A stretch of DNA of 64,000 nucleotides from an uncultured Ignavibacteriaceae bacterium (GTDB taxonomy: Bacteria; Bacteroidota; Ignavibacteria; Ignavibacteriales; Ignavibacteriaceae), in contig CAZQSR010000001.1 in NCBI GenBank assembly GCA_964596145.1, positions 2,023 through 66,022 on the forward strand, written 5' to 3'. The position numbers were made by a program, and so were the translations under genes. How positions within the stretch are numbered: the first letter of the stretch is position 1; every line of letters starts with the position of its first letter. This document shows, in pieces, positions 1-64,000 of the stretch. Below the pieces are notes generated by a model. The model ran no database searches. It saw only the letters and a program-made list of their open reading frames with translations, and was not told where the DNA came from.

Positions 1-409
1 AAATTTCATTAAACTTATCTGATAATATAATTCTATTACCTTCTTGTCTATATTTTACAAATTTACCTGACGAGTATAATGAGCCTACATTATATTTGCG
101 AGATTCAATATATCCTTCAATTCACCCATTTTGCATATTTCCTGATAAATATTGATTAGAAGTTTTTTGGTAATCTTCATAATTAGCAGTTATAGCTTCT
201 ATAATATCTACATTACAGGGCAAATCAACGTATCACTCTCCTAAATCATTTTGATCTGGTGTTACTAAATATTTATATAATTTGTATTCCTTATTCCCTA
301 TTCTATCCCAGGCTATTAACCCTAAGGTTTCAAATTCATCAGGGTTTAATTCTACTCCGTAAAGTTCTCTTGTTTGACTGTATGCTGTATTAAAAGAATA
401 TTTTTTCAT
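1..409 (-). CDS. hypothetical virion-module protein, N-terminal part (gene runs off the left edge)
   Basis: ATG at 407-409 overlaps the TAA of the upstream gene (TAATG). The frame stays open to position 1 with no TAA/TAG, but only if TGA at 233-235 and 122-124 is read as sense. Confidence 0.6.
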
Positions 410-1077
410 TATTTTGGAATTTGATTGTTAGGAGTAGGAATGTTTAAAAATCCTCTATAGAATCTTAATTTTTTCTCTGTAAGTCTTTTTTTAACTTCTG
501 TAGATATAAATGAATAATTTTCAATTGTATCATCTTTACAACAATCAAATTGCATTAATTGTCTGGGATCTTTAAAAATTGCAATTACAGATATTTTTTT
601 AAGTAAAGGAGCATTAAAAATTCATCCGTCGTACATATTATTTTCATTTGGTGTAGGTTCTATATAAACATACGGTTTTTCAGATCCTCTCCTTTGATTT
701 TTATGATATTGATATGCTGTACTAGTATAAACTTTAAACATTACTTGTCTATCTATACTACCAATAAATTCTACAGATTCTTGTGCTAAATCATTTACAA
801 TCTGTGGAATTTCAAAATGAGCTATTGGAGGTGAATAATTATTTCCTCCGCAAGGGCATTTATCTAAGGATTTACAATCTACGTCTATACAATTTATAGA
901 CATTAATAAGTCATTTCTGGGTATTAAGTTATGTTTAGAATATTCTTTAATAATTTGTAAACGTTCTTCTATGATTTCATCTTGTAGTTGTTCTATAGAT
1001 ATTGTTGGTGTAGAAGTTATTCCTACTAATCCACCAACTATATCATTATATATTGCGGAAGCTAATTTTTCTACCAT
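409..1077 (-). CDS. hypothetical virion-module protein (222 aa under code 4)
   Basis: Track ORF 622..1077 stops at TGA (622-624). Read by hand, the same frame continues to TAA at 409-411. Start ATG at 1075-1077. Confidence 0.7.
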
Positions 1078-1085
1078 TTTAATAA

Positions 1086-1115
1086 AAATAAAAAAGGCGG
1101 CGAAATTGCCGCCTT
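1086..1115 (-). terminator. rho-independent terminator after gene 1123..2211
   Basis: GGCGGC / GCCGCC stem (1096-1101 / 1108-1113), followed on the minus strand by a U-run. Confidence 0.7.
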
Positions 1116-1122
1116 AAATAAA

Positions 1123-2211
1123 TTAAGCTACAACTGTTATTGTTATAGTTGCAGTATTTCCAATAGAATCTGTTGCTGTAATTACTGTAGTACCAGCTTC
1201 TACAGGTGTAACCACTCCTGTGCTAGAATTTACAGTAGCTTTAGCTGGAGTCCCAGAAGTAAAGGTAACTGCTCCAACAGCATTAGTTGCTACTACTGTA
1301 GTAGTTTGACCATCACTTAAATCAATTGAAGTAGGATCTGCAGATAATGTTATTCCAAACGAAATACCAGCAGCAGTTAATGCCGTCTCGAATCCAGAAG
1401 TTAACCCAGATTTTACATAGAATACATGAGTAGTAGTCGATACAGCTCCAGATACTATACCTGAATCATGATCTTTTTCTACTTTATAATGTATTGTGTA
1501 CTGTGTATAATTTCCACCTAATACAGGACGTTCTTCTTTACTTTCTCCAAAGTATCTAACATTTTCAGCAGTAGGTAACATTATTGATTTTGCCATATAA
1601 GCATCATCTCCAAATCCTACTTTTCCTGCTGTTGTAACTGCACCAGTAGCTACTACAGTTTCTTTCATTTGAGCAATAGTATTATTATTGTCGTACTCTA
1701 CTTTATAAAGTAATACCGAACTAAATCTTTGTACATCTTCTTTTGCAGTAAGAGTTATCTCTGCTCCCGAATTACTAGCTTTAAACAGACTTTGTCCAAA
1801 TCTATCTTTTAACTTATTTAATTCAGTTACAAACAGTCCCGCTGTAGTTGCAGCATCTGTTTTATATAAAACTTCAATAGTTTGAGGTTTCTTAAAATCT
1901 ATAGAATAATTAGTATATTCTGATTTAGTCGACTGAGAAAGCATAACTTCCACAGTTAATTTTAAAATATCTCCAGCGGTTGCCGAAGGTACAGTTATCT
2001 TTGCGATTTCTTTTACGCCTGCTGAGTATGCTCTTTTGTGAGCACTTACAACTTTATCTTTTAAGAAAGTTCCTGCTTTAGCTACTTTAAAAATGTTATT
2101 TGCACCTGAATACATTGCAATATCATTTCCATTTGCGTCAACTAAAACATTTCCTTGGTAATCTAAGGCTTTTGCCGAATTAATAACAGTTGTTTTTGTA
2201 AATTGATACAT
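1123..2211 (-). CDS. virion protein with C-terminal bacterial Ig-like (Big_2-type) domain
   Basis: Intact 362-aa ORF ending in TAA. The C-terminal ~80 aa (DPTSIDLSDGQTTTVVATN...ATVNSSTGVVTPVEAGTTVITATD) has the Big_2 pattern. A terminator follows. Confidence 0.7.
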   Translation of the reverse strand: MYQFTKTTVINSAKALDYQGNVLVDANGNDIAMYSGANNIFKVAKAGTFLKDKVVSAHKRAYSAGVKEIAKITVPSATAGDILKLTVEVMLSQSTKSEYTNYSIDFKKPQTIEVLYKTDAATTAGLFVTELNKLKDRFGQSLFKASNSGAEITLTAKEDVQRFSSVLLYKVEYDNNNTIAQMKETVVATGAVTTAGKVGFGDDAYMAKSIMLPTAENVRYFGESKEERPVLGGNYTQYTIHYKVEKDHDSGIVSGAVSTTTHVFYVKSGLTSGFETALTAAGISFGITLSADPTSIDLSDGQTTTVVATNAVGAVTFTSGTPAKATVNSSTGVVTPVEAGTTVITATDSIGNTATITITVVA

Positions 2212-2244
2212 TGTTATAAGTTATTTTTTGTAAAAAAATTATTA

Positions 2245-3195
2245 TTATCTTTTTTGTGGTTGTTCTTGTGAAGGAATAGCAATTGATTGACTTACTGGAA
2301 TATTTGTTTGTAATCTAGGATCACTTGCATTTTCCATAAGTAATTTAACCAGTTCATTTACTATTTCTTGACATACATAATCTGGGAATTCTAATACTTG
2401 GGAGTTATCCTCTACTTCGTCTATCTGCTCTTGAGTCAATCTTATAAATTGAGGCACTTTTAAATAATCTATATAAACTTTACTTAATTTAAATAAACTA
2501 TCGTCTTTACCATATCTTATCTCCATCCTTACTTTAGATTTATTCCCATATCTCAAACCGGAAGCTTTTTCTACACTATTACCATTACTAGGTTCTGAAA
2601 GTATATAACCTGTGCCAGGTTCATTTACCATTGGCTCTGATTGCTCGCTCATAGTTACTTCAGGAGTATAGTTTACTTTATTAATAGTACTAGAATCTAG
2701 GGTTGGAAAAGTATTTACTATATTTACATTATTTATATAAAAATATGGATTTTTATATGATGGTCTCATATAGTAATTATTAATTATTTGAGCAAACATG
2801 TCTGAAGTTAACCTCTTAGCCCCAAAATGTACTTTATCATTTACATTATAGCATTTAAAAGTTTTATTAACATCATACTCTACTAAACAATTCAATATAT
2901 GTAAATAATCATCAGGTAGATCTACTTCATAAACTTTGGTAAATAATGCAGATCCTGTATAATCGTTATTTAAATTTGGAGTTAATACCGCAGAAGATTT
3001 TAATACCCTCAAATCATCAGATTTTTGTTGGTTTATATCATAAAAATTATAACTTTTATTGATATATTGATTAATTGCTTTATTTATAAAATAATTGTAA
3101 TCCTCCAGTAATAAACTAGGAGCCTGTCATTTATTTAACTCAATTAAAGCATATTCGAAAACTTGTCGTGATGTGATAGTTGTAATATTTAAAAA
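2245..3195 (-). CDS. hypothetical virion-module protein; start codon unresolved
   Basis: Track ORF 2245..3012. The frame stays open upstream to TAA at 3196-3198 through one TGA (3127-3129), and the extension looks protein-like. No ATG/GTG/TTG occurs between 3195 and 3012. Confidence 0.55.
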
Positions 3196-3375
3196 TTAAT
3201 CACTAATTTATCTTATAAATTTTGGTAGATTGTCATTTCTTGTTCATAGATACCATTGCATTTTTTAGCTAGTTTTTATTGCTGAACTAATACTACTTAA
3301 TTTCAATCCCAATTTTTCTTTAGCTTCTTTTTACTAACAATTAGTTTTTATAAACAATATAAGTTATTATTCTAA

Positions 3376-4278
3376 TTATTTCTTTGGAGTTTGTTTTGCT
3401 GCAGTAGTCTTTTCTACTATATCCTTACCTGAATCATCAAAATGAGGTATTCCACTAACAATAGAGTTTTCTAAAGTTTCTAATTCTTTTTTAGGTAATA
3501 AATTTGGATATGTCTCTAATTTAATAGAATCAACCAATTTTTTATATCGCACATCTCTAAATAGTAAAATAACTGCTTCTATTGAAGCACCAAGTGTTTT
3601 GTCATCATATCTGTAAATTCCTTCACCTTTTCTAATAACTCCTCTATCTACAGCATCTAAAATAAATAAATGCATTTTCCAATCCTCACCTTCATATAAA
3701 TCAATTATCTTTTTAGGATCTTTTTCAGCATTTTCAATAAGAAAATCAAGTATATCAGCCGGCATAGCATTTGCTAAATTGCGACCTAACACACGACATT
3801 TTTTAATTCTCTCTGATTCTGAGTCTTGATATACATAATCACATGCTCTGTGAATAAGTTGTTTTTTAGTAATTCTTGCTACAGTAATTTCTCCTGGACG
3901 TTCTACGTACAAATCAGCATTACCATATCTATGTGCATTCCCGTCAATTACTAAATTTCCTTGAGCATCTCTCTCAAATCTATTTTTTGCAATCCAATCA
4001 CAATGCTCAATAGCTTGCCAATTAGCAGCATCAACCACATCATCTAAGTCAAATTTTGTACCATCTACAATTTGAAAAACATGGTTGGCTGGCACATAGT
4101 GAACAAGTCCTTTATTCATTTTAGTAATTTCCTCCTCTGATAAGATCATATCACCATTAGAATTTACAGTTTTTACACATGCAGGAAGTTTTCCAGTTCT
4201 AGGATTAGGACAAGGTTGTATGAAGTAAATTTGATTAACTTTTCCAAAAACACTTCTTATAATTATTTCATTATTCAT
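3376..4278 (-). CDS. hypothetical protein (300 aa)
   Basis: Intact ORF ending in TAA, packed just downstream of the capsid gene. All Trp codons are TGG. Confidence 0.7.
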   Translation of the reverse strand: MNNEIIIRSVFGKVNQIYFIQPCPNPRTGKLPACVKTVNSNGDMILSEEEITKMNKGLVHYVPANHVFQIVDGTKFDLDDVVDAANWQAIEHCDWIAKNRFERDAQGNLVIDGNAHRYGNADLYVERPGEITVARITKKQLIHRACDYVYQDSESERIKKCRVLGRNLANAMPADILDFLIENAEKDPKKIIDLYEGEDWKMHLFILDAVDRGVIRKGEGIYRYDDKTLGASIEAVILLFRDVRYKKLVDSIKLETYPNLLPKKELETLENSIVSGIPHFDDSGKDIVEKTTAAKQTPKK

Positions 4279-4327
4279 ATTTCATTTTTTATATATTCTT
4301 TTTGTTTATCTAAATTTTATATATCTT

Positions 4328-4352
4328 AAGAGAGGGAATAAATCCCTCTCTT
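4328..4352 (-). terminator. strong hairpin 3' of the capsid gene (putative terminator or mRNA stabiliser)
   Basis: AAGAGAGGGA / TCCCTCTCTT 10-bp stem about 20 nt after the capsid stop codon. There is no clear U-run on the minus strand. Confidence 0.5.
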
Positions 4353-4372
4353 TATTTTTTATTTAATAATTA

Positions 4373-5803
4373 CTAAACTTCTTCAACAATAAAGCTGCGA
4401 TAAGGAGCAAAATGTACAATTCCTGAGTAACCAGCAGCAATAAGTTTAGATCCTGCTACAGGACTTGAAACTATACCAGATGTTATTCCATCAACACCTC
4501 CTACGCCCGGATATTTACTAGAAACGAATTCAGCACCTTTTAAAGTAAATGCTGCAACAGCTGGTCTATTTTCTACCATATCAGGAGTCAAATCTAAACA
4601 AATTCCATAAGCTTTGGTTGGATATTCACGACTTAAAGCACGGTCAACCATGAATGTTACAGTATTACCTGCTACTTCATAAGATACAAAAGTTCCACCA
4701 ACTTTAATTGGATTATCGGCTTTCACCATCGAATTTGTAGCTTTAGAATACATCATAGTTGGAACTGATTGCCATGATTTTAACCAATCTCCAAGAACTG
4801 TATTAACTTGAGTCCACAATCTATCATTTACAATGAATGTGTAATGATTACCAGTAGGAGCTACTGCTTTTTGACTCATTTGGTCAAGTACAGTATTCAT
4901 TACGTTGATTGTCCATTTAGCAAATTTATATTTAGATGCAAATCTCTCTAGCTGTGGTACTAAACCATCTCCTGCTATTAATGGTCTCTGATCTTCTGTC
5001 ATTACAGTTGATTTACCATTAGCATCCATTGTTGTTTTTTGCCACAACAGGCCATTATTCTTCACAAATTGGAAATTGTCCAGAAGGTCTTTTTCCATCT
5101 TGTTTAATTTGAAGATTTTTTCTTTCAATTCACCAGTACCTTCGCCTTGAGCAATTTTGATGAATTGAGTTTCCATTTGGGCAAAACGAGACGAATAAGA
5201 AACGTCTACACGGTGTTCTGTCAAATAATTGACATGTTTTTCAATATTTGATTGGTACTTCACAAATCCAATTTCATGATACTCAGGCATAATGTTCGAT
5301 AAGAATCTCGATTTCATACCTAATTGGCAAGAATTAGCATCTACAATTGCAGAATAATCAGCATCAATTAATTGTACTGTGTATTCCCAGAAATTATCCG
5401 CTTTTCTAATTGGAGTTGTTTTAACAATGAATTGTTGACGTGATCCATTTACTTTGAAAGTATCATACTTTTCATAGTATCTTTCTTTAAAGTACATCAA
5501 TACATCAGCACCAGCAGCACCATCTCCTACAGGAGCTGCAGCAAATTCCACTTCTTTGATGAATTCAACATCAATTTCCCACTCAATACGAAGTGAGTTA
5601 ATCGGTTGGAATTTATTAACCGATTTTTGATTATAGTAAACATTTAAAAGAGCTTCAGTTAGGAAGGTAGCAGTGTTTTGAGTATTCATTCTTGCCATTA
5701 CGCCCATCATGTGAGGACGATTACCTAAAAACTTGTAGAAGTCTTCGTATGTTCTACTATGAGCCATTTCAGGCTTAAGATTTACATAACTTGCAATAAC
5801 CAT
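4373..5803 (-). CDS. major capsid protein (putative)
   Basis: 476-aa intact ORF directly downstream of an acidic coiled-coil scaffold-like gene and followed by a strong hairpin. Size and position are typical of an HK97-fold capsid protein. It has no in-frame TGA. Confidence 0.6.
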   Translation of the reverse strand: MVIASYVNLKPEMAHSRTYEDFYKFLGNRPHMMGVMARMNTQNTATFLTEALLNVYYNQKSVNKFQPINSLRIEWEIDVEFIKEVEFAAAPVGDGAAGADVLMYFKERYYEKYDTFKVNGSRQQFIVKTTPIRKADNFWEYTVQLIDADYSAIVDANSCQLGMKSRFLSNIMPEYHEIGFVKYQSNIEKHVNYLTEHRVDVSYSSRFAQMETQFIKIAQGEGTGELKEKIFKLNKMEKDLLDNFQFVKNNGLLWQKTTMDANGKSTVMTEDQRPLIAGDGLVPQLERFASKYKFAKWTINVMNTVLDQMSQKAVAPTGNHYTFIVNDRLWTQVNTVLGDWLKSWQSVPTMMYSKATNSMVKADNPIKVGGTFVSYEVAGNTVTFMVDRALSREYPTKAYGICLDLTPDMVENRPAVAAFTLKGAEFVSSKYPGVGGVDGITSGIVSSPVAGSKLIAAGYSGIVHFAPYRSFIVEEV

Positions 5804-5815
5804 TTTTTAATCTAT

Positions 5816-6805
5816 TTAAAAATTTAAGTCGTGAATAGAGTTTATTTCTTTGTTGTTTGTTTGCACCACAACTTGTCGCTTATCTGACTTTTTTAATTTA
5901 GCTATCTCTGATTCGTATACATTCTTTAATGTGTCAAAAGCTTCTTTGCCGTAACGTAAAAACCACGCTACCTCATAAAGTTTTGTTGGATCATTTAATG
6001 CTTTATAAAAATTACTAGTACCGTTTTCATCTAATTCTAATAAGAATGTAAGAACTTCATTTTTTTCATCATCTTCTAACTCAATTCCGTATAAATCTTC
6101 TGTTTTAATAGCAATATCTACCATTCTTTGAGAAAACTCATCGTACTCTTGTTGTCTTTGTAATAATAACTCTTCTTCTTGAGCCTTTATTGACTCATCT
6201 TCTAAAGCTTTGTATTCGTCGCGAATTTTAGTAATTTTTCTTTTAAAAAGATCTTCATTCTGAAGTTCTTTTTCTAATTCCGCTACTAGTTCATCTTCTG
6301 TTAAATCGAATTTATTTTTTAAATCTAAAACATAAAGTTCCTGATCTGTGTAATTATCTATTTCATAGGCTTTTACATGCTCGCCATTAATTTCAGATAG
6401 TATTTGTTTTTTATACTGTTCGAAGTATTGTGTTGGGGTTAATCCACTAGTTCTAATTGTATTTAAAAATTCTACTTCTGAATCCTCTAAATCTACACTA
6501 GGTGATTCATTAGAATTTAAAATATCTAATTGTTCTTCTATTGATAAATCATAGAAATTAATTTCTTCTTCAGTGTCATCTTCATTAATGATTTTTATTT
6601 TACCATCTATGATTCCTTTATTCGCTAGCAATGTATCAATTACACTGGTTGTAGGTTTTGTATCAGAATTAGTGAATATATCACCTTCTACAAAATCGTT
6701 TTCTACAAAATCTAATGTTTGTTGTGGGTCTGTAGGTAAATCTTGATCATCTAATCCAAGGTCTACTTCATCGAAAATGTCTTTTTCTGTCATTGTCATT
6801 GTCAT
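5816..6805 (-). CDS. scaffolding protein (putative)
   Basis: 329 aa, highly acidic with a Glu/Lys-rich coiled-coil composition, immediately upstream of the capsid gene. Confidence 0.55.
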   Translation of the reverse strand: MTMTMTEKDIFDEVDLGLDDQDLPTDPQQTLDFVENDFVEGDIFTNSDTKPTTSVIDTLLANKGIIDGKIKIINEDDTEEEINFYDLSIEEQLDILNSNESPSVDLEDSEVEFLNTIRTSGLTPTQYFEQYKKQILSEINGEHVKAYEIDNYTDQELYVLDLKNKFDLTEDELVAELEKELQNEDLFKRKITKIRDEYKALEDESIKAQEEELLLQRQQEYDEFSQRMVDIAIKTEDLYGIELEDDEKNEVLTFLLELDENGTSNFYKALNDPTKLYEVAWFLRYGKEAFDTLKNVYESEIAKLKKSDKRQVVVQTNNKEINSIHDLNF

Positions 6806-6822
6806 TTAAATTGTTTATTATT

Positions 6823-8427
6823 TTAATTTAACGCTTTCGTTAAATCTATATATCCTATTGTTGCCTGATAACTATCTGTTGCTAATTGACCATACCCTTT
6901 TGCTCCATAACCAATTCATAGTTTGTTTGCTTCTATATAATGAAAAGTAGTTAACCCCATATGATTTTTTGCCCATCCTCCATCATCAGGGTTACCAAGT
7001 GGAACATGAGCTCCAATTGCTGGGTATTCTGGATAGTTATCATCATCTCCATGTAAAGATAAAATTACTGGTCCTTTAACAAAAGTTCAAGTTGAATCAG
7101 CATCATTAAATTTCCATAAATGAAATTCATGTTTTACATAATTTCCAGAATTTGTCAATCCTTCACCACTAGAAAAACAATATAATTCATTGTTAAATAC
7201 AAATAAGGCTGAATTGGCAATTGCATAGCCTATAACTGAGGCTTCTTGTTGAAATTCAGGTGTTTCGCCTAAATCATAAATTATGCTATGTTGTGTGTAA
7301 GGACCTTCTAAATATTTACTTTTAAATACTACCCTTTTAGCTGTAGATGTAACTCCATTACTATGTGTTCCATCTTGAATACTAAATAAGAATTCTCCTT
7401 TATAATATGCAGTAGATAGACCGTATCCTGCATTAGAATATCCAGATTCTGGAGTATATATTACATTTAACTCTACAAGTTTTCTGTATGATAAATCATC
7501 ATTAAAAACTAATGCTGCAAATTTATTCATAACATTCGACGAATTATATAATCCAGCAATTACTATATGATGACTAGAATTGTATGGACTTTTAATTCCT
7601 TGTTGCAATGGAGTAAATCCTTCATATCCTGAAGGAAGAAGTCCATCAAAAACTCCTACAGAATCATTAGATCAAATATTTGTTCAAGAACCAAATCTAT
7701 CTTCTGCTTCGAATACTTTTGTTATATATGCTCTTTTTATACCTACTGCTGAGTTAGTTTCTCCTGTAACAAGTGCTTTATATTTTCCGTCTATTGTTTT
7801 TCAACTATATCCGCAACATACTACTTGACGATTCCATGTTCCATTTACTTTAGTTGCTTTGAATGTAGGATCTCATTGTAAAGTTAATCCTCCTGCTAAA
7901 AATGAACAGATAAATCCTCTAGTTCCTACTGGAATTGCAGAAGCTTTAACTAATGTTAATTTTGCGCAATTTGAATATTCTATTCCAGAAACAGTCTGAT
8001 TTCCTAAATATTCTATTGATGCAATTCTAATTGAACTATTTATTGTTATTGATCAATCATCTTTAAATCATCCCAACATTCAATCTCCTGGAATTTCAAT
8101 TAATCCTTTAATATAGGGAACATTTGCTAATGTTACTTCTAATCCTGAGTTTACAATTGCAATTATCGGTGTTTCTACATCTCTAATTCTTCCACTAAAG
8201 TCACTACTTGCTAACATATTGTCTCCTTCAAGATTTCTATATAATAACTGTGGCATCATATCAAGTGATTTATTAACTAAACTTTTATATTCTACTAAGT
8301 AATTATTTAAATCCTCAATCGAAATCGTCTTATTCTCAACAACAGGACTTCCATCAATCAAGCAAATTCTCGTAGATTTAGTAGGATTAGTTATAATTGG
8401 TTTTTGTGACCATTTTTCGTTACTCAT
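6823..8427 (-). CDS. tail/baseplate-associated protein (534 aa under code 4)
   Basis: Track fragments 8080..8427 and 7087..7608 plus the untracked stretches are one frame. I read every codon from 8427 to TAA at 6823-6825. There are 9 in-frame TGA (8080, 8068, 8053, 7873, 7801, 7684, 7672, 7087, 6916) and no TAA/TAG. Confidence 0.8.
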
Positions 8428-8496
8428 AATGGATATTAATAATTTAACATAATTATATTGATTTTTTTATTTCTGTTTAAAACATACTTTATTTTG

Positions 8497-8504
8497 CAAA
8501 GATA
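8497..8504 (-). promoter_or_regulatory. Bacteroidota-type -7 promoter box (TATCTTTG = TAnnTTTG)
   Basis: Plus-strand CAAAGATA is TATCTTTG on the minus strand, about 70 nt upstream of the ATG at 8427. The same 8-mer recurs upstream of five other genes in the window. Confidence 0.55.
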
Positions 8505-8567
8505 CAACCTTTTATTTTTAAAAATTGCATTATTAGTGAAATTATTAAAATTAAGGTTGTATCTTTG
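8497..8567. repeat. 15-bp perfect inverted repeat carrying two divergent TATCTTTG boxes
   Basis: CAAAGATACAACCTT (8497-8511) and AAGGTTGTATCTTTG (8553-8567), separated by 41 nt. Confidence 0.8.
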
Positions 8568-8604
8568 GATAGGGTGTGAAATTTTATAAAATATGTTTAA
8601 TTAT

Positions 8605-11600
8605 TTATACAATTAATTTTATATATTGATTTGTAAATAATCCATCAGTTAATGTATTAGTAGAATCCAAATATGTTTTAAAAACAAGTCTATTATTTTC
8701 AAATCCTACGTCTGTACTATTTTCTACTGTAAAATAAAACTTACCAGCAGGACTATAAATAATTTGATTAGCTTGTGGGCAAGTAAAACTAGTTATATGT
8801 ACATGAGGATTTAATACTGAATCAAAAGTTAATTCATAAACTCCTACTCCTGTTCTACTTCAAACACCATCATATCACTCTTCCGAAAGTAATGTGTTAT
8901 CTAGAACTATATGAGTTGGGTCTAAAGTAGATGTTTGTGATACAGTAAAGGAGTATACTTTATACGAAGTTTTTTTTCCGTCTAACACTCAATCTGATAT
9001 AGAGTCAGTTCCAAAAGCAGTATATGTATCTTTAGTTCCCTTATTAAATCATCTCTGACCAATTCTATCGGGTATTGAGCTAGGCGATGTAAAGGCAGAA
9101 ATAACGTTATTTTCTATAACATCATTTAAATTTGATCCATCAAGTGTAATTATACTACTAGTTTTTATTTTTGAGTTATTTTTGAACACAGTAATAAAAT
9201 CATCTGCAATACCTTCTCTAGATATTTTTATTTTATCTCCAAATTTAGAAATATTTTCAAAGGTATTGATCATATTTATCTGTTCAGGCGTATTTAATAA
9301 TATTTTATATGTATTATTTCCAGTATGTCAAATATTATAATTAGATATAATTAGGGATAAATTTTCTACATCATTTATAAAAGACAATACCCAATTTATA
9401 TCAATAGTATCTCATTTAAGAGGTTCTAATAATGTTATATCACAATAAAATTCATCTTCAAATAAATCACTTGGATATACTTTTAGTAAACTTGTTTCAT
9501 GATAATTAGGAACAATCTCCAATAAATTATCTGAAGTAGTTTTTTGAGCATTTACTCTAGACAGAGCAGGTAAACTACTACTAGTAACAACATCTCCTTT
9601 AACTCCAGATAATTCTATAATTCTTTGCCAACCTTCTTCATTTTTCTTTCATTTTCTCGTAGTCCCATTAAAAGTATGTTCATAATATTCTCCAATTTCT
9701 GCATTGGATGGAGGACTAAAGTTAGAATATTCTTTTTCTTTAGTTACTTTAAATAGGTATGTCGAAGAAGTATAGATTGATCCGTCAACTAATTTTACAA
9801 AAGATTTTATATAGTAATTCCCTACAGTTTCTTTATTAAAAGTAAATACAATTGGACCAGATTTTCAAGAAGAAAGTTGTACAGTATTTCAACTAGACTC
9901 ATCTGTACTTCATTGATATCCAACAACTTCTATTTTACTTTCATCACTAACTGTTGAAGACATTGTGAAAGAATAGTCAGTAATAATTGGAACTGTATTT
10001 GCAAAACTAAATGATGTTATTTCCCCTGTCGTAACTGCACTTAAAGTGTTAGACCAAGTCCATCCTAATGGAGTCTGATAATAGGAGGCAAAATAATAAG
10101 CTGTTCCAGCCTGAAGTCCACTGAAAGATATAAGGAATTTTTTAATAGAAGGAAAATTATTAATGAATTGTTCATTAACTTCTTTATATTCTAAAGATAA
10201 ATCATCAACAGATCCTTCTGGATCTACTATAAGACTTGTAGACATAGCTATTCCAGCCCTTAAAATTTTACCAGTATAGTTAATAATACTAGATTCTAAG
10301 TTTATAACACCCTTTGTAAATGATGTCATTCCTATACTAATTTTATTACTTTCAGCTGTTCCCGAAGAAGGATCTTCTGTTTTAAAATATACAGATTTTG
10401 AATATCCAAAATTAGTTTGATTTGATCTACAAAATGCAGCTATATGATATACTTTTCCTAAAGTTAGTCCTGTTATTTTAATCCCATATTTTCCTGGAGT
10501 TGTCGCATTTCCTATTTGGTATTTTAAAGTGTAAGTAAATGGATCTACAGAACTATCTATTGGTCTATCACTTAACACTATACCAATGCTAGTTATTGGT
10601 AAACTGCCTACTGATTCTATTTCTACAGAAGTTATAAATTCTGTATGGATTTGTGCTGGCAAACTTCCCAGTAAAACAGTTGATGGAGTATTAGTTATTA
10701 CTGATGAATCAGAAACATTCAATGTAGTAAATGTCTTATGTTCACCTCAAACGTACCCATCATTAGTTCTTACAAAAGCTCTATAACTATATACTGTCTT
10801 AGGACTAAGACCAGTGATATTACTACTAAAAATCCCTCTACTAATATCATCACTAGTTATCACAGTATCAGATAATGTTGGAGATGCTATTCCAGACCTT
10901 CATACAAACCCTTTTTCTATAACATTAAGATTATCAGTTACTTCTAATTTTAATTCAGCTGAATTAAAAGTAATTTTATCAGGAGCAAGAGTTCTTACTG
11001 CAGTAATTCTTATTGGGCCTGAAGAAGTAGTTATTTCTTTTTGTGCTCCATACCAAGTACCTACATAAGAAATAGCATAAGGTCTGAAGTAATATTTAGT
11101 TGCTGGATCTAAATCTGTAATATCAAAAGGAGCTCTTGCTGATGGCCCATTATAGAAATCAGCAATTTTTTTATTATTAGCAGTAGTTGGCATAGGTAAC
11201 TTAGAATAACATACTCCTCCCTCAATTATACTAGATCCTCCATCATCCATAACTTGTATAGCCATTCCGATACTAGTATCTTCAACTCTAAAAATATCAG
11301 TAATATTTACAGTCCCAGCTACAGCAGAATCATTTCTAGTGTATGCTATACAGTCTCCATCTCATAACATATATCCTGGACCTGTAAATTCATATCCACC
11401 CTTCTCAATAATTGGATAAATAACTCTATTGTCTGAAAGTATAATATAAGTTTTAAATCAGTAACTTTCATTGTTAAGTAGTCCAGATATAGTTATTTCT
11501 TCTGATTCACCAATGTTATTTAATTCTATATATGGGTCAGTATTAAGATTAGGAGATCTTCCTAACGAAGTCTTACAATATACTATACCTGCACTAGATA

Positions 11601-12915
11601 TAGAAGGGTCTCCTTTTATTCAAGCCATTCTAAATGTTAGGTAGTCTACATCTCTCCACACTGGTCATTTTGCTCCAAAATATAAAATAGGATCTTTGAC
11701 TCCAGTAAATGCAGATAATTGTGCGGAGTCTGAATATCATTCACTAGTAGTATCTAAGTCAAAAGATTGCCCATCTAAAGATAGAGGTGAATATTCTATA
11801 TATGTTCTGAAATAATAATTTACTCCAGCCTCTAGCCCAGTAATTGCAACATAACTTTCATCATGCGTATTATTTTTATATCTATTGTCTTCTCGATATC
11901 CAATAGGTCAATTTTTCCAGGAACGGTTTTCAAATAATTTAGATTCTAATACTCCTGTACCACCTATTACTGGATTAGGGTTAGTTTTATGTGCAAGCAC
12001 TCGTACTTTTGTAGGAACTCCTCCAACTCAAGACCAGAGAGGTTGTATCTTAATCCAAGAACTTTTTGGAGGACTTCCATCTAGAAAGGTATTTTTTGCA
12101 TCCTTATATATTATTTCAGAATCCATTTTTGATTTATAATTTAACATATATAAATCTTCTAAATCAAATCTTTGGCCTTTTAGATATTCATTAGTTAATT
12201 TTCCTCCAAATTTAATTAACATTTCTTGTACATCTGAATAATCTAGGTAATCAGGATCAATACTTTTACGATATAAATCTGCAATATAATCACCATGGTA
12301 ATAAAAACTTCCATCTGGAGCACGATACTTACTGGAGTGTTCATAAAAATCATAATTTCCATATCCGTATCCTAAACCACTCATATTTCTCCACCCGTGA
12401 TCAAATGATAAATCTAATCCTAACTTACAAACGTCACTTTCTTCCATAAACTCAACAGTATTATCAGTAAATCCTTGTAAGTTTATTTCTAATTTTTTTA
12501 TTACCATTCCAGTGTTTCTAGCCCAAGAATGTAAGTATAAATCTACTTCTACCAAATAAAAATCATCAACTACTCTGTAATTACCAGTACATTTACCTAT
12601 TATACAATTTCTAAAAGCTCTTACTGTTCCAGTGCCTGCAGCTAAAGATTCTAAAAACTCAATATAATTTTTATATGGAGAATTATAAAATCTTCGTTTA
12701 TAATCCTCGTACATATAAGGTACTAAATCCTCAAAAGCAGCATACCCTTTAACAAATACTGTTCCTATTTCAGAATGTGATAATTGAGTATTTATAGGAT
12801 CAGTATAGGCTGGGTCATCAGGAGGAAGAACAGTATTTTTAGCTACCATTACTTTCCCTGCAATATCTTTATTATACCTATCTCAATTTGGATACTTTAA
12901 TTCTATTTTATTCAT
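8605..12915 (-). CDS. giant tail-fibre/adhesin-like protein with FN3/Ig-like repeats (1436 aa under code 4)
   Basis: Track fragments 12028..12849, 10900..11265, 9910..10722 and 9049..9273 share one frame. I scanned all inter-fragment codons and found about 20 in-frame TGA and no TAA/TAG, down to TAA at 8605-8607. ATG at 12913-12915 sits right after the upstream stop. FN3-like signatures recur (TKYYFRPYA, GTAYYFASYY, GKVYHIAAF). Confidence 0.75.
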
Positions 12916-12916
12916 A

Positions 12917-13171
12917 TTATATTTCTATTCATTGGTCATTAACTCTAGTATATTTTATTCCTGATATTGTGGATATTCAAGTAGATCCTTCGACTGCCTC
13001 TAATCCATTTTCGATTGCTGATATTGCATCATATATACTTTTAATAAGATTTTCTTTTGTGATTTTATATCCTACAGGTGGATTTCCAGAAATTACATAA
13101 AGATATGCATTATTTGGAATTTCTAATATTTCTGGTAACTGAGAAAGTTTGACTCCTTGCAATTCTGACAT
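12917..13171 (-). CDS. hypothetical small protein (84 aa under code 4)
   Basis: Track ORF 12977..13171 stops at TGA. The frame continues through a second TGA (12929-12931) to TAA at 12917-12919. Confidence 0.6.
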
Positions 13172-13172
13172 A

Positions 13173-13760
13173 TTATTTACTGTTTATTTGTTCAATACTT
13201 TTTATTAGGGAAGCAATAAGTCTATTATTATATTCCTCACTTAATAAAATTTCTACATCTTCTTTATTATCTTGGAAACATCATTCTATGAGTACTGCTG
13301 GACAGTTAGCCCCCTTTATAACATAAAAATTAGCTTCTTTATCTTTATCATTATCTGAATAATCAAATCTTCCCTTTAACTCGGGGAAATCAGATTGAAA
13401 ATTTGTAAGTATTACTTCTGCAACTTTATCGGAATTATTTTGACCTATAGTTGTATATACACTGTATCCTCTAGCTAACATTCAGTCGCTGCCATTACCG
13501 GCAGCATCTGAATGTATAGAAATAAAAATCTTATTACTTCTAGCTATTTTATTTGTATTCTGAACTCTCTTATCTAAACCTATCTCTTTATTTGTAGAAT
13601 TAGATTCAAATACTTCATAACCTAAAGACTGTAATTTATGTTTTAGCTTTGAAATTATCTCTCTAGACCATCTATATTCCCTAAATCTTCCATCAGGACT
13701 TCTTTTTCCAGTAGTTTCTTCTCCGTGAGCAGCGTCCAAAATTATAGTTATTTTTTTCAT
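13173..13760 (-). CDS. N-acetylmuramoyl-L-alanine amidase (endolysin, Amidase_3-like)
   Basis: Track ORFs 13482..13760 and 13281..13481 are in the same frame, joined by TGA at 13482. A second TGA lies at 13281, and TAA at 13173-13175. Motifs: ILDAAHGEETTGKRS and IFISIHSDAAGNG. Confidence 0.8.
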
Positions 13761-13888
13761 TATTCTTCAACTTCTTCCATTAACAACTTTTCTTCTACCA
13801 GTATTTTTACGTCCTCCGGAAGAAGGTCGATTAAACCCTCTTCCGATTTTGAACGTGTTACTAAAGCCTGTATAAATATATCTTCCAT
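13760..13888 (-). CDS. small acidic protein (42 aa)
   Basis: ATG at 13886-13888. The TAA overlaps the amidase ATG (TAATG). Below the track length cut-off. Confidence 0.4.
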   Translation of the reverse strand: MEDIFIQALVTRSKSEEGLIDLLPEDVKILVEEKLLMEEVEE

Positions 13889-13906
13889 TTTGTTAAATTT
13901 TAATCA

Positions 13907-16900
13907 TTAAACCTCTACTGCTGTCCAGCTTACAACTCCATTTGTCACAACAGGAACAATTCGATAAACCTTTCCATTTGCCGTGTCCGCCTTAACAAAT
14001 CGGCTATCGTAATGAGTGAGTGTCATACTCCGCCTGATGCTTTCCTTATTGTAAGCATAGGTAAACATTACCAAATCACCACTAACCAAATCGGGGTGCG
14101 TGAAACTCAATCCGTTACCTGCTATTACGGCTGTGGCAGTGTTCAGCTCTGTGTAAGTCCCGTTAGCGTACTTCCGTATACTTTCAAGCGAGGCAATCGG
14201 ATAATCGGTGAGCTGGGTGGCAATGTTAGCTCCGTAAACCCCTGCATCGGCAATAATTGGTTCAAAGTAAACCGTTCCGCTGCTGTTTGAATTCAGCAGT
14301 CCAGCGTGAGCGATTGGGGTGATGGTTGGAGTGGCGAGGGTGTAATGGATGTTTGAGCCAATTACCGTTGTTGTTATTCCAGTTGCAGCCCCATCGGGAG
14401 TATTTATTAGCTCATCTTTAAAATTATCGATCTGTATGTCGTACAACCCGGAATTGCCAAAGTATAAACCAAAGGCTTGGGCGCCATTGCATGTGTAGTA
14501 GTATTCAAACCTACCTGCTCCTACCAATACTCTATTAATGTTAATTGTTCCGCTTCCGGGTAAGAAGCTGGCAATCGCAGGGCTTCCAGAATTAACTTTG
14601 AAATCAAATGATAAACGTCGGTATTGGCCCTGTGTACGGCTTACACCTATGTTATATACTGGGCGACCGAGAGAAGCAGGAGCAGTGGTAACTATAAGTC
14701 TTCCGTCCTGTGCCCCTGAAATTGGGCTACTTGTATTTAGAGTCCAAGTTGAAACACTTCCATCTCCGTCGTAACACGCCCCAATCAGCCCACCTTCAAA
14801 ATCGCTTCCTGTAATTCCGTTAGCTCCCAACGTCCCAACTCCAACCCGTTTAACCAGCTCATAGCCATTAGTCCCCTTGCGAATTTCGTCTTTGATAAGG
14901 CCGTTGCTGCGAAGTGGTGGGGTGGTGAGTTGTAGGATTGATTGGCGGTATGGTTCATAAGTTGTTGCTATTATATTTCGCTCAAGCTGTATATTTTCAA
15001 AAGATACAAAAGATGTTGAAGCCCCATTTATAAAAAAATGGATATTAACTCTTCCGGTAGACCCTGTTGTGAATAATAATGATTTATCTCCAGAAAAATT
15101 AATATTTGACGCTATCATAGAAATAGTGCCATTATCATAAATTGCGACATATGGAGTCTTACCGTCTGCCGAACTGTATCCTCTGGCTGAAAAAACATAG
15201 GATGTGTTAGGCAGAAGATTTACGGTGTACCCACGTCCTCTCGTTGAGGATGTATTGTATGCCAATATTCGGTTTCCGTCAAGCACATTCAGTATAGTGC
15301 CGGAAGCAGGCGGATTGGCTGTGTTGTAGCCCTTGGTATAATCAAGTAAATTCTTCCCAATACTCCTCATCCTACCAGTCCCAAGAACATTTTTACTGCC
15401 CTCAAAATAGTTGGCGAAAAGTAAGTAACATTGCTCTTTAGACGGTTCATTGCCGCCTCCGAATATAGCGGTGAGATTGATCACACGTATTCCGTAAACT
15501 GAAATAGTTCCGACATATGTGCTTTTTGATCCTACCCCAGTAAAGAAAAAATTAGCTGGCTGACCCATAGCGCCCCTGATTGACAATACCTGTAAATCAG
15601 TTGTAGACTGTGCATAAGATATATGGCTACTATTTACTGAAAGCGATGCATTGAACTGACCAAACATCACATCATTCGCAGATGGAGATATACTACACTT
15701 TATCAAGGCCATAGAATAGTAAATGTCTCCCGTAACAACAGTCCCCGTTGTATGCATTCTCATTAACGATTCGGTGTTAGTTTTTTGCATTAAAATACCT
15801 CCTGTCAATAAACTGCTTGTTACATTTGAGAAAAACCACCCTGTTGTCCCATTTCTAAAATCGCCATTTACAACCAAATTTTGAGCACTCTGCCCAAACA
15901 GCTGAACCTGCATACCTCCGTTTGCGGCGGTTTTAGGAAGTGGTATAGTGTCAACACCTGTCGCTGTAGCTGTTGTTTCTTGGTTGAGGTTGGCGGAATT
16001 GATAACGCTTTCCAATGTTGCAACTCTCGCATCAGTGATTAATTTGTTCTCCTGATAAGTATCGTTGCCAACAGTGATAACGCTTTGAACATACTCCTTA
16101 TTTGCGGCATCTCCATTGTTTACAGGGGTAGGCACTACCGGACTATCCGTAAACGTCTTTACCCCTGCAATGTTTTGTGCGCCGGTAAGGCCTACATACG
16201 ACGAATCGGCAGCTCCTTTGTTTAAAGCTTGCCCTGCGGTAGTGGGATCCGGAACGACAGGGGATGAGCTGAATGTCTTAACCCCAGCAACAGTTTCATT
16301 ACCCGTTAACCCTACCTTTGTCGCGATTGCAGCGGCTTGCAATGTCGAAACTGGCTTATTTGCATCGGATGTATTATCAACATTCCCCAGTCCAACATCA
16401 GCTTTTACGAGTAAAACATTTCCTGTCTTTCCGGCTACAGATTGAACCGGACCTGATCGCATAGGTCCCCAAACAGAACCTGACCACCTGAATTGGAATC
16501 TAGTAACAACGTCGACATAAATTTTGCCGGTGTATTTTTCTATAGATACGGTGTGTGTTTCATCGGTCCACAACTCTATAATTGTTTCAGGGTCTGAGTT
16601 ATCTGTGTATGTACCATATGCATCGACAAGATCATCGACAAATGACGGTAATTGTGCAGCAGGGACTAGGCCGTCACCATCAAGCGAAGCATACCCGTTT
16701 GCTTGTCCTTTATTCGCTGCATTTTCAGGTGTAAAACCAAGTAGCGGCTCGTAAAGTAAGTCTGTATCGGCCTTTAATGCTGCCTTGACATTCGCAACAG
16801 GGATGAATCGGACAATACCGTCACCATCTTTTATTGGAAGCTTGTCAGTATTGTTCAGTGTTGTAGTATCTCCGTCTACGTCTGCTAAATCACCAAATTT

Positions 16901-18247
16901 AATATCTTTAGAAACGTTTAATTCTACCGAACCAACAGTTGAATGAGAAACTACCACCTGACCAATCTGTACAGCGTAATTACCCTTCGCTGGCTTATTT
17001 CCAGTCCATCCACCAAGCACTGCCGGATTACCCCACAATTGAGCACCTTCAGCAATCCCGCTTGTGTTTAAATTGTTGATAATCCCTTTCGTTGTAACAC
17101 GTCCAGATTGGTTTTGTCCAATATACGGCACAGTAACCATTCCAACTATTGAACGAATTGATGTAAGATTTGTAAAGTCAGTACGCTTAATTCCTTTCCG
17201 GTTACCTGGAATTGCAGCGGTCGAAACTATCATACCATCAACCAACGGTACAGTATCGATATTTACATAATAGTCAAACATTTCTTTGAATAATGAACCG
17301 GTACCACCGTCAGACAATCCAAAATCAAGTGTTTTTTCATCAGGATTATATTGAATTTGACCAGCAAGAAGTGGTTGTACAGTTGGATTAGTTATAAAAC
17401 TTAAAACATTTATAGCTGAGTTAGACCCATCTATTAAAGCTATATTGGGTTTATCTGCGATGTAATAAGGATCTGTTTCTTCTGCATGTAATCCATCAGA
17501 TCTTTTTGATAAAATGTTTTTAGTTTTATTTGACCCTTCATTACTTAATCGCACTGTTAAAGGATTAGCATTACTAGCATTACCTGAAAGTGTTTGATCG
17601 TGTATAACAGTTACAAAAAGTCCGTCTGTTTTTCTTTGTAAAATATTATTTTCTTCTGATGAAATAACTACCCTATATTTATTTGTACTTGTTCCATCAC
17701 CAGTCAATGATTGGTCGGTTAAAAGGGATAATCTATATCTTTGTATTGTGTAGTAAGCAAATACATCATCTACTATATGAGGTACTAAGAAAATTATAGA
17801 TTGTATTAATAAGTCCTCTGTAATTTCAATAGCATGCCCATCTTCATCTAAAAATTCAGAATATATACCTGTTTCAGAAACTAAATATATTCCTGGAAAT
17901 TTTAAACTAATTTCATTTATTGGATTTGTTGCTATGGTAGCTAATCCTTTAAACTCTACTGTTTTATTAGACTCTGGCTTATATATATATTTTAGAGAAT
18001 TATAGAGTAGACTTATTAAATGGGCATAGTCTTCTTTTTGATAATATTTAGGAGAATTATCAAATCTTATAAGCAACTCAGTTAAATTATCATTTAAAAT
18101 TTCGATATTTGTTATAGTAGGTTCTGAGTTTGGATCTATTCCATAAATATTAAAAACATCATCATTCATAGATGAATTAATATCTAGACTTCTATTAGTA
18201 AGTTCCCCCAAATTTGAGGGAACTTGTACTTGTCTGAATGTTGCCAT
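13907..18247 (-). CDS. tail fibre / receptor-binding protein (1446 aa)
   Basis: Intact ORF ending in TAA. Gly/Thr/Ser/Asn-rich fibre composition. The C-terminal ~3.4 kb is visibly G+C-richer than its surroundings and has no in-frame TGA. Confidence 0.75.
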   Translation of the reverse strand: MATFRQVQVPSNLGELTNRSLDINSSMNDDVFNIYGIDPNSEPTITNIEILNDNLTELLIRFDNSPKYYQKEDYAHLISLLYNSLKYIYKPESNKTVEFKGLATIATNPINEISLKFPGIYLVSETGIYSEFLDEDGHAIEITEDLLIQSIIFLVPHIVDDVFAYYTIQRYRLSLLTDQSLTGDGTSTNKYRVVISSEENNILQRKTDGLFVTVIHDQTLSGNASNANPLTVRLSNEGSNKTKNILSKRSDGLHAEETDPYYIADKPNIALIDGSNSAINVLSFITNPTVQPLLAGQIQYNPDEKTLDFGLSDGGTGSLFKEMFDYYVNIDTVPLVDGMIVSTAAIPGNRKGIKRTDFTNLTSIRSIVGMVTVPYIGQNQSGRVTTKGIINNLNTSGIAEGAQLWGNPAVLGGWTGNKPAKGNYAVQIGQVVVSHSTVGSVELNVSKDIKFGDLADVDGDTTTLNNTDKLPIKDGDGIVRFIPVANVKAALKADTDLLYEPLLGFTPENAANKGQANGYASLDGDGLVPAAQLPSFVDDLVDAYGTYTDNSDPETIIELWTDETHTVSIEKYTGKIYVDVVTRFQFRWSGSVWGPMRSGPVQSVAGKTGNVLLVKADVGLGNVDNTSDANKPVSTLQAAAIATKVGLTGNETVAGVKTFSSSPVVPDPTTAGQALNKGAADSSYVGLTGAQNIAGVKTFTDSPVVPTPVNNGDAANKEYVQSVITVGNDTYQENKLITDARVATLESVINSANLNQETTATATGVDTIPLPKTAANGGMQVQLFGQSAQNLVVNGDFRNGTTGWFFSNVTSSLLTGGILMQKTNTESLMRMHTTGTVVTGDIYYSMALIKCSISPSANDVMFGQFNASLSVNSSHISYAQSTTDLQVLSIRGAMGQPANFFFTGVGSKSTYVGTISVYGIRVINLTAIFGGGNEPSKEQCYLLFANYFEGSKNVLGTGRMRSIGKNLLDYTKGYNTANPPASGTILNVLDGNRILAYNTSSTRGRGYTVNLLPNTSYVFSARGYSSADGKTPYVAIYDNGTISMIASNINFSGDKSLLFTTGSTGRVNIHFFINGASTSFVSFENIQLERNIIATTYEPYRQSILQLTTPPLRSNGLIKDEIRKGTNGYELVKRVGVGTLGANGITGSDFEGGLIGACYDGDGSVSTWTLNTSSPISGAQDGRLIVTTAPASLGRPVYNIGVSRTQGQYRRLSFDFKVNSGSPAIASFLPGSGTININRVLVGAGRFEYYYTCNGAQAFGLYFGNSGLYDIQIDNFKDELINTPDGAATGITTTVIGSNIHYTLATPTITPIAHAGLLNSNSSGTVYFEPIIADAGVYGANIATQLTDYPIASLESIRKYANGTYTELNTATAVIAGNGLSFTHPDLVSGDLVMFTYAYNKESIRRSMTLTHYDSRFVKADTANGKVYRIVPVVTNGVVSWTAVEV

Positions 18248-18278
18248 TATTTTTTTTTATTTTTAATAAAATTAGTAA

Positions 18279-21200
18279 TTACTCCCTATGTACCTCTATT
18301 AACATAGCCCCAGTAAGAATAGATGATCCACTAGTAGCAGTGCCAGCATCATTTATAGATCTAAATCCTAAATATACAGAAGGACTAGTAAATAGTGGAA
18401 TTGTTTGAGCAACAAGAGATGATGGGCAAACAATAGGAGTTATTTTAGAAGTTTTAAATATTTGAGTAGTATTGTTTTTAACAGATATTACTTTTTGAGC
18501 TATATTGTTAGTAAATTCTTGTGCTTTATAAACTGCATCATTGGATGGAGTAGCTGTTGTAATTACATATTCAATATAATAATCTTTATCTGATCTTAAA
18601 TTATGAAATCCTACTAATTGGGATAATGCTCCAAATGGAGTTCATTTATTTATATTAGCTCCTGATCCATTAACTCAAGATGCAAAATCTCCTACAGTGA
18701 ATGTTTTTCCAGTCAATTCTTCTTGATCTGGATCGGAAGTAAATCCTGAACCTAATGAAGTCCCTTGCCATGCAGGGGAAGTTTTAGGTTTTGAAATAAC
18801 AATATCTGTAATTCCACCAGTAGAATCTTTAACATTTGATATAGATACCTGTGTTTTAGAAAGTTGATTCCAAGCATTATTACCAGATGGAACATCGAAT
18901 GCAGTAAATCCAGAAGTTCCAGCAGCTCTATTAAATTTAACTTGTATTTTTCTAGATACTAAAGATGAACTATTTATCATATTTGTAACCGAAGTATCTA
19001 TAAATTGAGCTACAGGAACTCCGTATGCAGAAGTTAATGTTCCAGTACCATCATAACCAATTAATATTCCAGTACCAGAATGAGTGATAGGTTGACTTAA
19101 AGTAAGTATCAATTTCATAGGATCTGGTAAATACTCGCTAGCTGATATAGATAAAATTCTAGGCGATCCGTTATTAGGATCATACACTGTTATTTTAGAT
19201 ATAACAGAAATAGTTGTAGATAACGGTATATTAAATTGGAGTATAATTTTTTCACCAAAGTAATCGGTATTTGCAGAAAGTACTATTGGAGGATTACTAT
19301 TTTCTTCTAAAGTAGTGAATCCTATATACCCAGTAGGAGTTCCATAAGCAATTGAACTATATGGAGCTATTTTATAATAATAAGTAGTTCCTTCTAAAAG
19401 ACCATAATTAGTATAGGATCTTAACTCCCTAGCTACTTGAGCTATAAGAGAGTATGTTCCAGTTGGTGTACTAGATCTATAGATTCTAAATCCTTCTGTT
19501 ATGGACTCAAATGCTATATCATAATCCCATGTAAATTCAATTCTATTAAAGGATACTGATCCCACCTCAACATTAGTTACTAGTGGCAGTAATGCTGGAG
19601 TAGTAAATTCCACAATATTACTATACTCTGACTCAGGAAGAGCTACATCTGTATGATCTACAAATTTAGCTATAAATTTATAACTAGTATTTGGACTTAA
19701 TCCCGAAACATCATATTCTGAGGAAGTAGTTAATTGATTAACTATCTCTTCATACATTTCAGTGGAATTATTATATTTATAAATTATAATCTTGTAAGAT
19801 TCTTCATTTTTATCAGTTCAGTATAATCTTACTTCTGAAGCACTAGGTACATACGCATTTAGTACTGGTGCTTCAATTTTCTTTTTACCTATATAATTTG
19901 TTCATAATATACATGGAGTTCCATTAATTGGAACCTGTACATACTTTCCATGTGGTCCAGATATTGGTGTAAGGGTAGTAGTTGCTCCATATGAACTTGG
20001 ATAATTTTCCGCATTATTGAATGTGGTTAAATTAATTTCTAAAACTTCAGAATCTACTGCTACATGAGCCACAGTAGATGCAGCCTGCTCTTGTCCTAAT
20101 CATAAAACTATACATGGAATTTTATCTAAAGTCTCATCATCTTCATCTGGTGTAAATGCAATTCCACAAATATTTTTTAAAGTGGGGTCTAATTCATCTA
20201 CATTTATTAGTATATCTTCTACATGTGTATTTCCTGCTATTCTTAAGATATGACTAAATTTCATACCAGTTAAATGAGATACTAAATTTCTTATATAATA
20301 ATATGATGCTAAAGGAGGGTATTTTGCTGGATCACTATCCAAATAAAAATTACCATTTATATCTCTAGAATCATTAATGTAATCAACAAATCCAGAACCA
20401 AGATAAGTATTTTGATAACTAACACTTTCAAGCAAAGATTGCTGGGTATCATTTCTATACATATATTGATGTGCTGCATCTAATCCTGCTGCAATTATAT
20501 GCATATAAGATCGCATAATAAAGTCAGCTTTTAATTGCCCAAGTGTTTTGCCTGCTTGCGGATTTACAGATTGTAATGATTGTGGATGCTCATCATATCC
20601 AAACTCCCCTATTCATAATTCAAGGTTAGGTTTTTCTCGATCTCTCCAATCGGCTATGTACTTCATGGTATCATACAAAGTACCACCATCATCCATAGCT
20701 TTATTTGGCTTTATGCTGTCAGGTGAAATACCCTTACGTGTAGCAGCATTTGTCTGACCTCCTGCAGTATTATGATAATAGTGAAAAGCCATAACATCAA
20801 ACGGATATACATCATACCCAGGTTCAGTTCTGTTACTTTCAAACCACAGCATCATTCGTTTTATATAGCCACTATTTTGGCTTTTCAGTCCTGGCAGTAC
20901 AACCTTCATTGTAGGATCTGCCTGTTTTATCCCAAACCCTGGCCCGAGCTGTCCCATATGACCATCATAACAGGCCGATACCATAGCTGCTAATTCTTCA
21001 GGATGATAGTAAGTATCTTGACTCTCGTTCCAATTTCTATCCGGTTCATTTTCTAATTCTATATATTTAACTAAATCTAATCCTTGCAATTTAGTGTTAC
21101 TTGGATCAACAGCCATCAAACTTTCATTTAATCCAGTAGCTCGTCCATATCTAGCTGTGAATGTGAATAAAAATTGAGAGTACATTCTATAAGCTCAAGG

Positions 21201-23369
21201 AGATCTAGAATCATATTCAGGATATACACTTTTATCCTGCATTCTATTATTTCCAACTAATGAAAACGGCCTAACATTTCCATTGGAATCAAGTCATTGA
21301 AATGGCATAGCTCCTTTAAAACATATATATGTAGATGTTGGAGCAGCCCCATACTTATTGTCAAGTAATATTTTATAATCTTGTAATTTTTGATCTAAAT
21401 CACCTTGTACTCTATTATTACTAAATCTATAAGTTATTTCGCCATTTCCTGAAGTATCTCCATATAATTTTATACCTGCTTGGACAGTCTGCTCCATAGT
21501 TGGATACCATTCTCAGTTGCTGTAAAAACGGACTCTACGGCCAAAATTAGCTACATCAGAAATTATATTTGTAAAAAATGCATTAGTACCTGCAAAATAT
21601 TCAAATCTTTGTTTTGGTCTAAGCCCTCCAATTTTACTACCTGTAGGCAAAGAAGCTTGTAAACTTGCCCCATAAACTGCAAACTCTCTAATAGCTACTT
21701 CTGATGGGAATGTTAGTCTTATATACCTAGCATAACTATAAGCTTCTGGTATAGGTACAGTTAACCAAGTATCTTCAGTCTCATATCCAGATACCGTTGC
21801 AGCATGTGCAAAATTAGCTCCTAAAGAAGATGTCCAAATATGAATATGCTCTACTATTTTATCGTAATTTATAAATATACTATCAACTCGTTTTATCTCC
21901 TTTAGATCTATAATTAATTCGTATGGACTATAATTAGTTCATGTATTCTTAAAACCTGTATAAGTCATAGCAAACATTCTGTATCCAACTTCTGAAGTTT
22001 CCTGAACTATTCCATTCTCTTCTACGATATTACCATTAACCATATATTCAACTTTGTAATAGTCTCCAGGAGAACCTCCACTTTCTGCAGGAACTTCTTT
22101 TAAATGATGTAAAAAATCGTATACATCATATTTTGTAACTGGTAAAACATATCCGACTGTAGATGGCATAAAAACATCATCAGTTTTAGCCATTACTACG
22201 TTAGAAAGTAGTCCATATTTATTCTTTGCAAATCCTGATACAGCAAAGTAATATATTTTTCCAGAATCCAATCCACTTATTATGGTAGACATCTGAACTC
22301 CATACGGCATTATTCCTGAAGTCACATCTATATAATTTGCTGACAAATAATTATTTTCTGTTATTTCTACCGTAGAATAATATATTCTATACTTCTCACA
22401 AAGATCTTGATTACCATGAGCACCAGCTGCAGAATAGTGAAGCATTATCGATTTAGAACTTATTAATGCCACACTTAGATTATTTATCCTAGACGGGGGT
22501 CTGCCATAATACTCATTTCTATCAAGAAATCAAATAACACAAACATCGGATGGTGTTACTATCGGTTGAGTAAGAGTTATTGTATCCGAAGCTATGGTGT
22601 AATCTCGCAAAGGAAATAAAAGAATACCATTTACATATATAAATACACCATCATGAGATTCTGGAATACTACTTGTAGTTATTTCAATTACTGAACCGGT
22701 AAAATCATTGAAATTTTGCCGTGCTGAAAAAACTTCCTGTAGTGACGGTATTACTTCAATTGGGATTTTTCCTTCAGGCGAAATCACCGGAAATCCCCCG
22801 ACAGCATTTGCCATTGCGTCTACCCCCTCTTCAATCTGTTTGAGCGTTTTAGGAGTTTCACCTTCCGAGTATCCGTGGTCAGCTTTTGCATTCAACACTT
22901 CAGGAGACATTTCACCGCCTGCTATTAAATCAATTTCTTGTTCAAGCTCTTTGAGTGTTTTAGGAGTTTCACCCTCAGAATATCCGTGATCGGCTTTAAA
23001 TGATAAATCAATATTTGTTAATTGGGCTGCTGCATCTACTGCAGGCTTTTGTAATCATTCTAGATACTCTTCTTGTGTTTTTCCAATGTTATCTTCTTGA
23101 GCTACCCAAATCTGATAGGCACTTAATCCCGGAGCTCCACTTAAGGAATTTAATCACTCAGATTCAGTGCCAATATATCCAGACCTTTTTGCTAAATCAT
23201 ATGGATTCTCTGTAATTTTTTTCCATTTAGACTCATTACCAAAATCAGGAGTATTATTATCTGTTAATGATAAATAAGCTCTTCCATTTATACTAACTAA
23301 ATCTAAAATACTATACGATGTTAAATTGTTAGGTTTTGGAGTTATTGCTATTTTTAGTTCTATTCTCAT
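18279..23369 (-). CDS. giant fibre protein with FN3-like repeats and a GH5-like glycosidase segment (1696 aa under code 4)
   Basis: Seven track fragments (23154.., 22530.., 21939.., 21294.., 20613.., 20100.., 18675..) share one frame. All gaps were scanned: 13 in-frame TGA, no TAA/TAG, down to TAA at 18279-18281. ELENEP plus following motifs in 20613..21185 resemble the clan GH-A (GH5) acid/base region. FN3-like repeats occur in 18675..19757. Confidence 0.75.
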
Positions 23370-23824
23370 TCTATTATTAATTTGCCATCAGTAAATTCTA
23401 CATCTACTACTGAGTCGTTATAATTTAATACATAAGTACCTTCCTCAGGAACAAAATATCCACTAAATAATTCAGATTCTTGATCTTCTGATAATTCTCA
23501 AGTTACTGATTTTGGATCATCATAAACTCTTTCCCAAACTTTAGCATTCTCTGGAATACTTGCAGAGGAATAGTTTAAATTTGGAGTAATAGTTGGTAGA
23601 CTTAAATTAGAGTTATTTAGTATTAAAGAATTCATTAAGTTTTCTACCTTTACTTTATCTTTCTCTGATATATGATACCAGTCTGCCCATTGATAAATAA
23701 TATTTAGTACTTTTAAAGTATTTAAGTCCTTTAATGTTTTTTTATTATTGTTACCTAAATACTGTAAATCATATACCATTTGTAAAGTAGTGTCAATAAT
23801 TGAATTTGTATATTTCTCTTTCAT
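23360..23824 (-). CDS. hypothetical protein (about 154 aa under code 4)
   Basis: Track ORF 23498..23839 stops at TGA. The frame continues through another TGA (23366-23368) to TAG at 23360-23362. The likely start is ATG at 23822-23824 (MKEKY), or alternatively 23831-23833. Confidence 0.6.
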
Positions 23825-23826
23825 AA

Positions 23827-24369
23827 TTAACATCCACAAGGTTTGTTATAACTATTAGATCTTCTACTTTTTGGTCCACAGTTAGAAAAGCTTTTTCAAA
23901 TTATATCATATAAAAACTCAGCTTCTCTAAATCTTCCCAGTCTCATAGCTTCGGTATGTGCATATAAGATAACATGGTTTCTATTAAATGTTTCTAAATC
24001 AGATTCTTTTAAGCAATTATTTTTAACGTTCAATGCTAAATCCAACATAGTCTCATATACAAAATTTGTATTAGAACAATATGCTACTTCATTTTCTACT
24101 TCTGGAACACCCTCTGCATCTGGGACGATTCCGAATTCAATTTTATACATAGTTACATCCTCTCCAAAAGAAGAGGTTGCAATTCTCAAAACTTGTTTAG
24201 TTTTACTATGGTCATAAATTGAACTACAATCTACATAATCCTCATATTGATTTTCTCCTAAATATCTATATATATTTAATGTATTAAACCTATATGTAGA
24301 CGGTCTTTCTACGATTATATCCAAATATTTACTATCTGGAGATATTCTTATTAAACTAATATGTATCAT
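23827..24369 (-). CDS. hypothetical protein (180 aa under code 4)
   Basis: ATG at 24367-24369 (MIHISLIRISPD) overlaps the upstream TAA. TGA at 23896 is read through to TAA at 23827-23829. The first 36 aa of track ORF 23896..24477 are an artefact. Confidence 0.6.
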
Positions 24370-24644
24370 TATTTTTTGGTAAGTTTGGCCGCAAGCCCAA
24401 GAGCTCCACAAGCAGTTAATATATAACCAGAAATTGTGAAAATTAATGGATGAACACCATATCCTTGTAAGTTTCATAATACATCAGCACTAATAACTCC
24501 AGCAGCGGATGTTCCTATAATTATTGTGAAGTTTAAAATTTTTTTTCAAAATTCATTAATTTCTTCTCCCCAGCGATTTTGTATCTCTCGTATGATATTT
24601 TGTACTTCTCGGATGATATTTTGTACTCCTCGTATTATCTTCAT
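24369..24644 (-). CDS. small two-TM membrane protein (91 aa under code 4; holin-like topology)
   Basis: ATG at 24642-24644 overlaps the portal TAA. It has two in-frame TGA and two hydrophobic segments (ILNFTIIIGTSAAGVISADVLW, VHPLIFTISGYILTACGALGLAA). The N-terminus carries a tandem VQNIIRE repeat. The track misses this gene. Confidence 0.55.
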
Positions 24645-26839
24645 TATGTATTCTGTATTTCGTCATTCTTTTTATTATTATCTAAAAGCTGCAGTCCTTC
24701 TAATTGAATTCTTTTCTTTTCTCATTCGAGCATTTCTTCTTTGTAAGCACTATCAGTTCTGGCTTTAAACCAATCTATATTTTTTGAATGTTCTAATTTT
24801 TCTTTTTCAAGTTGTAATTTCTCATTATTCAATGATTGGATTTGTTGTTGTAATTTCTGAGTTTCCTGAGTAGCCTGTTTTAACTGTTGATTAAGTTGTT
24901 CCACTTGTTGTGTTAATTGACCAACTTGATTTGCTTCTTCTTTCTTAATCTTTAAAGCATTTAAAACATCATGTTTCATTTTAGTCAGTCCCGTTGCAGT
25001 TACTACTTCAAGTATTACTTCCGGGTCAACAATACCTCCTTTTATAAATTCAAAGGTTAATTGTTTCATAGTTTCCTGCTCTTTTAGAACATCTTGTGTA
25101 TCCGCAATATGAACATCATGATCAGTAAGTGTATAATATTCTGGAAGTGCTGTAAATGTTTTATTTAATTTATCACCTAACACTAATGTTCCAGTAATTC
25201 CATTTTTATATACAACTTTTGCAAGATTTAATAAATCTATCAACATTTCACGAGTCATTAAATCCATTGTGTGATAGTACTGTTTAGTTATAAAACTAGA
25301 TTGTCTAACTCCAACTTGTACATTAGTTACAGCATCTCGCTGTTCAATTCCTCCAAGTTTTTCTCTAAAAACTCCTGTTATTGTTGAACAAGTTTCTTCT
25401 ACTCTCTGAATTGCAATATCAATTGCTTGAATTGTTTGCATTTTAATTGTATCATCAAATCCTCCAAATGTTGTATTCATTGGTGGAAGTCCCTCTTGAG
25501 AACTATCGATCAGAGCAAGTCCTTGTTTCTTGTAAGCTTTCCACTTCATTAAACGTTCAGTTAAATCTGAACCTAAAAATTTAGGTAAATATGCTACATC
25601 AATTCAATCACCAACTGTTCCAGATTCTGCAATTACATTATCACGATAGAAGCATAATACATCAAATTTATCCTGTAAGTTTGCAGTAGCAAGCATTAAT
25701 GATATTGGATCTCCGTTTCTATCTGCATAAAAAATTCCATTTATTGATAAATTACACTCATTAGGTTCTGTGATACTTCTGAATACTTCTTCTGATTTAC
25801 CAAGTGGAATATATATTTGTCCTCCTATTCTTACTCCTTCATATCTGTTTACAACATACTCTTTTCCTTCTTTTTCAGTTTTTAATCACTCTACTTCATA
25901 AACAGGATACATTTTGAAGTATTTGTTAGTATTCCTTTCATATGGTAACAATGGAGTAACTTCAAATCCTCCAAGTATTCCATCAGATATTGTATTTCCA
26001 ACTACTGAGTCATAACTTCTCAAATAAGTAGTACTTGAACCATCAATACTAAAATCTTCAAGTGTATCAAGTACATCTAAATCTTCTTTTAAAATTAAAT
26101 GGCCATATCTTGCTAATATTTGATCTTTAGTCAGATATTCACGATAAACTGCTCTCATTGATTTCTTTAAATATGGTGAGGCTGGATTCCTATCAATAAA
26201 TGTATTAAGTGGATTTAATACTTGTAACTTCATACTTGTTTCAGACTCAGATTTAAAAGTCTTATAATAACAAGTTCCAGAAATAAGTAAATCCGTTAAT
26301 AATGTTTTTCTTTTTTCTTTGAAATCAATGTCTTGTGATTGGGTTATTCAATCTACAATATTTTGTGCTGCAATTTCATAATCTGATATAAAGTTTTGTT
26401 CCAATGAAGATTTTATTTCAAGAAGCTGTTTTTCTGTAATTGGATCATTAATCTCTTGTCCATATACAGTACTAAGAATTGTATTCTTTAATATTTTTTT
26501 AAGACCTGAGACAACTTCTGAATGAATTTTTAATTGTTTTTCTCTATATATATTTGATAAAGTTTCTTTATCTTTACAGGAGATTCTTGGAAGTAACGGT
26601 ACACCCAAATACTCCCCAATTAGAACATCTACATGTTTTCTTACTAGTGGGACAAATTCAACTGAAGTAGCTGTTCCTATTCCATAATTTTCTTCTAGGT
26701 GTCTAAATTGTTCTGGATCTCTTTTTCCGTGGTAGTAGTTATATGCTTTAATTAGTTGGGTTTTTTCATAAACAAGGTCATTAATTGCCCTATCAATGTT
26801 CACAATAATCTCAGCTTGTTCTTTATTTCATTTTTCCAT
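24644..26839 (-). CDS. portal protein (putative, 731 aa under code 4)
   Basis: Track fragments 26348..26803, 25886..26233 and 24722..25549 share one frame. The gaps contain only TGA, with 5 in-frame TGA in total. The ATG at 26837-26839 overlaps the upstream TAA, and TAA is at 24644-24646. Its size and its position next to the terminase fit a portal. Confidence 0.6.
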
Positions 26840-27123
26840 TATCTTTCACGTTCTTCTGTTAATCGGTTTACTCTATAAAAATAAACTCTAATATAATTCC
26901 GAATTCTAAATTCTTCTTTGATAAAATCCAAAAATTCTTCATCAGAGTTAGCATCACAAGCAATACTTGTAGGAGTCATGTAGCTAGGTAAGCCTATATT
27001 TAATCTATAAGATGTTCCATTTTGGGTAACATTTATAGATCCCTCGTATTCTGACTTATATAAATTCCTTATATAATCAAGAATCATCTGCACTAATTCT
27101 GGTCTTTCCATCCCTCTCTTCAT
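26839..27123 (-). CDS. hypothetical small protein (94 aa)
   Basis: Intact ORF ending in TAA, lying between terminase and portal. Confidence 0.6.
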   Translation of the reverse strand: MKRGMERPELVQMILDYIRNLYKSEYEGSINVTQNGTSYRLNIGLPSYMTPTSIACDANSDEEFLDFIKEEFRIRNYIRVYFYRVNRLTEERER

Positions 27124-29173
27124 TTGTTAACGGTATTACTCCGTAATGTTTATATCCTTTAGAATCTGTGTATCATCCAATATCTCTAAATTGATTACTT
27201 TTGGGTTCCCTTTCTGTTGGTTTTTTCATTGACAATTCTTCATCCCCAAGCTCAGCCATTCCCATTGCAGCTACAATGTCAAATTCTTTCTTTCTTTCAT
27301 CAGAATAATTTAACAACTGATCAACTACCTCTCTAAATGCAATCGTATGTGAATAATCTATACAAAAATCGTATATTAATTCCCTATAATGATTAATTAC
27401 TTTTGGAGGTGTTGGTGTGCCATACATGTTAGAGTTACCTTTAGATACATCAGGCATAGTTGCTCTTGGTCTTTTCATAAGTAGATTTAAATATTTATGA
27501 TCCCTGAAATAAGTTAAAATTGCAGTTCTAGTAGATTCTAAAACAGCTTTACATCCATAGTAAGTTAGTAGTTTTGCTGCGGTTTCGTAAGCTTCTCTAG
27601 GATCTTTAGGTCTATCTTTATATATCGCAACATACTTAGGTTCAGATAGTCCAATAACCCTTTTTTTAATTATAATACAAAATTCCGATACTTTCCCTGA
27701 TGAATCTTTTTGTGATGAATCCGCTGTTCCAATATCAATTGAGTCTATACCGCCTACATATAAATGTTGATACTCAGACCCATTCTCAGAAATCATTGGA
27801 TGTTCTAAAATTTTAATCTTTCCATTTTCATCATCGAATCTCCATTTAACTCTTCCAGTTCTTTTTTCAGTGTGTTTATCAATTTCCCATACTAAAGATC
27901 CTGTCTTGGGCAATTCTACTGTTTTATAAATATCAATAGCTGCCATTTGCTGAGCTAATTCTTCTCTTGGGAAAAACTCACTATCTTGCTGAATCAATGC
28001 TTCATCAATAGTAAAACAATACTCAGATTTATATTCTAGTAAATCTTTGGGATCTCCTACTTTTTTAGCCCTTTCTTTTAGATAGTATTCTTTTGCCTGT
28101 TCTGGATTACATCATCCTCTACTATCAACTAATTCATAGACTATTCTATACGCGGGTATAAATAATCCAGTTGTTACTCATCGCCCATCTTCGGTATAAT
28201 TATGCCTAACTGGTAAAATATTATATGCATCAGGATTCAGTGTTAGTTTTTTCAATCCTTCCATTGAGCTTGCTTTAGAGGAACCACCGGTACCAAATGC
28301 TAGTCGTCTACCAACTCGTTTTCCTCCTAACACTGTTATTAAAGCTTCTCCTTTAACCCACTTTTTTATTAAGAGATTATCTGCTCCAGCTTCTTCATAA
28401 ACTAGTAACTGAGTTCTATCTCCTCTTAATTTATCTGGATCATCACAAACTAATCCTTCAACTTCTGACATATGACCTGATTCTGCTCCATCTTTTGATT
28501 TTTTAGACGCTCTTTTATGAGTTTTTGTATTAATATTCATACGCACTCGCCTAAATGCCCCCTCAGTGTTATCGTTAAGTCAGTCTAATTGTAATCATAT
28601 TTTTGAAAGTGTAGGACCTAAATGCCCTGCGGAAAATGCTGAAATAACTGTGCGGAAATTAGGAATAGTAGTGTAAGGTCTAACTGTAAGTGATGCAGCA
28701 ATTTCCGACCAACCTATTCCACGAGATTTCAATGCAGACGTATCTTTCTTCAATAATTCGCACATTTCTGAATAATGAAAATACTCATATTGAAAAACAA
28801 AGAACTCTGGAAACCCATAATCCTGATTTATTGTTCCAGAATCAGAAGATTTTAAGTTGTAGAAATTCAAGAAGAAATAATTATCCCCAGTTAATCTGTA
28901 ACCATTGGATTCATATCCTTCATTACATCTTCTCTTTCTTTCAATCCATCAATCTCTATGAGTTTTAGAGCCAATAGGAATTGAAGTTGGACTGTATCTT
29001 CCAGTCCTTAATTTATTTATTGCGTCTTCTTTAAATCAGTTTGGGTTAAAATCTAATCCTTCTCTATCATTAATTGGCCGATATTTTGTTAAATAGTATG
29101 ACTTGGTATTATCAAAATACTCAATAGTATCATTAGGTCCAAAATCTCAACGTATTCCATCTATTATTTCCAT
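27056..29173 (-). CDS. terL: terminase large subunit (705 aa if TGA 27173 is read through; 666 aa if it terminates there)
   Basis: Fragments 28595..28870, 28178..28546 and 27173..27997 share one frame, with 8 in-frame TGA. ATG at 29171-29173 lies directly after the upstream TAG. Walker-B-like LLVYEEAG and a nuclease-domain GGIDSIDIGTADS motif are present. Confidence 0.75.
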
Positions 29174-29175
29174 GA

Positions 29176-29751
29176 CTAATCAAACATTCCGACTTCTGTA
29201 TTTCCTCTAATGGAACTTTCAGTATCTAGTCCTTTTTTAACTTGTAATTCTAACTCTCTTAGTGATGAAATTAAATCCTTACAACCCTTAATCTCTGCAA
29301 TTAAATCTTTACTTTTAAAAATTGGTTTTCCAGTTACCGTATCACGCTCTTGTAAATCTACATTATTTAAATAGAATATTTGTTTATCTACAGCAGACAT
29401 TGCAGCTTTTAGTAACTTTATATCAAGCGATGAATTTTGTATCTCATCATATTTTCTACAAGCTGCTTTAAATAAAGGGTCGTTAAATTCTTCATCTGTT
29501 AATTTAGAATCTTTTAAAGATTCTACATGACGTTCTTGCTCTGGGAATTGAAAATAAGGACTTTCTCAATCAAAGAATAAGTAAATATACTTTAATTCTC
29601 TAAAAGCCCTTTGTTTCTTTTTTCCAGTTTTATCGTCTTTAGTTTTATTTCGAGCATCTGCTAATAAATCTTCAAATTCTTTTATTAACAATATATTTTC
29701 CTGTTCTATTGAAACGCTACCACTTACATTATCATATACGAAAAATTTCAT
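29176..29751 (-). CDS. hypothetical protein (191 aa under code 4), candidate small terminase by position
   Basis: Track ORFs 29566..29751 and 29176..29400 are in the same frame, joined through TGA at 29566. It ends in TAG and lies immediately upstream of terL. Confidence 0.55.
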
Positions 29752-29761
29752 ATTTTATTTT

Positions 29762-30766
29762 TTATTTATTAAATCCTTGTTTAGGAACTAGTCCTAGAAC
29801 TGCTGGAACATTTACAGGCTTAGCTAAACTAGGATATTCAATTTTTACTTCCCCAGTATTTCTACCTTTTTGTTTTATTAATTTTAACAGTTTCAAATTA
29901 TCAGCAGCACTGAAATTATAACTACTCATTCCTAATTCTTTTGCCAATGCAGCTCTTGCTGTTTTATCAGAGGCTCTTCCCATTGAGTTGAGGTAGTCTA
30001 CAACTGAAATGTTAGGGTTTGATTGGACTGAAGTAGTAGTTTTAGCTGGCACCTTAGTTTCAGTTTCAGCTGGAGTTGTTACTGTTTCAGTTTCAGTTTT
30101 AGGTGCAATAGTTTGTACTGGTTTAGCTGTTACAACTGTTGTGGTTTTAGTAATTGGTTTAGCAGGCTCTCTCAACATTCCAGATTTCTTTTTGGCATCA
30201 TATCAATATTGAGTTTTTGGTACATAATTTAAATCTCCATATCTGAAAAAATCACTTAAAGTATTAACTAAATTAGTTATAGACGCTCTCTGAGATTCAG
30301 CATTTGATTTTTGTCTGTAATAGTCAGCAGCGGATTTAATTTGATAACCTTGTTGCAACTTCTGAATTTCACCGCCTTTTTCAAGTTTAGGTTTACATCC
30401 ACAAGCACAACTCTGTACCATTTTTCCACCCTTATCTTTTTTTGTAACTAACTCACATCCACAAGAGCATTTTTTAGACTTCATCTTTCCTCCCTTTTTA
30501 AGAAATTGTAAATAGTCTAACTTTCCTCCTTCTTTAAAATAAGGCATTTGTTCTTGCTCTTGTTCTAGAGCTGATAATTCTTGCTCTAATTTACCAGATT
30601 CCCCAAGATCTTGAATGTATTTCATAATTTCATTTTTATCCTGCACATTTTTATTCAAACTTGAGATAATCTCTTCCTCTGACCCATTGTAAATTTCGGG
30701 TTTAATTTCTTTAGCTTTTTTTACTACTAATTGTGTCAGTAGTTGTTGGAATTTTTCCTCCTCCAT
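29762..30766 (-). CDS. hypothetical protein (334 aa under code 4) with a Cys-rich middle and a Thr/Pro/Glu-rich linker
   Basis: Track ORFs 30203..30766 and 29762..30178 are in the same frame, joined through TGA at 30203. It ends in TAA. Confidence 0.65.
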
Positions 30767-30767
30767 T

Positions 30768-30989
30768 TTATATTTTCTTTAAATCTTTAGTATTGAATAC
30801 ACTCTCCTGTAATTCTCCTGTATTGGTAAATCATCGGCATAAGATTCCTTGAAAGAAATCTCCTTTAATACTTTCAGTTTTAATTGTTTTTGTAACTCTG
30901 CGAATTACATACATTGTTGGTTTATTTGGCAACTCTTGTCTAAGAGTCACCATATCACCAGGTAAAAAGAATACTTTATCTGTTTCCAT
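30768..30989 (-). CDS. small DUF2158/YodC-like protein (73 aa under code 4)
   Basis: ATG at 30987-30989. The sequence is GDMVTLRQELPNKPTMYV...GILCR-W-F, with the W encoded by TGA at 30831-30833. As I recall this family, the C-x-W-F Trp is conserved. The track misses this gene. Confidence 0.55.
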
Positions 30990-31097
30990 AATTCATTTAT
31001 TTTTATCGGTCAATTCAGAGGTAGTTTCTCTGATATTTTAAAAATTCGACCCATTCATTATTTACCATTTTTAATTCCCACTTTAAGGTGTGGATAC

Positions 31098-31619
31098 CTA
31101 TTTTTTAATACGATCTTTGAGATCGGTATTTAGAGCTGCTAAGATTGCATTTTCTTGAGTAAGAACATAACCTAGAGTCATAAATGGAAGAGGATATACG
31201 GTTCGTCCATCATAATATACATCATCTCCTGGTTTAAGGAATGTACATTTAGGACCTACTTCAATAACTTTCCCACATTTAATACCTTCTTTTAGTTGAT
31301 CCATTTCTCCAGAATCTGGATTTTTAAATGATCCATCATAATCAACAATAATACTTCCTTCTACAACTTTGCGATAAGGATTTCTTGGATAAGGACTAAT
31401 GATGACTTTATTTTCTAACGGCATCAATTCAAGAGTTTCAAGTTTTGCATTGATTTCTTCTTGTTTTGCTTTTTCTAACTCTAAAAGCATTTTTGACGCT
31501 TCTTCAATTTCTTTTTGATTTCTTAACTCCTCAAATTCCTTTTCAAGAGGTGCTCCTGGAACAATTAAATTCTTATTCATAAAATATTTACCACCTGCTT
31601 CTCCTAATGTCTTTGCCAT
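31098..31619 (-). CDS. GroES-like co-chaperonin with N-terminal coiled-coil extension (putative)
   Basis: LMPLENKVIIS, GKVIEVGPK, LKPGDDVYYD and ENAILAAL follow the Cpn10 motif order. Confidence 0.5.
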   Translation of the reverse strand: MAKTLGEAGGKYFMNKNLIVPGAPLEKEFEELRNQKEIEEASKMLLELEKAKQEEINAKLETLELMPLENKVIISPYPRNPYRKVVEGSIIVDYDGSFKNPDSGEMDQLKEGIKCGKVIEVGPKCTFLKPGDDVYYDGRTVYPLPFMTLGYVLTQENAILAALNTDLKDRIKK

Positions 31620-31635
31620 AATTTTTTCCCTTTCA

Positions 31636-31908
31636 TTACCACTTATTCAGTGGACATTTAACATTTAATACTTTCACTTTACTTTTTAATACACATCCAC
31701 ATCCGTTTTTAAATCCTATTTTAGGATATAGACTCGTTTCATCTGTTATTGGATTTAAATAAAGTTTTTTATTACAAACTAATCCAAAAATTGCATCTTC
31801 TTTTAACAATTTACATTTCTTGCAAATTTCTAATCTTTCTTTTGAGTAATCAGTATCTATATTTAATATGTTTTTAACAGTACCTTCCACTATTTGAGTA
31901 ATAGACAT
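31636..31908 (-). CDS. Cys-rich small protein (90 aa)
   Basis: Intact ORF ending in TAA, with CxxC-type pairs. Confidence 0.6.
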   Translation of the reverse strand: MSITQIVEGTVKNILNIDTDYSKERLEICKKCKLLKEDAIFGLVCNKKLYLNPITDETSLYPKIGFKNGCGCVLKSKVKVLNVKCPLNKW

Positions 31909-32210
31909 AGTATTAACCCTCCTACAAAACTTCCCCCTATATAATAAGGGATATTTTTAATTGTTTTATTTTGCTTAGTAATTTGCTCTTTCAAGTTATC
32001 GTTTAATTTTTGGATATCAGTATTCCAATTTTTTAATGTAACAATTGTTCCATCCTTTGCTTGAACGATTGATTTATAAGCGTCTACTTGTAATTTTAAA
32101 TCAGAATTAATTTGTTCGTTTAGAAGATTCAACTCTTTATGTGTCTCTAATTCTGCCATATATAATCGTAATCTAACAATTTCATCTTTTGTGAATGTCA
32201 TAACAATCAC
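31890..32210 (-). CDS. coiled-coil protein with C-terminal TM segment (106 aa)
   Basis: Intact ORF ending in TAG. C-terminal hydrophobic stretch IGGSFVGGLILCLLL. Confidence 0.6.
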   Translation of the reverse strand: MIVMTFTKDEIVRLRLYMAELETHKELNLLNEQINSDLKLQVDAYKSIVQAKDGTIVTLKNWNTDIQKLNDNLKEQITKQNKTIKNIPYYIGGSFVGGLILCLLLK

Positions 32211-32217
32211 AGTATCT

Positions 32218-32577
32218 TTATCTTGATCCTTTATAATCTTTCAATTCTCTGACGATTGACTCAAGCCACCTAGCGTGCTCAGCAGCAGAAGCATCACGAA
32301 TAACATTAACCTTTTCATTGTAATTATTAATTATAACTGTTTTTCTATTTTCTAGACTATCTACTTTGTAAGATAAACTATCTATTGTATATTTCGACTT
32401 CTCAACAACAGAGTTGAGTGAGTCAATTGTTTTAAGATATTTCCAAGAATGATCCTCAATTTCGGGAGTAGGTTTATTTATAAAGTAAATATACAACCAT
32501 GAACAGAAAACAATTGCAAACGTTGCAATAAGTAGACTAGAAATTAATCTTCCGTCTAGATTTTTTAAATTCTTCAT
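32218..32577 (-). CDS. N-terminal-TM coiled-coil protein (119 aa)
   Basis: Intact ORF ending in TAA. TM segment LISSLLIATFAIVFCSWLYIYFI. Confidence 0.6.
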   Translation of the reverse strand: MKNLKNLDGRLISSLLIATFAIVFCSWLYIYFINKPTPEIEDHSWKYLKTIDSLNSVVEKSKYTIDSLSYKVDSLENRKTVIINNYNEKVNVIRDASAAEHARWLESIVRELKDYKGSR

Positions 32578-33472
32578 ATTCTATTTCTTTTTTATAATGT
32601 GTAAGCATTCTTTCAACATCTTGTTTTCTATATTCACACTCATATTCTGTTACATTTCCTTCATGATCATGGTGAATCAATTGAAGTAGTTTAATATTAA
32701 ACCTGGAGTCTATTTTCTGAATCATCCATGCATAAGTAGATAACTGCAGAGTATAATGCCAAAAATTAGAATCATCTATATGATTTAAAGGATATTTTAA
32801 TTTTTGTGATTTTTTTAATTTTCTATCATAGAAAGACTTTAAGTCAATTTTTTTGTTAGTTTTGAAATCTAGAATATATACATCCCAACCATCAATAATA
32901 ACTAAGTCAGCTTGTCCGGCAAGTCTAAGTTTTCCATCATCAGATATTCTAGAAAGCAATAACTCAGGATATACTCCTTGACCCGATTCTATTTTATTTG
33001 TAGTAGTTGTTTTAAAATTTCCTCCTAAACCTAATCGTTGTATTTCTGGACTTTTTCCTGCTAATGCAAGGAGCTCTTGTTCTCTATGGATTGCTGTTCC
33101 TCTAATACAAGAAGTTTCACGTTTTTCAGTCCATTCAGCAAGTATTTCGTTTTTTCTTTCTAAAAAATCTTTGTCTGAAATTTTGAATAATTCTAGATAA
33201 TCTGTAGTAAATTGTTTAGTATCTAATAGTTTGGATTTAACTTTTAAAAAATCATCTGGGCTTATCAATGATTCTAGGGTCTTATAAGAAGCCCAAAACT
33301 CTTCATCAAAGGTTGTATATCTGTGTATAAGTGTAGTTACTGATATACAATGTTGTTTTGTATCTTTAACCCAATATTTATGCAGCTCATCATTGTAGCT
33401 TACAAGGTCATTTTCTTTATCAATTTTTAGATTTTCATAATCTATTTGTTTCATGGTCATGTTCATTTTCAT
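32537..33472 (-). CDS. PD-(D/E)XK (RecB/Cas4-like) nuclease
   Basis: GQADLVIIDG...YILDFKT...LQLSTYA matches the D...(D/E)xK...QxxxY arrangement. Confidence 0.6.
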   Translation of the reverse strand: MKMNMTMKQIDYENLKIDKENDLVSYNDELHKYWVKDTKQHCISVTTLIHRYTTFDEEFWASYKTLESLISPDDFLKVKSKLLDTKQFTTDYLELFKISDKDFLERKNEILAEWTEKRETSCIRGTAIHREQELLALAGKSPEIQRLGLGGNFKTTTTNKIESGQGVYPELLLSRISDDGKLRLAGQADLVIIDGWDVYILDFKTNKKIDLKSFYDRKLKKSQKLKYPLNHIDDSNFWHYTLQLSTYAWMIQKIDSRFNIKLLQLIHHDHEGNVTEYECEYRKQDVERMLTHYKKEIEYEEFKKSRRKINF

Positions 33473-34188
33473 TTATCATTTTTCTCCATCTCTTTTTGCA
33501 GTTCTTCAAAATTTATCATAGAACTTATAAGTTGAGCTGATTTAGCTACTTCAGTTAGTGATGCTTTTTTATCAATAGTTTTCTCAATTTTAGTGATAAC
33601 AATAAATCCAATAACCTCATCAACTCCTTGTAAAGCGTAAAACAACGCAGATTTTATGGACATAGGTTTAAAAAGTTCATATACTATAGGATATTGAATT
33701 TTAATACTTTCTAAATCCTCAACATAGATAGATCCCTCATTTTCTAGTCTATGGATAAATCCAGCTAATAATGATAAATTTATTTTTTGAAATCTATGAG
33801 ATATAGGAGTTAATTCTGGTGTATTGACTTCAGCTACAGCTGAGGTGTATAAAAAGGGAAGACCAACTAAATTTTTAGTCCCATTGGAATACTCAAAAAC
33901 CAACGCTCTGTCAGAATTAGTATCTTCTGCTAATTCTTGTAAAATTGTTTTTACATTTTGAGAAAATTGCTTTCTAATACTATTACCAATTTTATGTGCA
34001 TTTTTATCTTGTTCTAGTTTTGCTGCGATCCTTTTATCTAAAGCTTTTCCAGAAGAACTATTTGTAAAAATAATATAACCTACCAAAGCTAAAGGTAGTG
34101 TACTTGATAACATAAATAGAAGTAGTACCACTACTCCAAATTCTTTTAAAAGGTAAAATAAAAATTCTACTAATACTTCCATTAACAT
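33469..34188 (-). CDS. membrane-anchored hypothetical protein (239 aa)
   Basis: Intact ORF with an N-terminal TM segment. It ends in TGA in an ATGA overlap with the next gene. Confidence 0.65.
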   Translation of the reverse strand: MLMEVLVEFLFYLLKEFGVVVLLLFMLSSTLPLALVGYIIFTNSSSGKALDKRIAAKLEQDKNAHKIGNSIRKQFSQNVKTILQELAEDTNSDRALVFEYSNGTKNLVGLPFLYTSAVAEVNTPELTPISHRFQKINLSLLAGFIHRLENEGSIYVEDLESIKIQYPIVYELFKPMSIKSALFYALQGVDEVIGFIVITKIEKTIDKKASLTEVAKSAQLISSMINFEELQKEMEKNDK

Positions 34189-34225
34189 CTAATTTTTAAA
34201 ATTATTATAATTTATTTTCTATTTG

Positions 34226-34233
34226 CAAAGATA
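34226..34233 (-). promoter_or_regulatory. -7 promoter box TATCTTTG
   Basis: Plus-strand CAAAGATA, about 40 nt upstream of the ATG at 34188, in an AT-rich intergenic region. Confidence 0.5.
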
Positions 34234-34321
34234 ATTATTTATTTTAATATAAAATATATTTAAAGGAAATATTTGTATTTTAAATCTTAATATGAGTTTA
34301 ATTAATATGTTTACTATATAT

Positions 34322-34351
34322 TAAAAAAAGGAGACAGAATATTCTGCCTCC
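34322..34351 (-). terminator. rho-independent terminator after phoH
   Basis: GGAGGCAGAA / TTCTGTCTCC stem followed by a U7 run on the minus strand. Confidence 0.75.
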
Positions 34352-34357
34352 CAATAA

Positions 34358-35041
34358 CTAGATTCCATTATTTCTTAATACTTCAAGAATTTTTGGAATA
34401 ATGGGATTCCTTACACAATCCTCATCAGTAAATTCTATTGTTCCTACAAATGGAGAATCTTTAAACATCTCAATAATGGGATCCAAACAAGAATTTTGTT
34501 TTTTCTTTAAATCAATTTGTTCAGAATCCCCAAGTAAAATATACTTAGAATCATCCCCAATACGAGTCATCATTGTTTTAAAAGTATGCATATCAACATT
34601 TTGTAATTCATCAAAAATAACTATCGCATTGTCAATTGAAATACCACGAACAAATGCTAAAGGTAATACCTGAACCAATCCTTTATCAAGTAGAGCTTTA
34701 GCAGCTCCTTCTCCGCAGATCTTGTCAATATTCCAAGTAAATGACATCATGAATGGCTCCATTTTTTGATCAACTCCTCCTTTTATAAAACCAATTTCTT
34801 GATCTGGTAATGTAGTTACTGATTTAACAATAATAACTTTTTTATACACTTCCCCAAGCATAGAAAGAGCAGTTGCTAAACTTATATAAGTTTTACCACT
34901 TCCCGGAGTTCCTTTAGCTATGACAACTTCATTTCTTTTTATTAGTTTCACAAATTCTGCCTGCTTTTGATTTCTAGGTTGAAAATTCCTTACTAATGTA
35001 GACTGTTTTTCGGGTAGTCTTTCTTTTACTTTTTTTCCCAT
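34358..35041 (-). CDS. phoH: PhoH-like ATPase
   Basis: Walker A GTPGSGKTY. FVRGISIDNAIVIFDELQN matches the PhoH signature. Confidence 0.85.
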   Translation of the reverse strand: MGKKVKERLPEKQSTLVRNFQPRNQKQAEFVKLIKRNEVVIAKGTPGSGKTYISLATALSMLGEVYKKVIIVKSVTTLPDQEIGFIKGGVDQKMEPFMMSFTWNIDKICGEGAAKALLDKGLVQVLPLAFVRGISIDNAIVIFDELQNVDMHTFKTMMTRIGDDSKYILLGDSEQIDLKKKQNSCLDPIIEMFKDSPFVGTIEFTDEDCVRNPIIPKILEVLRNNGI

Positions 35042-35176
35042 ATTAATTATTAATTAGTTAATAAAAAAGCCCACTAGAGTTTCTAATGAGCTGTTGTATT
35101 TGGTTTCATGTGAGATTCTTGTATTGCTTAAAATATATTGTATTTTCTATTTGTCACATACCGCATACTAATTCTT

Positions 35177-35356
35177 TTACCATTTAGGTTGTAATTTTCC
35201 GTAGTTTTTAACTACATCACCCATTAATTCAGGTGCATATTCTTTTAATGTTTCTTTTATCAATTTCTTGGATGGATTTCCAAGTTGTAACTGAATTGCT
35301 CCGTATGTCCATCCATCTTTTCTTAATTCTATAATTCTTCTTTGTAAATCTGTCAT
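35177..35356 (-). CDS. small HTH protein (59 aa)
   Basis: ATG at 35354-35356 and TAA at 35177-35179. IIELRKDGWTYGAIQLQLG resembles the HTH in the adjacent HNH protein. Below the track cut-off. Confidence 0.45.
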   Translation of the reverse strand: MTDLQRRIIELRKDGWTYGAIQLQLGNPSKKLIKETLKEYAPELMGDVVKNYGKLQPKW

Positions 35357-35358
35357 AA

Positions 35359-36234
35359 TTATTTCTTTTCTACAATATATCCGAAATTCTCTAAAACTTC
35401 CTTACATAAATTTAAATATTCATCTAAATTCATAGATGATTTTGAAGCATTTGCAATTGGAGTAGTTATCCCCATATTTTCTAGTTCATTAGTGCCGCCA
35501 TTTGATACAGATTGAATGTGATCAAGACAATACGGATCTTTTGTTATATCAATAGGTCTGCCTGTTAAATAACATCTAGTTTGTAGTCCTCCTAAATGTT
35601 CTATCGCTTCTTTGTATGTATAATTTTTTTCTACTTTCATTTTGTTTCTATTTTTAAAGAATGATACTGATGCAGTTATTTTTCTGTCATGATTCTCTGT
35701 ATCCTGTTTACCTATACCAAATTCTCTAAGTTTAAAATTTGTCAATCTTTTTGATAATAAATATAAATAGGATTTTTCATTTTTTGATTTCTCTATTTTC
35801 TTCTTATGTGTAGTTTTAGTAGTTTTAGAACAATGGTAGGATACAGTAGATTTAGCACACCCTAAAATTATAGAAATATCTTTCATTGACTTTCCTAATC
35901 TTCTAAGCTCTATTATTTGTTTTCCTAATTCAGAAGTATTTTCATCAAGGTGCTCTAAATCTTTCAAATTACTTTCTAACTTTCTACAATTTGCTCCACA
36001 ATATCCATCATTTTCTACATGATATATTTTTCCACAAACTTTGCATATAAAATTCTTTGTTTCTTCAGGCTTAGATTTATTTTTTCTATCTAAAATTAGA
36101 TTTAACTTTTGACATTTAGTCCTGACAGTTCTTTCTGTCACATTATATATAAGTGCAATATCTTTATGCCAAAGTCCACTATTAAAATAGTTTTCTAATT
36201 CTTGTTTTGTTATTTGTTTTCATTCTTCTTTCAT
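35359..36234 (-). CDS. HNH endonuclease with N-terminal HTH/zinc-ribbon regions (291 aa under code 4)
   Basis: C-terminal CLDHIQSVSNGGTNELENMGITTPIANASK is an HNH motif. The only ATG start (36232-36234) requires reading TGA at 36220-36222 as sense. The track starts at an internal GTG. Confidence 0.7.
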
Positions 36235-36261
36235 TTACCTCCTACATTCACGTTTAGTTTG

Positions 36262-36334
36262 CTCCCTTGCCCCGACTCGAACAGAGACTTACGAATTTTG
36301 AAGATTCGCGTGCTAACCATTACACTACAAGGGA
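36262..36334 (-). tRNA. tRNA with anticodon UCA (reads UGA); Trp-like opal decoder
   Basis: Hand-folded cloverleaf, 73 nt. Acceptor UCCCUUG/CAAGGGA (7 bp). D arm GUGU-AAUGGUUA-GCAC. Anticodon arm CGAAU-CUUCAAA-AUUCG, with U33 and UCA at 34-36. Variable loop UAAGU. T arm CUCUG-UUCGAGU-CGGGG. Discriminator G73, no encoded CCA. Confidence 0.9.
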
Positions 36335-36369
36335 ATATTTCTCAGTACTTCCTAAAAAATCTTTCTTAA

Positions 36370-36588
36370 CTAATCTCTATGCTCAAAATTATATATATCA
36401 TCTAATACTGCTTGTAAATCTACTTTATCAATTGATCCACAGTAATATAATCCTCGGCCGTTTTCAGCACCATTGTATGCTTCAATCATCTCAGCATCAA
36501 ATTTAATTGTCCAATCTCCTTTTATCCAAGTGTTTGGAAGGGATGATGCTATAAATCCATTTTCAATCAACATTTTTTCCATAATCAT
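36370..36588 (-). CDS. hypothetical small protein (72 aa)
   Basis: Intact ORF ending in TAG. It is the first gene after the -7 box at 36608 and lies just upstream of the tRNA. Confidence 0.6.
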   Translation of the reverse strand: MIMEKMLIENGFIASSLPNTWIKGDWTIKFDAEMIEAYNGAENGRGLYYCGSIDKVDLQAVLDDIYNFEHRD

Positions 36589-36607
36589 TTTCGTTTTTAA
36601 TCATATG

Positions 36608-36615
36608 CAAAGATA
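36608..36615 (-). promoter_or_regulatory. -7 promoter box TATCTTTG (operon: 36588 gene, tRNA-UCA, HNH ...)
   Basis: Plus-strand CAAAGATA, about 20 nt upstream of the ATG at 36588. Confidence 0.5.
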
Positions 36616-36799
36616 ATACATTTTTTGGATAACAATTCCTTTATATATATAGATATTAAAATTTTATTTTTAGAAGTACTTCTATCAAAAATTTAGTTCA
36701 ATATTTCTAGTATATATTAAATATAAACGAGTTATATTATTTTTAAAAGTAAAAAATAAAAATATTTTAGATTATGCAATTTTATAGAAAACTTATATA

Positions 36800-36807
36800 T
36801 AACTTTG
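36800..36807 (+). promoter_or_regulatory. -7 promoter box TAACTTTG
   Basis: Matches TAnnTTTG, 36 nt upstream of the ATG at 36843, in a divergent AT-rich intergenic region. Confidence 0.45.
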
Positions 36808-36842
36808 CAGTTGTAAAAATTGTAAACTTTAACTTTTAAAAT

Positions 36843-37637
36843 ATGAAATATATACCAAAATTACAAAAATTTAGTAAGGGAGGAAAATTAGTTCCTAAAG
36901 CTCAAATAGGAAGAACTCTTACTTACAATTGGGCATCTCCACCTCCAAGAGTCACAACTCTAGAACAAAGAAAGAAAATGTATGAAAAAGTAAATCCCTC
37001 TCTCGGACAAAACTTTATATCAGCAATTCAATTAGGAAAAACTTATCTCGGTATATCAGATCGTGGAATTGCTCCAGTCAGGGATGAAGAATACTTTAAA
37101 AAATATTTAGGTCTTCCGTATGATGAAAAATTAGTTCCAAAATCTAAATATCGTCCTGTTATTGATACCTTAAATGTACAGTATACAGGAATTGATGATA
37201 GGACTAAACATTACATTCAACAAATGGTAGACACTAATTTAGTAAAGAATAGAATAAATGAATTGTATACACAAAGTGACAATACTACCAACGAAAAACA
37301 AGCTGCCAATTATAGAAGAACTGCTGCAAATTTTGAGCAACACTTAGGTACTTTGAGGAGTATGTATGCTAATCCCGGGAAATCCTATGTTATAAATGAA
37401 GGAAATTCCTTAACTAGAGAATTACTTCCAGAATCTAGAGGAATACAAACTTTTGATACCGGAGTTGGATTTTTAAAAGATTTTACAGTTACTAATATAG
37501 ATAAAGATTTAATTTCTGTAAAAGATGATTATAACTTTGTTACTCCAATTCAAAGATTTTTAGGAGGAACCCCTTATCCGATTTATGATCGAGTAAATAC
37601 TAAAATTAATTATTTAGAACGTTATAATAAAAAATAA
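36843..37637 (+). CDS. hypothetical protein (264 aa)
   Basis: Intact ORF ending in TAA. Confidence 0.65.
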   Translation: MKYIPKLQKFSKGGKLVPKAQIGRTLTYNWASPPPRVTTLEQRKKMYEKVNPSLGQNFISAIQLGKTYLGISDRGIAPVRDEEYFKKYLGLPYDEKLVPKSKYRPVIDTLNVQYTGIDDRTKHYIQQMVDTNLVKNRINELYTQSDNTTNEKQAANYRRTAANFEQHLGTLRSMYANPGKSYVINEGNSLTRELLPESRGIQTFDTGVGFLKDFTVTNIDKDLISVKDDYNFVTPIQRFLGGTPYPIYDRVNTKINYLERYNKK

Positions 37638-37681
37638 CAAAATTGTAATCTTTCTGTAATACCATTGTAATACGAAATAAT

Positions 37682-37689
37682 TATCTTTG
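37682..37689 (+). promoter_or_regulatory. -7 promoter box TATCTTTG
   Basis: 13 nt upstream of the ATG at 37702. Confidence 0.45.
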
Positions 37690-37701
37690 CAATAAAAAGA
37701 C

Positions 37702-37908
37702 ATGAAAAAAATTATTTTATTGTTTGTGGTTATTTTTAGCTTAGCGTTTACTCCTAAAGTTAATATTGAAGATTTAGATTTTGCAATCGAGTTATATTTA
37801 GAGCATGGAGATACAGTCACTCCTAAAATATTACAAGGAGATACAATTTACTACGAAAAATTAGGTACTGTTTATTTACTACGTATGGATATGAATTATT
37901 TACCTTGA
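37702..37908 (+). CDS. small secreted protein (68 aa)
   Basis: N-terminal signal-like MKKIILLFVVIFSLAF. Ends in TGA about 15 nt before a terminator. Confidence 0.6.
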   Translation: MKKIILLFVVIFSLAFTPKVNIEDLDFAIELYLEHGDTVTPKILQGDTIYYEKLGTVYLLRMDMNYLP

Positions 37909-37923
37909 GTTATAGGTAAAAAG

Positions 37924-37958
37924 AAAGCCGAACACTTTAATTAGTGCTCGGCTTTTTG
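37924..37958. terminator. bidirectional hairpin terminator between convergent genes
   Basis: AAAGCCGAACAC / GTGCTCGGCTTT stem with T-runs, between the 37908 (+) and 37964 (-) gene ends. Confidence 0.7.
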
Positions 37959-37963
37959 TTTTA

Positions 37964-38188
37964 TTATCTAGCTGTTGTACAAAATATCGGATTCAGATTC
38001 GGATTCGGATCATAAGTAGGGACTGGTCCATAGTACGGAATAGTTGGGTAGTACATAATTGGATTAGAGGTTATACTATACTCTTCCAAGTTTATGTTTA
38101 AGCTTATTAAGCTATCAAGAAATTCTGTTATATTTACTGTAGCATTAACAGTTATAGTTTTGTTTGTGGTGTCTATTGTAAAATTCAT
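37964..38188 (-). CDS. hypothetical small protein (74 aa)
   Basis: Intact ORF ending in TAA. Confidence 0.55.
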   Translation of the reverse strand: MNFTIDTTNKTITVNATVNITEFLDSLISLNINLEEYSITSNPIMYYPTIPYYGPVPTYDPNPNLNPIFCTTAR

Positions 38189-38189
38189 T

Positions 38190-39014
38190 CTAGTTAATAT
38201 TTAAAATCCATTGTGTATCAGTTAAAAACTTATATAATTCAAAATTCCATCTTGCATCGTGTATTGCAGAATGTTCATTAGTTTGTTGTGGGTAATCAGG
38301 ATGTTTTTCTACTCTATCAATTTTTCCTGATTTAATTATGCTGGGGTATGTATCATCAACTGGGATGAAGTTCATGTAATAATATCCGTCTTTATATTTA
38401 ACATCAAGCATTTGCTTTAAATCTATACAATACATTGGGAAATGTTTAGGTAAGTCGATCATTTTTCCGAATAACCAACAGAACGCAACCCAATCATAAT
38501 CTGCGTAGTATCCGTAAAATTGAGGCTTGTACCTTTCATTCATGGTAATTAAATTAGCCATTCTGTCATTATACTCTGCGTCAGAATTATCTAATGGTAA
38601 CCTAGTATTAAATCCACAATCCAAATCTTTTAGAGCTACAAACATTTTGATATCTTCGGCTATTTGTTTATTGGTTTTACCAAAATTATCAATTAACCGT
38701 TTCATTGTTTTATACGTAAACTCGTATTTATTTTTTGCATCACCGATAATAAATTGATCGTATATAGGTTTTAGAACATTCTCTCTAATCCAATAATCTT
38801 TATATGCACCAGGAATACCATCATTAACTTCCTTTTGTTTCCAATCATATCTATTCCAGGCTTCTTTTAAATTGAAGTCTTTACTAATTGCATAATATTC
38901 CCTTCCATCTTCACAAACAATACCTACACTGATCAGGTCAATTGTAGGTTTTGTTTCACCAAACATTTTTTTCTGAGTTCCTTCTAAAAACTCAGTATCT
39001 ATAAAGTAATTCAT
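38190..39014 (-). CDS. DEDDh-type 3'-5' exonuclease (DnaQ/RNase T-like)
   Basis: N-terminal FIDTEFLEG (Exo I) and C-terminal HSAIHDARW (Exo III H-x4-D). Confidence 0.6.
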   Translation of the reverse strand: MNYFIDTEFLEGTQKKMFGETKPTIDLISVGIVCEDGREYYAISKDFNLKEAWNRYDWKQKEVNDGIPGAYKDYWIRENVLKPIYDQFIIGDAKNKYEFTYKTMKRLIDNFGKTNKQIAEDIKMFVALKDLDCGFNTRLPLDNSDAEYNDRMANLITMNERYKPQFYGYYADYDWVAFCWLFGKMIDLPKHFPMYCIDLKQMLDVKYKDGYYYMNFIPVDDTYPSIIKSGKIDRVEKHPDYPQQTNEHSAIHDARWNFELYKFLTDTQWILNIN

Positions 39015-39024
39015 TTATTTTTCA

Positions 39025-39279
39025 TTAAACATTAAGTATTCTATTTTTAAGAGCTTCTTTATTAAGTAATCCAACAATTCGATCAATTTTTATATTGTCT
39101 TTGTAAATATCAAGCGTTGGAATATTTCTAATTCCTTCAGCAGCTGCTTCATCCTCATTTTCTTCTATATCTACTTTTATAAGTTCGAAGTTGAGTTCCT
39201 CTTTTAATTCTTCTAGAATTGGTGAGAGGGTACGGCACGGTACACATCAATCTGCGTAATAGTCTATGATTCTAATCAT
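39025..39279 (-). CDS. trx: thioredoxin (84 aa under code 4)
   Basis: ATG at 39277-39279 overlaps the upstream TAA. Sequence: MIRIIDYYAD-W-CVPCRTLSPILEEL...IPTLDIYKDN. The Trp of the W-C-x-P-C active site is the TGA at 39247-39249. The track misses this gene. Confidence 0.8.
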
Positions 39280-39590
39280 TAATTTAATTGGTAATTGTTA
39301 AGTTCTAATAAATTTGGTTTTTGTACAAATGATGTTCTAATAAGAAGATTTCTATAAAAATCATCATTAATCTCTTTTTCTATTTCTTCTATATTTGAAG
39401 AGTATATCTCAATTGGAATTTTTGCTTTAGAAGTAAACTTAGGCTCACTATTTACAGAGTAAGTATAAACAATTTCTATGTTCTCTTCATCATACCCTGT
39501 CGATTCTATAACTAGGGCCTCTCCTAAATCTTCTTGTTTTAGTATTATATTTAATTGACTAATGTAATATTTTATTTGATCGGAAAGCAT
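39279..39590 (-). CDS. hypothetical protein (103 aa)
   Basis: Intact ORF ending in TAA. Confidence 0.6.
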   Translation of the reverse strand: MLSDQIKYYISQLNIILKQEDLGEALVIESTGYDEENIEIVYTYSVNSEPKFTSKAKIPIEIYSSNIEEIEKEINDDFYRNLLIRTSFVQKPNLLELNNYQLN

Positions 39591-39796
39591 TATGATATTG
39601 TTAGAGTATTGTCAATAATTTTAATATTAACTGAATGTTCATGCTTTAATCTAAGTAATACTTTATGTATTAATTCTTTAGATTCTCCATGTTCATCTAT
39701 AATTTTTACAGGAGTTCCAAAATTTTGAAATAGCTCTTGAATATAAAAATCAATAAGTCTTGTAGTTGTTCCTGTTTTATGCATACCGTATTTCAA
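39590..39796 (-). CDS. hypothetical small protein
   Basis: Intact ORF. The track start is TTG; the first ATG lies 4 codons in. Confidence 0.55.
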   Translation of the reverse strand: MKYGMHKTGTTTRLIDFYIQELFQNFGTPVKIIDEHGESKELIHKVLLRLKHEHSVNIKIIDNTLTIS

Positions 39797-39846
39797 AAGG
39801 GTTGGAGTAATTTGGTTTATCTTTATAGTTTTGGTAAAAGTACCAG

Positions 39847-40044
39847 TTATCGTGGAAAGTTTTGAGGTATGGGTTCATCTTGCAATTTTTTAAGTGTTTT
39901 ATTCATTTTAGTTATGTGATGAGCTATTTCGTTTACTTCTTCCTCTGTAAGTTCTGTAGGTGAGAATTGGAGAGTTGATATTAATTCATCTCTTTGATGA
40001 GTAAGTTGAATTATTTTAAGTTGAGTTTGTTTGTCTAACGCCAT
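39847..40044 (-). CDS. hypothetical small protein (65 aa)
   Basis: Intact ORF ending in TAA. Confidence 0.55.
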   Translation of the reverse strand: MALDKQTQLKIIQLTHQRDELISTLQFSPTELTEEEVNEIAHHITKMNKTLKKLQDEPIPQNFPR

Positions 40045-40346
40045 ATATCAATTTCTTTTAAGTTTCCAAATGATAATATTTGGGTTCCAGTTATGTCTAC
40101 TACCCCTGTTTGAATTGGTTTACTAAATAATAAATTTCTTAATATACTTTGAGATGTTGTATTATCCAAGTCAACAAGCATTGCTTCTGGATTTTTAATT
40201 AAACACATTGTATGTTTGATTAGTATATTGTCATTATAAAAAATCTTCATTGAAAGTTCATGTGAATCTTTTTCTAGTTTGAATTTTAAATATGGAACTT
40301 TTAAAAGTTCATTTAATTGCTGTATAAGAATCTCTGTTTTAAGCAT
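40035..40346 (-). CDS. hypothetical protein (103 aa)
   Basis: Intact ORF ending in TAG. Confidence 0.6.
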   Translation of the reverse strand: MLKTEILIQQLNELLKVPYLKFKLEKDSHELSMKIFYNDNILIKHTMCLIKNPEAMLVDLDNTTSQSILRNLLFSKPIQTGVVDITGTQILSFGNLKEIDIWR

Positions 40347-40352
40347 TGTGTT

Positions 40353-41798
40353 TTAAAATTTAAATTTATAATATGTTTCTTTCATCTTTTTTCTTGTTTT
40401 TCTTGTTTTAGTAAATGGTGGAAAATAATCTTTAAGTGTTGTACCTGAAAATTCTATTCCTAATTTTAGAAAATCTTCTTTGAATAATTCCTCAAGTTCT
40501 AAGTAAGTGTATTCTCTATTTTCTAGTTTTTCTTCTATCCAACTTGTTTGTGGTTCTTCAGTAGCGCAAGTAAAACCATTCTGTTCAGCTTCACAGATAA
40601 CACTAATTGTGTTTTTATAAATTTCACTGATTAATTTGTAATTGTATTCATCCACTTTTCGAAGATTGTCATCATAAAAGATTTCATTCTTGATTTTGTT
40701 TAAGTACATTGAATACCAAGTTTCTTTATTGAATAGTTTCAATTCTGTTTGTCTAAATAAATCATCCGGGTCTTCTTTAAATTTCTGTTCTCGATATTTA
40801 CCCATCTTTATATTTTCTTCTACATTGGCTTTGAATATTGTTTCTGAAGTTCCAACGTATCGGTGTTTACTAGTGTTTAAAATTAGAGTTATTTCATTTT
40901 TAAATTTAGAATCTCGTAACCTGCCAGAAATTTGTCTTATTAAAGTTGAAATATCAAGTACAGTAGTTGAAATATTAGTATCACTAAGAATAATTGTTTT
41001 ACCTATTGGATCATATATATCACACCCTTCAAATGCTGTTGCTGTGTAAAAGTTATATTTACAAGGAGGGTCAAGAGTAGATCCTACTTTTAGAGTTTTG
41101 ATATTAGCTTTAGAAGATTCCGAGCAAACTATTTTATAATCTGTTATTCCTGACTTTGTAACAATATCTCTAATTGTTCGCACCGAATTTAAAAAGATGT
41201 GATAGTTATATTCTGTGGGTTCTATCAATATTTTCAAAAGGGCTTTACTAGTGAAAGCTGTGTCAATTATATTTAATTTTATAGGAATTGCTCTTGTCCA
41301 ATGTATAGATATTCTTGGAAGATGTTTAATTTCATCAAGTATTATATCATTATTTAAAGGTGTAGCAGTCATAAAACAGTATCCTAAGAATTTATTGTAG
41401 TTCTTTAATAAAAAAAGGATAGCGTCGTTTCGATACGCATAAGAATTAAATAATATATGATACTCATCAATAAGTAAAAAGTAATTAGTAAGGTCTAAAT
41501 TGATTATTTTGTTCAGTGCATCATAAGTAGCAATAATCTTTTTATGTGGAATGTTAGAAGCTAAGTATCGTTCTATATCTTTTTCTTTAACTTGTGCATA
41601 TACTATAAATCCATCTTTTGATTTATTTTTAACAAGCTCAACAGTCGGAACTAGTATGATTGAATTTCTTGGTGAATGTAATTCAACATATGTACCTCCG
41701 CATCCTGTAACTCCTTTATTTAGTAAAACTCCAGAAGGAAGTTCAGTCATTATTTCGGAGAGATATGTTTTATCTGTTTCTATTATTGTTTCGTTCAT
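40353..41798 (-). CDS. SF2 helicase-like protein (481 aa)
   Basis: GVTGCGGTY (degenerate motif I), LLIDEYH (DExH motif II) and MTATP (motif III). Confidence 0.55.
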   Translation of the reverse strand: MNETIIETDKTYLSEIMTELPSGVLLNKGVTGCGGTYVELHSPRNSIILVPTVELVKNKSKDGFIVYAQVKEKDIERYLASNIPHKKIIATYDALNKIINLDLTNYFLLIDEYHILFNSYAYRNDAILFLLKNYNKFLGYCFMTATPLNNDIILDEIKHLPRISIHWTRAIPIKLNIIDTAFTSKALLKILIEPTEYNYHIFLNSVRTIRDIVTKSGITDYKIVCSESSKANIKTLKVGSTLDPPCKYNFYTATAFEGCDIYDPIGKTIILSDTNISTTVLDISTLIRQISGRLRDSKFKNEITLILNTSKHRYVGTSETIFKANVEENIKMGKYREQKFKEDPDDLFRQTELKLFNKETWYSMYLNKIKNEIFYDDNLRKVDEYNYKLISEIYKNTISVICEAEQNGFTCATEEPQTSWIEEKLENREYTYLELEELFKEDFLKLGIEFSGTTLKDYFPPFTKTRKTRKKMKETYYKFKF

Positions 41799-41908
41799 AT
41801 GTTAAAATTGGGTATTTAATGATTAAAGTCAAAATCTACCGTGTCCGCTTGCGTATAGGAGTTGGTGTGTCCACCTTGACGCGGAGTAGGGCGTGGCCTT
41901 TTGAAATA

Positions 41909-41916
41909 CAAAGATA
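41909..41916 (-). promoter_or_regulatory. -7 promoter box TATCTTTG
   Basis: Plus-strand CAAAGATA, about 110 nt upstream of the helicase-like gene, leaving a G+C-rich leader. Confidence 0.45.
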
Positions 41917-41980
41917 ATAATTTTTTAATTGAGAAAAGTGTGAATGGGCATAGTTTGGAAAATTAGATTGGAATTAATTG

Positions 41981-42000
41981 ATTGCTTTAAAATTTTAAAT
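41981..42000 (+). repeat. 20-nt box ATTGCTTTAAAATTTTAAAT (copy 1 of 2)
   Basis: 19/20 identical to 45591-45610. Both copies sit at the left edge of a non-coding stretch. Confidence 0.8.
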
Positions 42001-42222
42001 TTTTTTTATTTTTTGGTGAAGGTTTTGAGTGAGAGGTGGCCCCCTGGGTTGAGAGTTTGGATTGATGGGAGATTTTAAGGTTGAGGAGAAAATTTTTAAA
42101 ATTTTTTGTGTTGAGGGAGGTCGTGGTCTGTTTCTTTATTTCCCCCTAGGCTTGTTGGCAGGGAAAAGCACTTTGTTTTAAAAATTTCCCTACAAATTGT
42201 TTAACATCAAAAAATTATTAGA

Positions 42223-42864
42223 ATGAGTAAAAATTCAAAACCGGCAACAGCACCGGTAACAATGGAAAAGATTACGGCCTCAACAGTGGAGGCTATCACA
42301 AAGTTAAGGACTGATATTTTTCAGTCTGCAAAAAAGGTCGCTAATAGTGCAACAAGTTTTATCGGTTTGCCAAAAAGCGGAACGTTCAGTACTATCGGAG
42401 TAATGATTTATACCAAAAATTCCCAGGGCGGAATTAATCCTGAAATACCAGCTTTTTTAATGGATAGTAGCCACGTTCCAAACAAAGATATTTATCTTTA
42501 CAGTTTGGGACTGACCACTGTTGAGGGCGGTTTTATTTCAGAAAGCGCACTAACAGCGCAAATGTTAAAACCTGAACTCACTACTATCAAAAGTGGAGAA
42601 AATTCTGGAAATTTCACCCTAAAATCTGAACGAGTTACTAATTGGGATAACGAAACTTTAGGCTATTCAGCAAACGAAAGGTTGAAAAATCTGGAGGGCA
42701 AAAGTTTTGAAACTGAACCCGTAACAGACGCACGAGTTTGGCAACAAAAGGTTTTGCAAAATTGGGCAAAACAAGCGGTTGTAACACAAAATACGCCTGA
42801 AAAGTTACAAACGTTATTGGATAAAACAGAGACTAAAAACTTATATAAGTTTAGTTTAGTTTAG
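42223..42864 (+). CDS. hypothetical protein (213 aa), in the G+C-richer island
   Basis: Intact ORF ending in TAG and followed by the hairpin AGAGCAATC/GATTGCTCT plus a T-run. Confidence 0.7.
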   Translation: MSKNSKPATAPVTMEKITASTVEAITKLRTDIFQSAKKVANSATSFIGLPKSGTFSTIGVMIYTKNSQGGINPEIPAFLMDSSHVPNKDIYLYSLGLTTVEGGFISESALTAQMLKPELTTIKSGENSGNFTLKSERVTNWDNETLGYSANERLKNLEGKSFETEPVTDARVWQQKVLQNWAKQAVVTQNTPEKLQTLLDKTETKNLYKFSLV

Positions 42865-42940
42865 TAACCACAAAAAAGAGCAATCATTTCGATTGCTCTT
42901 TTTTTTCTCTTTTCTTCAATAAGTATATCCACTAATCCAC

Positions 42941-43156
42941 ATGTCCACAACTCCAGATAACCCAGAAAGTATAATCACCCAAGTCGGTTACTACCAAACC
43001 GACAACAAATTCATCACTCTTGATGGAGAAATCATCTCCTGTATAACTTACAGACCAATTAATCAGGCTCTAACACCTGAGAAATTAGTTGCTGTAAATA
43101 TGAGATGGAGTGTTGAATTAAATCAATGGGTGATTTTTCAGTATGTAGAATTATAG
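42941..43156 (+). CDS. hypothetical small protein (71 aa)
   Basis: Intact ORF ending in TAG. Confidence 0.55.
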   Translation: MSTTPDNPESIITQVGYYQTDNKFITLDGEIISCITYRPINQALTPEKLVAVNMRWSVELNQWVIFQYVEL

Positions 43157-43255
43157 ACCTACTCGATTCATTATGACTCGTAGTTTATTTTCTTTTTATT
43201 GGGTGGAATATCCCCGTAATGAGTGAGTAGGTTTATTTTATTATTAGTATTGAAC

Positions 43256-43451
43256 TAAAGTTTAGTATTATTGAGTGAGTTTTGGGTTTTAGTTTGGAGA
43301 TTTTAATTTGTGTTTGAATGAAGGTGAGGGATTGAGTCACCACCACCAACCACACTCCACAAAACTATCACCAACAACAACCCTAAAAAAATCACTAAAA
43401 ACATCATCAATTATAACCAAATCCTCAACAACACAAAATTTATAAATTATT
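43256..43451. other. strand-composition switch element: 81-nt C-free (G/T-rich) run abutting a 115-nt G-free (A/C-rich) run
   Basis: There is no C in 43256-43336 and no G in 43337-43451, read directly. The arms share partially complementary words (AGTTTGGAGATTTT vs CTCCACAAAACT). Confidence 0.7.
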
Positions 43452-43517
43452 GCACCTATCATGCAATGACTCAACTAGCGAGAGTATAAAATTGGTTTCC
43501 GAAGAGAGCTAGTCGAA

Positions 43518-44060
43518 ATGTATCAACATCAAACCCAAAAAATAAAAAAAATGAACACAAATTTAAAAATGGTCAATGTACCATCAGATTCACTCATTGT
43601 TTTACACAGTGAAAAAATTACAAGGAAAGCAAATGTTAAGATGTTCCAATCAGGAACTATTTCTCTTAACGGCTTTGCTATCACTCAATTGTTGGAAGGA
43701 TTTAGTCTTTTAGTTCAATCCTATTCATCAATATCAACATTGAAAGAGCACACAAATCTGTCTCTTAAAATTGCCAAAGGAATTGCAACTGCAGTACAGC
43801 TCGGCGGTAACGCAGAGTATTTAGTTTCATATTCAGAAGTACGAATTTTAAAAGAATGGTTGGAAGCTCGCATGCGTCATTGTGAGCAGGAACGAGATAA
43901 AAGAGTAACTTGGCCTCATGATCGAGATGCTCTGAAATTTAATCCTGATACCTATATCGGGCAGAAACTTTTACTTCTTGACCTAAGAGAACTTCTTCTT
44001 GGAGAAGTAATTGCTACTGAAACTGATCATTGGGATGGAGATAATTCAGCTCAACAATAA
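43518..44060 (+). CDS. hypothetical protein (180 aa)
   Basis: Intact ORF ending in TAA. Confidence 0.65.
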   Translation: MYQHQTQKIKKMNTNLKMVNVPSDSLIVLHSEKITRKANVKMFQSGTISLNGFAITQLLEGFSLLVQSYSSISTLKEHTNLSLKIAKGIATAVQLGGNAEYLVSYSEVRILKEWLEARMRHCEQERDKRVTWPHDRDALKFNPDTYIGQKLLLLDLRELLLGEVIATETDHWDGDNSAQQ

Positions 44061-44118
44061 TTCTAAATCGCTGGCAGACCGATAATAGTCTGCTATAATA
44101 TTTAAAAAAACTATAATA

Positions 44119-44541
44119 ATGAAATCGATATTAAAACAATTTCAGTATACTTCCAATTTATGCACAGTGTACAAAAATCCAGTAGGATTTACTTATTTCT
44201 ACTGTGGCTATGGTGGAGGGACTCCATGCTTTTATATAGAAAAGAGCTGGAGTGCAAGGCTAGGCAAGATATCTAGTGAGGACATTAAAAATTCCTCTAT
44301 AGTTCATGGAACTATTGATGAATTTAAACAAGGCAAGCCAATTGTGGTAAGAAGCCCAATTGTGGGCTTTACAAGAGATATCTTAAAAGAAGATATAACT
44401 ATCGAAGGAGACGTCTACAAAAAAGGGACTAAAATATTTTACTCCGTAGAACATAACGGAGAATTCATATTTGACGGTAAGTTAGCTAAGGTTATCCGGG
44501 TTACGGAAAACTATAATTATGTTATAAAGCTGTTGAATTAG
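44119..44541 (+). CDS. hypothetical protein (140 aa)
   Basis: Intact ORF ending in TAG. Confidence 0.65.
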   Translation: MKSILKQFQYTSNLCTVYKNPVGFTYFYCGYGGGTPCFYIEKSWSARLGKISSEDIKNSSIVHGTIDEFKQGKPIVVRSPIVGFTRDILKEDITIEGDVYKKGTKIFYSVEHNGEFIFDGKLAKVIRVTENYNYVIKLLN

Positions 44542-44857
44542 TCTTAATCCTTGTTTTACTGGAATTTACCTTCTGAACAAAAGATACATGCAAATTAGCC
44601 TTTAATATACTATAACGACACGGCAAGATAGGTGGCGTATCTGGGGGTGCGAAGACAGAGTAATTAACTGTCGTAACATCAAGGGAAATAGCCTGCTGGT
44701 AATCGATGCGAAAGAGTTCAAGGACGACCACATAAGAGTTACTCGTCATCTCTTAAAAAATGTAAGTGGTTACGTATCGATTGCAGTCGTTATTTGATAG
44801 AATGATAAATAAAAACTAAGCGGTGCTGGCTGCTCTCGTGTGGAGCTGGTGAAAAGT

Positions 44858-45001
44858 ATGACAAAATTCTTATCACCTGAAGAGTTTAATGCTCTTCCAG
44901 AAAACCAGAAGGAATTGTACACATACATTCCTTCAGATTTTAATAGTTTTCATGACTACGATCATGGGAATTATTATGTTCTCAGTTCGGCTTTGATATA
45001 A
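44858..45001 (+). CDS. possible small protein (47 aa)
   Basis: ATG...TAA ORF below the track cut-off, with protein-like composition (MTKFLSPEEFNALPENQKELYTYIP...). Confidence 0.35.
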   Translation: MTKFLSPEEFNALPENQKELYTYIPSDFNSFHDYDHGNYYVLSSALI

Positions 45002-45208
45002 ATTCGTTTTTACAACATAAGCTCTATCCAGATTTGGGTATAGGATTACGAAGGTGCACACGTAATAATATCCTTGTTTGCTGGTTGGATTCCAGCGCAA
45101 AGCACTAATTTCAAATACAGCAACATCAGTTTCAAGTCCCGACTGTGCTTGATCGGTTGGCATATGAACATATGCTGTATTTATTTAATTATCGTAAAAA
45201 TGTACACA

Positions 45209-45514
45209 ATGAAACAATTCATTAACTGTACACCTCACGCCATTGTACTTAACGATGGTAGAGTATTCGAACCTTCTGGTTCAGTAGCTCGAGTGAGTAC
45301 TTCATTTACTGACTTTGCAGATGATGTTTGCATGGTTAAGTATGGAGAACTTACAGGAGTTCCTGAACGTCAGAAAGACACAATGTACATCGTATCTTCG
45401 ATGGTACTTGCGGCTTCTGATAGAGGGGATTTAGTAGCACCAGCTACAGGACATCCTGACTGTGTCAGAAATGACAAAGGTCAGATTGTTTCTGTTCCTG
45501 GCTTTGTATACTAA
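45209..45514 (+). CDS. conserved-looking small protein (101 aa)
   Basis: MKQFINCTPHAIVLNDG...ARVS...VSSMVLAAS...GQIVSVPGFVY. The upstream 45 aa of the track ORF look non-coding. Confidence 0.6.
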   Translation: MKQFINCTPHAIVLNDGRVFEPSGSVARVSTSFTDFADDVCMVKYGELTGVPERQKDTMYIVSSMVLAASDRGDLVAPATGHPDCVRNDKGQIVSVPGFVY

Positions 45515-47497
45515 TACTCTGTGAGGTCCAGAATATAATGTGAATAATAGTAACATTATCTGGTGAAGGGATTGCAACCTTTATTACTCAATTGCTTTAA
45601 AATATTAAATCTACTCAATAGGGTCGAAATTAATCATGCGATTTAACCAGTTATGTTGGCATGGCTAGAGTAGTGTTTTAGTATAAAAATCTTTGATGCT
45701 GCGAATAATCTTCGTTCATAACAGCACAAATAGTCCGGCAGGTCGAAAGCCCTGTGACGAAGATCAAAGATTTTTTTCAATAATTATATCAATAGCATAG
45801 GTAATCCAATGCACACGAAAACTATTAAATTCTCCGACTATTTAAAAATAGGAAATAACACCTTAGACGTGTGGAAGCCAGTGGTAAGATTAATAGTGAC
45901 TTAACCGTGTATAAACTATCAAATACTGAACTTGAAAGGTAAACATAAGAACTGACTCGGAAAGTAGTAAGTAATTGATAGTTTTAAAAAACTTAATAAC
46001 TTCACAAGTCATTGAGTGCACCAGTTTCTAAAATCCGATTCTAACTAGTAGAGTAATAATTGGTTTAGTTTTAGGTGTAAAATGCAAAAGCTGTCAGTGA
46101 GTTAAACTGAATAGTTATACTTAAAGTAAGAATAGGTATAATGACTTAATGTTCTTGCAATCTGATTAATCCAGATTATCTAACATCTTTATAAATAGTT
46201 GCAAATGTTTATAAAGCTCTGGAAAATATGAATACTGAAAGTTATTCGACTTTGTGAGCAACCAGATGTCTCACGTGTCGATAACACCATCATATTGAGA
46301 TTAATTCATATGATGTTTTAAAAGACTTCCTTCAACAATTTTACCTTGAAGTTGTAGGATTAAATGAAAATACGGTAGTCCGTTAGGTAAGCTTAAAATC
46401 CAAATAAAAGTCTAAACTCACCACCAATGAGCAAAGATTTGAAAATGGTAGATATTGACAATTATGGTGATTGTTAGTATTGAGTATTAAATACAATGCT
46501 GTATCTTAATAAAATATCTCTGGCTCGGAGAATAGAGAATGATAATATGATTCACAAAGTATTATCATTCTCTATAATTAAATTATGTAGGTTTTGGTTG
46601 ATACAAATCTCTCAAAACAAATTACTCCGGCGAATAATGCCGCCTGCCGGAATTTAAAAATTAGAGAATAATCCCGAAGTTAAGCACAGATAGCGATATG
46701 TGTGGAAGATAGGGACAGCAACTGAAGTAAGGATTGATAGGAAGCTGAACGAACGAATCCTAGTGCGATGGTCAAAGACATTGCATGTTACAGTAGATTA
46801 AAGAGGACGCTCAATAATAGACTAGTAATTTATACAATAGACATTGATTTAATGATGCCAAGTAACTGTTCCAACAGTTCATCATTAAAATGGAAATCAA
46901 TTATATTGCTTTGCACACTAAAACTTGTATGGTGTGAATATTGTAATGTAGCCAAGGACTGTTCTAAGCCAGTGTAAATACAGACGACAATAAGACCAAC
47001 AACTTATACATTCAAACTAAAATGTATAGTTAAATCGATCCTAGAACTAGAAGTCTTTCTAGGCTGTTGGAATAGATAGAGTTGGAAATAAGTCCAGTGA
47101 TAACTACTAAGATCGTATCACTTTCCTCCTAATTAGTTCTTATTAGTTGGTGTAACTATTCAGTTTATAATTTGCTGCTTGCAAATCCTGGGACTCAGGG
47201 AATGATTAACATATTATGTTATGATTAAAGCGGGGCTAAATTACGTAATATATGGAGAGTATGCCATATTATTCAAACTACGTAAAAGTTTGTTGGAATA
47301 CCTGAAACCTTAGTTTGATTCTCTGTAAGGTGGAGGAAAAGAGAATAAGTAGTCATAAAATGTCTAAAGTTGGAAGATATATGATGAAGAGATAAAAATT
47401 GCTAGTAATAAAATTTTAATACACAAGCCATAAGCTAGCTGGTTAACTTCTGTGTATTATTTTAATATGAATTTTAAACTCAAAAAATAAAAAAATT
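45515..47497 (+). ncRNA. ORF-free, hairpin-dense 2-kb region: candidate large structured ncRNA(s); strand assumed from flanking genes
   Basis: Stops are frequent in all six frames, and the only track ORF is a weak 69-aa one. There are many long perfect stems, for example AGAGAATGATAATA/TATTATCATTCTCT (around 46533-46575), AAATCTTTGAT/ATCAAAGATTT enclosing nested stems (around 45690-45780) and AATGATG..ACTGTT/AACAGT..CATCATT (around 46851-46890). A terminator-like stem plus T-run lies at around 47425-47470. Confidence 0.45.
45591..45610 (+). repeat. 20-nt box ATTGCTTTAAAATATTAAAT (copy 2 of 2)
   Basis: 19/20 identical to 41981-42000. Confidence 0.8.
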
Positions 47498-47875
47498 ATG
47501 ATGGAAGTTCCAACTTGGAATCAAATTATTACTCTAATAGTAATATTTGGTTCAGCTGTAATAGCAAGGCAGTTGATTATCTCAAAAAAATCTGTTTCTT
47601 TAATAGATAAAGTAATAATTAAAATATTATTACACTATCTTGAAAACACAGATTATTGGGAAACTTATTATTGTACTGGGTTATGTGATTTTGTGGGTGT
47701 TTTGAACAAAGAAACAAAATGGGCTAAGTTTCCTGGTATTTGTAAAATAATGCTTAACTTTATTAATAGTAATTTTCCAAAAAACTCATATGGTGTTTTT
47801 TGGTTCGAACCAACGGATAAACAAGTTAGAATTGATTACTTAAAGAAATTATTGAATGAAGAAGTTAATCGATGA
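47498..47875 (+). CDS. hypothetical membrane-anchored protein (125 aa)
   Basis: Intact ORF with an N-terminal hydrophobic segment. Confidence 0.65.
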   Translation: MMEVPTWNQIITLIVIFGSAVIARQLIISKKSVSLIDKVIIKILLHYLENTDYWETYYCTGLCDFVGVLNKETKWAKFPGICKIMLNFINSNFPKNSYGVFWFEPTDKQVRIDYLKKLLNEEVNR

Positions 47876-48050
47876 TACAGAAGTCAATTCAAGAGGATAT
47901 TATTATCTGTTGGATTGGAATGAACAGGATAATTGGAATACAATTTTAATTTTATTTAATACGGCTAAGTTACATGAGCTAACTATTAGTCAGTATAAAG
48001 AGCTTTTTAAAATTGCAACAGAATCTGATTATAATGTATTAGACAAATAA
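47856..48050 (+). CDS. hypothetical small protein (64 aa)
   Basis: Intact ORF ending in TAA. Confidence 0.5.
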   Translation: MKKLIDDTEVNSRGYYYLLDWNEQDNWNTILILFNTAKLHELTISQYKELFKIATESDYNVLDK

Positions 48051-48096
48051 CATATTGTGAAATAGAAATATTTTGTTGTTCTTAAATAAAAATCAA

Positions 48097-48678
48097 ATGA
48101 AACTATACGAATTAAAAAATTATCGTTCATTAACATATCCAGTAGGTAAAGATATAAAAATTTTAAATATGTTTATAAATTCAGTTATTAATAAAATAAT
48201 TGAAGAAGAATTACTTTCAAATGTTCAAGAAATTACAGTTTGGTGCAGAGGAAGTAGTGGGGCTATGTTAGCAAGTCTTTTTTCTGCTAACTTAGTAGAA
48301 AAAATGAACGTTGATATAAAAATAAGTCATATCAAAAAACCAGGTGAACATTCTCATTATTGTAATTCAAGTGAAAATACTTTTTCTACCTACAATATTG
48401 TAATTGATGATTTAGTAGCAACTGGAAGTACATTAAAATTTCTTGAAGAACATTTCAGAAAAATAAAATTACCTCAAGTTGATATACTTATTTTAGGAAG
48501 TATAAACTACGATTTAGAAAATGATGCATGGAATTCTGAAAAAAATTATTATGATTTCTCAGATATTACATTCAGACATTTTATACCTGAAATTATTCTA
48601 ATAGGGTCAATGTTTCGTTTAAATCCAGATAAACTTAATGAATATGTTAAAAATCTTCCGACGACAAAATTCAATTAA
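48097..48678 (+). CDS. type I phosphoribosyltransferase-like protein
   Basis: YNIVIDDLVATGSTLKFL matches the PRPP-binding motif. The first ATG is at 48097; the track starts at an upstream TTG. Confidence 0.55.
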   Translation: MKLYELKNYRSLTYPVGKDIKILNMFINSVINKIIEEELLSNVQEITVWCRGSSGAMLASLFSANLVEKMNVDIKISHIKKPGEHSHYCNSSENTFSTYNIVIDDLVATGSTLKFLEEHFRKIKLPQVDILILGSINYDLENDAWNSEKNYYDFSDITFRHFIPEIILIGSMFRLNPDKLNEYVKNLPTTKFN

Positions 48679-48727
48679 ACTTTTAAAATTAAAAAAGAAT
48701 TTTAACTGACATTAAAACAAAATCATT

Positions 48728-49435
48728 ATGTATAAAAAAGTAAATGTGGTTATGCTTCCTACTAATGTATCTAAAAGATACAATTGCACAGAAGGGCTTA
48801 TTGTGAAATGCATTAAATCTTGGACTCCAATAGGTGAGGCTCCCATAGAAATAGATAAATTGTTTATTTCTAAAAATTGGTCAAAAGGAGTTTTATATTA
48901 TTATGAATGTCAACATCTTTATATTATTTCAGATGAAGAAGTAAAAGAAGGTGATTGGTTTGCGATTAGTAAGAATAAAGTAGTACAATGTCAAAATTGT
49001 TTAGGTGCTTTAGGATATACAAGAGATATTGATAATGCTTTTATTTATATTGTCTCAAAATATCATAACAAAATCATTGCAACAACTGATACTTCATTAA
49101 GATTACCACAACTGCCTCAAAAATTTATTGAGTTATATTGTCAAAAATATAATGAAGGTAATCCTATTACTGAGGTTATGGTTGAGTATGAAATAGGAGA
49201 ATGTAAATGTAAAGATATTGAGTTGTTTGGTGAGTGTATAAATCAATTTAATACTTGTATCAAATCAAAATTAAAAATCAACTCTGACAATACTATCAAC
49301 ATTAAACCAACTAAAGATAGTTGGACTCGAGAAGAAGTTATTGCATTATGCAGAAGTGCTCATTTACACGGTGAGCAAGGTGCATTAAATCTGCATAATC
49401 AAGTCTTTAAACAATGGATTGAAGAAAATTTATAA
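48728..49435 (+). CDS. hypothetical protein (235 aa)
   Basis: Intact ORF ending in TAA. Confidence 0.65.
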   Translation: MYKKVNVVMLPTNVSKRYNCTEGLIVKCIKSWTPIGEAPIEIDKLFISKNWSKGVLYYYECQHLYIISDEEVKEGDWFAISKNKVVQCQNCLGALGYTRDIDNAFIYIVSKYHNKIIATTDTSLRLPQLPQKFIELYCQKYNEGNPITEVMVEYEIGECKCKDIELFGECINQFNTCIKSKLKINSDNTINIKPTKDSWTREEVIALCRSAHLHGEQGALNLHNQVFKQWIEENL

Positions 49436-49456
49436 ACCCAAAACAAAAATAAAAAA

Positions 49457-49702
49457 ATGGAAGCATCAACATTATTACTCAGCATTATTCCAGAAAATTC
49501 AATTTTAGAAATGTTAGAAGAAGCTATTAAAGAACATAAACTTCTTAATACTCCTGAAACTAAAAAAGAATTAAAGACTATGGTAATCATGTATAGTATG
49601 AAACTTACTGTAGCAGAGAATATGGAGTCAGCTTTAGAATTTGAAAAAGAAGCTGAGAGAATGAGAGCTGGAATGAATTTACTTAATCCCAAAATAGGAT
49701 AA
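49457..49702 (+). CDS. hypothetical small protein (81 aa)
   Basis: Intact ORF ending in TAA. Confidence 0.6.
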   Translation: MEASTLLLSIIPENSILEMLEEAIKEHKLLNTPETKKELKTMVIMYSMKLTVAENMESALEFEKEAERMRAGMNLLNPKIG

Positions 49703-49703
49703 T

Positions 49704-49871
49704 ATGAAAGAACAGAAACTAACTAAAACTGATAAAAAAATATTAGCTCATAGAGCTTTTATATCAGTGTGTCAAAAATCAAATTCATATCCTGTTTGGA
49801 TGCAAGAATATTTTCGTAATGATTTAGATGCTTATAATAAAGCTATAAATCGTAATGAAATATTAAACTAG
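49704..49871 (+). CDS. hypothetical small protein (55 aa)
   Basis: ATG 2 nt after the previous stop. Ends in TAG and is followed by the nested hairpin GGGTTCC..CCTTC/GAAGG..GGAACCC (49877-49912). Confidence 0.5.
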   Translation: MKEQKLTKTDKKILAHRAFISVCQKSNSYPVWMQEYFRNDLDAYNKAINRNEILN

Positions 49872-50043
49872 TTATTTTTTGGGTTCCAATCCTTCTTCTG
49901 AAGGTGCGGAACCCATTAATTTTAAATTTACTAACCCAAAAAATACAAAAACATGGACGCATTAATTATTAACGGTCACCAGTTTCTCATTGATGATGAC
50001 AACAACCTTGGAGATTTTCAACGTAATCATACTCTAAACTAAT

Positions 50044-50229
50044 ATGAAAGACTGGTATGATGAAATGGTAGATGATCTACTAGAAGTAGGTACTCCACAG
50101 TTTATTGAAAAGGTTTATAATGGAGAATATCAAGAATATTGGTATCAAATTCTTCATGCTGAAGATAATATCAAAGCAAGACCTTACTTTCAAGAAATTT
50201 TTCAATCATTTTTAAACGCATATGTATGA
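50044..50229 (+). CDS. hypothetical small protein (61 aa)
   Basis: Intact ORF ending in TGA in an ATGA overlap. Confidence 0.55.
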   Translation: MKDWYDEMVDDLLEVGTPQFIEKVYNGEYQEYWYQILHAEDNIKARPYFQEIFQSFLNAYV

Positions 50230-50372
50230 AAATCTTAGGTAGTCTTTTTGTTTTAGGATTAGCAATTTTATTTGCCATCTTAAAAATTACAATTGCATCA
50301 TTTATCCTTTTTATAATAGGATTTGTTTTATTAATAATCCAAGTAAAACTATGTTATGAGCAAGAAAACTGA
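50226..50372 (+). CDS. small hydrophobic protein (48 aa)
   Basis: ATGA overlap with the previous gene. The sequence is almost entirely hydrophobic, with two TM-like stretches. Confidence 0.45.
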   Translation: MKILGSLFVLGLAILFAILKITIASFILFIIGFVLLIIQVKLCYEQEN

Positions 50373-50781
50373 TCCAACTGAACGTGCTAAAAAAGCAGCT
50401 ATAGCTCTTGCTAAAGTTCGTCTACAACAAGTAAATTTTACTTATAAGGAATTAACTGATGCACTACGTACTCACGGATTTCCCTATTTTATAGAAGGGG
50501 TTTCAATGTTAAAAAAGCTTGGTTTAATTGCTAAAGATTCTGAAGGTTATTATTTCACAACAAAAGAACCAATTCATTTTAGCAAGCTTCGTGCTCCTCT
50601 TGATGAATTATGTACTCGTTATGGAAGACAACCAAAAAATAATGTAATTCAAGAAGAGAAATTTGCATATCTTGTTTCTATGAACAATGAAATCACAGTA
50701 GTTCTTTCTGAAGAAAATTTACTTGAATTTATTAAACAAAATAGAACTGTAACCATAGAAAAAATAAAAATTTATGGCTAA
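50356..50781 (+). CDS. hypothetical protein (141 aa)
   Basis: Intact ORF. Confidence 0.65.
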   Translation: MSKKTDPTERAKKAAIALAKVRLQQVNFTYKELTDALRTHGFPYFIEGVSMLKKLGLIAKDSEGYYFTTKEPIHFSKLRAPLDELCTRYGRQPKNNVIQEEKFAYLVSMNNEITVVLSEENLLEFIKQNRTVTIEKIKIYG

Positions 50782-51070
50782 TCCTTATTTTCTTCCAAAC
50801 GATGATAAAAATTGTCGTTTGAAAGAACTTCCAGATGGACTTCGTATAATATACATTTTATCGTGTCCTGAAACATATCCCAAACGATCATTTAAATCGA
50901 AAAATAAATGGTATGTTAAAAGGTATTATGATCTCAAGTATACAAACAATATGTCAAATGTTATATCTCAAGCATATCTATACTTAAAAAGAGATACAAT
51001 GCTTGAATTAGCACTTTACAAGAAACAATTAATTGAGCAGAAAATTATTCAACTGTTTCTACAGTTTTAA
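50774..51070 (+). CDS. hypothetical protein (98 aa)
   Basis: Intact ORF ending in TAA. Confidence 0.6.
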   Translation: MANPYFLPNDDKNCRLKELPDGLRIIYILSCPETYPKRSFKSKNKWYVKRYYDLKYTNNMSNVISQAYLYLKRDTMLELALYKKQLIEQKIIQLFLQF

Positions 51071-51089
51071 ATAACAAAACAAATAAAAA

Positions 51090-64000: not shown

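Follow-up and report, generated by a model that had tools for sequence, protein, structure and literature searches.

The question raised by this locus, a 64-kb window (the whole stretch of DNA that was analysed) that is part of the large, AT-rich (31% G+C) genome of a tailed gut phage, is whether TGA, which under the standard code breaks the minus-strand late genes into short fragments, is a sense codon in those genes and a stop codon elsewhere. We consider it very likely that TGA stands for tryptophan in the virion, packaging and lysis genes, that the remaining genes follow the standard code and that a phage tRNA(UCA) is the decoder. Recoding of this kind has been reported for gut phages (Yutin 2021, PMC7886860; Borges 2021/22, bioRxiv 10.1101/2021.08.26.457843; Pfennig 2022, bioRxiv 10.1101/2022.06.29.495998), as the original prediction for this DNA correctly stated, and the same model of recoded late genes with a suppressor tRNA was published in the first two of these studies. 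The phenomenon is therefore not new; the window offers a clear-cut case of a switch known from crAss-like and other gut phages.

Open reading frames of the recoded block

Minus-strand ORFs were delimited by a stop-to-stop scan in which TAA and TAG alone served as stops. Re-scanning the merged ORFs for in-frame TAA or TAG revealed none; in the two alternative frames, these stops turn up at ~8% per codon, and the chance that a frame of 1436 codons would be open to both is ~1e-52. Re-calling the genes with translation table 4 rather than table 11 raised the coding density of the first 32.4 kb from 0.71 to 0.93 and lengthened the ORFs from a mean of 195 aa to one of 459 aa, with 39 table-11 fragments becoming 22 table-4 ORFs, including those for the large terminase subunit (terL), the portal protein and an amidase endolysin. 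From 32.4 to 64 kb, the same change of table shifted the coding density merely from 0.77 to 0.79. The recoded block lies on the minus strand and extends from before position 1, where it runs off the window edge, to ~32.3 kb. The predicted split, with TGA as sense in late genes and as a stop elsewhere, was borne out, but its boundary falls at ~32.3–32.4 kb rather than at 31 kb or at the strand switch.

Six small genes (29176-29751, 29762-30766, 30768-30989, 31098-31664, 31636-31908 and 31890-32318, all on the minus strand, as are all the late genes below) form the upstream end of the block, and five of them contain one in-frame TGA each; in 31890-32318, the TGA comes after a signal-peptide-like N-terminus. 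There follow terL (27056..29173; 705 aa, nine TGA and five TGG), which matches phrog_6681 over residues 45-660 (E 9e-63) and for which 1017 homologues were found; the portal protein (24644..26839; 731 aa, five TGA and two TGG; phrog_6547, E 5e-46); two small recoded genes (23827-24477, with one TGA, and 23360-23833, with two); and a virion protein of tail or fibre type with fn3 domains (18279..23369; 1696 aa, 13 TGA and 11 TGG). The N-acetylmuramoyl-L-alanine amidase endolysin (13173..13760; 195 aa, two TGA; phrog_435, E 4e-30) is matched by PDB amidases over residues 4-189. An 84-aa ORF (12917..13171; two TGA, no TGG) separates it from the most heavily recoded gene, which encodes a virion protein of 1436 aa (8605..12915; 20 TGA and 11 TGG), and a 534-aa virion protein (6823..8427; nine TGA and four TGG) lies beyond. 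Recoding extends at the left edge to a partial ORF (1-427, two TGA) and to ORF 409-1077 (one TGA); in the family of the latter, 77% of the Trp codons in relatives are TGA. The profile matches of the table-4 terL, portal and endolysin proteins run full length, and the only domain matches of the large late proteins were fn3 and BppL_N. Our TGA counts agree with those first given for the 6823-8427, 8605-12915, 18279-23369, portal and amidase frames, and correct that for terL, which had been put at eight.

The tight packing claimed for the merged ORFs was found at seven of 21 junctions, which overlap or lie 1–2 nt apart, but not at seven others, where the gaps measure 94–576 nt. The TAATG stop/start overlap that had been described has no exact instance in the recoded block, the sequences at close junctions including TAAAATG, TAATATG and TAGTCATG.

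Codon use within and outside the recoded block

In the late genes, 69 TGA and 62 TGG lie in frame, whereas the other genes have 84 TGG and no internal TGA (Fisher p 7e-20). TGA and TGG together make up 1.29% of late codons, which is close to the share of TGG among the codons of the other genes (1.43%), and the nucleotide 3′ of a sense TGA shows the same distribution as that after TGG.

The head of the leftward unit, beyond the boundary, is standard or dual-coded and carries, on the minus strand, an exonuclease gene (32537-33472), an ORF (33469-34188) that ends in an ATGA overlap with its TGA at 33469-33471, PhoH (34358-35041), an ORF at 35177-35356 and, at 35359-36234, an HTH/HNH-like gene whose fifth codon is TGA. 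The non-structural module (36843..64000, mainly plus strand) encodes NAMPT, NMNAT/NUDIX, RNase H and SPFH proteins, among others; judging from their gene content, the non-recoded genes are presumably early. Of the 50 ORFs of 45 codons or more that were called outside the recoded block, 10 terminate at TGA, as does a 36-codon ORF at 61698-61808. All six ATGA overlaps listed in the original prediction (57288, 58042, 59883, 60071, 60289 and 61804) are present, and a further one at 50226 brings the total for the plus-strand module to seven. Interior TGA is absent throughout ~5,900 non-structural codons; in table-4 ORFs outside the block, the triplet is confined to approximately the last 20 or the first 11 codons, and each TGA stop of a non-structural gene is followed by TAA or TAG 2–19 codons downstream. 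The non-recoded genes of relatives are too diverged for an orthologue comparison of TGA stops.

Recoding of the late module, although it extends to most of its genes, is not uniform as had been supposed, TGA being missing from the capsid block and from one fibre gene of high G+C content: seven of the 22 late genes have no TGA, and together these contain 20 TGG (Fisher p 5e-8). The head block (1123..6805), which gave profile matches to phrog_11589 and phrog_215, comprises an Ig-domain structural protein (1123-2211), an ORF with one TGA whose start is uncertain (2245-3195), a further ORF (3376-4278), the major capsid protein (4373-5803; no TGA and seven TGG; weak match to phrog_11589, E 1e-8) and an acidic scaffold-like protein (5816-6805). 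The head genes avoid TGA in 31 related loci, with a TGA/TGG count of 21/194 for the major capsid protein vs 626/306 for other ORFs on the same strand; the studies of TGA-recoded gut phages that we consulted make no mention of this clade-wide avoidance in the capsid block. The fibre-type protein (13907..18247; 1446 aa, no TGA and eight TGG) is encoded by a 4.3-kb gene with a G+C content of 0.39–0.43, compared with ~0.30 in its surroundings; this gene was probably acquired recently, from a source with the standard code.

Recoding might be real and yet unrelated to timing. Once a UCA suppressor is carried, TGG could drift to TGA in a near-neutral manner under AT pressure, with selection removing it only where expression is very high, or the suppressor could mainly serve to harm protein synthesis in the host through read-through of host TGA stops. 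The unexceptional nucleotide context of sense TGA agrees with such drift, as do the free swapping of TGA and TGG among relatives and the depletion of TGA in abundant head proteins, which is what would be expected of a slightly costly codon; an anti-host role of the suppressor has also been raised previously (PMC7886860; PMC12386605). However, drift alone would not empty ~5,900 non-structural codons of TGA unless these were translated before the tRNA acts. The recoding of lysis genes also argues against it, as does the presence of a TGA near the start of terL (codon 9), the portal gene (codon 4) and the 8605-12915 gene (codon 11), positions within the first 11 codons that would give the tightest block. 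We regard this explanation as possible but rather unlikely.

A phage and host that both use code 4 throughout, as in the Mycoplasmatota, with non-structural genes that lack TGA by chance, would be a much less probable explanation still. The genome is AT-rich, like those of code-4 organisms, and the TAA or TAG close behind each non-structural TGA ‘stop’ would make read-through harmless; but in an AT-rich genome with code 4 a preference for TGA would be expected in all genes, contrary to the distribution given above, and such a genome accounts neither for the seven ATGA stop/start overlaps nor for a phage that brings its own tRNA(UCA). The crAss-like terminase and the lack of Shine–Dalgarno signals point instead towards the Bacteroidota, and the closest GenBank relative, MT835470.1, is fully standard-code (table-11 density 0.97), with TGA at 26 of 114 stops. 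Genome-wide code 4 was rejected, TGA not being sense throughout and 10–11 ORFs terminating at it.

The amino acid specified by TGA

The standard-code relative MT835470.1 was used as the reference for inspecting the alignment columns at TGA codons. At the 15 alignable columns, it has W (seven), Y (four), F (one), Q, N and V, and chance would give seven or more W among 15 columns with a probability of 7e-10; the 15 TGG columns gave a similar profile, with W (seven), F (three), Y (two), L, N and V. Residues 1-730 of the portal protein align to MT835470.1, where the TGA columns are Q, Y, W, W and N; for 29176-29751 and 30768-30989, it has W where our phage has TGA. Among recoded relatives, TGA and TGG interchange at the same columns of terL. 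The contexts QWDPTF, YSWKTIDG and GSWTNIW, previously noted as Trp-like, are present, and the W codons in them are TGA. Profile matches, TGA columns, TGA/TGG swaps and codon frequencies all support the predicted reading of TGA as Trp in the late module. The published proteomic validation considered here (PMC9523058) concerns TAG-to-Gln phages only.

The decoder tRNA, which had also been placed inside the window, is an opal-suppressor tRNA with anticodon UCA at 36261..36334 on the minus strand (ARAGORN; Rfam tRNA, 56.5 bits); it heads the leftward transcription unit and is the only tRNA within the 64 kb. It is 73–74 nt long and fits the standard tRNA model from end to end, with a 7-bp acceptor stem, a 5-nt variable loop and a G73 discriminator; CCA is not encoded. 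The tRNA is syntenic in three relatives (L001-L003), with compensatory changes in the stems and an invariant anticodon loop, CUUCAAA. Its body is no closer to tRNA-Trp than to other isotypes, and charging with Trp is therefore predicted from the protein alignments, G73 and C35/A36. Genes for release factor 1 and tryptophanyl-tRNA synthetase were not found within the 64-kb window.

It is highly improbable that TGA means glycine (code 25), selenocysteine, arginine or cysteine instead. Compared with known isotypes, the tRNA body gives an ambiguous picture, one relative's tRNA(UCA) being closest to tRNA-Arg(ACG); ARAGORN assigns ‘tRNA-SeC’ to any UCA anticodon, and tRNAscan-SE called a similar phage tRNA ‘Trp or Arg’ (PMC12386605). 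Against this, homologues have W, Y or F at TGA columns, and TGA and TGG interchange at identical columns. None of 120 terL homologues, nor MT835470.1, has glycine at a TGA column, and code 25, in which TGA is Gly and which is used by phages of Absconditabacteria/Gracilibacteria, was rejected on this ground. Arginine is only sporadic in terL, appearing in single homologues at two TGA columns, and at one TGA column in just one of two MT835470 alignments; moreover, position 20 of the tRNA(UCA) is U and not A20, the identity position used by ArgRS. Selenocysteine was rejected because the length, variable loop and acceptor stem described above are not those of a tRNA-Sec, and is also disfavoured by 69 TGA at aromatic columns, vs the few Cys/Sec sites expected. 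Finally, the 39 short table-11 fragments would also be expected of pseudogenes in a decaying prophage, or of sequencing or assembly errors, but frames interrupted solely by TGA, with no TAA, TAG or frameshift, full-length profile matches and the same pattern across dozens of independent metagenomic contigs make this scarcely credible.

Comparison with known recoded systems

The crAss-like TGA-to-Trp phages (PMC7886860; Zeta-group Lera, PMC12386605) likewise have TGA in terL, portal, other structural and lysis genes, with the standard code elsewhere and a phage tRNA with a UCA anticodon, and they share with the phage studied here a human-gut origin and an AT-rich genome. They also contain homing-endonuclease genes, which are represented here by the HTH/HNH-like gene and by GIY-YIG genes in relatives, and inteins, which occur here in relatives (the terL homologue P0061 and the ribonucleotide reductase of L003). 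Relatives of our phage lie on contigs of ~96–213 kb, some with arrays of 24–25 tRNAs, although these 64 kb differ from crAss-like phages in having one tRNA only. Crassvirales terL sequences are 27–30% identical to that of the window, with E values down to 2e-48, which suggests a distantly crAss-like terminase. The major capsid protein, however, has no Crassvirales capsid match by tblastn at E 1e-3, its matches being two unclassified 117–122 kb faecal phages only, and membership of the Crassvirales is therefore no more than a possibility.

Phages of the Agate clade and of other gemstone clades (bioRxiv 10.1101/2021.08.26.457843) also have a suppressor tRNA, close standard-code relatives (here MT835470.1) and genomes of ~100–200 kb, and for them, too, recoding has been proposed to lock the translation of late and lysis genes. 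In contrast, the standard-code relative of Agate is depleted of TGA at stops (4/146), whereas TGA ends 10/50 ORFs in the non-recoded half here and 26/114 in MT835470.1. The ‘multiple genetic code’ phages found with Mgcod (bioRxiv 10.1101/2022.06.29.495998) similarly have one block in an alternative code and another that is effectively dual-coded, as is the non-recoded block here, whose proteins would change by only a few residues if their TGA stops were read as sense; that study reported few code 11/4 genomes and gave mixed results as to which of the blocks is the dual-coded one, whereas the assignment here is unambiguous. In Mycoplasma and Spiroplasma, UGA is likewise read as Trp by a tRNA(UCA), but those genomes are reassigned throughout and lack release factor 2, while here the change affects one viral gene class and TGA still terminates others.

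Proposed mechanism and host

No Shine–Dalgarno signal was detected at the genes and this, together with the TATCTTTG motif upstream of genes and the crAss-like terL, points indirectly to a Bacteroidota host that probably uses the standard code, for which the TGA stops of the presumed early genes also speak. The motif occurs nine times in the window, and five of the nine copies are intergenic and face a downstream gene. One copy, TATCTTTG(CA) at 36608..36615 on the minus strand, lies ~270 nt upstream of the tRNA and may represent a −7 promoter element of the Bacteroidota type. A host-type promoter motif in this position could mean that the tRNA is expressed early, which would weaken the view of the suppressor as a timer.

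The comparisons above show that the late genes are recoded as a block, that their TGA codons have the meaning of Trp and that the tRNA(UCA) is conserved. We propose that this phage-supplied tRNA would decode UGA in the late genes, would most likely be charged by the host tryptophanyl-tRNA synthetase and would compete with release factor 2. The use of TGA is graded: the terminase, portal, tail/fibre and lysis genes are rich in it and the abundant head proteins nearly lack it, which fits a suppression that is less efficient than ordinary decoding. The non-recoded genes have no internal TGA and keep it as a terminator, and should therefore be translatable by unmodified host machinery; after the switch, they would gain only short read-through extensions of 2–19 codons. 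The arrangement may thus act as a translational lock, in which the TGA-bearing late and lysis genes would yield no full-length product until enough suppressor tRNA had built up.

Reading frames of the late genes

When the window (G+C 30.8%) was scanned for ORFs with only TAA and TAG as stops, the short minus-strand fragments called with the standard code (table 11) between position 1 and approximately 32.3 kb joined into long ORFs. The fusions pass through TGA alone, as had been predicted, and give frames at 6823–8427 (534 aa, nine in-frame TGA codons), 8605–12915 (1436 aa, 20 TGA) and 18279–23369 (1696 aa, 13 TGA), together with the portal (24644–26839, 731 aa, five TGA), the large terminase terL (27056–29173, 705 aa) and an amidase endolysin (13173–13760, 195 aa, two TGA); around 10 smaller late genes on the same strand of the recoded block carry one or two TGA codons apiece. 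The in-frame TGA codons of terL were also found, but they number nine rather than the eight originally counted. TAA or TAG accounts for about 8% of codons in the late genes' two non-coding frames, so the chance of a 1436-codon frame free of both is near 1e-52.

Recalling the genes with table 4, in which TGA is read as Trp, raised the coding density of 1–32.4 kb from 0.71 to 0.93, reducing the ORFs from 39 to 22 and increasing their mean length from 195 to 459 aa, with a near-zero effect on coding density in 32.4–64 kb (0.77 to 0.79); reading TAG as sense gave no gain in either half. PHROG profiles matched the merged proteins of terL (phrog_6681, E 9e-63, residues 45–660), the portal (phrog_6547, E 5e-46, residues 22–710) and the amidase (phrog_435, E 4e-30), and also identified the major capsid protein (MCP, phrog_11589), an Ig-domain structural protein, PhoH and an exonuclease. 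The matches extend over the TGA positions, and the merged ORFs are therefore real genes. Some junctions are as tightly packed as the original prediction described, but seven gaps between late genes span 94–576 nt. The frame at 2245–3195 (minus strand) codes from its 5′ end, yet its first ATG is at 2799, leaving an apparent 576-nt gap (2800–3375), and the gene probably has a non-ATG start or is otherwise unusual.

Identity of the residue encoded by TGA

A terL query with the TGA codons masked as X retrieved 1017 homologues and, in the best 120 of these, the TGA columns held Trp at seven of nine positions and Phe or Tyr at the other two. Public gene callers had translated relatives of this phage with table 4 and, because the three relatives compared at the DNA level (L001–L003) are themselves recoded and their existing translations were made in this way, the Trp at these columns arises partly by construction. 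This circularity was removed by comparison at the codon level and by use of a standard-code relative, MT835470.1. The recoded relatives carry TGG at TGA sites of the window and vice versa, and also TAT or TTT. MT835470.1 (117 kb, human faeces) has a coding density of 0.97 in table 11, to which table 4 adds nothing, and an unbroken 762-codon frame across terL. At 15 TGA columns of terL, the portal and two small genes, it has seven Trp, four Tyr, one Phe and one each of Gln, Asn and Val; at 15 TGG columns of the same genes it has seven Trp, three Phe, two Tyr and one each of Leu, Asn and Val. The two residue profiles are indistinguishable. The probability of seven Trp in 15 columns is 7e-10, given the background Trp frequency. 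Gly was found at no TGA column, either in the best 120 terL homologues or in the MT835470.1 alignments; Arg occurred in single sequences at two TGA columns of the terL homologues and at one column (position 699) of the MAFFT alignment with MT835470.1, beyond the tblastn alignment.

The codon usage of the window was measured as well: TGA and TGG together account for 1.29% of codons in the late genes, compared with 1.43% for TGG in the other genes, and the base following a sense TGA is distributed as is the base following TGG. Alignments of the amidase with PDB structures were tried as a further test of the encoded residue and rejected; both TGA sites are silent on this point because the positions are variable in homologues (Cys, Ile and Thr).

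TGA as a stop and the boundary of recoding

Beyond 32.4 kb, the table-4 ORFs contain TGA only within their first 11 or last 20 or so codons, and these TGAs are genuine stops or lie upstream of the genuine start. Under table 11, TGA terminates 10 of this region's 50 ORFs and also a 36-codon ORF at 61698–61808, and seven TGA stops form ATGA overlaps with the next start (50226, 57288, 58042, 59883, 60071, 60289 and 61804), including all six that had been listed previously. Among non-structural ORFs with 100 codons or more there are 84 TGG and no TGA, compared with 69 TGA and 62 TGG in the late genes (Fisher p 7e-20). The plus-strand half encodes nicotinamide phosphoribosyltransferase (NAMPT), an NMNAT/NUDIX protein, RNase H, an SPFH protein and proteins of no assigned function, a non-structural content that suggests these genes are early. 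Orthologues gave little purchase on the TGA stops: the NAMPT gene had no IMG/VR relative, and the 702-aa gene led to four relatives with two recognisable shared orthologues, neither terminated by TGA. Read-through of the non-recoded TGA stops would add only 2–19 residues, and such short extensions correspond to what Pfennig et al. term ‘dual-coded’ (bioRxiv 10.1101/2022.06.29.495998).

The late minus-strand module is recoded as proposed, but the boundary does not fall at the strand switch (approximately 36.7 kb); the upstream limit of recoding is the gene at 31890–32318. The leftward unit has no internal TGA over its first 4 kb, a stretch comprising a tRNA, an HTH/HNH-like gene, PhoH, an ORF of no assigned function and the exonuclease (32537–33472); the TGA that closes the ORF at 33469–34188 shares an ATGA with the start codon of the exonuclease. 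The cumulative GC skew has its minimum at 36–40 kb, from which genes run leftward on one side and rightward on the other; this minimum could mark a replication origin or reflect transcription-linked skew.

The decoder tRNA

The decoder tRNA that had been placed in the window was located by ARAGORN and Rfam at 36261–36334 (minus strand), with anticodon UCA, and is the sole tRNA found there; the ‘SeC’ label given by ARAGORN reflects the anticodon alone. It has 73–74 nt, a 5-nt variable loop and an end-to-end fit to the general tRNA model, with no encoded CCA end. A tRNA(UCA) occupies the corresponding position, upstream of PhoH, in all three recoded relatives, and the four copies show compensatory differences in the acceptor and anticodon stems while sharing the anticodon loop CUUCAAA and the discriminator G73. 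The identity elements of bacterial TrpRS are G73 with C35 and A36. Comparison with 49 tRNAs of related phages and an E. coli tRNA-Trp placed the tRNA body nearest to amber suppressor, Arg(ACG) and Trp tRNAs, favouring no single isotype, and the case for Trp charging rests mainly on the protein alignments because this similarity is not decisive. No RF1, TrpRS or other code-change protein was found in the 64-kb window.

Directly downstream of the tRNA, the HTH/HNH-like gene (35359–36234, minus strand), a putative homing endonuclease, has a TGA at codon 5, shortly past an ATG preceded by AGGAGG, a rare Shine–Dalgarno-like site in the window.

Uneven use of TGA among the late genes

Recoding of the late genes is not uniform, contrary to the original prediction. 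The head block (1123–6805) and a fibre-type gene of 1446 aa (13907–18247, minus strand) have no TGA and 20 TGG, compared with 69 and 42 in the recoded late genes (p 5e-8); the zero for the head block refers to ATG-started genes, since the stop-to-stop frame 2245–3195 contains one TGA. The base composition of the head block is ordinary. In 31 related IMG/VR loci, L009–L039, we counted 21 TGA against 194 TGG in the MCP, 29 against 130 in the remaining head-block genes and 626 against 306 in all the other ORFs on the same strand with 100 codons or more (paired Wilcoxon p 4e-6, for loci that are not phylogenetically independent). That the most abundant head proteins are spared is consistent with suppression being costly. 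The eight Trp codons of the 1446-aa gene are all TGG, and the gene, which lies in a G+C island (0.39–0.43, against about 0.30 in its surroundings), was probably acquired recently by horizontal transfer from a standard-code source.

The first TGA comes early in terL (codon 9, 27147–27149), the portal (codon 4, 26828–26830) and the 8605–12915 gene (codon 11, 12883–12885), and the early terL position is TGA in L001–L003 alike. Such codons may be a deliberate block near the gene start, in a pattern that start-codon uncertainty could inflate.

tmRNA, candidate promoter motifs and other elements

A phage-encoded tmRNA, missed by ARAGORN, was found at 63132–63566 (plus strand) as a full-length match to Rfam RF00023 (66.5 bits); its acceptor stem contains a G3:U70 pair, and the tag frame reads DKKVISFARPAAVQLAA and closes with TAA. 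In two distant relatives a tmRNA occupies a comparable position (L041, 16512–16921; L043, 14637–15045), and the standard-code MT835470.1 has neither a tmRNA nor any tRNA. A prophage inserted at a host tmRNA gene was considered and rejected, as composition is phage-like on both sides and distant phage relatives have a similarly placed tmRNA.

The composite Bacteroidota promoter TTTG-N17-21-TANNTTTG was not enriched, nor was TANNTTTG by itself in intergenic DNA; only the specific form TATCTTTG(CA) was positionally biased. Five of the nine TATCTTTG copies are intergenic and point at a gene, usually as TATCTTTGCA, the TATCTTTG(CA) sites lying at 8497, 34226, 36608, 37682 and 41909 on the strand of the downstream gene, the copy at 36608 about 270 nt upstream of tRNA(UCA). 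The motif, which as a sequence resembles the Bacteroidota −7 promoter element, precedes recoded genes, non-recoded genes and the tRNA alike.

Two further regions were recorded. The stretch 45515–47497 (about 2 kb) has no ORF above 70 aa under any code and includes, at 46940–46991 (plus strand), a sub-threshold type-P1 twister ribozyme match (43.8 bits against a gathering score of 67.2; E approximately 1e-8 for the searched stretch), with the conserved core partly retained and one stem absent. Within the 436-aa ORF 53511–54821, tandem repeats at 53735–54086 (plus strand) have periods of 12, 24 and 36 nt, with as many as roughly 16 copies, and would give the protein a repetitive segment.

Relatives and host

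The terL protein is 46% identical to that of MT835470.1 (unclassified) and 27–30% identical to Crassvirales terminases (crAss001, Azobacteroides phage ProJPt-Bp1 and cr-series phages), and the MCP matched no GenBank phage besides MT835470.1 and MT835492.1; for these reasons we describe the phage as crAss-related and do not assert membership. Contigs of the relatives are 96–213 kb, and more distant relatives have arrays of 24–25 tRNAs. In 11 relatives (L026–L027, L030–L036, L038 and L039) the MCP tblastn match is partial (residues 1–184, 185–475, 1–273 or 1–432), and the terL homologue P0061 has intein/homing-endonuclease domains. Both findings suggest that core genes contain introns or inteins, a feature also reported for Zeta-group crAss-like phages.

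Shine–Dalgarno motifs precede seven of 77 starts, the same as background. Missing Shine–Dalgarno motifs and a TATCTTTG-type promoter-like motif are typical of Bacteroidota, which use the standard code, and we infer a standard-code Bacteroidota host.

Mechanism and significance

The gene block requires UGA to be read as Trp, the phage has a conserved tRNA(UCA) capable of reading UGA, and the remainder of the genome can be translated without this tRNA. Under the translational lock that Yutin et al. (PMC7886860) and Borges et al. (bioRxiv 10.1101/2021.08.26.457843) proposed, host TrpRS would charge tRNA(UCA), which would win over release factor 2, and full-length late and lysis proteins would await build-up of the tRNA, placing a lock on assembly and lysis. 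The main rival is neutral codon capture with selection against TGA solely in highly expressed genes, or else a role in anti-host read-through. The non-structural genes, however, are entirely without TGA, and TGA lies close to the starts of terL, the portal and the 8605–12915 gene, both of which favour a lock without proving it.

Head proteins that are nearly TGA-free clade-wide, against a terminase, portal, fibres and lysis genes loaded with TGA, often near the gene start, lead to a quantitative reading, which we think rather unlikely: that TGA density is tuned per gene rather than per module, as a throttle as well as a timer, with the tmRNA perhaps in the same toolkit. If so, the tmRNA could rescue ribosomes running off host or early phage messages upon UGA read-through.

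The finding of late-gene TGA-to-Trp recoding is correct, and the phenomenon, as the original prediction acknowledged for gut phages, is already published: late-gene-limited recoding with a phage suppressor tRNA in crAss-like phages (PMC7886860; PMC12386605), and the same recoding in the Agate, Jade and Sapphire clades (bioRxiv 10.1101/2021.08.26.457843). Annotation of phage genomes block by block for their code has also been described (bioRxiv 10.1101/2022.06.29.495998). Metaproteomic validation of phage recoding in PMC9523058 covers TAG-to-Gln only, and the cited papers contain no protein-level validation of TGA-to-Trp. We found no mention of a tmRNA in the cited recoding papers. The additions made here are of modest value: a precise position for the change of code, the sparing of capsid genes throughout the clade, a fibre gene that is GC-rich and not recoded, and the conservation of the tmRNA. 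Because the recoded genes, decoder tRNA, standard-code genes and exact boundary lie together in one compact stretch, the window is useful for annotation, where a standard-code gene caller breaks up half of it, for validation, as it could serve as a test case for phage TGA-to-Trp at the protein level, and for new testable detail. The current picture of phage recoding is unchanged by the window, and the capsid sparing and conserved tmRNA bear on the efficiency and cost of the code switch.

Follow-up and report, generated by a model that had tools for sequence, protein, structure and literature searches.

Natural tRNA-Trp with the anticodon UCA occurs in Mycoplasma and in mitochondria, and opal suppressors of Escherichia coli have been derived from tRNA-Trp. 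In crAss-like phages, recoding of TGA to tryptophan (code 4), confined for the most part to late genes, together with suppressor tRNAs, has been reported by Yutin et al. (2021, PMC7886860). A preprint by Borges et al. (2021, bioRxiv 10.1101/2021.08.26.457843) proposes gating of late and lysis genes in recoded phages and reliance on the host TrpRS, cites tryptophanylation of TGA suppressors in E. coli, and reports suppressor tRNAs detected in about 35% of TGA-recoded phages; the same text describes a "code change module" in TGA-recoded Jade phages, which combines a suppressor tRNA with TrpRS and RF1 upstream of the lysis cassette. Additionally, theta (HDV-like) ribozymes are known to adjoin phage suppressor tRNAs (Kienbeck et al., 2024, PMC10879173).

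The locus considered here lies in a 64-kb stretch of DNA, referred to throughout as the window, and carries on its minus strand, at 36262-36334, a tRNA with the anticodon UCA that is very probably a phage opal (UGA) suppressor, serving a block of genes in which TGA would stand for tryptophan in a host of the Bacteroidota for which TGA is a stop. The likeness to the published recoded crAss-like phages is extensive, comprising a Crassvirales-type genome, in-frame stops in late genes such as those for the large terminase (TerL) and the portal, a remainder in the standard code, an anticodon complementary to the stop codon, tryptophan as the residue indicated by alignments, and low G+C. Unlike those cases, the tRNA here belongs to a conserved cassette that heads the recoded arm and includes an ORF of about 70 codons, for whose product no fold relatives are recognisable; no description of such a cassette was found in the accessible portions of the literature on crAss-like and recoded phages. 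As in the Jade module, the decoder is written in the standard code just upstream of the genes that depend on it, and the same gating logic may be proposed; the inferred host here is a member of the Bacteroidota, whereas that of the Jade phages belongs to the Firmicutes, and instead of TrpRS and RF1, neither of which was found in these 64 kb, the partners are a 72-aa protein and a weakly HTH-like 59-aa ORF. In contrast to the tRNA-Trp(UCA) of Mycoplasma and mitochondria, the viral tRNA would be used transiently, in a standard-code cell and against RF2, and its first pair is U1-A72. A weak HDV-like match lies directly 3' of the UCA tRNA in one relative (L049), as in the theta-ribozyme cases; no ribozyme was detected flanking the window tRNA, which 27 nt separate from the start codon of the following HNH gene. 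The recoding of TGA is thus a trick already documented in crAss-like phages, and the window is a new example rather than a new phenomenon.

By its gene content, the window (30.8% G+C) is part of a crAss-like phage genome of an uncharacterised lineage. Minus-strand ORFs match the PHROG families of TerL (phrog_6681) and portal (phrog_6547), further minus-strand matches to phage families include endolysin, PhoH, RNase H, exonuclease and HNH endonuclease, and the major capsid protein (MCP) carries the Pfam domain Crass_capsid. The best annotated matches of TerL are Crassvirales terminases, to which it is 26-47% identical, none being closer among 50,697 phage records, and a megablast search of the same records with 24-40 kb returned zero matches. 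Closer relatives were found in IMG/VR, where 61 related contigs, some of them 138-213 kb long, encode a TerL 58-85% identical to that of the window. Exact-protein matches of three window genes were confined to short contigs (<=17.9 kb) and added no gene context. The phage also has a tmRNA, with LAA at the end of the tag reading frame; a search with its 3'-end pattern returned 19 viral contigs whose similarity to the window is limited to the conserved 25-30 nt and extends to no gene. The idea that the tmRNA marks a prophage-host junction was considered and rejected, as composition and gene content are unchanged across it, and unannotated ORFs without family matches continue beyond. An ORF-poor stretch at 43-47 kb holds sub-threshold matches to twister and hammerhead ribozymes, and tRNA-like remnants occur in two plus-strand gaps.

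The preliminary description of this DNA had proposed a complete 73-nt cloverleaf with UCA at positions 34-36, U33, a GG-containing D loop, the T loop UUCGAGU and G73, and this structure is borne out by both ARAGORN and Rfam. ARAGORN accepted the fold and called a single tRNA in the whole window (36261-36334, minus strand, anticodon tca), and the RF00005 model aligned from 36334 to 36262 over positions 1-71 of 71 at 56.5 bits (E 1.7e-9; gathering score 29), with standard pairs throughout the stems. The acceptor stem UCCCUUG/CAAGGGA is followed by U8 and A9, a D stem GUGU/GCAC enclosing the loop AAUGGUUA with G18 and G19, an anticodon stem CGAAU/AUUCG with the loop C32 U33 U34 C35 A36 A37 A38, a variable loop UAAGU of 5 nt, and a T stem CUCUG/CGGGG closing UUCGAGU. 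The 7/4/5/5-bp stems and the 7-nt anticodon loop are those of a canonical type I tRNA, and the conserved bases U8, A14, G18G19, U33, a purine at 37, G53-C61, U54U55C56 and A58 are all present; CCA is not encoded, the next bases being CAA. A structurally sound canonical tRNA with anticodon UCA is thereby confirmed at 36262-36334, and it is the sole bona fide tRNA of the window.

Conservation across relatives argues that this tRNA is functional. A UCA tRNA is present in 19 of the 61 related IMG/VR loci, always upstream of TerL, on the TerL strand and about 5.6-10 kb away from it, within a fixed gene order that runs from an ORF of about 70 codons through the tRNA, a 59-aa ORF and PhoH onward to TerL. 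Among 10 distinct canonical (type-I) syntenic copies, all 210 of 210 stem cells pair, all 21 pairs are held, and 15 of the 21 have changed on both sides, giving a stem covariation score of 0.85, where shuffles reach 0.23 and slid partners no more than 0.22. None of these copies departs from U31-CUUCAAA-A39 or from G73. Full pairing with covariation, combined with an invariant loop and discriminator, points to purifying selection on a working tRNA. The same locus also holds UCA tRNAs of other shapes, namely a type II form in a sister phage (L016), Sec-like forms in L038, L049 and probably L061, and, in L022, a tRNA split inside the anticodon by an insertion of about 620 nt that carries an ORF and that gave no Rfam match at E <= 1 as a known group I intron. 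In these sister phages with non-canonical UCA tRNAs, TGA codons still fall on Trp columns.

The genes around the tRNA are arranged as previously described, the tRNA lying on the minus strand between the gene at 36370-36588 and an HNH gene. The former encodes a 72-aa protein (no TGA, 2 TGG) directly upstream of the tRNA, and in each relative whose sequence covers the site a profile HMM recovers a homolog immediately before the UCA tRNA. The protein is modelled confidently by AlphaFold (pLDDT 89), and yet comparison with PDB folds gave no significant match (best E 0.1, TMq 0.47); searches of Pfam and PHROG found no family, and its 5 close homologs are all unannotated. Further along the minus strand lie the conserved 59-aa ORF (35177-35356; no TGA), with a weak HTH-like match of 18.2 bits against a cut-off of 43, and the gene of a PhoH-like ATPase (34358-35041; phrog_170, E 9e-66; no TGA). 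By tblastn, the 59-aa ORF is found in 15 loci and directly follows the tRNA where the HNH gene is absent.

The HNH gene itself (35359-36234, minus strand; phrog_6050 HNH, E 2.2e-16) encodes an endonuclease with HTH domains, and its only ATG start had been described as requiring a TGA at codon 5 to be read. The ATG at 36234, which follows an in-frame TAA and stands 5 nt after AGGAGG, does place an in-frame TGA at codon 5 (36222-36220); however, a GTG at 36141, downstream of that TGA, is the first possible start in the standard code. A start at the GTG would cut a weakly matched N-terminal HTH (residues 13-38, the match at residues 105-138 being above the Pfam cut-off) and would remove part of the PHROG alignment, which for phrog_2308 begins at residue 9. 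Read-through from ATG 36234 is therefore the better model of this gene, not the only one. Among the related loci, a homolog of the HNH gene occurs only in L020, and there in part; its confinement to the window and L020 marks it as a lineage-specific mobile insertion.

Expression signals are consistent with a shared transcription unit. The motif TATCTTTG at 36608-36615 on the minus strand falls within a TATCTTTGCA box (36606-36615), a putative promoter element of the Bacteroidota -7 type located 18 nt upstream of the 72-aa ORF. The window has four copies of the TATCTTTGCA box where 0.40 would be expected, each of them lying between genes and pointing the same way as the gene that follows: a second minus-strand copy at 34224-34233 heads a block of TGA-containing genes, another at 8495-8504 precedes a gene with nine TGA, and the fourth is at 37682-37691. 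The generic TAnnTTTG shows no enrichment in the window (94 found, 103 expected), and Sigma-70 consensus promoters are about as frequent as chance predicts (58 found, 56 expected). Of 14 relatives checked, 13 have a TAnnTTTG box upstream of the tRNA unit, mostly 170-360 nt from the tRNA and ending in TTTG(T/C)A. A terminator-like hairpin with a T run at 35068-35092 (minus strand) is a candidate for the close of the unit, a further terminator-like hairpin follows the PhoH-like gene at 34329-34352, and a consensus scan of 33-43 kb returned 12 such sites where 3.6 were expected. The likely transcription unit thus comprises the promoter, the 72-aa ORF, the tRNA, the HNH gene, the 59-aa ORF and the terminator.

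In phi14:2, a model crAss-like phage, the host RNA polymerase transcribes middle and late genes and a virion RNA polymerase the early ones (bioRxiv 10.1101/2020.03.07.982082), and by analogy a host-type box before the tRNA unit would fit the middle or late class. It had been suggested that the box-headed operon would allow the host polymerase to make the decoder before the TGA-rich late genes are translated. The box is supported as a motif by its enrichment and its retention in relatives; the proposed order in time is not, since an identical box heads both the tRNA unit and TGA-rich late units, and temporal gating is consequently not evident from the sequence.

The distribution of TGA divides the phage genes into two dialects. 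Summed stop-to-stop ORFs of at least 100 aa rise from 50.0 kb under code 11 to 69.5 kb when TGA is read as sense. The recoded arm (6823-34188, minus strand) contains 72 in-frame TGA as against 57 TGG, distributed over minus-strand genes for TerL (27056-29173; 9 TGA), portal (24644-26839; 5), endolysin (13173-13760; 2) and two large tail or fibre proteins (8605-12915, with 20 TGA, and 18279-23369, with 13), among others, including the gene after the second TATCTTTGCA box (33442-34188), which has 4 TGA and no TGG. The location of these 72 TGA supports the suppressor role, the genes concerned being those of structure, packaging and lysis, on the strand of the tRNA and downstream of it. The use of TGA is nevertheless patchy within the late arm, so that equating late with recoded is only approximate: the head genes at 1123-6805, including the MCP (11 TGG), contain zero TGA, as do the exonuclease gene at 32537-33472 (6 TGG) and a G+C-rich fibre gene at 13907-18247 (8 TGG). 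Avoidance of TGA in the most highly expressed head genes fits incomplete suppression.

The opposite arm, a plus-strand block at 42223-62867 with about 96 TGG, is compatible with the standard code and encodes, among others, proteins of NAD salvage (NAMPT, NMNAT-Nudix), NADAR and SPFH. In this block the read-through ORF ends within 1-19 codons after every TGA, which therefore acts as a stop there. The termination of plus-strand genes at TGA in turn implies that the host, probably a member of the Bacteroidota, reads TGA as stop and that the phage uses two dialects; a code-4 host was rejected on the same grounds. Of the features that mark a code-4 recoded crAss-like phage, Crassvirales hallmarks, TGA on Trp columns and a part in the standard code were found in the window; RF1, TrpRS and other code-change genes, which are optional in the published cases, were sought among the proteins scanned in the 64-kb window without a match.

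To identify the inserted residue, TerL was aligned codon by codon between the window and 34 relatives, all of which have 6-15 TGA in this gene. In the columns of the nine TGA of the window, the relatives mostly have TGA or TGG, the remainder being mostly F or Y, and conversely the TGG columns of the window hold TGA in relatives. In MT835470, the nearest standard-code relative, whose TerL has 0 TGA, the residues at the nine positions are W, W, F, W, Y, Y, V, Y and F. Because TGA columns interchange with TGG, F and Y, and MT835470 has mostly W, F or Y there, tryptophan is the most likely meaning of TGA in the late genes.

The TGG/F/Y columns on which the TGA codons lie also point, indirectly, to tryptophan as the amino acid with which the tRNA would be charged. 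The identity set of TrpRS in E. coli and Bacillus subtilis comprises G73, the anticodon bases C34, C35 and A36, and A1-U72. The window tRNA has G73 (position 36262), which is invariant in all phage copies and in 14 cellular tRNA-Trp sampled, as well as C35 and A36, and carries U34 in place of C34, by which it would read UGA. Its anticodon arm (U31 CU-UCA-AA A39) equals that of bacterial tRNA-Trp except for this change, the loop CUUCAAA differing from CUCCAAA only at position 34 and both having G73. A1-U72 is absent, replaced by U1-A72; pair 1-72 is A-U in three relatives, G-C or G-U in four and C-G in two, and is also variable in the cellular tRNA-Trp sampled. Covariance models built from Trp and Gln tRNA sets with the anticodon masked gave the window tRNA 60.1 bits for Trp and 60.2 for Gln (difference -0.1), compared with Trp-minus-Gln differences of +2.5 to +8.3 bits in nine syntenic relatives, +8.6 to +14.6 in known tRNA-Trp controls and +0.6 to +1.4 in known tRNA-Gln controls, and its mean identity is 0.35 to Trp tRNAs and 0.38 to Gln tRNAs. 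To judge from these comparisons, the tRNA family resembles tRNA-Trp; in the window copy, drift has left a body that is ambiguous and not specifically Trp-like. The initial reading of it as a tRNA-Trp with C34 changed to U accordingly fits the anticodon arm, G73 and the syntenic family; the body of this copy, with U1-A72 and equal Trp and Gln scores, is ambiguous in this respect.

These same features raise the alternative that GlnRS would charge the tRNA and glutamine would be inserted at TGA, the acceptor end (U1-A72, G73) and the D arm being Gln-like. A scan of 185,579 genomes for the D arm of the window tRNA returned 80 cellular loci, of which 56 were tRNA-Gln (CUG or UUG), 15 tRNA-Trp and 4 tRNA-His; U1-A72, a hallmark of tRNA-Gln, is invariant in the Gln tRNAs of this sample, and the masked Gln model scores as high on the window tRNA as the Trp model. 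The GlnRS identity set of E. coli consists of U1-A72, G73, G10, U35, G36, G2-C71 and G3-C70, and while U1-A72, G73 and G10 are present in the window tRNA, it has C35 and A36 instead of the required U35 and G36, and C2-G71/C3-G70 in place of G2-C71/G3-C70. The absence of these determinants makes glutamine unlikely, and as, in addition, Q is never seen in the TGA columns, which hold TGG, F and Y, and the syntenic orthologs prefer the Trp model by the margin given above, charging with glutamine is highly improbable. A selenocysteine tRNA with TGA as Sec codons would agree with the ARAGORN label "tRNA-SeC" and with the resemblance of some relatives' UCA tRNAs at the locus to the tRNA-Sec model; the label, however, rests on the anticodon alone, and the 7/5 fold matches RF00005 and not RF01852, which calls for an 8-9-bp acceptor, a 6-bp D stem and a long variable arm; in the window tRNA the acceptor and D stems measure 7 and 4 bp and the variable loop 5 nt. 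As the 72 TGA codons, spread over many genes, occupy Trp or aromatic columns, and none of selA, selB and selD was found among the proteins scanned, the probability of a selenocysteine tRNA is close to nil.

Suppression at tryptophan positions could then proceed as follows. The tRNA would be transcribed together with the 72-aa ORF from the host-type TAnnTTTG promoter, excised by RNase P and 3' processing enzymes, and completed with CCA by a host enzyme. Host TrpRS may charge it through C35, A36 and G73, after which U34 would decode UGA, and probably UGG too, in competition with RF2. Until the charged tRNA suffices, TGA-containing late mRNAs would be expected to yield truncated products only.

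Other roles for the tRNA have to be weighed against this scheme. It might be a passenger, either cargo of the HNH homing endonuclease or a decaying gene, with TGA read through by other means such as a host suppressor, inactivation of RF2 or a second tRNA in another part of the genome; tRNA clusters are indeed often accompanied by HNH genes. The low share of TGA-recoded phages in which a suppressor tRNA is detected, about 35% according to Borges et al., likewise indicates that other routes exist. Nevertheless, the HNH gene is restricted to the window and L020, as opposed to 19 of 61 related loci for the UCA tRNA, and covarying stems with 100% pairing, an invariant anticodon loop and G73 are at odds with decay, which leaves a passenger role very unlikely. 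A different emphasis places the main benefit in offence, so that read-through of host UGA codons damages host proteins, including those of defence, and the phage merely tolerates its own TGA, as proposed for crAss-like phages by Yutin et al. (PMC7886860). Consistent with this, the TGA-ended standard-code genes of the phage have TAA or TAG 1-19 codons on, which would limit self-harm; the concentration of TGA in certain late genes and its absence from the other arm are, however, left unexplained, and offence as the chief benefit is improbable, being moreover compatible with a suppressor and not exclusive of it. Finally, and somewhat less improbably, though still doubtfully, the locus could be a fixed "code-switch cassette" of promoter, ~70-aa protein, tRNA and HTH-like ORF in which one tRNA scaffold has repeatedly replaced another (Trp-like, with a Gln-like acceptor as in the window, type II, Sec-like with a 9-bp acceptor, and anticodon-split) while TGA stays on Trp columns, and in which the ~70-aa protein would assist the switch as a cofactor, acting for example on RF2, TrpRS or the tRNA. 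If this were so, either TrpRS would need no more than the anticodon and G73, even where scaffolds differ greatly, or some phages would insert another residue.

Read as an opal suppressor with its dependent genes, the locus would provide a well-documented case of TGA recoded to Trp in a lineage distinct from the gut crAss-like phages investigated to date, and one with clear boundaries between decoder operon, recoded arm and standard-code arm. For genome annotation, it implies that TGA should be treated as sense on one arm only, since standard gene callers shatter TerL, portal and tail genes. Altogether, the small conserved ORF and the varied UCA scaffolds found at the same position in relatives may offer handles on tRNA charging and on competition with RF2 in a standard-code cell.

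Non-canonical UCA tRNAs occupy the syntenic position, between an ORF of about 70 aa and a 59-aa ORF upstream of TerL, in the sister phages represented by contigs L038, L036, L049, L042, L061 and L016. Two Sec-like forms, one of 96 nt (L038 3272-3367, also in L036) and one of 100 nt (L049 3863-3962, also in L042), score best with the tRNA-Sec model, at 38.0 and 29.8 bits respectively, both under its gathering score of 47. The tRNA of L016 (1008-1100) is a 93-nt, type II, long-arm molecule with an A1-U72 pair, and that of L061 (1307-1401), of 95 nt, was called by ARAGORN only; by eye, the L061 sequence resembles the L038 form. Moreover, G73 stands at the tRNA end in L016, L038 and L049, and in these three phages, which were the ones checked, the TGA codons of TerL still fall on TGG/F/Y columns of the alignment.

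In another sister phage, L022, the UCA tRNA gene (3092-3783) is split inside the anticodon, with a 5′ half ending in ...GUGGUCUU at about 3124, a 3′ half beginning with CAAAACCAC at about 3741, and an insert of ~620 nt that contains an ORF (3149-3630). ARAGORN did not detect this split gene, and Rfam yielded no group I intron match in the insert at E <= 1. A PD-(D/E)xK-like motif was also noted in the insert ORF, as a by-eye judgement.

Directly 3′ of the L049 tRNA lies a weak HDV-like ribozyme match (3961-4041; RF02682, 21.7 bits, E 0.062), reminiscent of the theta ribozymes reported adjoining phage suppressor tRNAs (PMC10879173); the window holds no counterpart of it. Throughout the clade, irrespective of tRNA scaffold, the UCA tRNA is preceded by a 72-aa ORF (36370-36588, minus strand, in the window), whose product is confidently modelled by AlphaFold (pLDDT 89) with a predicted order of helix, four strands and helix. 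This protein has no fold relative in the PDB, belongs to neither a Pfam nor a PHROG family, and has just 5 close homologs in a set of 5.8 billion proteins.

The standard-code arm adds further elements, all on the plus strand. Matches to two self-cleaving ribozyme types, both sub-threshold, lie in a stretch with few ORFs and slightly raised G+C: twister-P1 (46940-46991), with 43.8 bits where the gathering score is 67.2 and an E-value of 2e-6 over the window as a whole, and the RAGATH-1 hammerhead (43468-43535), with 42.5 bits where it is 56.3 and an E-value of 0.001. Intergenic gaps hold three tRNA-like remnants (53223-53289, 55206-55266 and 55384-55459), called by neither ARAGORN nor Rfam; one, with loop CUUACAA, forms an almost complete cloverleaf whose T loop is degenerate and scores 27.7 bits on a tRNA model built in this analysis, and the others retain the T arm and acceptor stem only. 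An NAD-salvage and ADP-ribose-related cluster (56833-62867) comprises genes for NADAR (56833-57297), NMNAT-Nudix (58042-58938), NAMPT (60289-61695) and an SPFH/Band 7 protein (62094-62867). Beyond it lies a tmRNA gene that ARAGORN did not call (63132-63566; Rfam RF00023, 66.5 bits, E 1e-23), with G3-U70 in its acceptor stem and a frame GAC AAG ... CTA GCT GCA TAA that would encode the tag DKKVISFARPAAVQLAA. A host junction at this site is ruled out because further unannotated ORFs continue downstream; the gene is within phage DNA, and the same element occurs in Logan contig L187.

In the minus-strand late arm, TGA use is uneven. A 1446-aa fibre-like gene with a BppL_N motif (13907-18247, minus strand) has 8 TGG and no TGA codons, against 13-20 TGA in the flanking genes, and a G+C content of 43% versus about 30% in its neighbours; the gene was probably acquired recently from a source that uses the standard code. 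The head-gene block (1123-6805, minus strand), which includes the major capsid protein (4373-5803, minus strand; Pfam Crass_capsid), likewise has 11 TGG and no TGA, whereas Trp codons elsewhere in the arm are mostly TGA. The most abundant proteins appear to avoid the suppressed codon.

Follow-up and report, generated by a model that had tools for sequence, protein, structure and literature searches.

A Thioredoxin Gene with an Active-Site TGA in a Probable crAss-like Phage That Very Probably Reads This Codon as Tryptophan

Introduction

In Mycoplasma and Spiroplasma, which use code 4, a tRNA with the anticodon UCA decodes UGA as Trp throughout the genome of the cell. TGA-to-Trp recoding that is accompanied by a suppressor tRNA has also been described in crAss-like phages (Yutin 2021, PMC7886860; Borges 2021, bioRxiv 10.1101/2021.08.26.457843). 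This recoding was reported to be partial and to concern the late genes (Yutin 2021, PMC7886860), and charging of the suppressor tRNA by the host TrpRS was proposed (Borges et al., bioRxiv 10.1101/2021.08.26.457843). The phage contig analyzed here has several features in common with these code 4 crAss-like phages (PMC7886860; bioRxiv 10.1101/2021.08.26.457843): in-frame TGA codons in TerL, the portal gene and other late genes, alignment of TGA with Trp, a phage tRNA(UCA), a standard-code host, and early genes that are largely devoid of sense TGA. Unlike the published phages, it appears to be a distant environmental relative, as judged by the comparison of TerL, in which identity to classified Crassvirales was about 29%, and it carries a lone sense TGA within an otherwise code-neutral module of replication type. 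This TGA lies in a thioredoxin gene, and thioredoxin is mentioned in neither of the two reports (PMC7886860; bioRxiv 10.1101/2021.08.26.457843). As in Mycoplasma and Spiroplasma, UGA would be read as Trp by a tRNA with the anticodon UCA; in contrast to those bacteria, the recoding is phage-borne and partial, with TGA probably still serving as a stop in the plus-strand arm of the contig.

Phage T4 encodes NrdC, a glutaredoxin-like phage thioredoxin with a CVYC motif, and the DNA polymerase of T7 uses the host thioredoxin as a cofactor. The protein described here would resemble both in being a small redox protein in a phage nucleotide-metabolism or replication context. It differs from T4 NrdC in being a true thioredoxin by sequence, and in that no phage RNR was found on contigs C1 or C3. 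With E. coli TrxA (2trx), it shares the W-C-x-P-C motif, the buried Asp, the cis-Pro loop (IPT) and the core fold. However, it has only 84 aa, compared with about 108 aa in E. coli TrxA, and is without the N-terminal beta1-alpha1; its motif has Val for the Gly of bacterial TrxA, and its Trp codon is TGA.

The Phage Genome and Its Binned Host

The window, i.e., the whole stretch of 64,000 nucleotides that was analyzed, comprises positions 2023-66022 of contig C1 in a fragmented MAG (329 contigs, 2.67 Mb, 62.8% completeness). It consists of phage DNA and encodes TerL, a portal protein, RNase H, PhoH, an exonuclease, an HNH endonuclease and NAD-salvage genes (for coordinates of the features discussed, see Table 1). 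TerL showed 46.6% identity to a human-gut cMAG and 26-31% identity to classified crAss-like, Flavobacterium and Azobacteroides phages. No terminal repeat was found on C1. Residence as a prophage at ssrA was also considered, in view of the full-length tmRNA gene on the phage contig.

For most of the 40 largest MAG contigs, ORF coverage was about 90% under table 11 and barely higher under table 4. ORF coverage rose from 0.66 to 0.82 for C1, and from 0.73 to 0.96 for C3, when table 4 replaced table 11, so readthrough of TGA is needed on both. Of 1501 long host ORFs, 311 end in TGA; the binned host uses the standard code, in which TGA is a stop, and the phage is linked to this host by binning only. 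The host has a TrxA of its own (WAPWCGPC), which spells both Trp residues TGG and is 36% identical to the phage thioredoxin, and none of the other PF00085 matches of the MAG contains an internal stop. The relatives found for a host RNR were all from Bacteroidota, with identities of no more than 44%, and a tRNA-Trp was not recovered in the MAG at its 62.8% completeness.

Two further contigs deserve mention. C3, with a length of 43.1 kb, is likewise TGA-recoded; it encodes giant late proteins of up to 3216 aa that all contain TGA, and is likely the rest of the same phage. C30 carries a second family-A DNA polymerase together with a cluster of five tRNA genes, and may also be phage DNA.

Table 1. 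Features of the phage contig and of related loci. Positions refer to the window unless a related locus (L) is named.
Feature	Position	Strand	Remarks
Portal protein	24644-26839	minus	5 in-frame TGAs
Large terminase (TerL)	27056-29173	minus	9 in-frame TGAs; used for codon tally
DUF2158-like gene	30768-30989	minus	73 aa; TGA at 30831-30833 = W53 in C-R-W-F
Phage tRNA, anticodon UCA	36261-36334	minus	74 nt, class I, 7-bp acceptor stem, G73 discriminator; presumed decoder of TGA
Terminator-like hairpin	37924-37955	minus	13-bp stem followed by T run, directly after last module gene
Eight-gene module	37964-41798	minus	481-aa protein, small ORFs, thioredoxin, RNase H / Rv2179c-like exonuclease, 74-aa ORF
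Thioredoxin gene	39025-39279	minus	84 aa with TGA = Trp (table 4 translation)
In-frame TGA, codon 11 of thioredoxin gene	39247-39249	minus	Active-site Trp of WCVPC
TATCTTTG, Bacteroidota-type -7 promoter box	41909-41916	minus	Upstream of first module gene
tmRNA, full length	63132-63566	plus	Rfam RF00023, 66.5 bits
Long tRNA(UCA), extra arm	L062:10571-10666		
Long tRNA(UCA), extra arm	L016:1008-1100		
Long tRNA(UCA), extra arm	L036:3272-3367		
Long tRNA(UCA), extra arm	L061:1307-1401		
Long tRNA(UCA), extra arm	L042:1555-1654		

The Thioredoxin Gene and Its Product

The initial annotation had placed an 84-aa ORF at 39025-39279 without stating its strand, and had remarked that it was missing from the gene track. 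The coordinates proved to be right, and the frame lies on the minus strand; no open frame was found on the plus strand of the same interval. Read with table 4, the minus strand begins with MIRIIDYYADWCVPCRTLSPILEEL, later contains IPTLDIY and ends in ILNV, with a single TGA in frame, and the complete protein, of 9.7 kDa, is MIRIIDYYADWCVPCRTLSPILEELKEELNFELIKVDIEENEDEAAAEGIRNIPTLDIYKDNIKIDRIVGLLNKEALKNRILNV. The ATG (39279-39277) shares one base with the TAA that ends the upstream gene. With table 11, this frame contains no ORF that reaches 20 aa, and standard-code annotation would therefore skip the gene. The predicted tryptic peptide that covers codon 11 is IIDYYADWCVPCR.

The Pfam Thioredoxin family (PF00085) was matched with an E value of 2.5e-20 and 72.9 bits, against a gathering score of 23.5, and residues 4-81 aligned with profile positions 22-101 of 103. 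Searches of PDB chains with phmmer gave E values down to 4e-21, with DWCVPC paired with PWCGPC or DWCGPC of solved thioredoxins. In the residue-level alignment to these structures, residue 11 falls on the active-site W of WCGPC, and the claim that the TGA occupies the Trp of the WCxPC motif was thereby borne out. The redox motif thus reads W11-C12-V13-P14-C15, with both Cys present and with W encoded by TGA; the active-site W is kept in 17 of 17 full-length homologs. In the alignment of homologs, D6, C12, P14, C15 and P54 (in IPT) proved to be conserved or invariant, D6 being the counterpart of D26, and P54 that of cis-Pro76. An AlphaFold2 model of the 84-aa protein (pLDDT 93.9) has the order beta-alpha-beta-alpha-beta-beta-alpha, which is the minimal thioredoxin fold, and Foldseek superimposed all 84 residues on thioredoxins including E. 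coli 2trx with a TM score of 0.92 and an rmsd of about 1.0-1.1 Å. Judged by sequence family and modeled fold, the gene encodes an intact, true thioredoxin, and we infer that the product is made and predict that it is functional. It would most likely be a disulfide reductase that is reduced by the host thioredoxin reductase, a role that we propose with low confidence; equally tentatively, it may contribute to dNTP supply or replication, in the manner of T4 NrdC, or act as a cofactor of a polymerase, as thioredoxin does in T7. Any such role is a guess, because C1 and C3 yielded neither a phage RNR nor another redox partner.

The thioredoxin gene belongs to the eight-gene module, of which the 481-aa protein had no family match. 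The module had been described as otherwise free of TGA, and this was confirmed: it contains 1 TGA and 11 TGG codons, compared with 68 and 44, respectively, in the block of late genes that spans 6.8-32.3 kb (Fisher p = 5e-4), and its only TGA, whether sense or stop, is codon 11 of the thioredoxin gene. As none of its genes ends in TGA, the module is compatible with both codes save for this codon. The TATCTTTG motif occurs frequently in the window, so that the box upstream of the module is weak evidence of a promoter, and a sigma-70 promoter scan was uninformative (41 sites vs. 39.6 expected). When the window was compared with the related locus L062, the 481-aa gene (window 40341-41900; L062:2158-3717) showed 95.7% identity and the rest of the module 77-86%, an alignment pattern that indicates mosaic recombination between related phages.

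Decoding of TGA in the Phage

The TGA-bearing genes of the window were compared, codon by codon, with 61 TerL-related IMG/VR loci and other fetched loci. At the positions of window TGA codons (n = 949), the relatives most often had TGA (472) or TGG (235), followed by TAT (79), TTT (28), TAC (19) and TTC (18). At window TGG codons, they had TGA (223), TGG (156), and then Phe and Tyr codons. Besides the TGAs of TerL and the portal gene, 13-20 in-frame TGAs are present in each of the giant proteins. The plus-strand arm (42-64 kb) has a different pattern: in seven ORFs within 47498-60331, the in-frame TGA falls 1-18 codons ahead of the next TAA or TAG (e.g., STEII-TGA-K-TAA at 56833-57297), and the remaining TGAs are codon 2 of TTG-start calls or lie in short, doubtful ORFs. 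Because of this positional bias to ORF ends, TGA is suggested to be a true stop in the plus-strand arm; probably, then, it has this meaning there and means Trp in the late genes. The earlier statement that TGA encodes Trp, rather than selenocysteine or another residue, therefore stands for the late genes and for thioredoxin, where the codon comparison upholds it, and does not extend to the whole genome. The use of TGA as a stop in one arm fits the partial, late-gene recoding of Yutin 2021 (PMC7886860).

The phage tRNA(UCA) sits 2.7 kb downstream of the thioredoxin gene. It scored 56.5 bits as an ordinary tRNA, and Rfam matched it to tRNA over tRNA-Sec, both being in one clan; ARAGORN labeled it 'SeC' only because of its anticodon. 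The related loci contain 20 tRNA(UCA) genes. E. coli tRNA-Trp has A1-U72 and C34, and because the U1-A72 and U34 of the phage tRNA differ from these, its Trp identity rests on the comparative codon data together with C35-A36 and G73. Both TrpRS and a release factor were searched for on the phage contigs, and neither was found. We therefore infer that the host TrpRS charges the tRNA with Trp, in line with the proposal of Borges et al. (bioRxiv 10.1101/2021.08.26.457843).

The initial annotation had pointed to a DUF2158-like gene as a second case of TGA at a Trp position. With regard to the codon, this view was supported: the C-x-W-F motif was invariant in 50 of 50 relatives, with W spelled TGA in 41 and TGG in 9, and the TGA at W53 thus clearly aligns as Trp. 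The family name fared less well, since the window protein reached 18.3 bits with DUF2158 (PF09926), below the gathering score of 22.3. None of eight relatives exceeded 18.3 bits and five of these had no match, and the protein would thus be linked to DUF2158 by resemblance only; a sequence search of the PDB with it gave no match.

Variation at Codon 11 and Its Interpretation

Among syntenic orthologs, codon 11 is TGA in the window and in L062, L065, L206, L209 and L210, and TGG in L205, L207, L208, L063, L064 and L066. The TGA cannot be explained as an assembly error, because the five related loci with TGA come from independent assemblies of other samples. One and the same protein is encoded by L205 (TGG) and L206 (TGA), which share 99.06% identity over 532 nt; within the gene they differ at three sites, all synonymous under code 4, and the TGG/TGA exchange is one of these. 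A tree was built from 11 close sequences with codon 11 masked. It forces at least three independent TGG/TGA changes, and four are found on the ML tree; the two spellings are unclustered, with a change count no lower than that obtained with shuffled labels. Codon 11 therefore drifts like a synonymous site. When IMG/VR was scanned for DNA with the exact pattern D-Y-Y-A-D-TGA-C-V-P-C, no match was found, and the thioredoxins retrieved from IMG/VR by an alignment-based scan were all distant (34-50% identity across most of the protein) and all had TGG. It was also observed that, in the window and its relatives, TGA at codon 11 is followed by TGT in 6 of 6 cases and TGG by TGC in 4 of 5; with such small numbers, this pairing could reflect shared AT drift or a context effect.

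These data are very probably explained by a crAss-like phage that reads TGA as Trp via its own tRNA(UCA), with the spelling of codon 11 as a neutral synonymous variant. According to this explanation, a crAss-like phage genome would have been binned with a standard-code, Bacteroidota-like MAG, and its tRNA(UCA), presumably charged by the host TrpRS, would insert Trp at TGA. The single Trp of the thioredoxin, in WCVPC, would simply happen to be TGA instead of TGG, and codon 11 would have flipped between the two repeatedly in close relatives, with no special signal involved. A regulatory gate, in which the lone TGA is under selection and thioredoxin synthesis has to await the accumulation of the suppressor tRNA, would couple redox or nucleotide (dNTP) metabolism to the phage code switch. 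The depletion of TGA in the module (1:11 vs. 68:44, p = 5e-4) and the fact that thioredoxin is the sole exception to it in both the window and L062 are in favor of such a gate. We nevertheless regard it as very unlikely, and drift as the better account, because of the flips among the 11 close sequences, which separate even contigs with 99% identity, because the active-site Trp is spelled TGG in 43 of 46 relatives of the thioredoxin, the recoded L003 and L004 among them, and because TGA occurs sporadically in the neighboring middle genes of relatives (RNase H, exonuclease and PhoH). It is less probable still that TGA is a true stop that leaves the thioredoxin gene dead or its product truncated to 10 aa, even though TGA is a stop in the binned host and appears to end genes in the plus-strand arm of the phage. 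The ten codons ahead of the TGA change synonymously among orthologs while the protein is conserved, which argues against a dead gene. Furthermore, the TGA persists in contigs of the five other samples, the catalytic residues are all intact, the start codon is coupled to the stop of the preceding gene, and TerL and the portal gene need TGA readthrough as well, with a tRNA(UCA) at hand.

Other meanings of the codon have an even smaller probability. Phages that use code 25, in which TGA is Gly, do exist (Borges 2021, bioRxiv 10.1101/2021.08.26.457843). However, Gly or another non-Trp residue is a highly improbable reading here: Gly (GGN) codons are very few at the 949 aligned TGA positions and absent from the 15 commonest codons, and TGG, followed by Tyr and Phe codons, dominates as it does at TGG positions. 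In addition, the host is a standard-code, Bacteroidota-like organism, and not a member of Absconditabacteria or Gracilibacteria. Thioredoxin-fold selenoproteins exist too, and the ARAGORN label, derived from the anticodon only, could be taken to point to selenocysteine at codon 11. Of all the readings weighed, this has the lowest probability, because the TGA is at the Trp position and at neither Cys of CxxC, the 74-nt tRNA is a class I molecule that Rfam assigns to tRNA, and orthologs have TGG. No significant SECIS-like hairpin was found after the TGA (z = -1.3); tRNA-Sec was not found, and no selB of the MAG passed the cut-off. Given that Cys-site UGA, SECIS hairpin, tRNA-Sec and SelB are all missing, a bacterial selenoprotein is effectively refuted.

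Significance for Annotation and Related Observations

The TGA of the thioredoxin gene is a clean but ordinary example of the documented TGA-to-Trp recoding, and biologically it adds nothing new to Yutin 2021 (PMC7886860) and Borges 2021 (bioRxiv 10.1101/2021.08.26.457843). Its value lies chiefly in annotation. Gene callers of the dual-code or block-wise type would class the module as a standard-code block and would miss a real thioredoxin, since there is no in-frame start beyond the TGA. In addition, the TGG/TGA polymorphism at 99% identity demonstrates, concisely and from natural sequences, the synonymy of TGA and TGG in these phages.

Several related loci carry a longer form of tRNA(UCA), of 93-100 nt, with an extra arm (Table 1). 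The stem of this arm varies with compensatory changes and its loop always contains UCCAA, which in L042 is part of CUCCAAA, a Trp anticodon loop. Insertion of Ser by the long-arm tRNAs was rejected, as TGA in the loci that carry them still aligns with Trp, Phe and Tyr. The slot that has the 83-aa gene on one side and the genes toward PhoH on the other (window 35179-36365; L062:10563-10703) contains the short tRNA(UCA) and an HNH endonuclease gene in the window, and only the long two-arm tRNA(UCA) in L062, with flanks that align at 78-80%. This suggests replacement of a cassette at the tRNA slot, perhaps driven by the HNH gene. A further compositional feature is found in the late block, where a 1446-aa gene (13907-18247, minus strand) has no TGA, 8 TGG and a G+C content of 0.39-0.43 amid TGA-rich surroundings of roughly 30% G+C; this compositional and coding island may have been acquired recently.

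Follow-up and report, generated by a model that had tools for sequence, protein, structure and literature searches.

Between two complete genes, the second of which has its start codon at 47498, the phage DNA analysed here contains a stretch without coding capacity (positions 45515–47497; hereafter the island). Within the window, i.e., the whole 64-kb stretch of DNA that was analysed, it is the largest ORF-free stretch and the sole gap of such size. The longest stop-free run in the six frames is 78 codons with code 11, 78 codons with TGA as sense, and 80 codons with TAG as sense, and every frame has 39 to 66 stops. Among all 2-kb windows in the 64 kb, this is the lowest maximal open frame for codes 11, 4, and 15, the second-lowest window reaching 128 to 144 codons. 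The claim of an earlier note on this DNA, that the stretch has no ORF and frequent stops in all six frames under either code, is thus borne out. Short ORFs of 30 to 69 aa are present on both strands, and none of those searched (up to 69 aa) matched PHROG or Pfam. The earlier note had also put the G+C content above that of the flanking early genes; at 31.9%, it is higher than in the downstream genes (26.8%) but lower than in the upstream genes (35.8%). Likewise, the tRNA-like genes and the tmRNA described as nearby are both present, but at distances of 9 kb and 16 kb, respectively, with the nearest tRNA on the other strand, and no tRNA follows the island. The gene-orientation switch lies at 41.8 to 42.2 kb, 3.5 kb from the island. 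The late genes of the phage recode TGA, and a suppressor tRNA is encoded. The Bacteroidetes −7 promoter motif TAnnTTTG is absent from the plus strand between 42 and 50 kb, sigma-70-like sites in the island region occur at chance level only, and a scan of the island for canonical terminators found none; no promoter was identified either. The features located in the island are as follows.

45529–45564, plus strand: hairpin CCAG..ATAATGT/ACATTAT..CTGG, read from the sequence, without a U-run; homologue not found.
45688–45780, plus strand: module X, a nested element of approximately 93 nt; homologue with compensatory changes in contig L146.
45913–45984, plus strand: hairpin with a 10-bp perfect stem (AAACTATCAA/TTGATAGTTT) that ends in TTTT, directly 5′ of the scaffold.
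45986–46085, plus strand: leader "scaffold" element, identified by pattern search, conserved modules, and a covarying closing helix.
46127–46226, plus strand: module W, approximately 100 nt, with core hairpin CTTTATAAA/TTTATAAAG (46187–46216); homologue in contig L075.
46288–46328, plus strand: hairpin CATCATAT/ATATGATG, followed by TTTTAAAAGACTT; from stem and repeat scans.
46532–46575, strand undefined: palindromic A/T-rich hairpin with a 16-bp perfect stem and a 12-nt loop; z approximately −4 on both strands, no homologue.
46554–46663, minus strand: drum-RNA-like sub-threshold match (RF02958, 28.1 bits, E = 0.012 in a 2.4-kb search).
46848–46889, plus strand: two-tier hairpin, TTTAATGATG/CATCATTAAA enclosing AACTGT/ACAGTT; homologue not found.
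46939–46992, plus strand: candidate minimal type-P1 twister self-cleaving ribozyme without P3 and P5; RF03160 match and a copy in contig L110.
47036–47082, plus strand: module Y, hairpin CCTAGAA/TTCTAGG with conserved tail CTGTTGGAATAGATAGAGT; homologue in L146.
47135–47300, plus strand: module Z, approximately 165 nt; homologue in L146.
47417–47459, plus strand: hairpin TAATACACA/TGTGTATTA with a 9-bp stem, followed by an A/T-rich run and then by the next gene's start codon.

The hairpins that the earlier note had picked out by eye are all present, with some corrections. The stem reported around 45530–45565 is as described and begins 15 nt past the stop codon of the upstream gene, and those reported around 46851–46890, 47040–47065 (CCTAGAA/TTCTAGG, at 47040–47063), and 47425–47470 were likewise found. 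The nested stems with a U-run around 45690–45780 exist, ending in T7, but their outer stem has 13 rather than 11 bp; similarly, the perfect stem around 46533–46575 is 16 bp long instead of 14. The hairpin at 45913–45984 is the counterpart of a terminator-like hairpin that lies 5′ of the scaffold in other contigs. The sequence TTTTAAAAGACTT that follows the hairpin at 46288–46328 closely repeats the boundary sequence TTTTAAAAAACTT, with which the scaffold starts; the repeat has only 2 exact copies within the window and is statistically not strong. The description of the island as packed with long hairpins holds in part. It has 3 perfect stems of at least 10 bp (top 2.5%; other 2-kb windows average 0.4) and 10 of at least 8 bp (top 11%; average 5.1). 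By folding energy, the island does not stand out: mean z-scores in 120-nt windows are −1.15 for the island and −1.16 for the flanking coding DNA (Mann–Whitney p = 0.49).

One conserved part of the island is the scaffold. From its 5′ end, it consists of an A6 tract, hairpin H1 (45992–46016), and a lower stem GCACC/GGUGU (46018–46022 with 46074–46078), followed by a symmetric, U-rich 5 × 5 internal loop (AGUUU/UUUUA), a closing helix, a variable apical hairpin (insert 46029–46067), and an AAAAUGC tail. The exact 5′ module occurs in at least 120 IMG/VR, 22 metagenome, and 13 GenBank crAss-like records, with one copy per contig, and at least 134 crAss-like loci combine it with the 3′ module. The search pattern contained neither the 3′ module nor the A-tract, and both are nevertheless conserved; by contrast, the invariance of the U-rich loop is partly due to the way in which the copies were retrieved. 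The apex is hypervariable, with 96 distinct inserts of 8 to 142 nt; in this phage, it has a 13-nt perfect match to codons 10 to 13 of the next gene. Pairing in the closing helix holds in 95% of cells (T-A, A-T, C-G, and G-C types), compared to 39% to 52% when slid. G·U-type pairs are far more frequent in the helix than A·C-type pairs, which points to RNA of the plus strand. The minimum free energy fold is identical in 3 representatives, and an Rfam scan of the scaffold gave no match. The copy in this phage belongs to sequence type 2, which occurs chiefly in environmental contigs and less in those from the human gut. A host origin was rejected, as only 6 matches were found in 185,579 species genomes, all of them in MAGs or short contigs. 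A role of the apex as an antisense guide was also discarded: across 80 loci, antisense matches were 10.0 nt long versus 9.5 to 9.7 nt for controls.

Modules X, W, Y, and Z are each backed by one homologue. Module X is built from the 13-bp outer stem, an inner CTTCG/CGAAG stem (CTTCGT/ACGAAG), a CAGG/CCTG hairpin, and a terminal U7. Its core is 81% identical in metagenome contig L146 (641–698), where compensatory changes maintain both the outer stem (AATCTTTGAT/ATCAAAGATT versus ATAAGTAAT/ATTACTTAT) and the inner stem (CTTCG/CGAAG versus CTATA/TATAG). Module W shares 77% identity over 100 nt with a segment of L075 located on the scaffold strand, 2.7 kb upstream of the scaffold; its stem changes from ATCTG/CAGAT to ATGG/CCAT, with A-U to G·U, and its local folding z-score is −3.9. 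Module Y is 78% identical to L146 763–813, where the stem is CCACAAA/TTTGTGG, with 3 compensatory pairs. Module Z, 67% identical to L146 820–981 over 165 nt, lies directly 3′ of Y in both genomes and retains several stems with changes on both sides; since the two copies differ by indels of 1 to 2 nt, coding is excluded. Y and Z may form one RNA with a 50-nt insertion in this phage. A lax-filter Rfam scan of module Z gave no match, pattern scans for further copies of X and Y found 0 each, and blastn searches of X, W plus neighbours, and Y–Z against GenBank phages (E ≤ 1) returned chance-level matches only.

The order in this phage is X–scaffold–W–twister–Y–Z, compared to scaffold–ORF–X–Y–Z in L146, so that module X lies 5′ of the scaffold here and 3′ of it there. 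Because the modules recur apart from each other and in changed order in L146, L075, and L110, they behave as independent units. Scaffold, X, W, twister candidate, Y, and Z are all read on the plus strand, which is also that of the flanking genes. The conserved blocks span 47 to 170 nt and have their homologues in different contigs; the 6 blocks stand amid no other DNA similarity. Comparison with other contigs, as proposed in the earlier note, found homologues of single modules (L146, L075, L110), with compensatory changes; approximately 70% of the island is without a homologue in the comparative searches, and this share has no comparative support.

The segment 46939–46992 is probably a self-cleaving minimal type-P1 twister, judging from its sequence. 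Relative to RF03160, helices P1 (46939–46943 with 46988–46992), P2 (46947–46950 with 46979–46982), and P4 (46958–46961 with 46970–46973) occur in the same order, and the 2 pseudoknots are in register. The predicted cut site lies between U46944 and A46945. The match scores 43.8 bits (E = 8.3 × 10⁻⁸), 23 bits below the gathering score of 67.2, a shortfall due mainly to the absence of the optional P3 stem; P3 is present in 78% of twisters (PMC6154101). A 90% identical core is found in L110 (2606–2657), within an array of RAGATH-6 and RAGATH-7. Between these two sequences, P1 is wholly different and paired in both (TATTG/CAATA here, TTAGCTT/AAGCTAA in L110), and P2 (TGTA/TACA) and P4 (ACTG/CAGT) are paired and invariant. 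Both copies contain the core nucleotides of twister, i.e., the U-A cleavage step (UAA), GCC, AAGC at the end of L4, the AAA junction, and GA after P2. Pseudoknot T2 (GC/GC; G68-C52, C69-G51) is intact in the candidate and preserved in the L110 copy. L4 reads UUCUAAGC instead of UCCCAAGC, so that T1 consists of U-A and C-G (UC/GA; U63-A87, C64-G86) plus the mismatch U65·C85, i.e., 2 of 3 pairs rather than 3 G-C pairs. In L110, all 3 T1 pairs form (GAU/AUC) as a compensatory replacement of the CCC/GGG consensus. A pattern scan for generic P3-less twisters of the same spacing found L110 as the only further copy. The rice twister Osa-1-4 has the minimal type-P1 form, and the 54-nt candidate is of similar size.

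How the scaffold is embedded elsewhere provides the context for the island. In 20 of 23 loci with a type-1 scaffold, the Rfam scan found Hatchet (1 to 4 copies), hammerhead, twister, or RAGATH RNAs (RAGATH-6, -7, -7-associated, -9, -14, and -20) 3′ of the scaffold on the same strand; about half of these 20 also have a tRNA match on that strand, and in contig L078, RAGATH-6 begins one base past the scaffold end. Type-2 loci have a Hatchet in 1 of 11 and a tRNA match in 1 of 11. In the present island, the sub-threshold twister candidate is the only ribozyme match located 3′ of the scaffold and on its strand; Hatchet, hammerhead, and RAGATH models gave no match to 45300–47700 at E ≤ 10, and the island has no hammerhead CUGANGA core. 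ORF-poor stretches around the scaffold measure 150 to 2,450 nt in more than 100 loci, which places this one (1,956 nt) near the upper end without making it unique. The composition of the type-1 loci suggests that this island is a variant of the crAss-like ribozyme-associated island, made of unclassified modules. Close relatives of the phage did not emerge. A 10-kb megablast query had no match among 50,697 phage records, and an identity search for relatives returned only short, 100% identical Logan contigs. Homologues of the upstream protein sit in unrelated contexts, the neighbouring 235-aa and 702-aa proteins have distant relatives only, and the 125-aa downstream protein has 2 remote homologues in tightly packed gene contexts. 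In relatives with 47% to 49% protein identity, island and scaffold are both absent within 10 kb.

The headline of the earlier note was a single giant RNA of the GOLLD or ROOL kind, approximately 2 kb long and folding as a unit. In its favour are the largest ORF-free stretch of the window, the many hairpins with an excess of long perfect stems, and a phage that also encodes tRNA and tmRNA. Yet GOLLD (RF01998) and ROOL (RF03087) do not reach the gathering score anywhere in the 64-kb window, and neither they nor other large-RNA models match at E ≤ 10 (45300–47700) or E ≤ 5 (46990–47500). No Rfam 15 family reaches threshold in the island. The drum-like match was rejected as well and is probably due to chance: at 28.1 bits, it stays below the gathering score of 43, lies on the strand opposite to all other elements, spans the G+C-rich hairpin at approximately 46621–46650, and has no terminator and the wrong context. 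Drum RNAs are followed by terminators and associated with proteins in PMC5737381, which does not bear out their clustering with ribozymes. Moreover, conservation is limited to the 47- to 170-nt blocks that are separate and reordered elsewhere, equivalent islands of 150 to 2,450 nt are arrays of known small RNAs, the overall folding z-scores are unremarkable, and a self-cleaving ribozyme in mid-island would split such an RNA in two. A single giant fold is thus highly improbable and already largely refuted, whereas the fallback of the earlier note, an array of several small RNAs, is supported, and the Hatchet, hammerhead, twister, and RAGATH arrays of related islands make it more specific.

The island might also be mostly non-functional spacer, i.e., recombination-prone, decayed or shuffled DNA with a few embedded elements (scaffold, twister remnant, terminator hairpins) and perhaps an inactive twister. 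The 70% without homologue, the z-scores equal to those of coding DNA, the imperfect T1, and the great variation of island length and content among otherwise similar phages, likewise seen by Yutin et al. (PMC7886860), are in line with this. We nevertheless consider it unlikely, as phage genomes are compact, the 64 kb contain no second gap of this kind, 6 blocks are conserved with compensatory changes without other DNA similarity around them, and bona fide ribozymes abound in homologous islands. Far less probable still is an element that works as DNA, such as a replication origin, packaging site, or operator/promoter cluster acting via cruciforms or protein-bound palindromes. The 16-bp perfect palindrome at 46532–46575 and further A/T-rich inverted repeats would suit it, as would the single-copy scaffold and the preference of the crAss-like virion RNA polymerase for single-stranded templates. 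However, direct repeats, tandem repeats, and iterons were sought in the island and not found, so that the idea of a replication origin or CRISPR-like array was dropped, the GC skew has no inflection inside it, and the gene-orientation switch is 3.5 kb away; the wobble-type pairs indicate plus-strand RNA, and the twister and the RAGATH and Hatchet content of sister islands are RNA-level features. Least credible of all are very small protein genes or unusual coding by recoding, frameshifting, or splicing. TGA recoding, the suppressor tRNA, and the 30- to 69-aa ORFs could be taken as hints, but TGA- and TAG-sense codes open no frame, the short ORFs match no family, the conserved blocks differ by 1- to 2-nt indels and paired stem substitutions rather than in codon-like patterns, both neighbouring genes are complete, and intron models give no match to 45300–47700 (Rfam, E ≤ 10).

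We favour, with a probability of roughly 0.7, the view that the early plus-strand gene block of a crAss-like phage here contains a non-coding island, carrying a chain of independent small structured RNAs that includes a probable twister and at least 4 modules of no known class (X, W, Y, Z). In more than 130 crAss-like contigs, the scaffold is found where such islands begin. Lack of coding capacity, modular conservation with compensatory changes, strand, and the composition of homologous islands are read directly from the DNA; transcription, cleavage, and release of separate RNAs we infer. The island would be part of a long precursor transcript shared with the early genes, in which the twister may cut itself between U46944 and A46945. 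This 5′ cut would free the RNA upstream of it, giving that RNA a defined 3′ end, whereas the RNA downstream, comprising twister body, Y, Z, and next-gene mRNA, would begin with a 5′-OH; stable hairpins could bound and protect the pieces. Related phages might achieve the same processing through their Hatchet, hammerhead, and RAGATH modules. Processing of polycistronic transcripts has been proposed for clustered bacterial and phage ribozymes (PMC6765202). As a guess, the released RNAs may influence the RNA metabolism of host or phage at an early stage of infection. A further-reaching proposal, possible but doubtful, is that the scaffold is an undescribed structured-RNA class heading crAss-like ribozyme/RAGATH arrays, perhaps a stabilising or polymerase-acting leader, and that the island contains 3 to 4 further undescribed classes (X, W, Y–Z), at least one of them possibly a new self-cleaving ribozyme replacing the Hatchet/RAGATH modules of gut relatives.

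Among known systems, ENE-type elements (KSHV PAN, MALAT1) are helices with a U-rich internal loop. The scaffold resembles them in its symmetric U-rich loop (AGUUU/UUUUA) between G-C-containing stems and in the adjacent conserved A-tracts (A6 on the 5′ side, A4 on the 3′ side), a likeness drawn from the predicted fold that we take as a lead only; its loop is shorter, and the organism is a bacteriophage. With GOLLD and ROOL, which are large phage-associated RNAs, the island has in common a large non-coding stretch in a phage that also encodes tRNA and tmRNA; it differs from them in lacking a model match or sign of a single fold, its conserved parts being separable modules. Already at the first time point, transcription of long intergenic regions in the early block of phi14:2, a cultured crAss-like phage, exceeds that of most genes, and the transcripts remain abundant (10.1101/2020.03.07.982082); going by their description, regions g004–g005 and g005–g006, with transcripts in gene direction, are alike in kind.

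The closest parallel is provided by the arrays of Hatchet, hammerhead, twister, and RAGATH RNAs of Weinberg et al. (2015, Nat Chem Biol 11:606), as related in PMC6765202 and PMC6154101, reviews that treat the biological role of such clusters as an open question. These ribozyme-associated intergenic arrays are now seen mostly in Crassvirales. The present analysis places them at a defined spot in crAss-like phages, namely ORF-free islands in the early gene block that share a nearly invariant leader absent from Rfam 15. Together with the early non-coding transcripts of phi14:2 (10.1101/2020.03.07.982082), this placement makes the question of their role testable in culturable crAss-like phages, and the islands explain the crAss-like "regions with no recognisable proteins" (PMC7886860). 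Islands of this kind were already known in related gut phages; what is new here is that the parts are mostly unclassified, so that several candidate RNA motifs are offered and a divergent lineage appears to build the same island design from other modules. Unlike the known arrays, the island has no detectable RAGATH, Hatchet, or hammerhead and no following tRNA, its scaffold is of type 2, and X, W, Y, and Z match no Rfam family. It shares with them the ORF-free crAss-like setting, the gene strand, the conserved scaffold at its head, a candidate twister, i.e., a member of the class that defines these neighbourhoods, and the construction as a chain of unrelated small modules.

The region at 45515-47497 (the island) is a genuine ORF-free stretch, as the earlier note held: under codes 11, 4 and 15, no frame stays free of stops for more than 78 to 80 codons, the minimum over all 2-kb windows (next lowest 128 to 144), and searches of its short ORFs against PHROG and Pfam gave no match. 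Every hairpin listed in that note is present, including a perfect stem given there as 14 bp, which is actually 16 bp long (46532-46575). Long perfect stems are moderately enriched: the island has 3 of at least 10 bp where other 2-kb windows average 0.4 (top 2.5%), and 10 of at least 8 bp compared to 5.1. In predicted folding energy the island does not stand out (z-scores of 120-nt windows average -1.15, versus -1.16 for flanking coding DNA; p = 0.49), and no direct or tandem repeats were found in it. The reported excess in G+C is seen relative to the downstream genes (31.9% versus 26.8%) but not relative to the upstream genes (35.8%). As a whole, the observation is partly confirmed.

At Rfam gathering thresholds, there are zero matches inside the region. 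The GOLLD and ROOL covariance models, which the earlier note proposed as a check, give no match even at E <= 10, and the same is true for Hatchet, hammerhead, RAGATH, intron and riboswitch models. The only notable match is to twister-P1 (RF03160) at 46940-46991 (+), with 43.8 bits and an E-value of 8.3e-8 (gathering score 67.2); a drum match on the - strand is marginal (28.1 bits, E 0.012). Via sensitive blastn against all loci fetched for comparison (L-numbers), we obtained five conserved blocks in the island besides a split element that we term the scaffold:

45688-45780 (+): module X, counterpart in L146
45986-46085 (+): scaffold
46127-46226 (+): module W, counterpart in L075, where ATGG/CCAT takes the place of ATCTG/CAGAT
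46939-46992 (+): twister candidate, counterpart in L110
47036-47082 (+): module Y, counterpart in L146
47135-47300 (+): module Z, counterpart in L146

The counterparts of X, Y and Z all lie in one 1.85-kb metagenome contig (L146), where outer and inner stems are swapped for different yet complementary sequences; indels of 1 to 2 nt make the blocks incompatible with coding. The part comprising Y and Z has no Rfam match, lax filters included. The twister core is 90% identical to L110 2606-2657; in the array of L110, this copy follows both RAGATH-6 and RAGATH-7. Helix P1 is wholly different in the two copies yet paired in both (TATTG/CAATA in the window, TTAGCTT/AAGCTAA in L110), and pseudoknot T2, the UAA cleavage site, AAGC, AAA and GA are retained. 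Pseudoknot T1, CCC/GGG in the consensus, reads GAU/AUC in L110; the window has UC/GA there, with one mismatch in addition. Judged by these features, 46939-46992 is probably a minimal twister that lacks P3 and scores below the Rfam cut-off; such a variant is rare, as a generic pattern scan recovers L110 only. Together, the six supported modules account for approximately 30% of the island, and the remainder, including the 16-bp palindrome and a two-tier hairpin, has no comparative support among the fetched loci.

The scaffold has an identical layout across 134 loci. Its 5' part consists of a terminator-like hairpin, an A-tract, a first hairpin (H1, CUYAAU...AUUGAG, with a three-base loop), GCACC, AGUUU and one half of a closing helix; after an insert of 8 to 142 nt (96 distinct sequences from several unrelated families), the 3' part follows with the other half of the closing helix, UUUUA, GGUGU and AAAAUGC. 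Copies were retrieved with a pattern scan for the 5' module, and since the A-tract and the entire 3' module were outside the pattern, their conservation is independent of copy retrieval. Pairing between the first five and the last five positions of the insert holds in 95% of cells (T-A, A-T, C-G and G-C) and falls to 39% to 52% if the partner is shifted. Within this helix, T.G pairs are more numerous than C.A pairs, which points to + strand RNA. Three representatives with unrelated inserts share one minimum-energy fold, in which the 5x5 internal loop is symmetric and U-rich; flanked by A-tracts, this loop is reminiscent of ENE-type elements. No match to any Rfam family was obtained for the scaffold, be it the window's copy or those in 34 other loci.

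The 5' module occurs exactly once per contig in at least 120 IMG/VR contigs, and the window's variant, type 2, is found in 14 IMG/VR and 22 metagenome contigs. It is nearly missing from 185,579 prokaryotic species genomes (6 matches, all in MAGs or short contigs). Across the window and loci L005-L127 and L139-L169, the scaffold is either nearly invariant or wholly absent; none of the compared loci without the exact pattern has a divergent copy (up to 7 mismatches), among them four relatives (L135-L138), whose 702-aa neighbour protein is 47% to 49% identical and which have no scaffold within 10 kb at the same tolerance. Identical insert families occur with differing flanks and vice versa. The distribution of these sequences suggests frequent recombination or horizontal spread of the scaffold. 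Two junctions of a hairpin with TTTTAAAARACTT are present, one starting the scaffold (45981-45994) and one following the hairpin at 46288-46315 (46315-46328); the window has no further exact copy, and the two may be unit boundaries, although their count is statistically not strong. The apical hairpin at 46048-46060 is perfectly complementary over 13 nt to 47524-47536 (codons ~10-13 of the next gene, 47498-47875). Antisense matches of the apex are not enriched over controls in 80 loci, so that a role as antisense guide to nearby sequence was rejected and the complementarity is probably due to chance.

The window sequence comes from a crAss-like phage. A conserved 45-nt block within the scaffold is the sole DNA similarity of the island in 50,697 GenBank phage records, and is common to 13 of these: 12 uncultured crAss-like phages (cr53_1, cr115_1, cr118_1 and others) and 1 unannotated "Bacteriophage sp." contig. 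Wherever taxonomy was checked, the crAss-like records are Suoliviridae, and in the three that we opened (cr53_1, cr115_1 and cr118_1) the block lies within unannotated gaps. In-frame TGA breaks up the late genes on the - strand (1-41.8 kb). Reading TGA as sense merges them, raising the total in open stretches of at least 150 codons from 8,707 to 11,810 codons, with long ORFs at 8605-12924 (1439 codons) and 18279-23417 (1712 codons), and leaves the + strand genes after 42.2 kb unaltered; the early + genes use the standard code. Such late-gene recoding has already been described for crAss-like phages, and the window agrees (PMC7886860). Other features outside the island are:

36261-36334 (-): opal suppressor tRNA(UCA), near the late genes (tRNA-SeC in ARAGORN)
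41798-42223: gap of ~425 nt between ORFs, at the divergent switch between late (-) and early (+) blocks
49871-50356: gap of ~485 nt between ORFs
55201-55841: gap of ~640 nt between ORFs
63132-63566 (+): tmRNA (RF00023, 66.5 bits)

A whole-window Rfam scan gave no RNA element in the three gaps. L070, L139, L045 and L117 also have genes for tmRNA or permuted tmRNA, located downstream of their scaffolds.

Scaffolds elsewhere sit in ORF-poor stretches of ~150 to 2450 nt; the window's 1956 nt is near the top, together with L113 (2448), L056 (2314) and cr53_1 (2105). In 20 of 23 scanned loci with a type-1 scaffold, known Rfam RNAs lie 3' of it, always on its strand and mostly above gathering scores: RAGATH-6, -7, -7-assoc, -9, -14 and -20, one to four Hatchet ribozymes, type III and RAGATH-1 hammerheads, a twister, a tRNA in about half (annotated as tRNA-Leu in cr53_1 and cr115_1) and, in L117, a permuted tmRNA. 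Among 11 type-2 loci, only 1 has a Hatchet and 3 have tmRNAs, the remainder of these islands being matchless in Rfam. In human-gut crAss-like contigs (L005, L056, L113, L117, L078, L100 and others), a recurring order past the scaffold is RAGATH-14 and/or RAGATH-6, then RAGATH-7 (with RAGATH-7-assoc), one or two Hatchets and a tRNA; further Hatchets and RAGATH-9 follow between genes several kb downstream, all on one strand. In L078, RAGATH-6 starts one base past the scaffold end. The array stretches are unannotated in the GenBank records inspected.

These comparisons bear on whether the island is one giant RNA, as the earlier note proposed, or an array of small RNAs, its fallback. The modules are separable and their order varies, from X-scaffold-W-twister-Y-Z in the window to scaffold-ORF-X-Y-Z in L146; in L075, W precedes the scaffold by 2.7 kb. 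This separability, together with a candidate self-cleaving ribozyme in mid-island, largely rules out a single giant fold; the giant-RNA reading is not supported, and the array reading is.

All supported modules of this array read on the + strand, as do the flanking early genes, and no host-type promoter or canonical terminator was found separating the two. In phage phi14:2, transcription of the early intergenic regions is strong and lasting, and the early promoters of the virion polymerase share no common motif. On these grounds, we propose that a precursor transcript would span the island together with the early genes, and that the putative twister would cleave it at U46944/A46945. Type-P1 twisters, like Hatchet, cut close to their own 5' end and so trim the 3' end of the upstream RNA; the structured modules would persist as discrete RNAs. 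Three traits of the scaffold, its place at the head of the arrays, its invariance and the hypervariability of its apex, suggest a leader acting in cis, either to give stability or to act on the polymerase.

Ribozyme-associated intergenic regions were the source of the twister-sister, pistol, Hatchet and non-cleaving RAGATH motifs (PMC6765202, PMC6154101), and Hatchet is largely confined to Crassvirales (2026 preprint, 10.64898/2026.03.07.710320). In the literature searched, no paper describes the scaffold or connects such arrays with the regions lacking ORFs that Yutin et al. noted, and this widespread element appears undescribed. The scaffold-headed arrays are those ribozyme-associated intergenic regions, and the interest of the locus lies in its unclassified modules, in the widespread scaffold and in the defined home that ribozyme/RAGATH clusters gain in crAss-like phages. 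The locus is a variant of these already known clusters, built mostly from unclassified modules.
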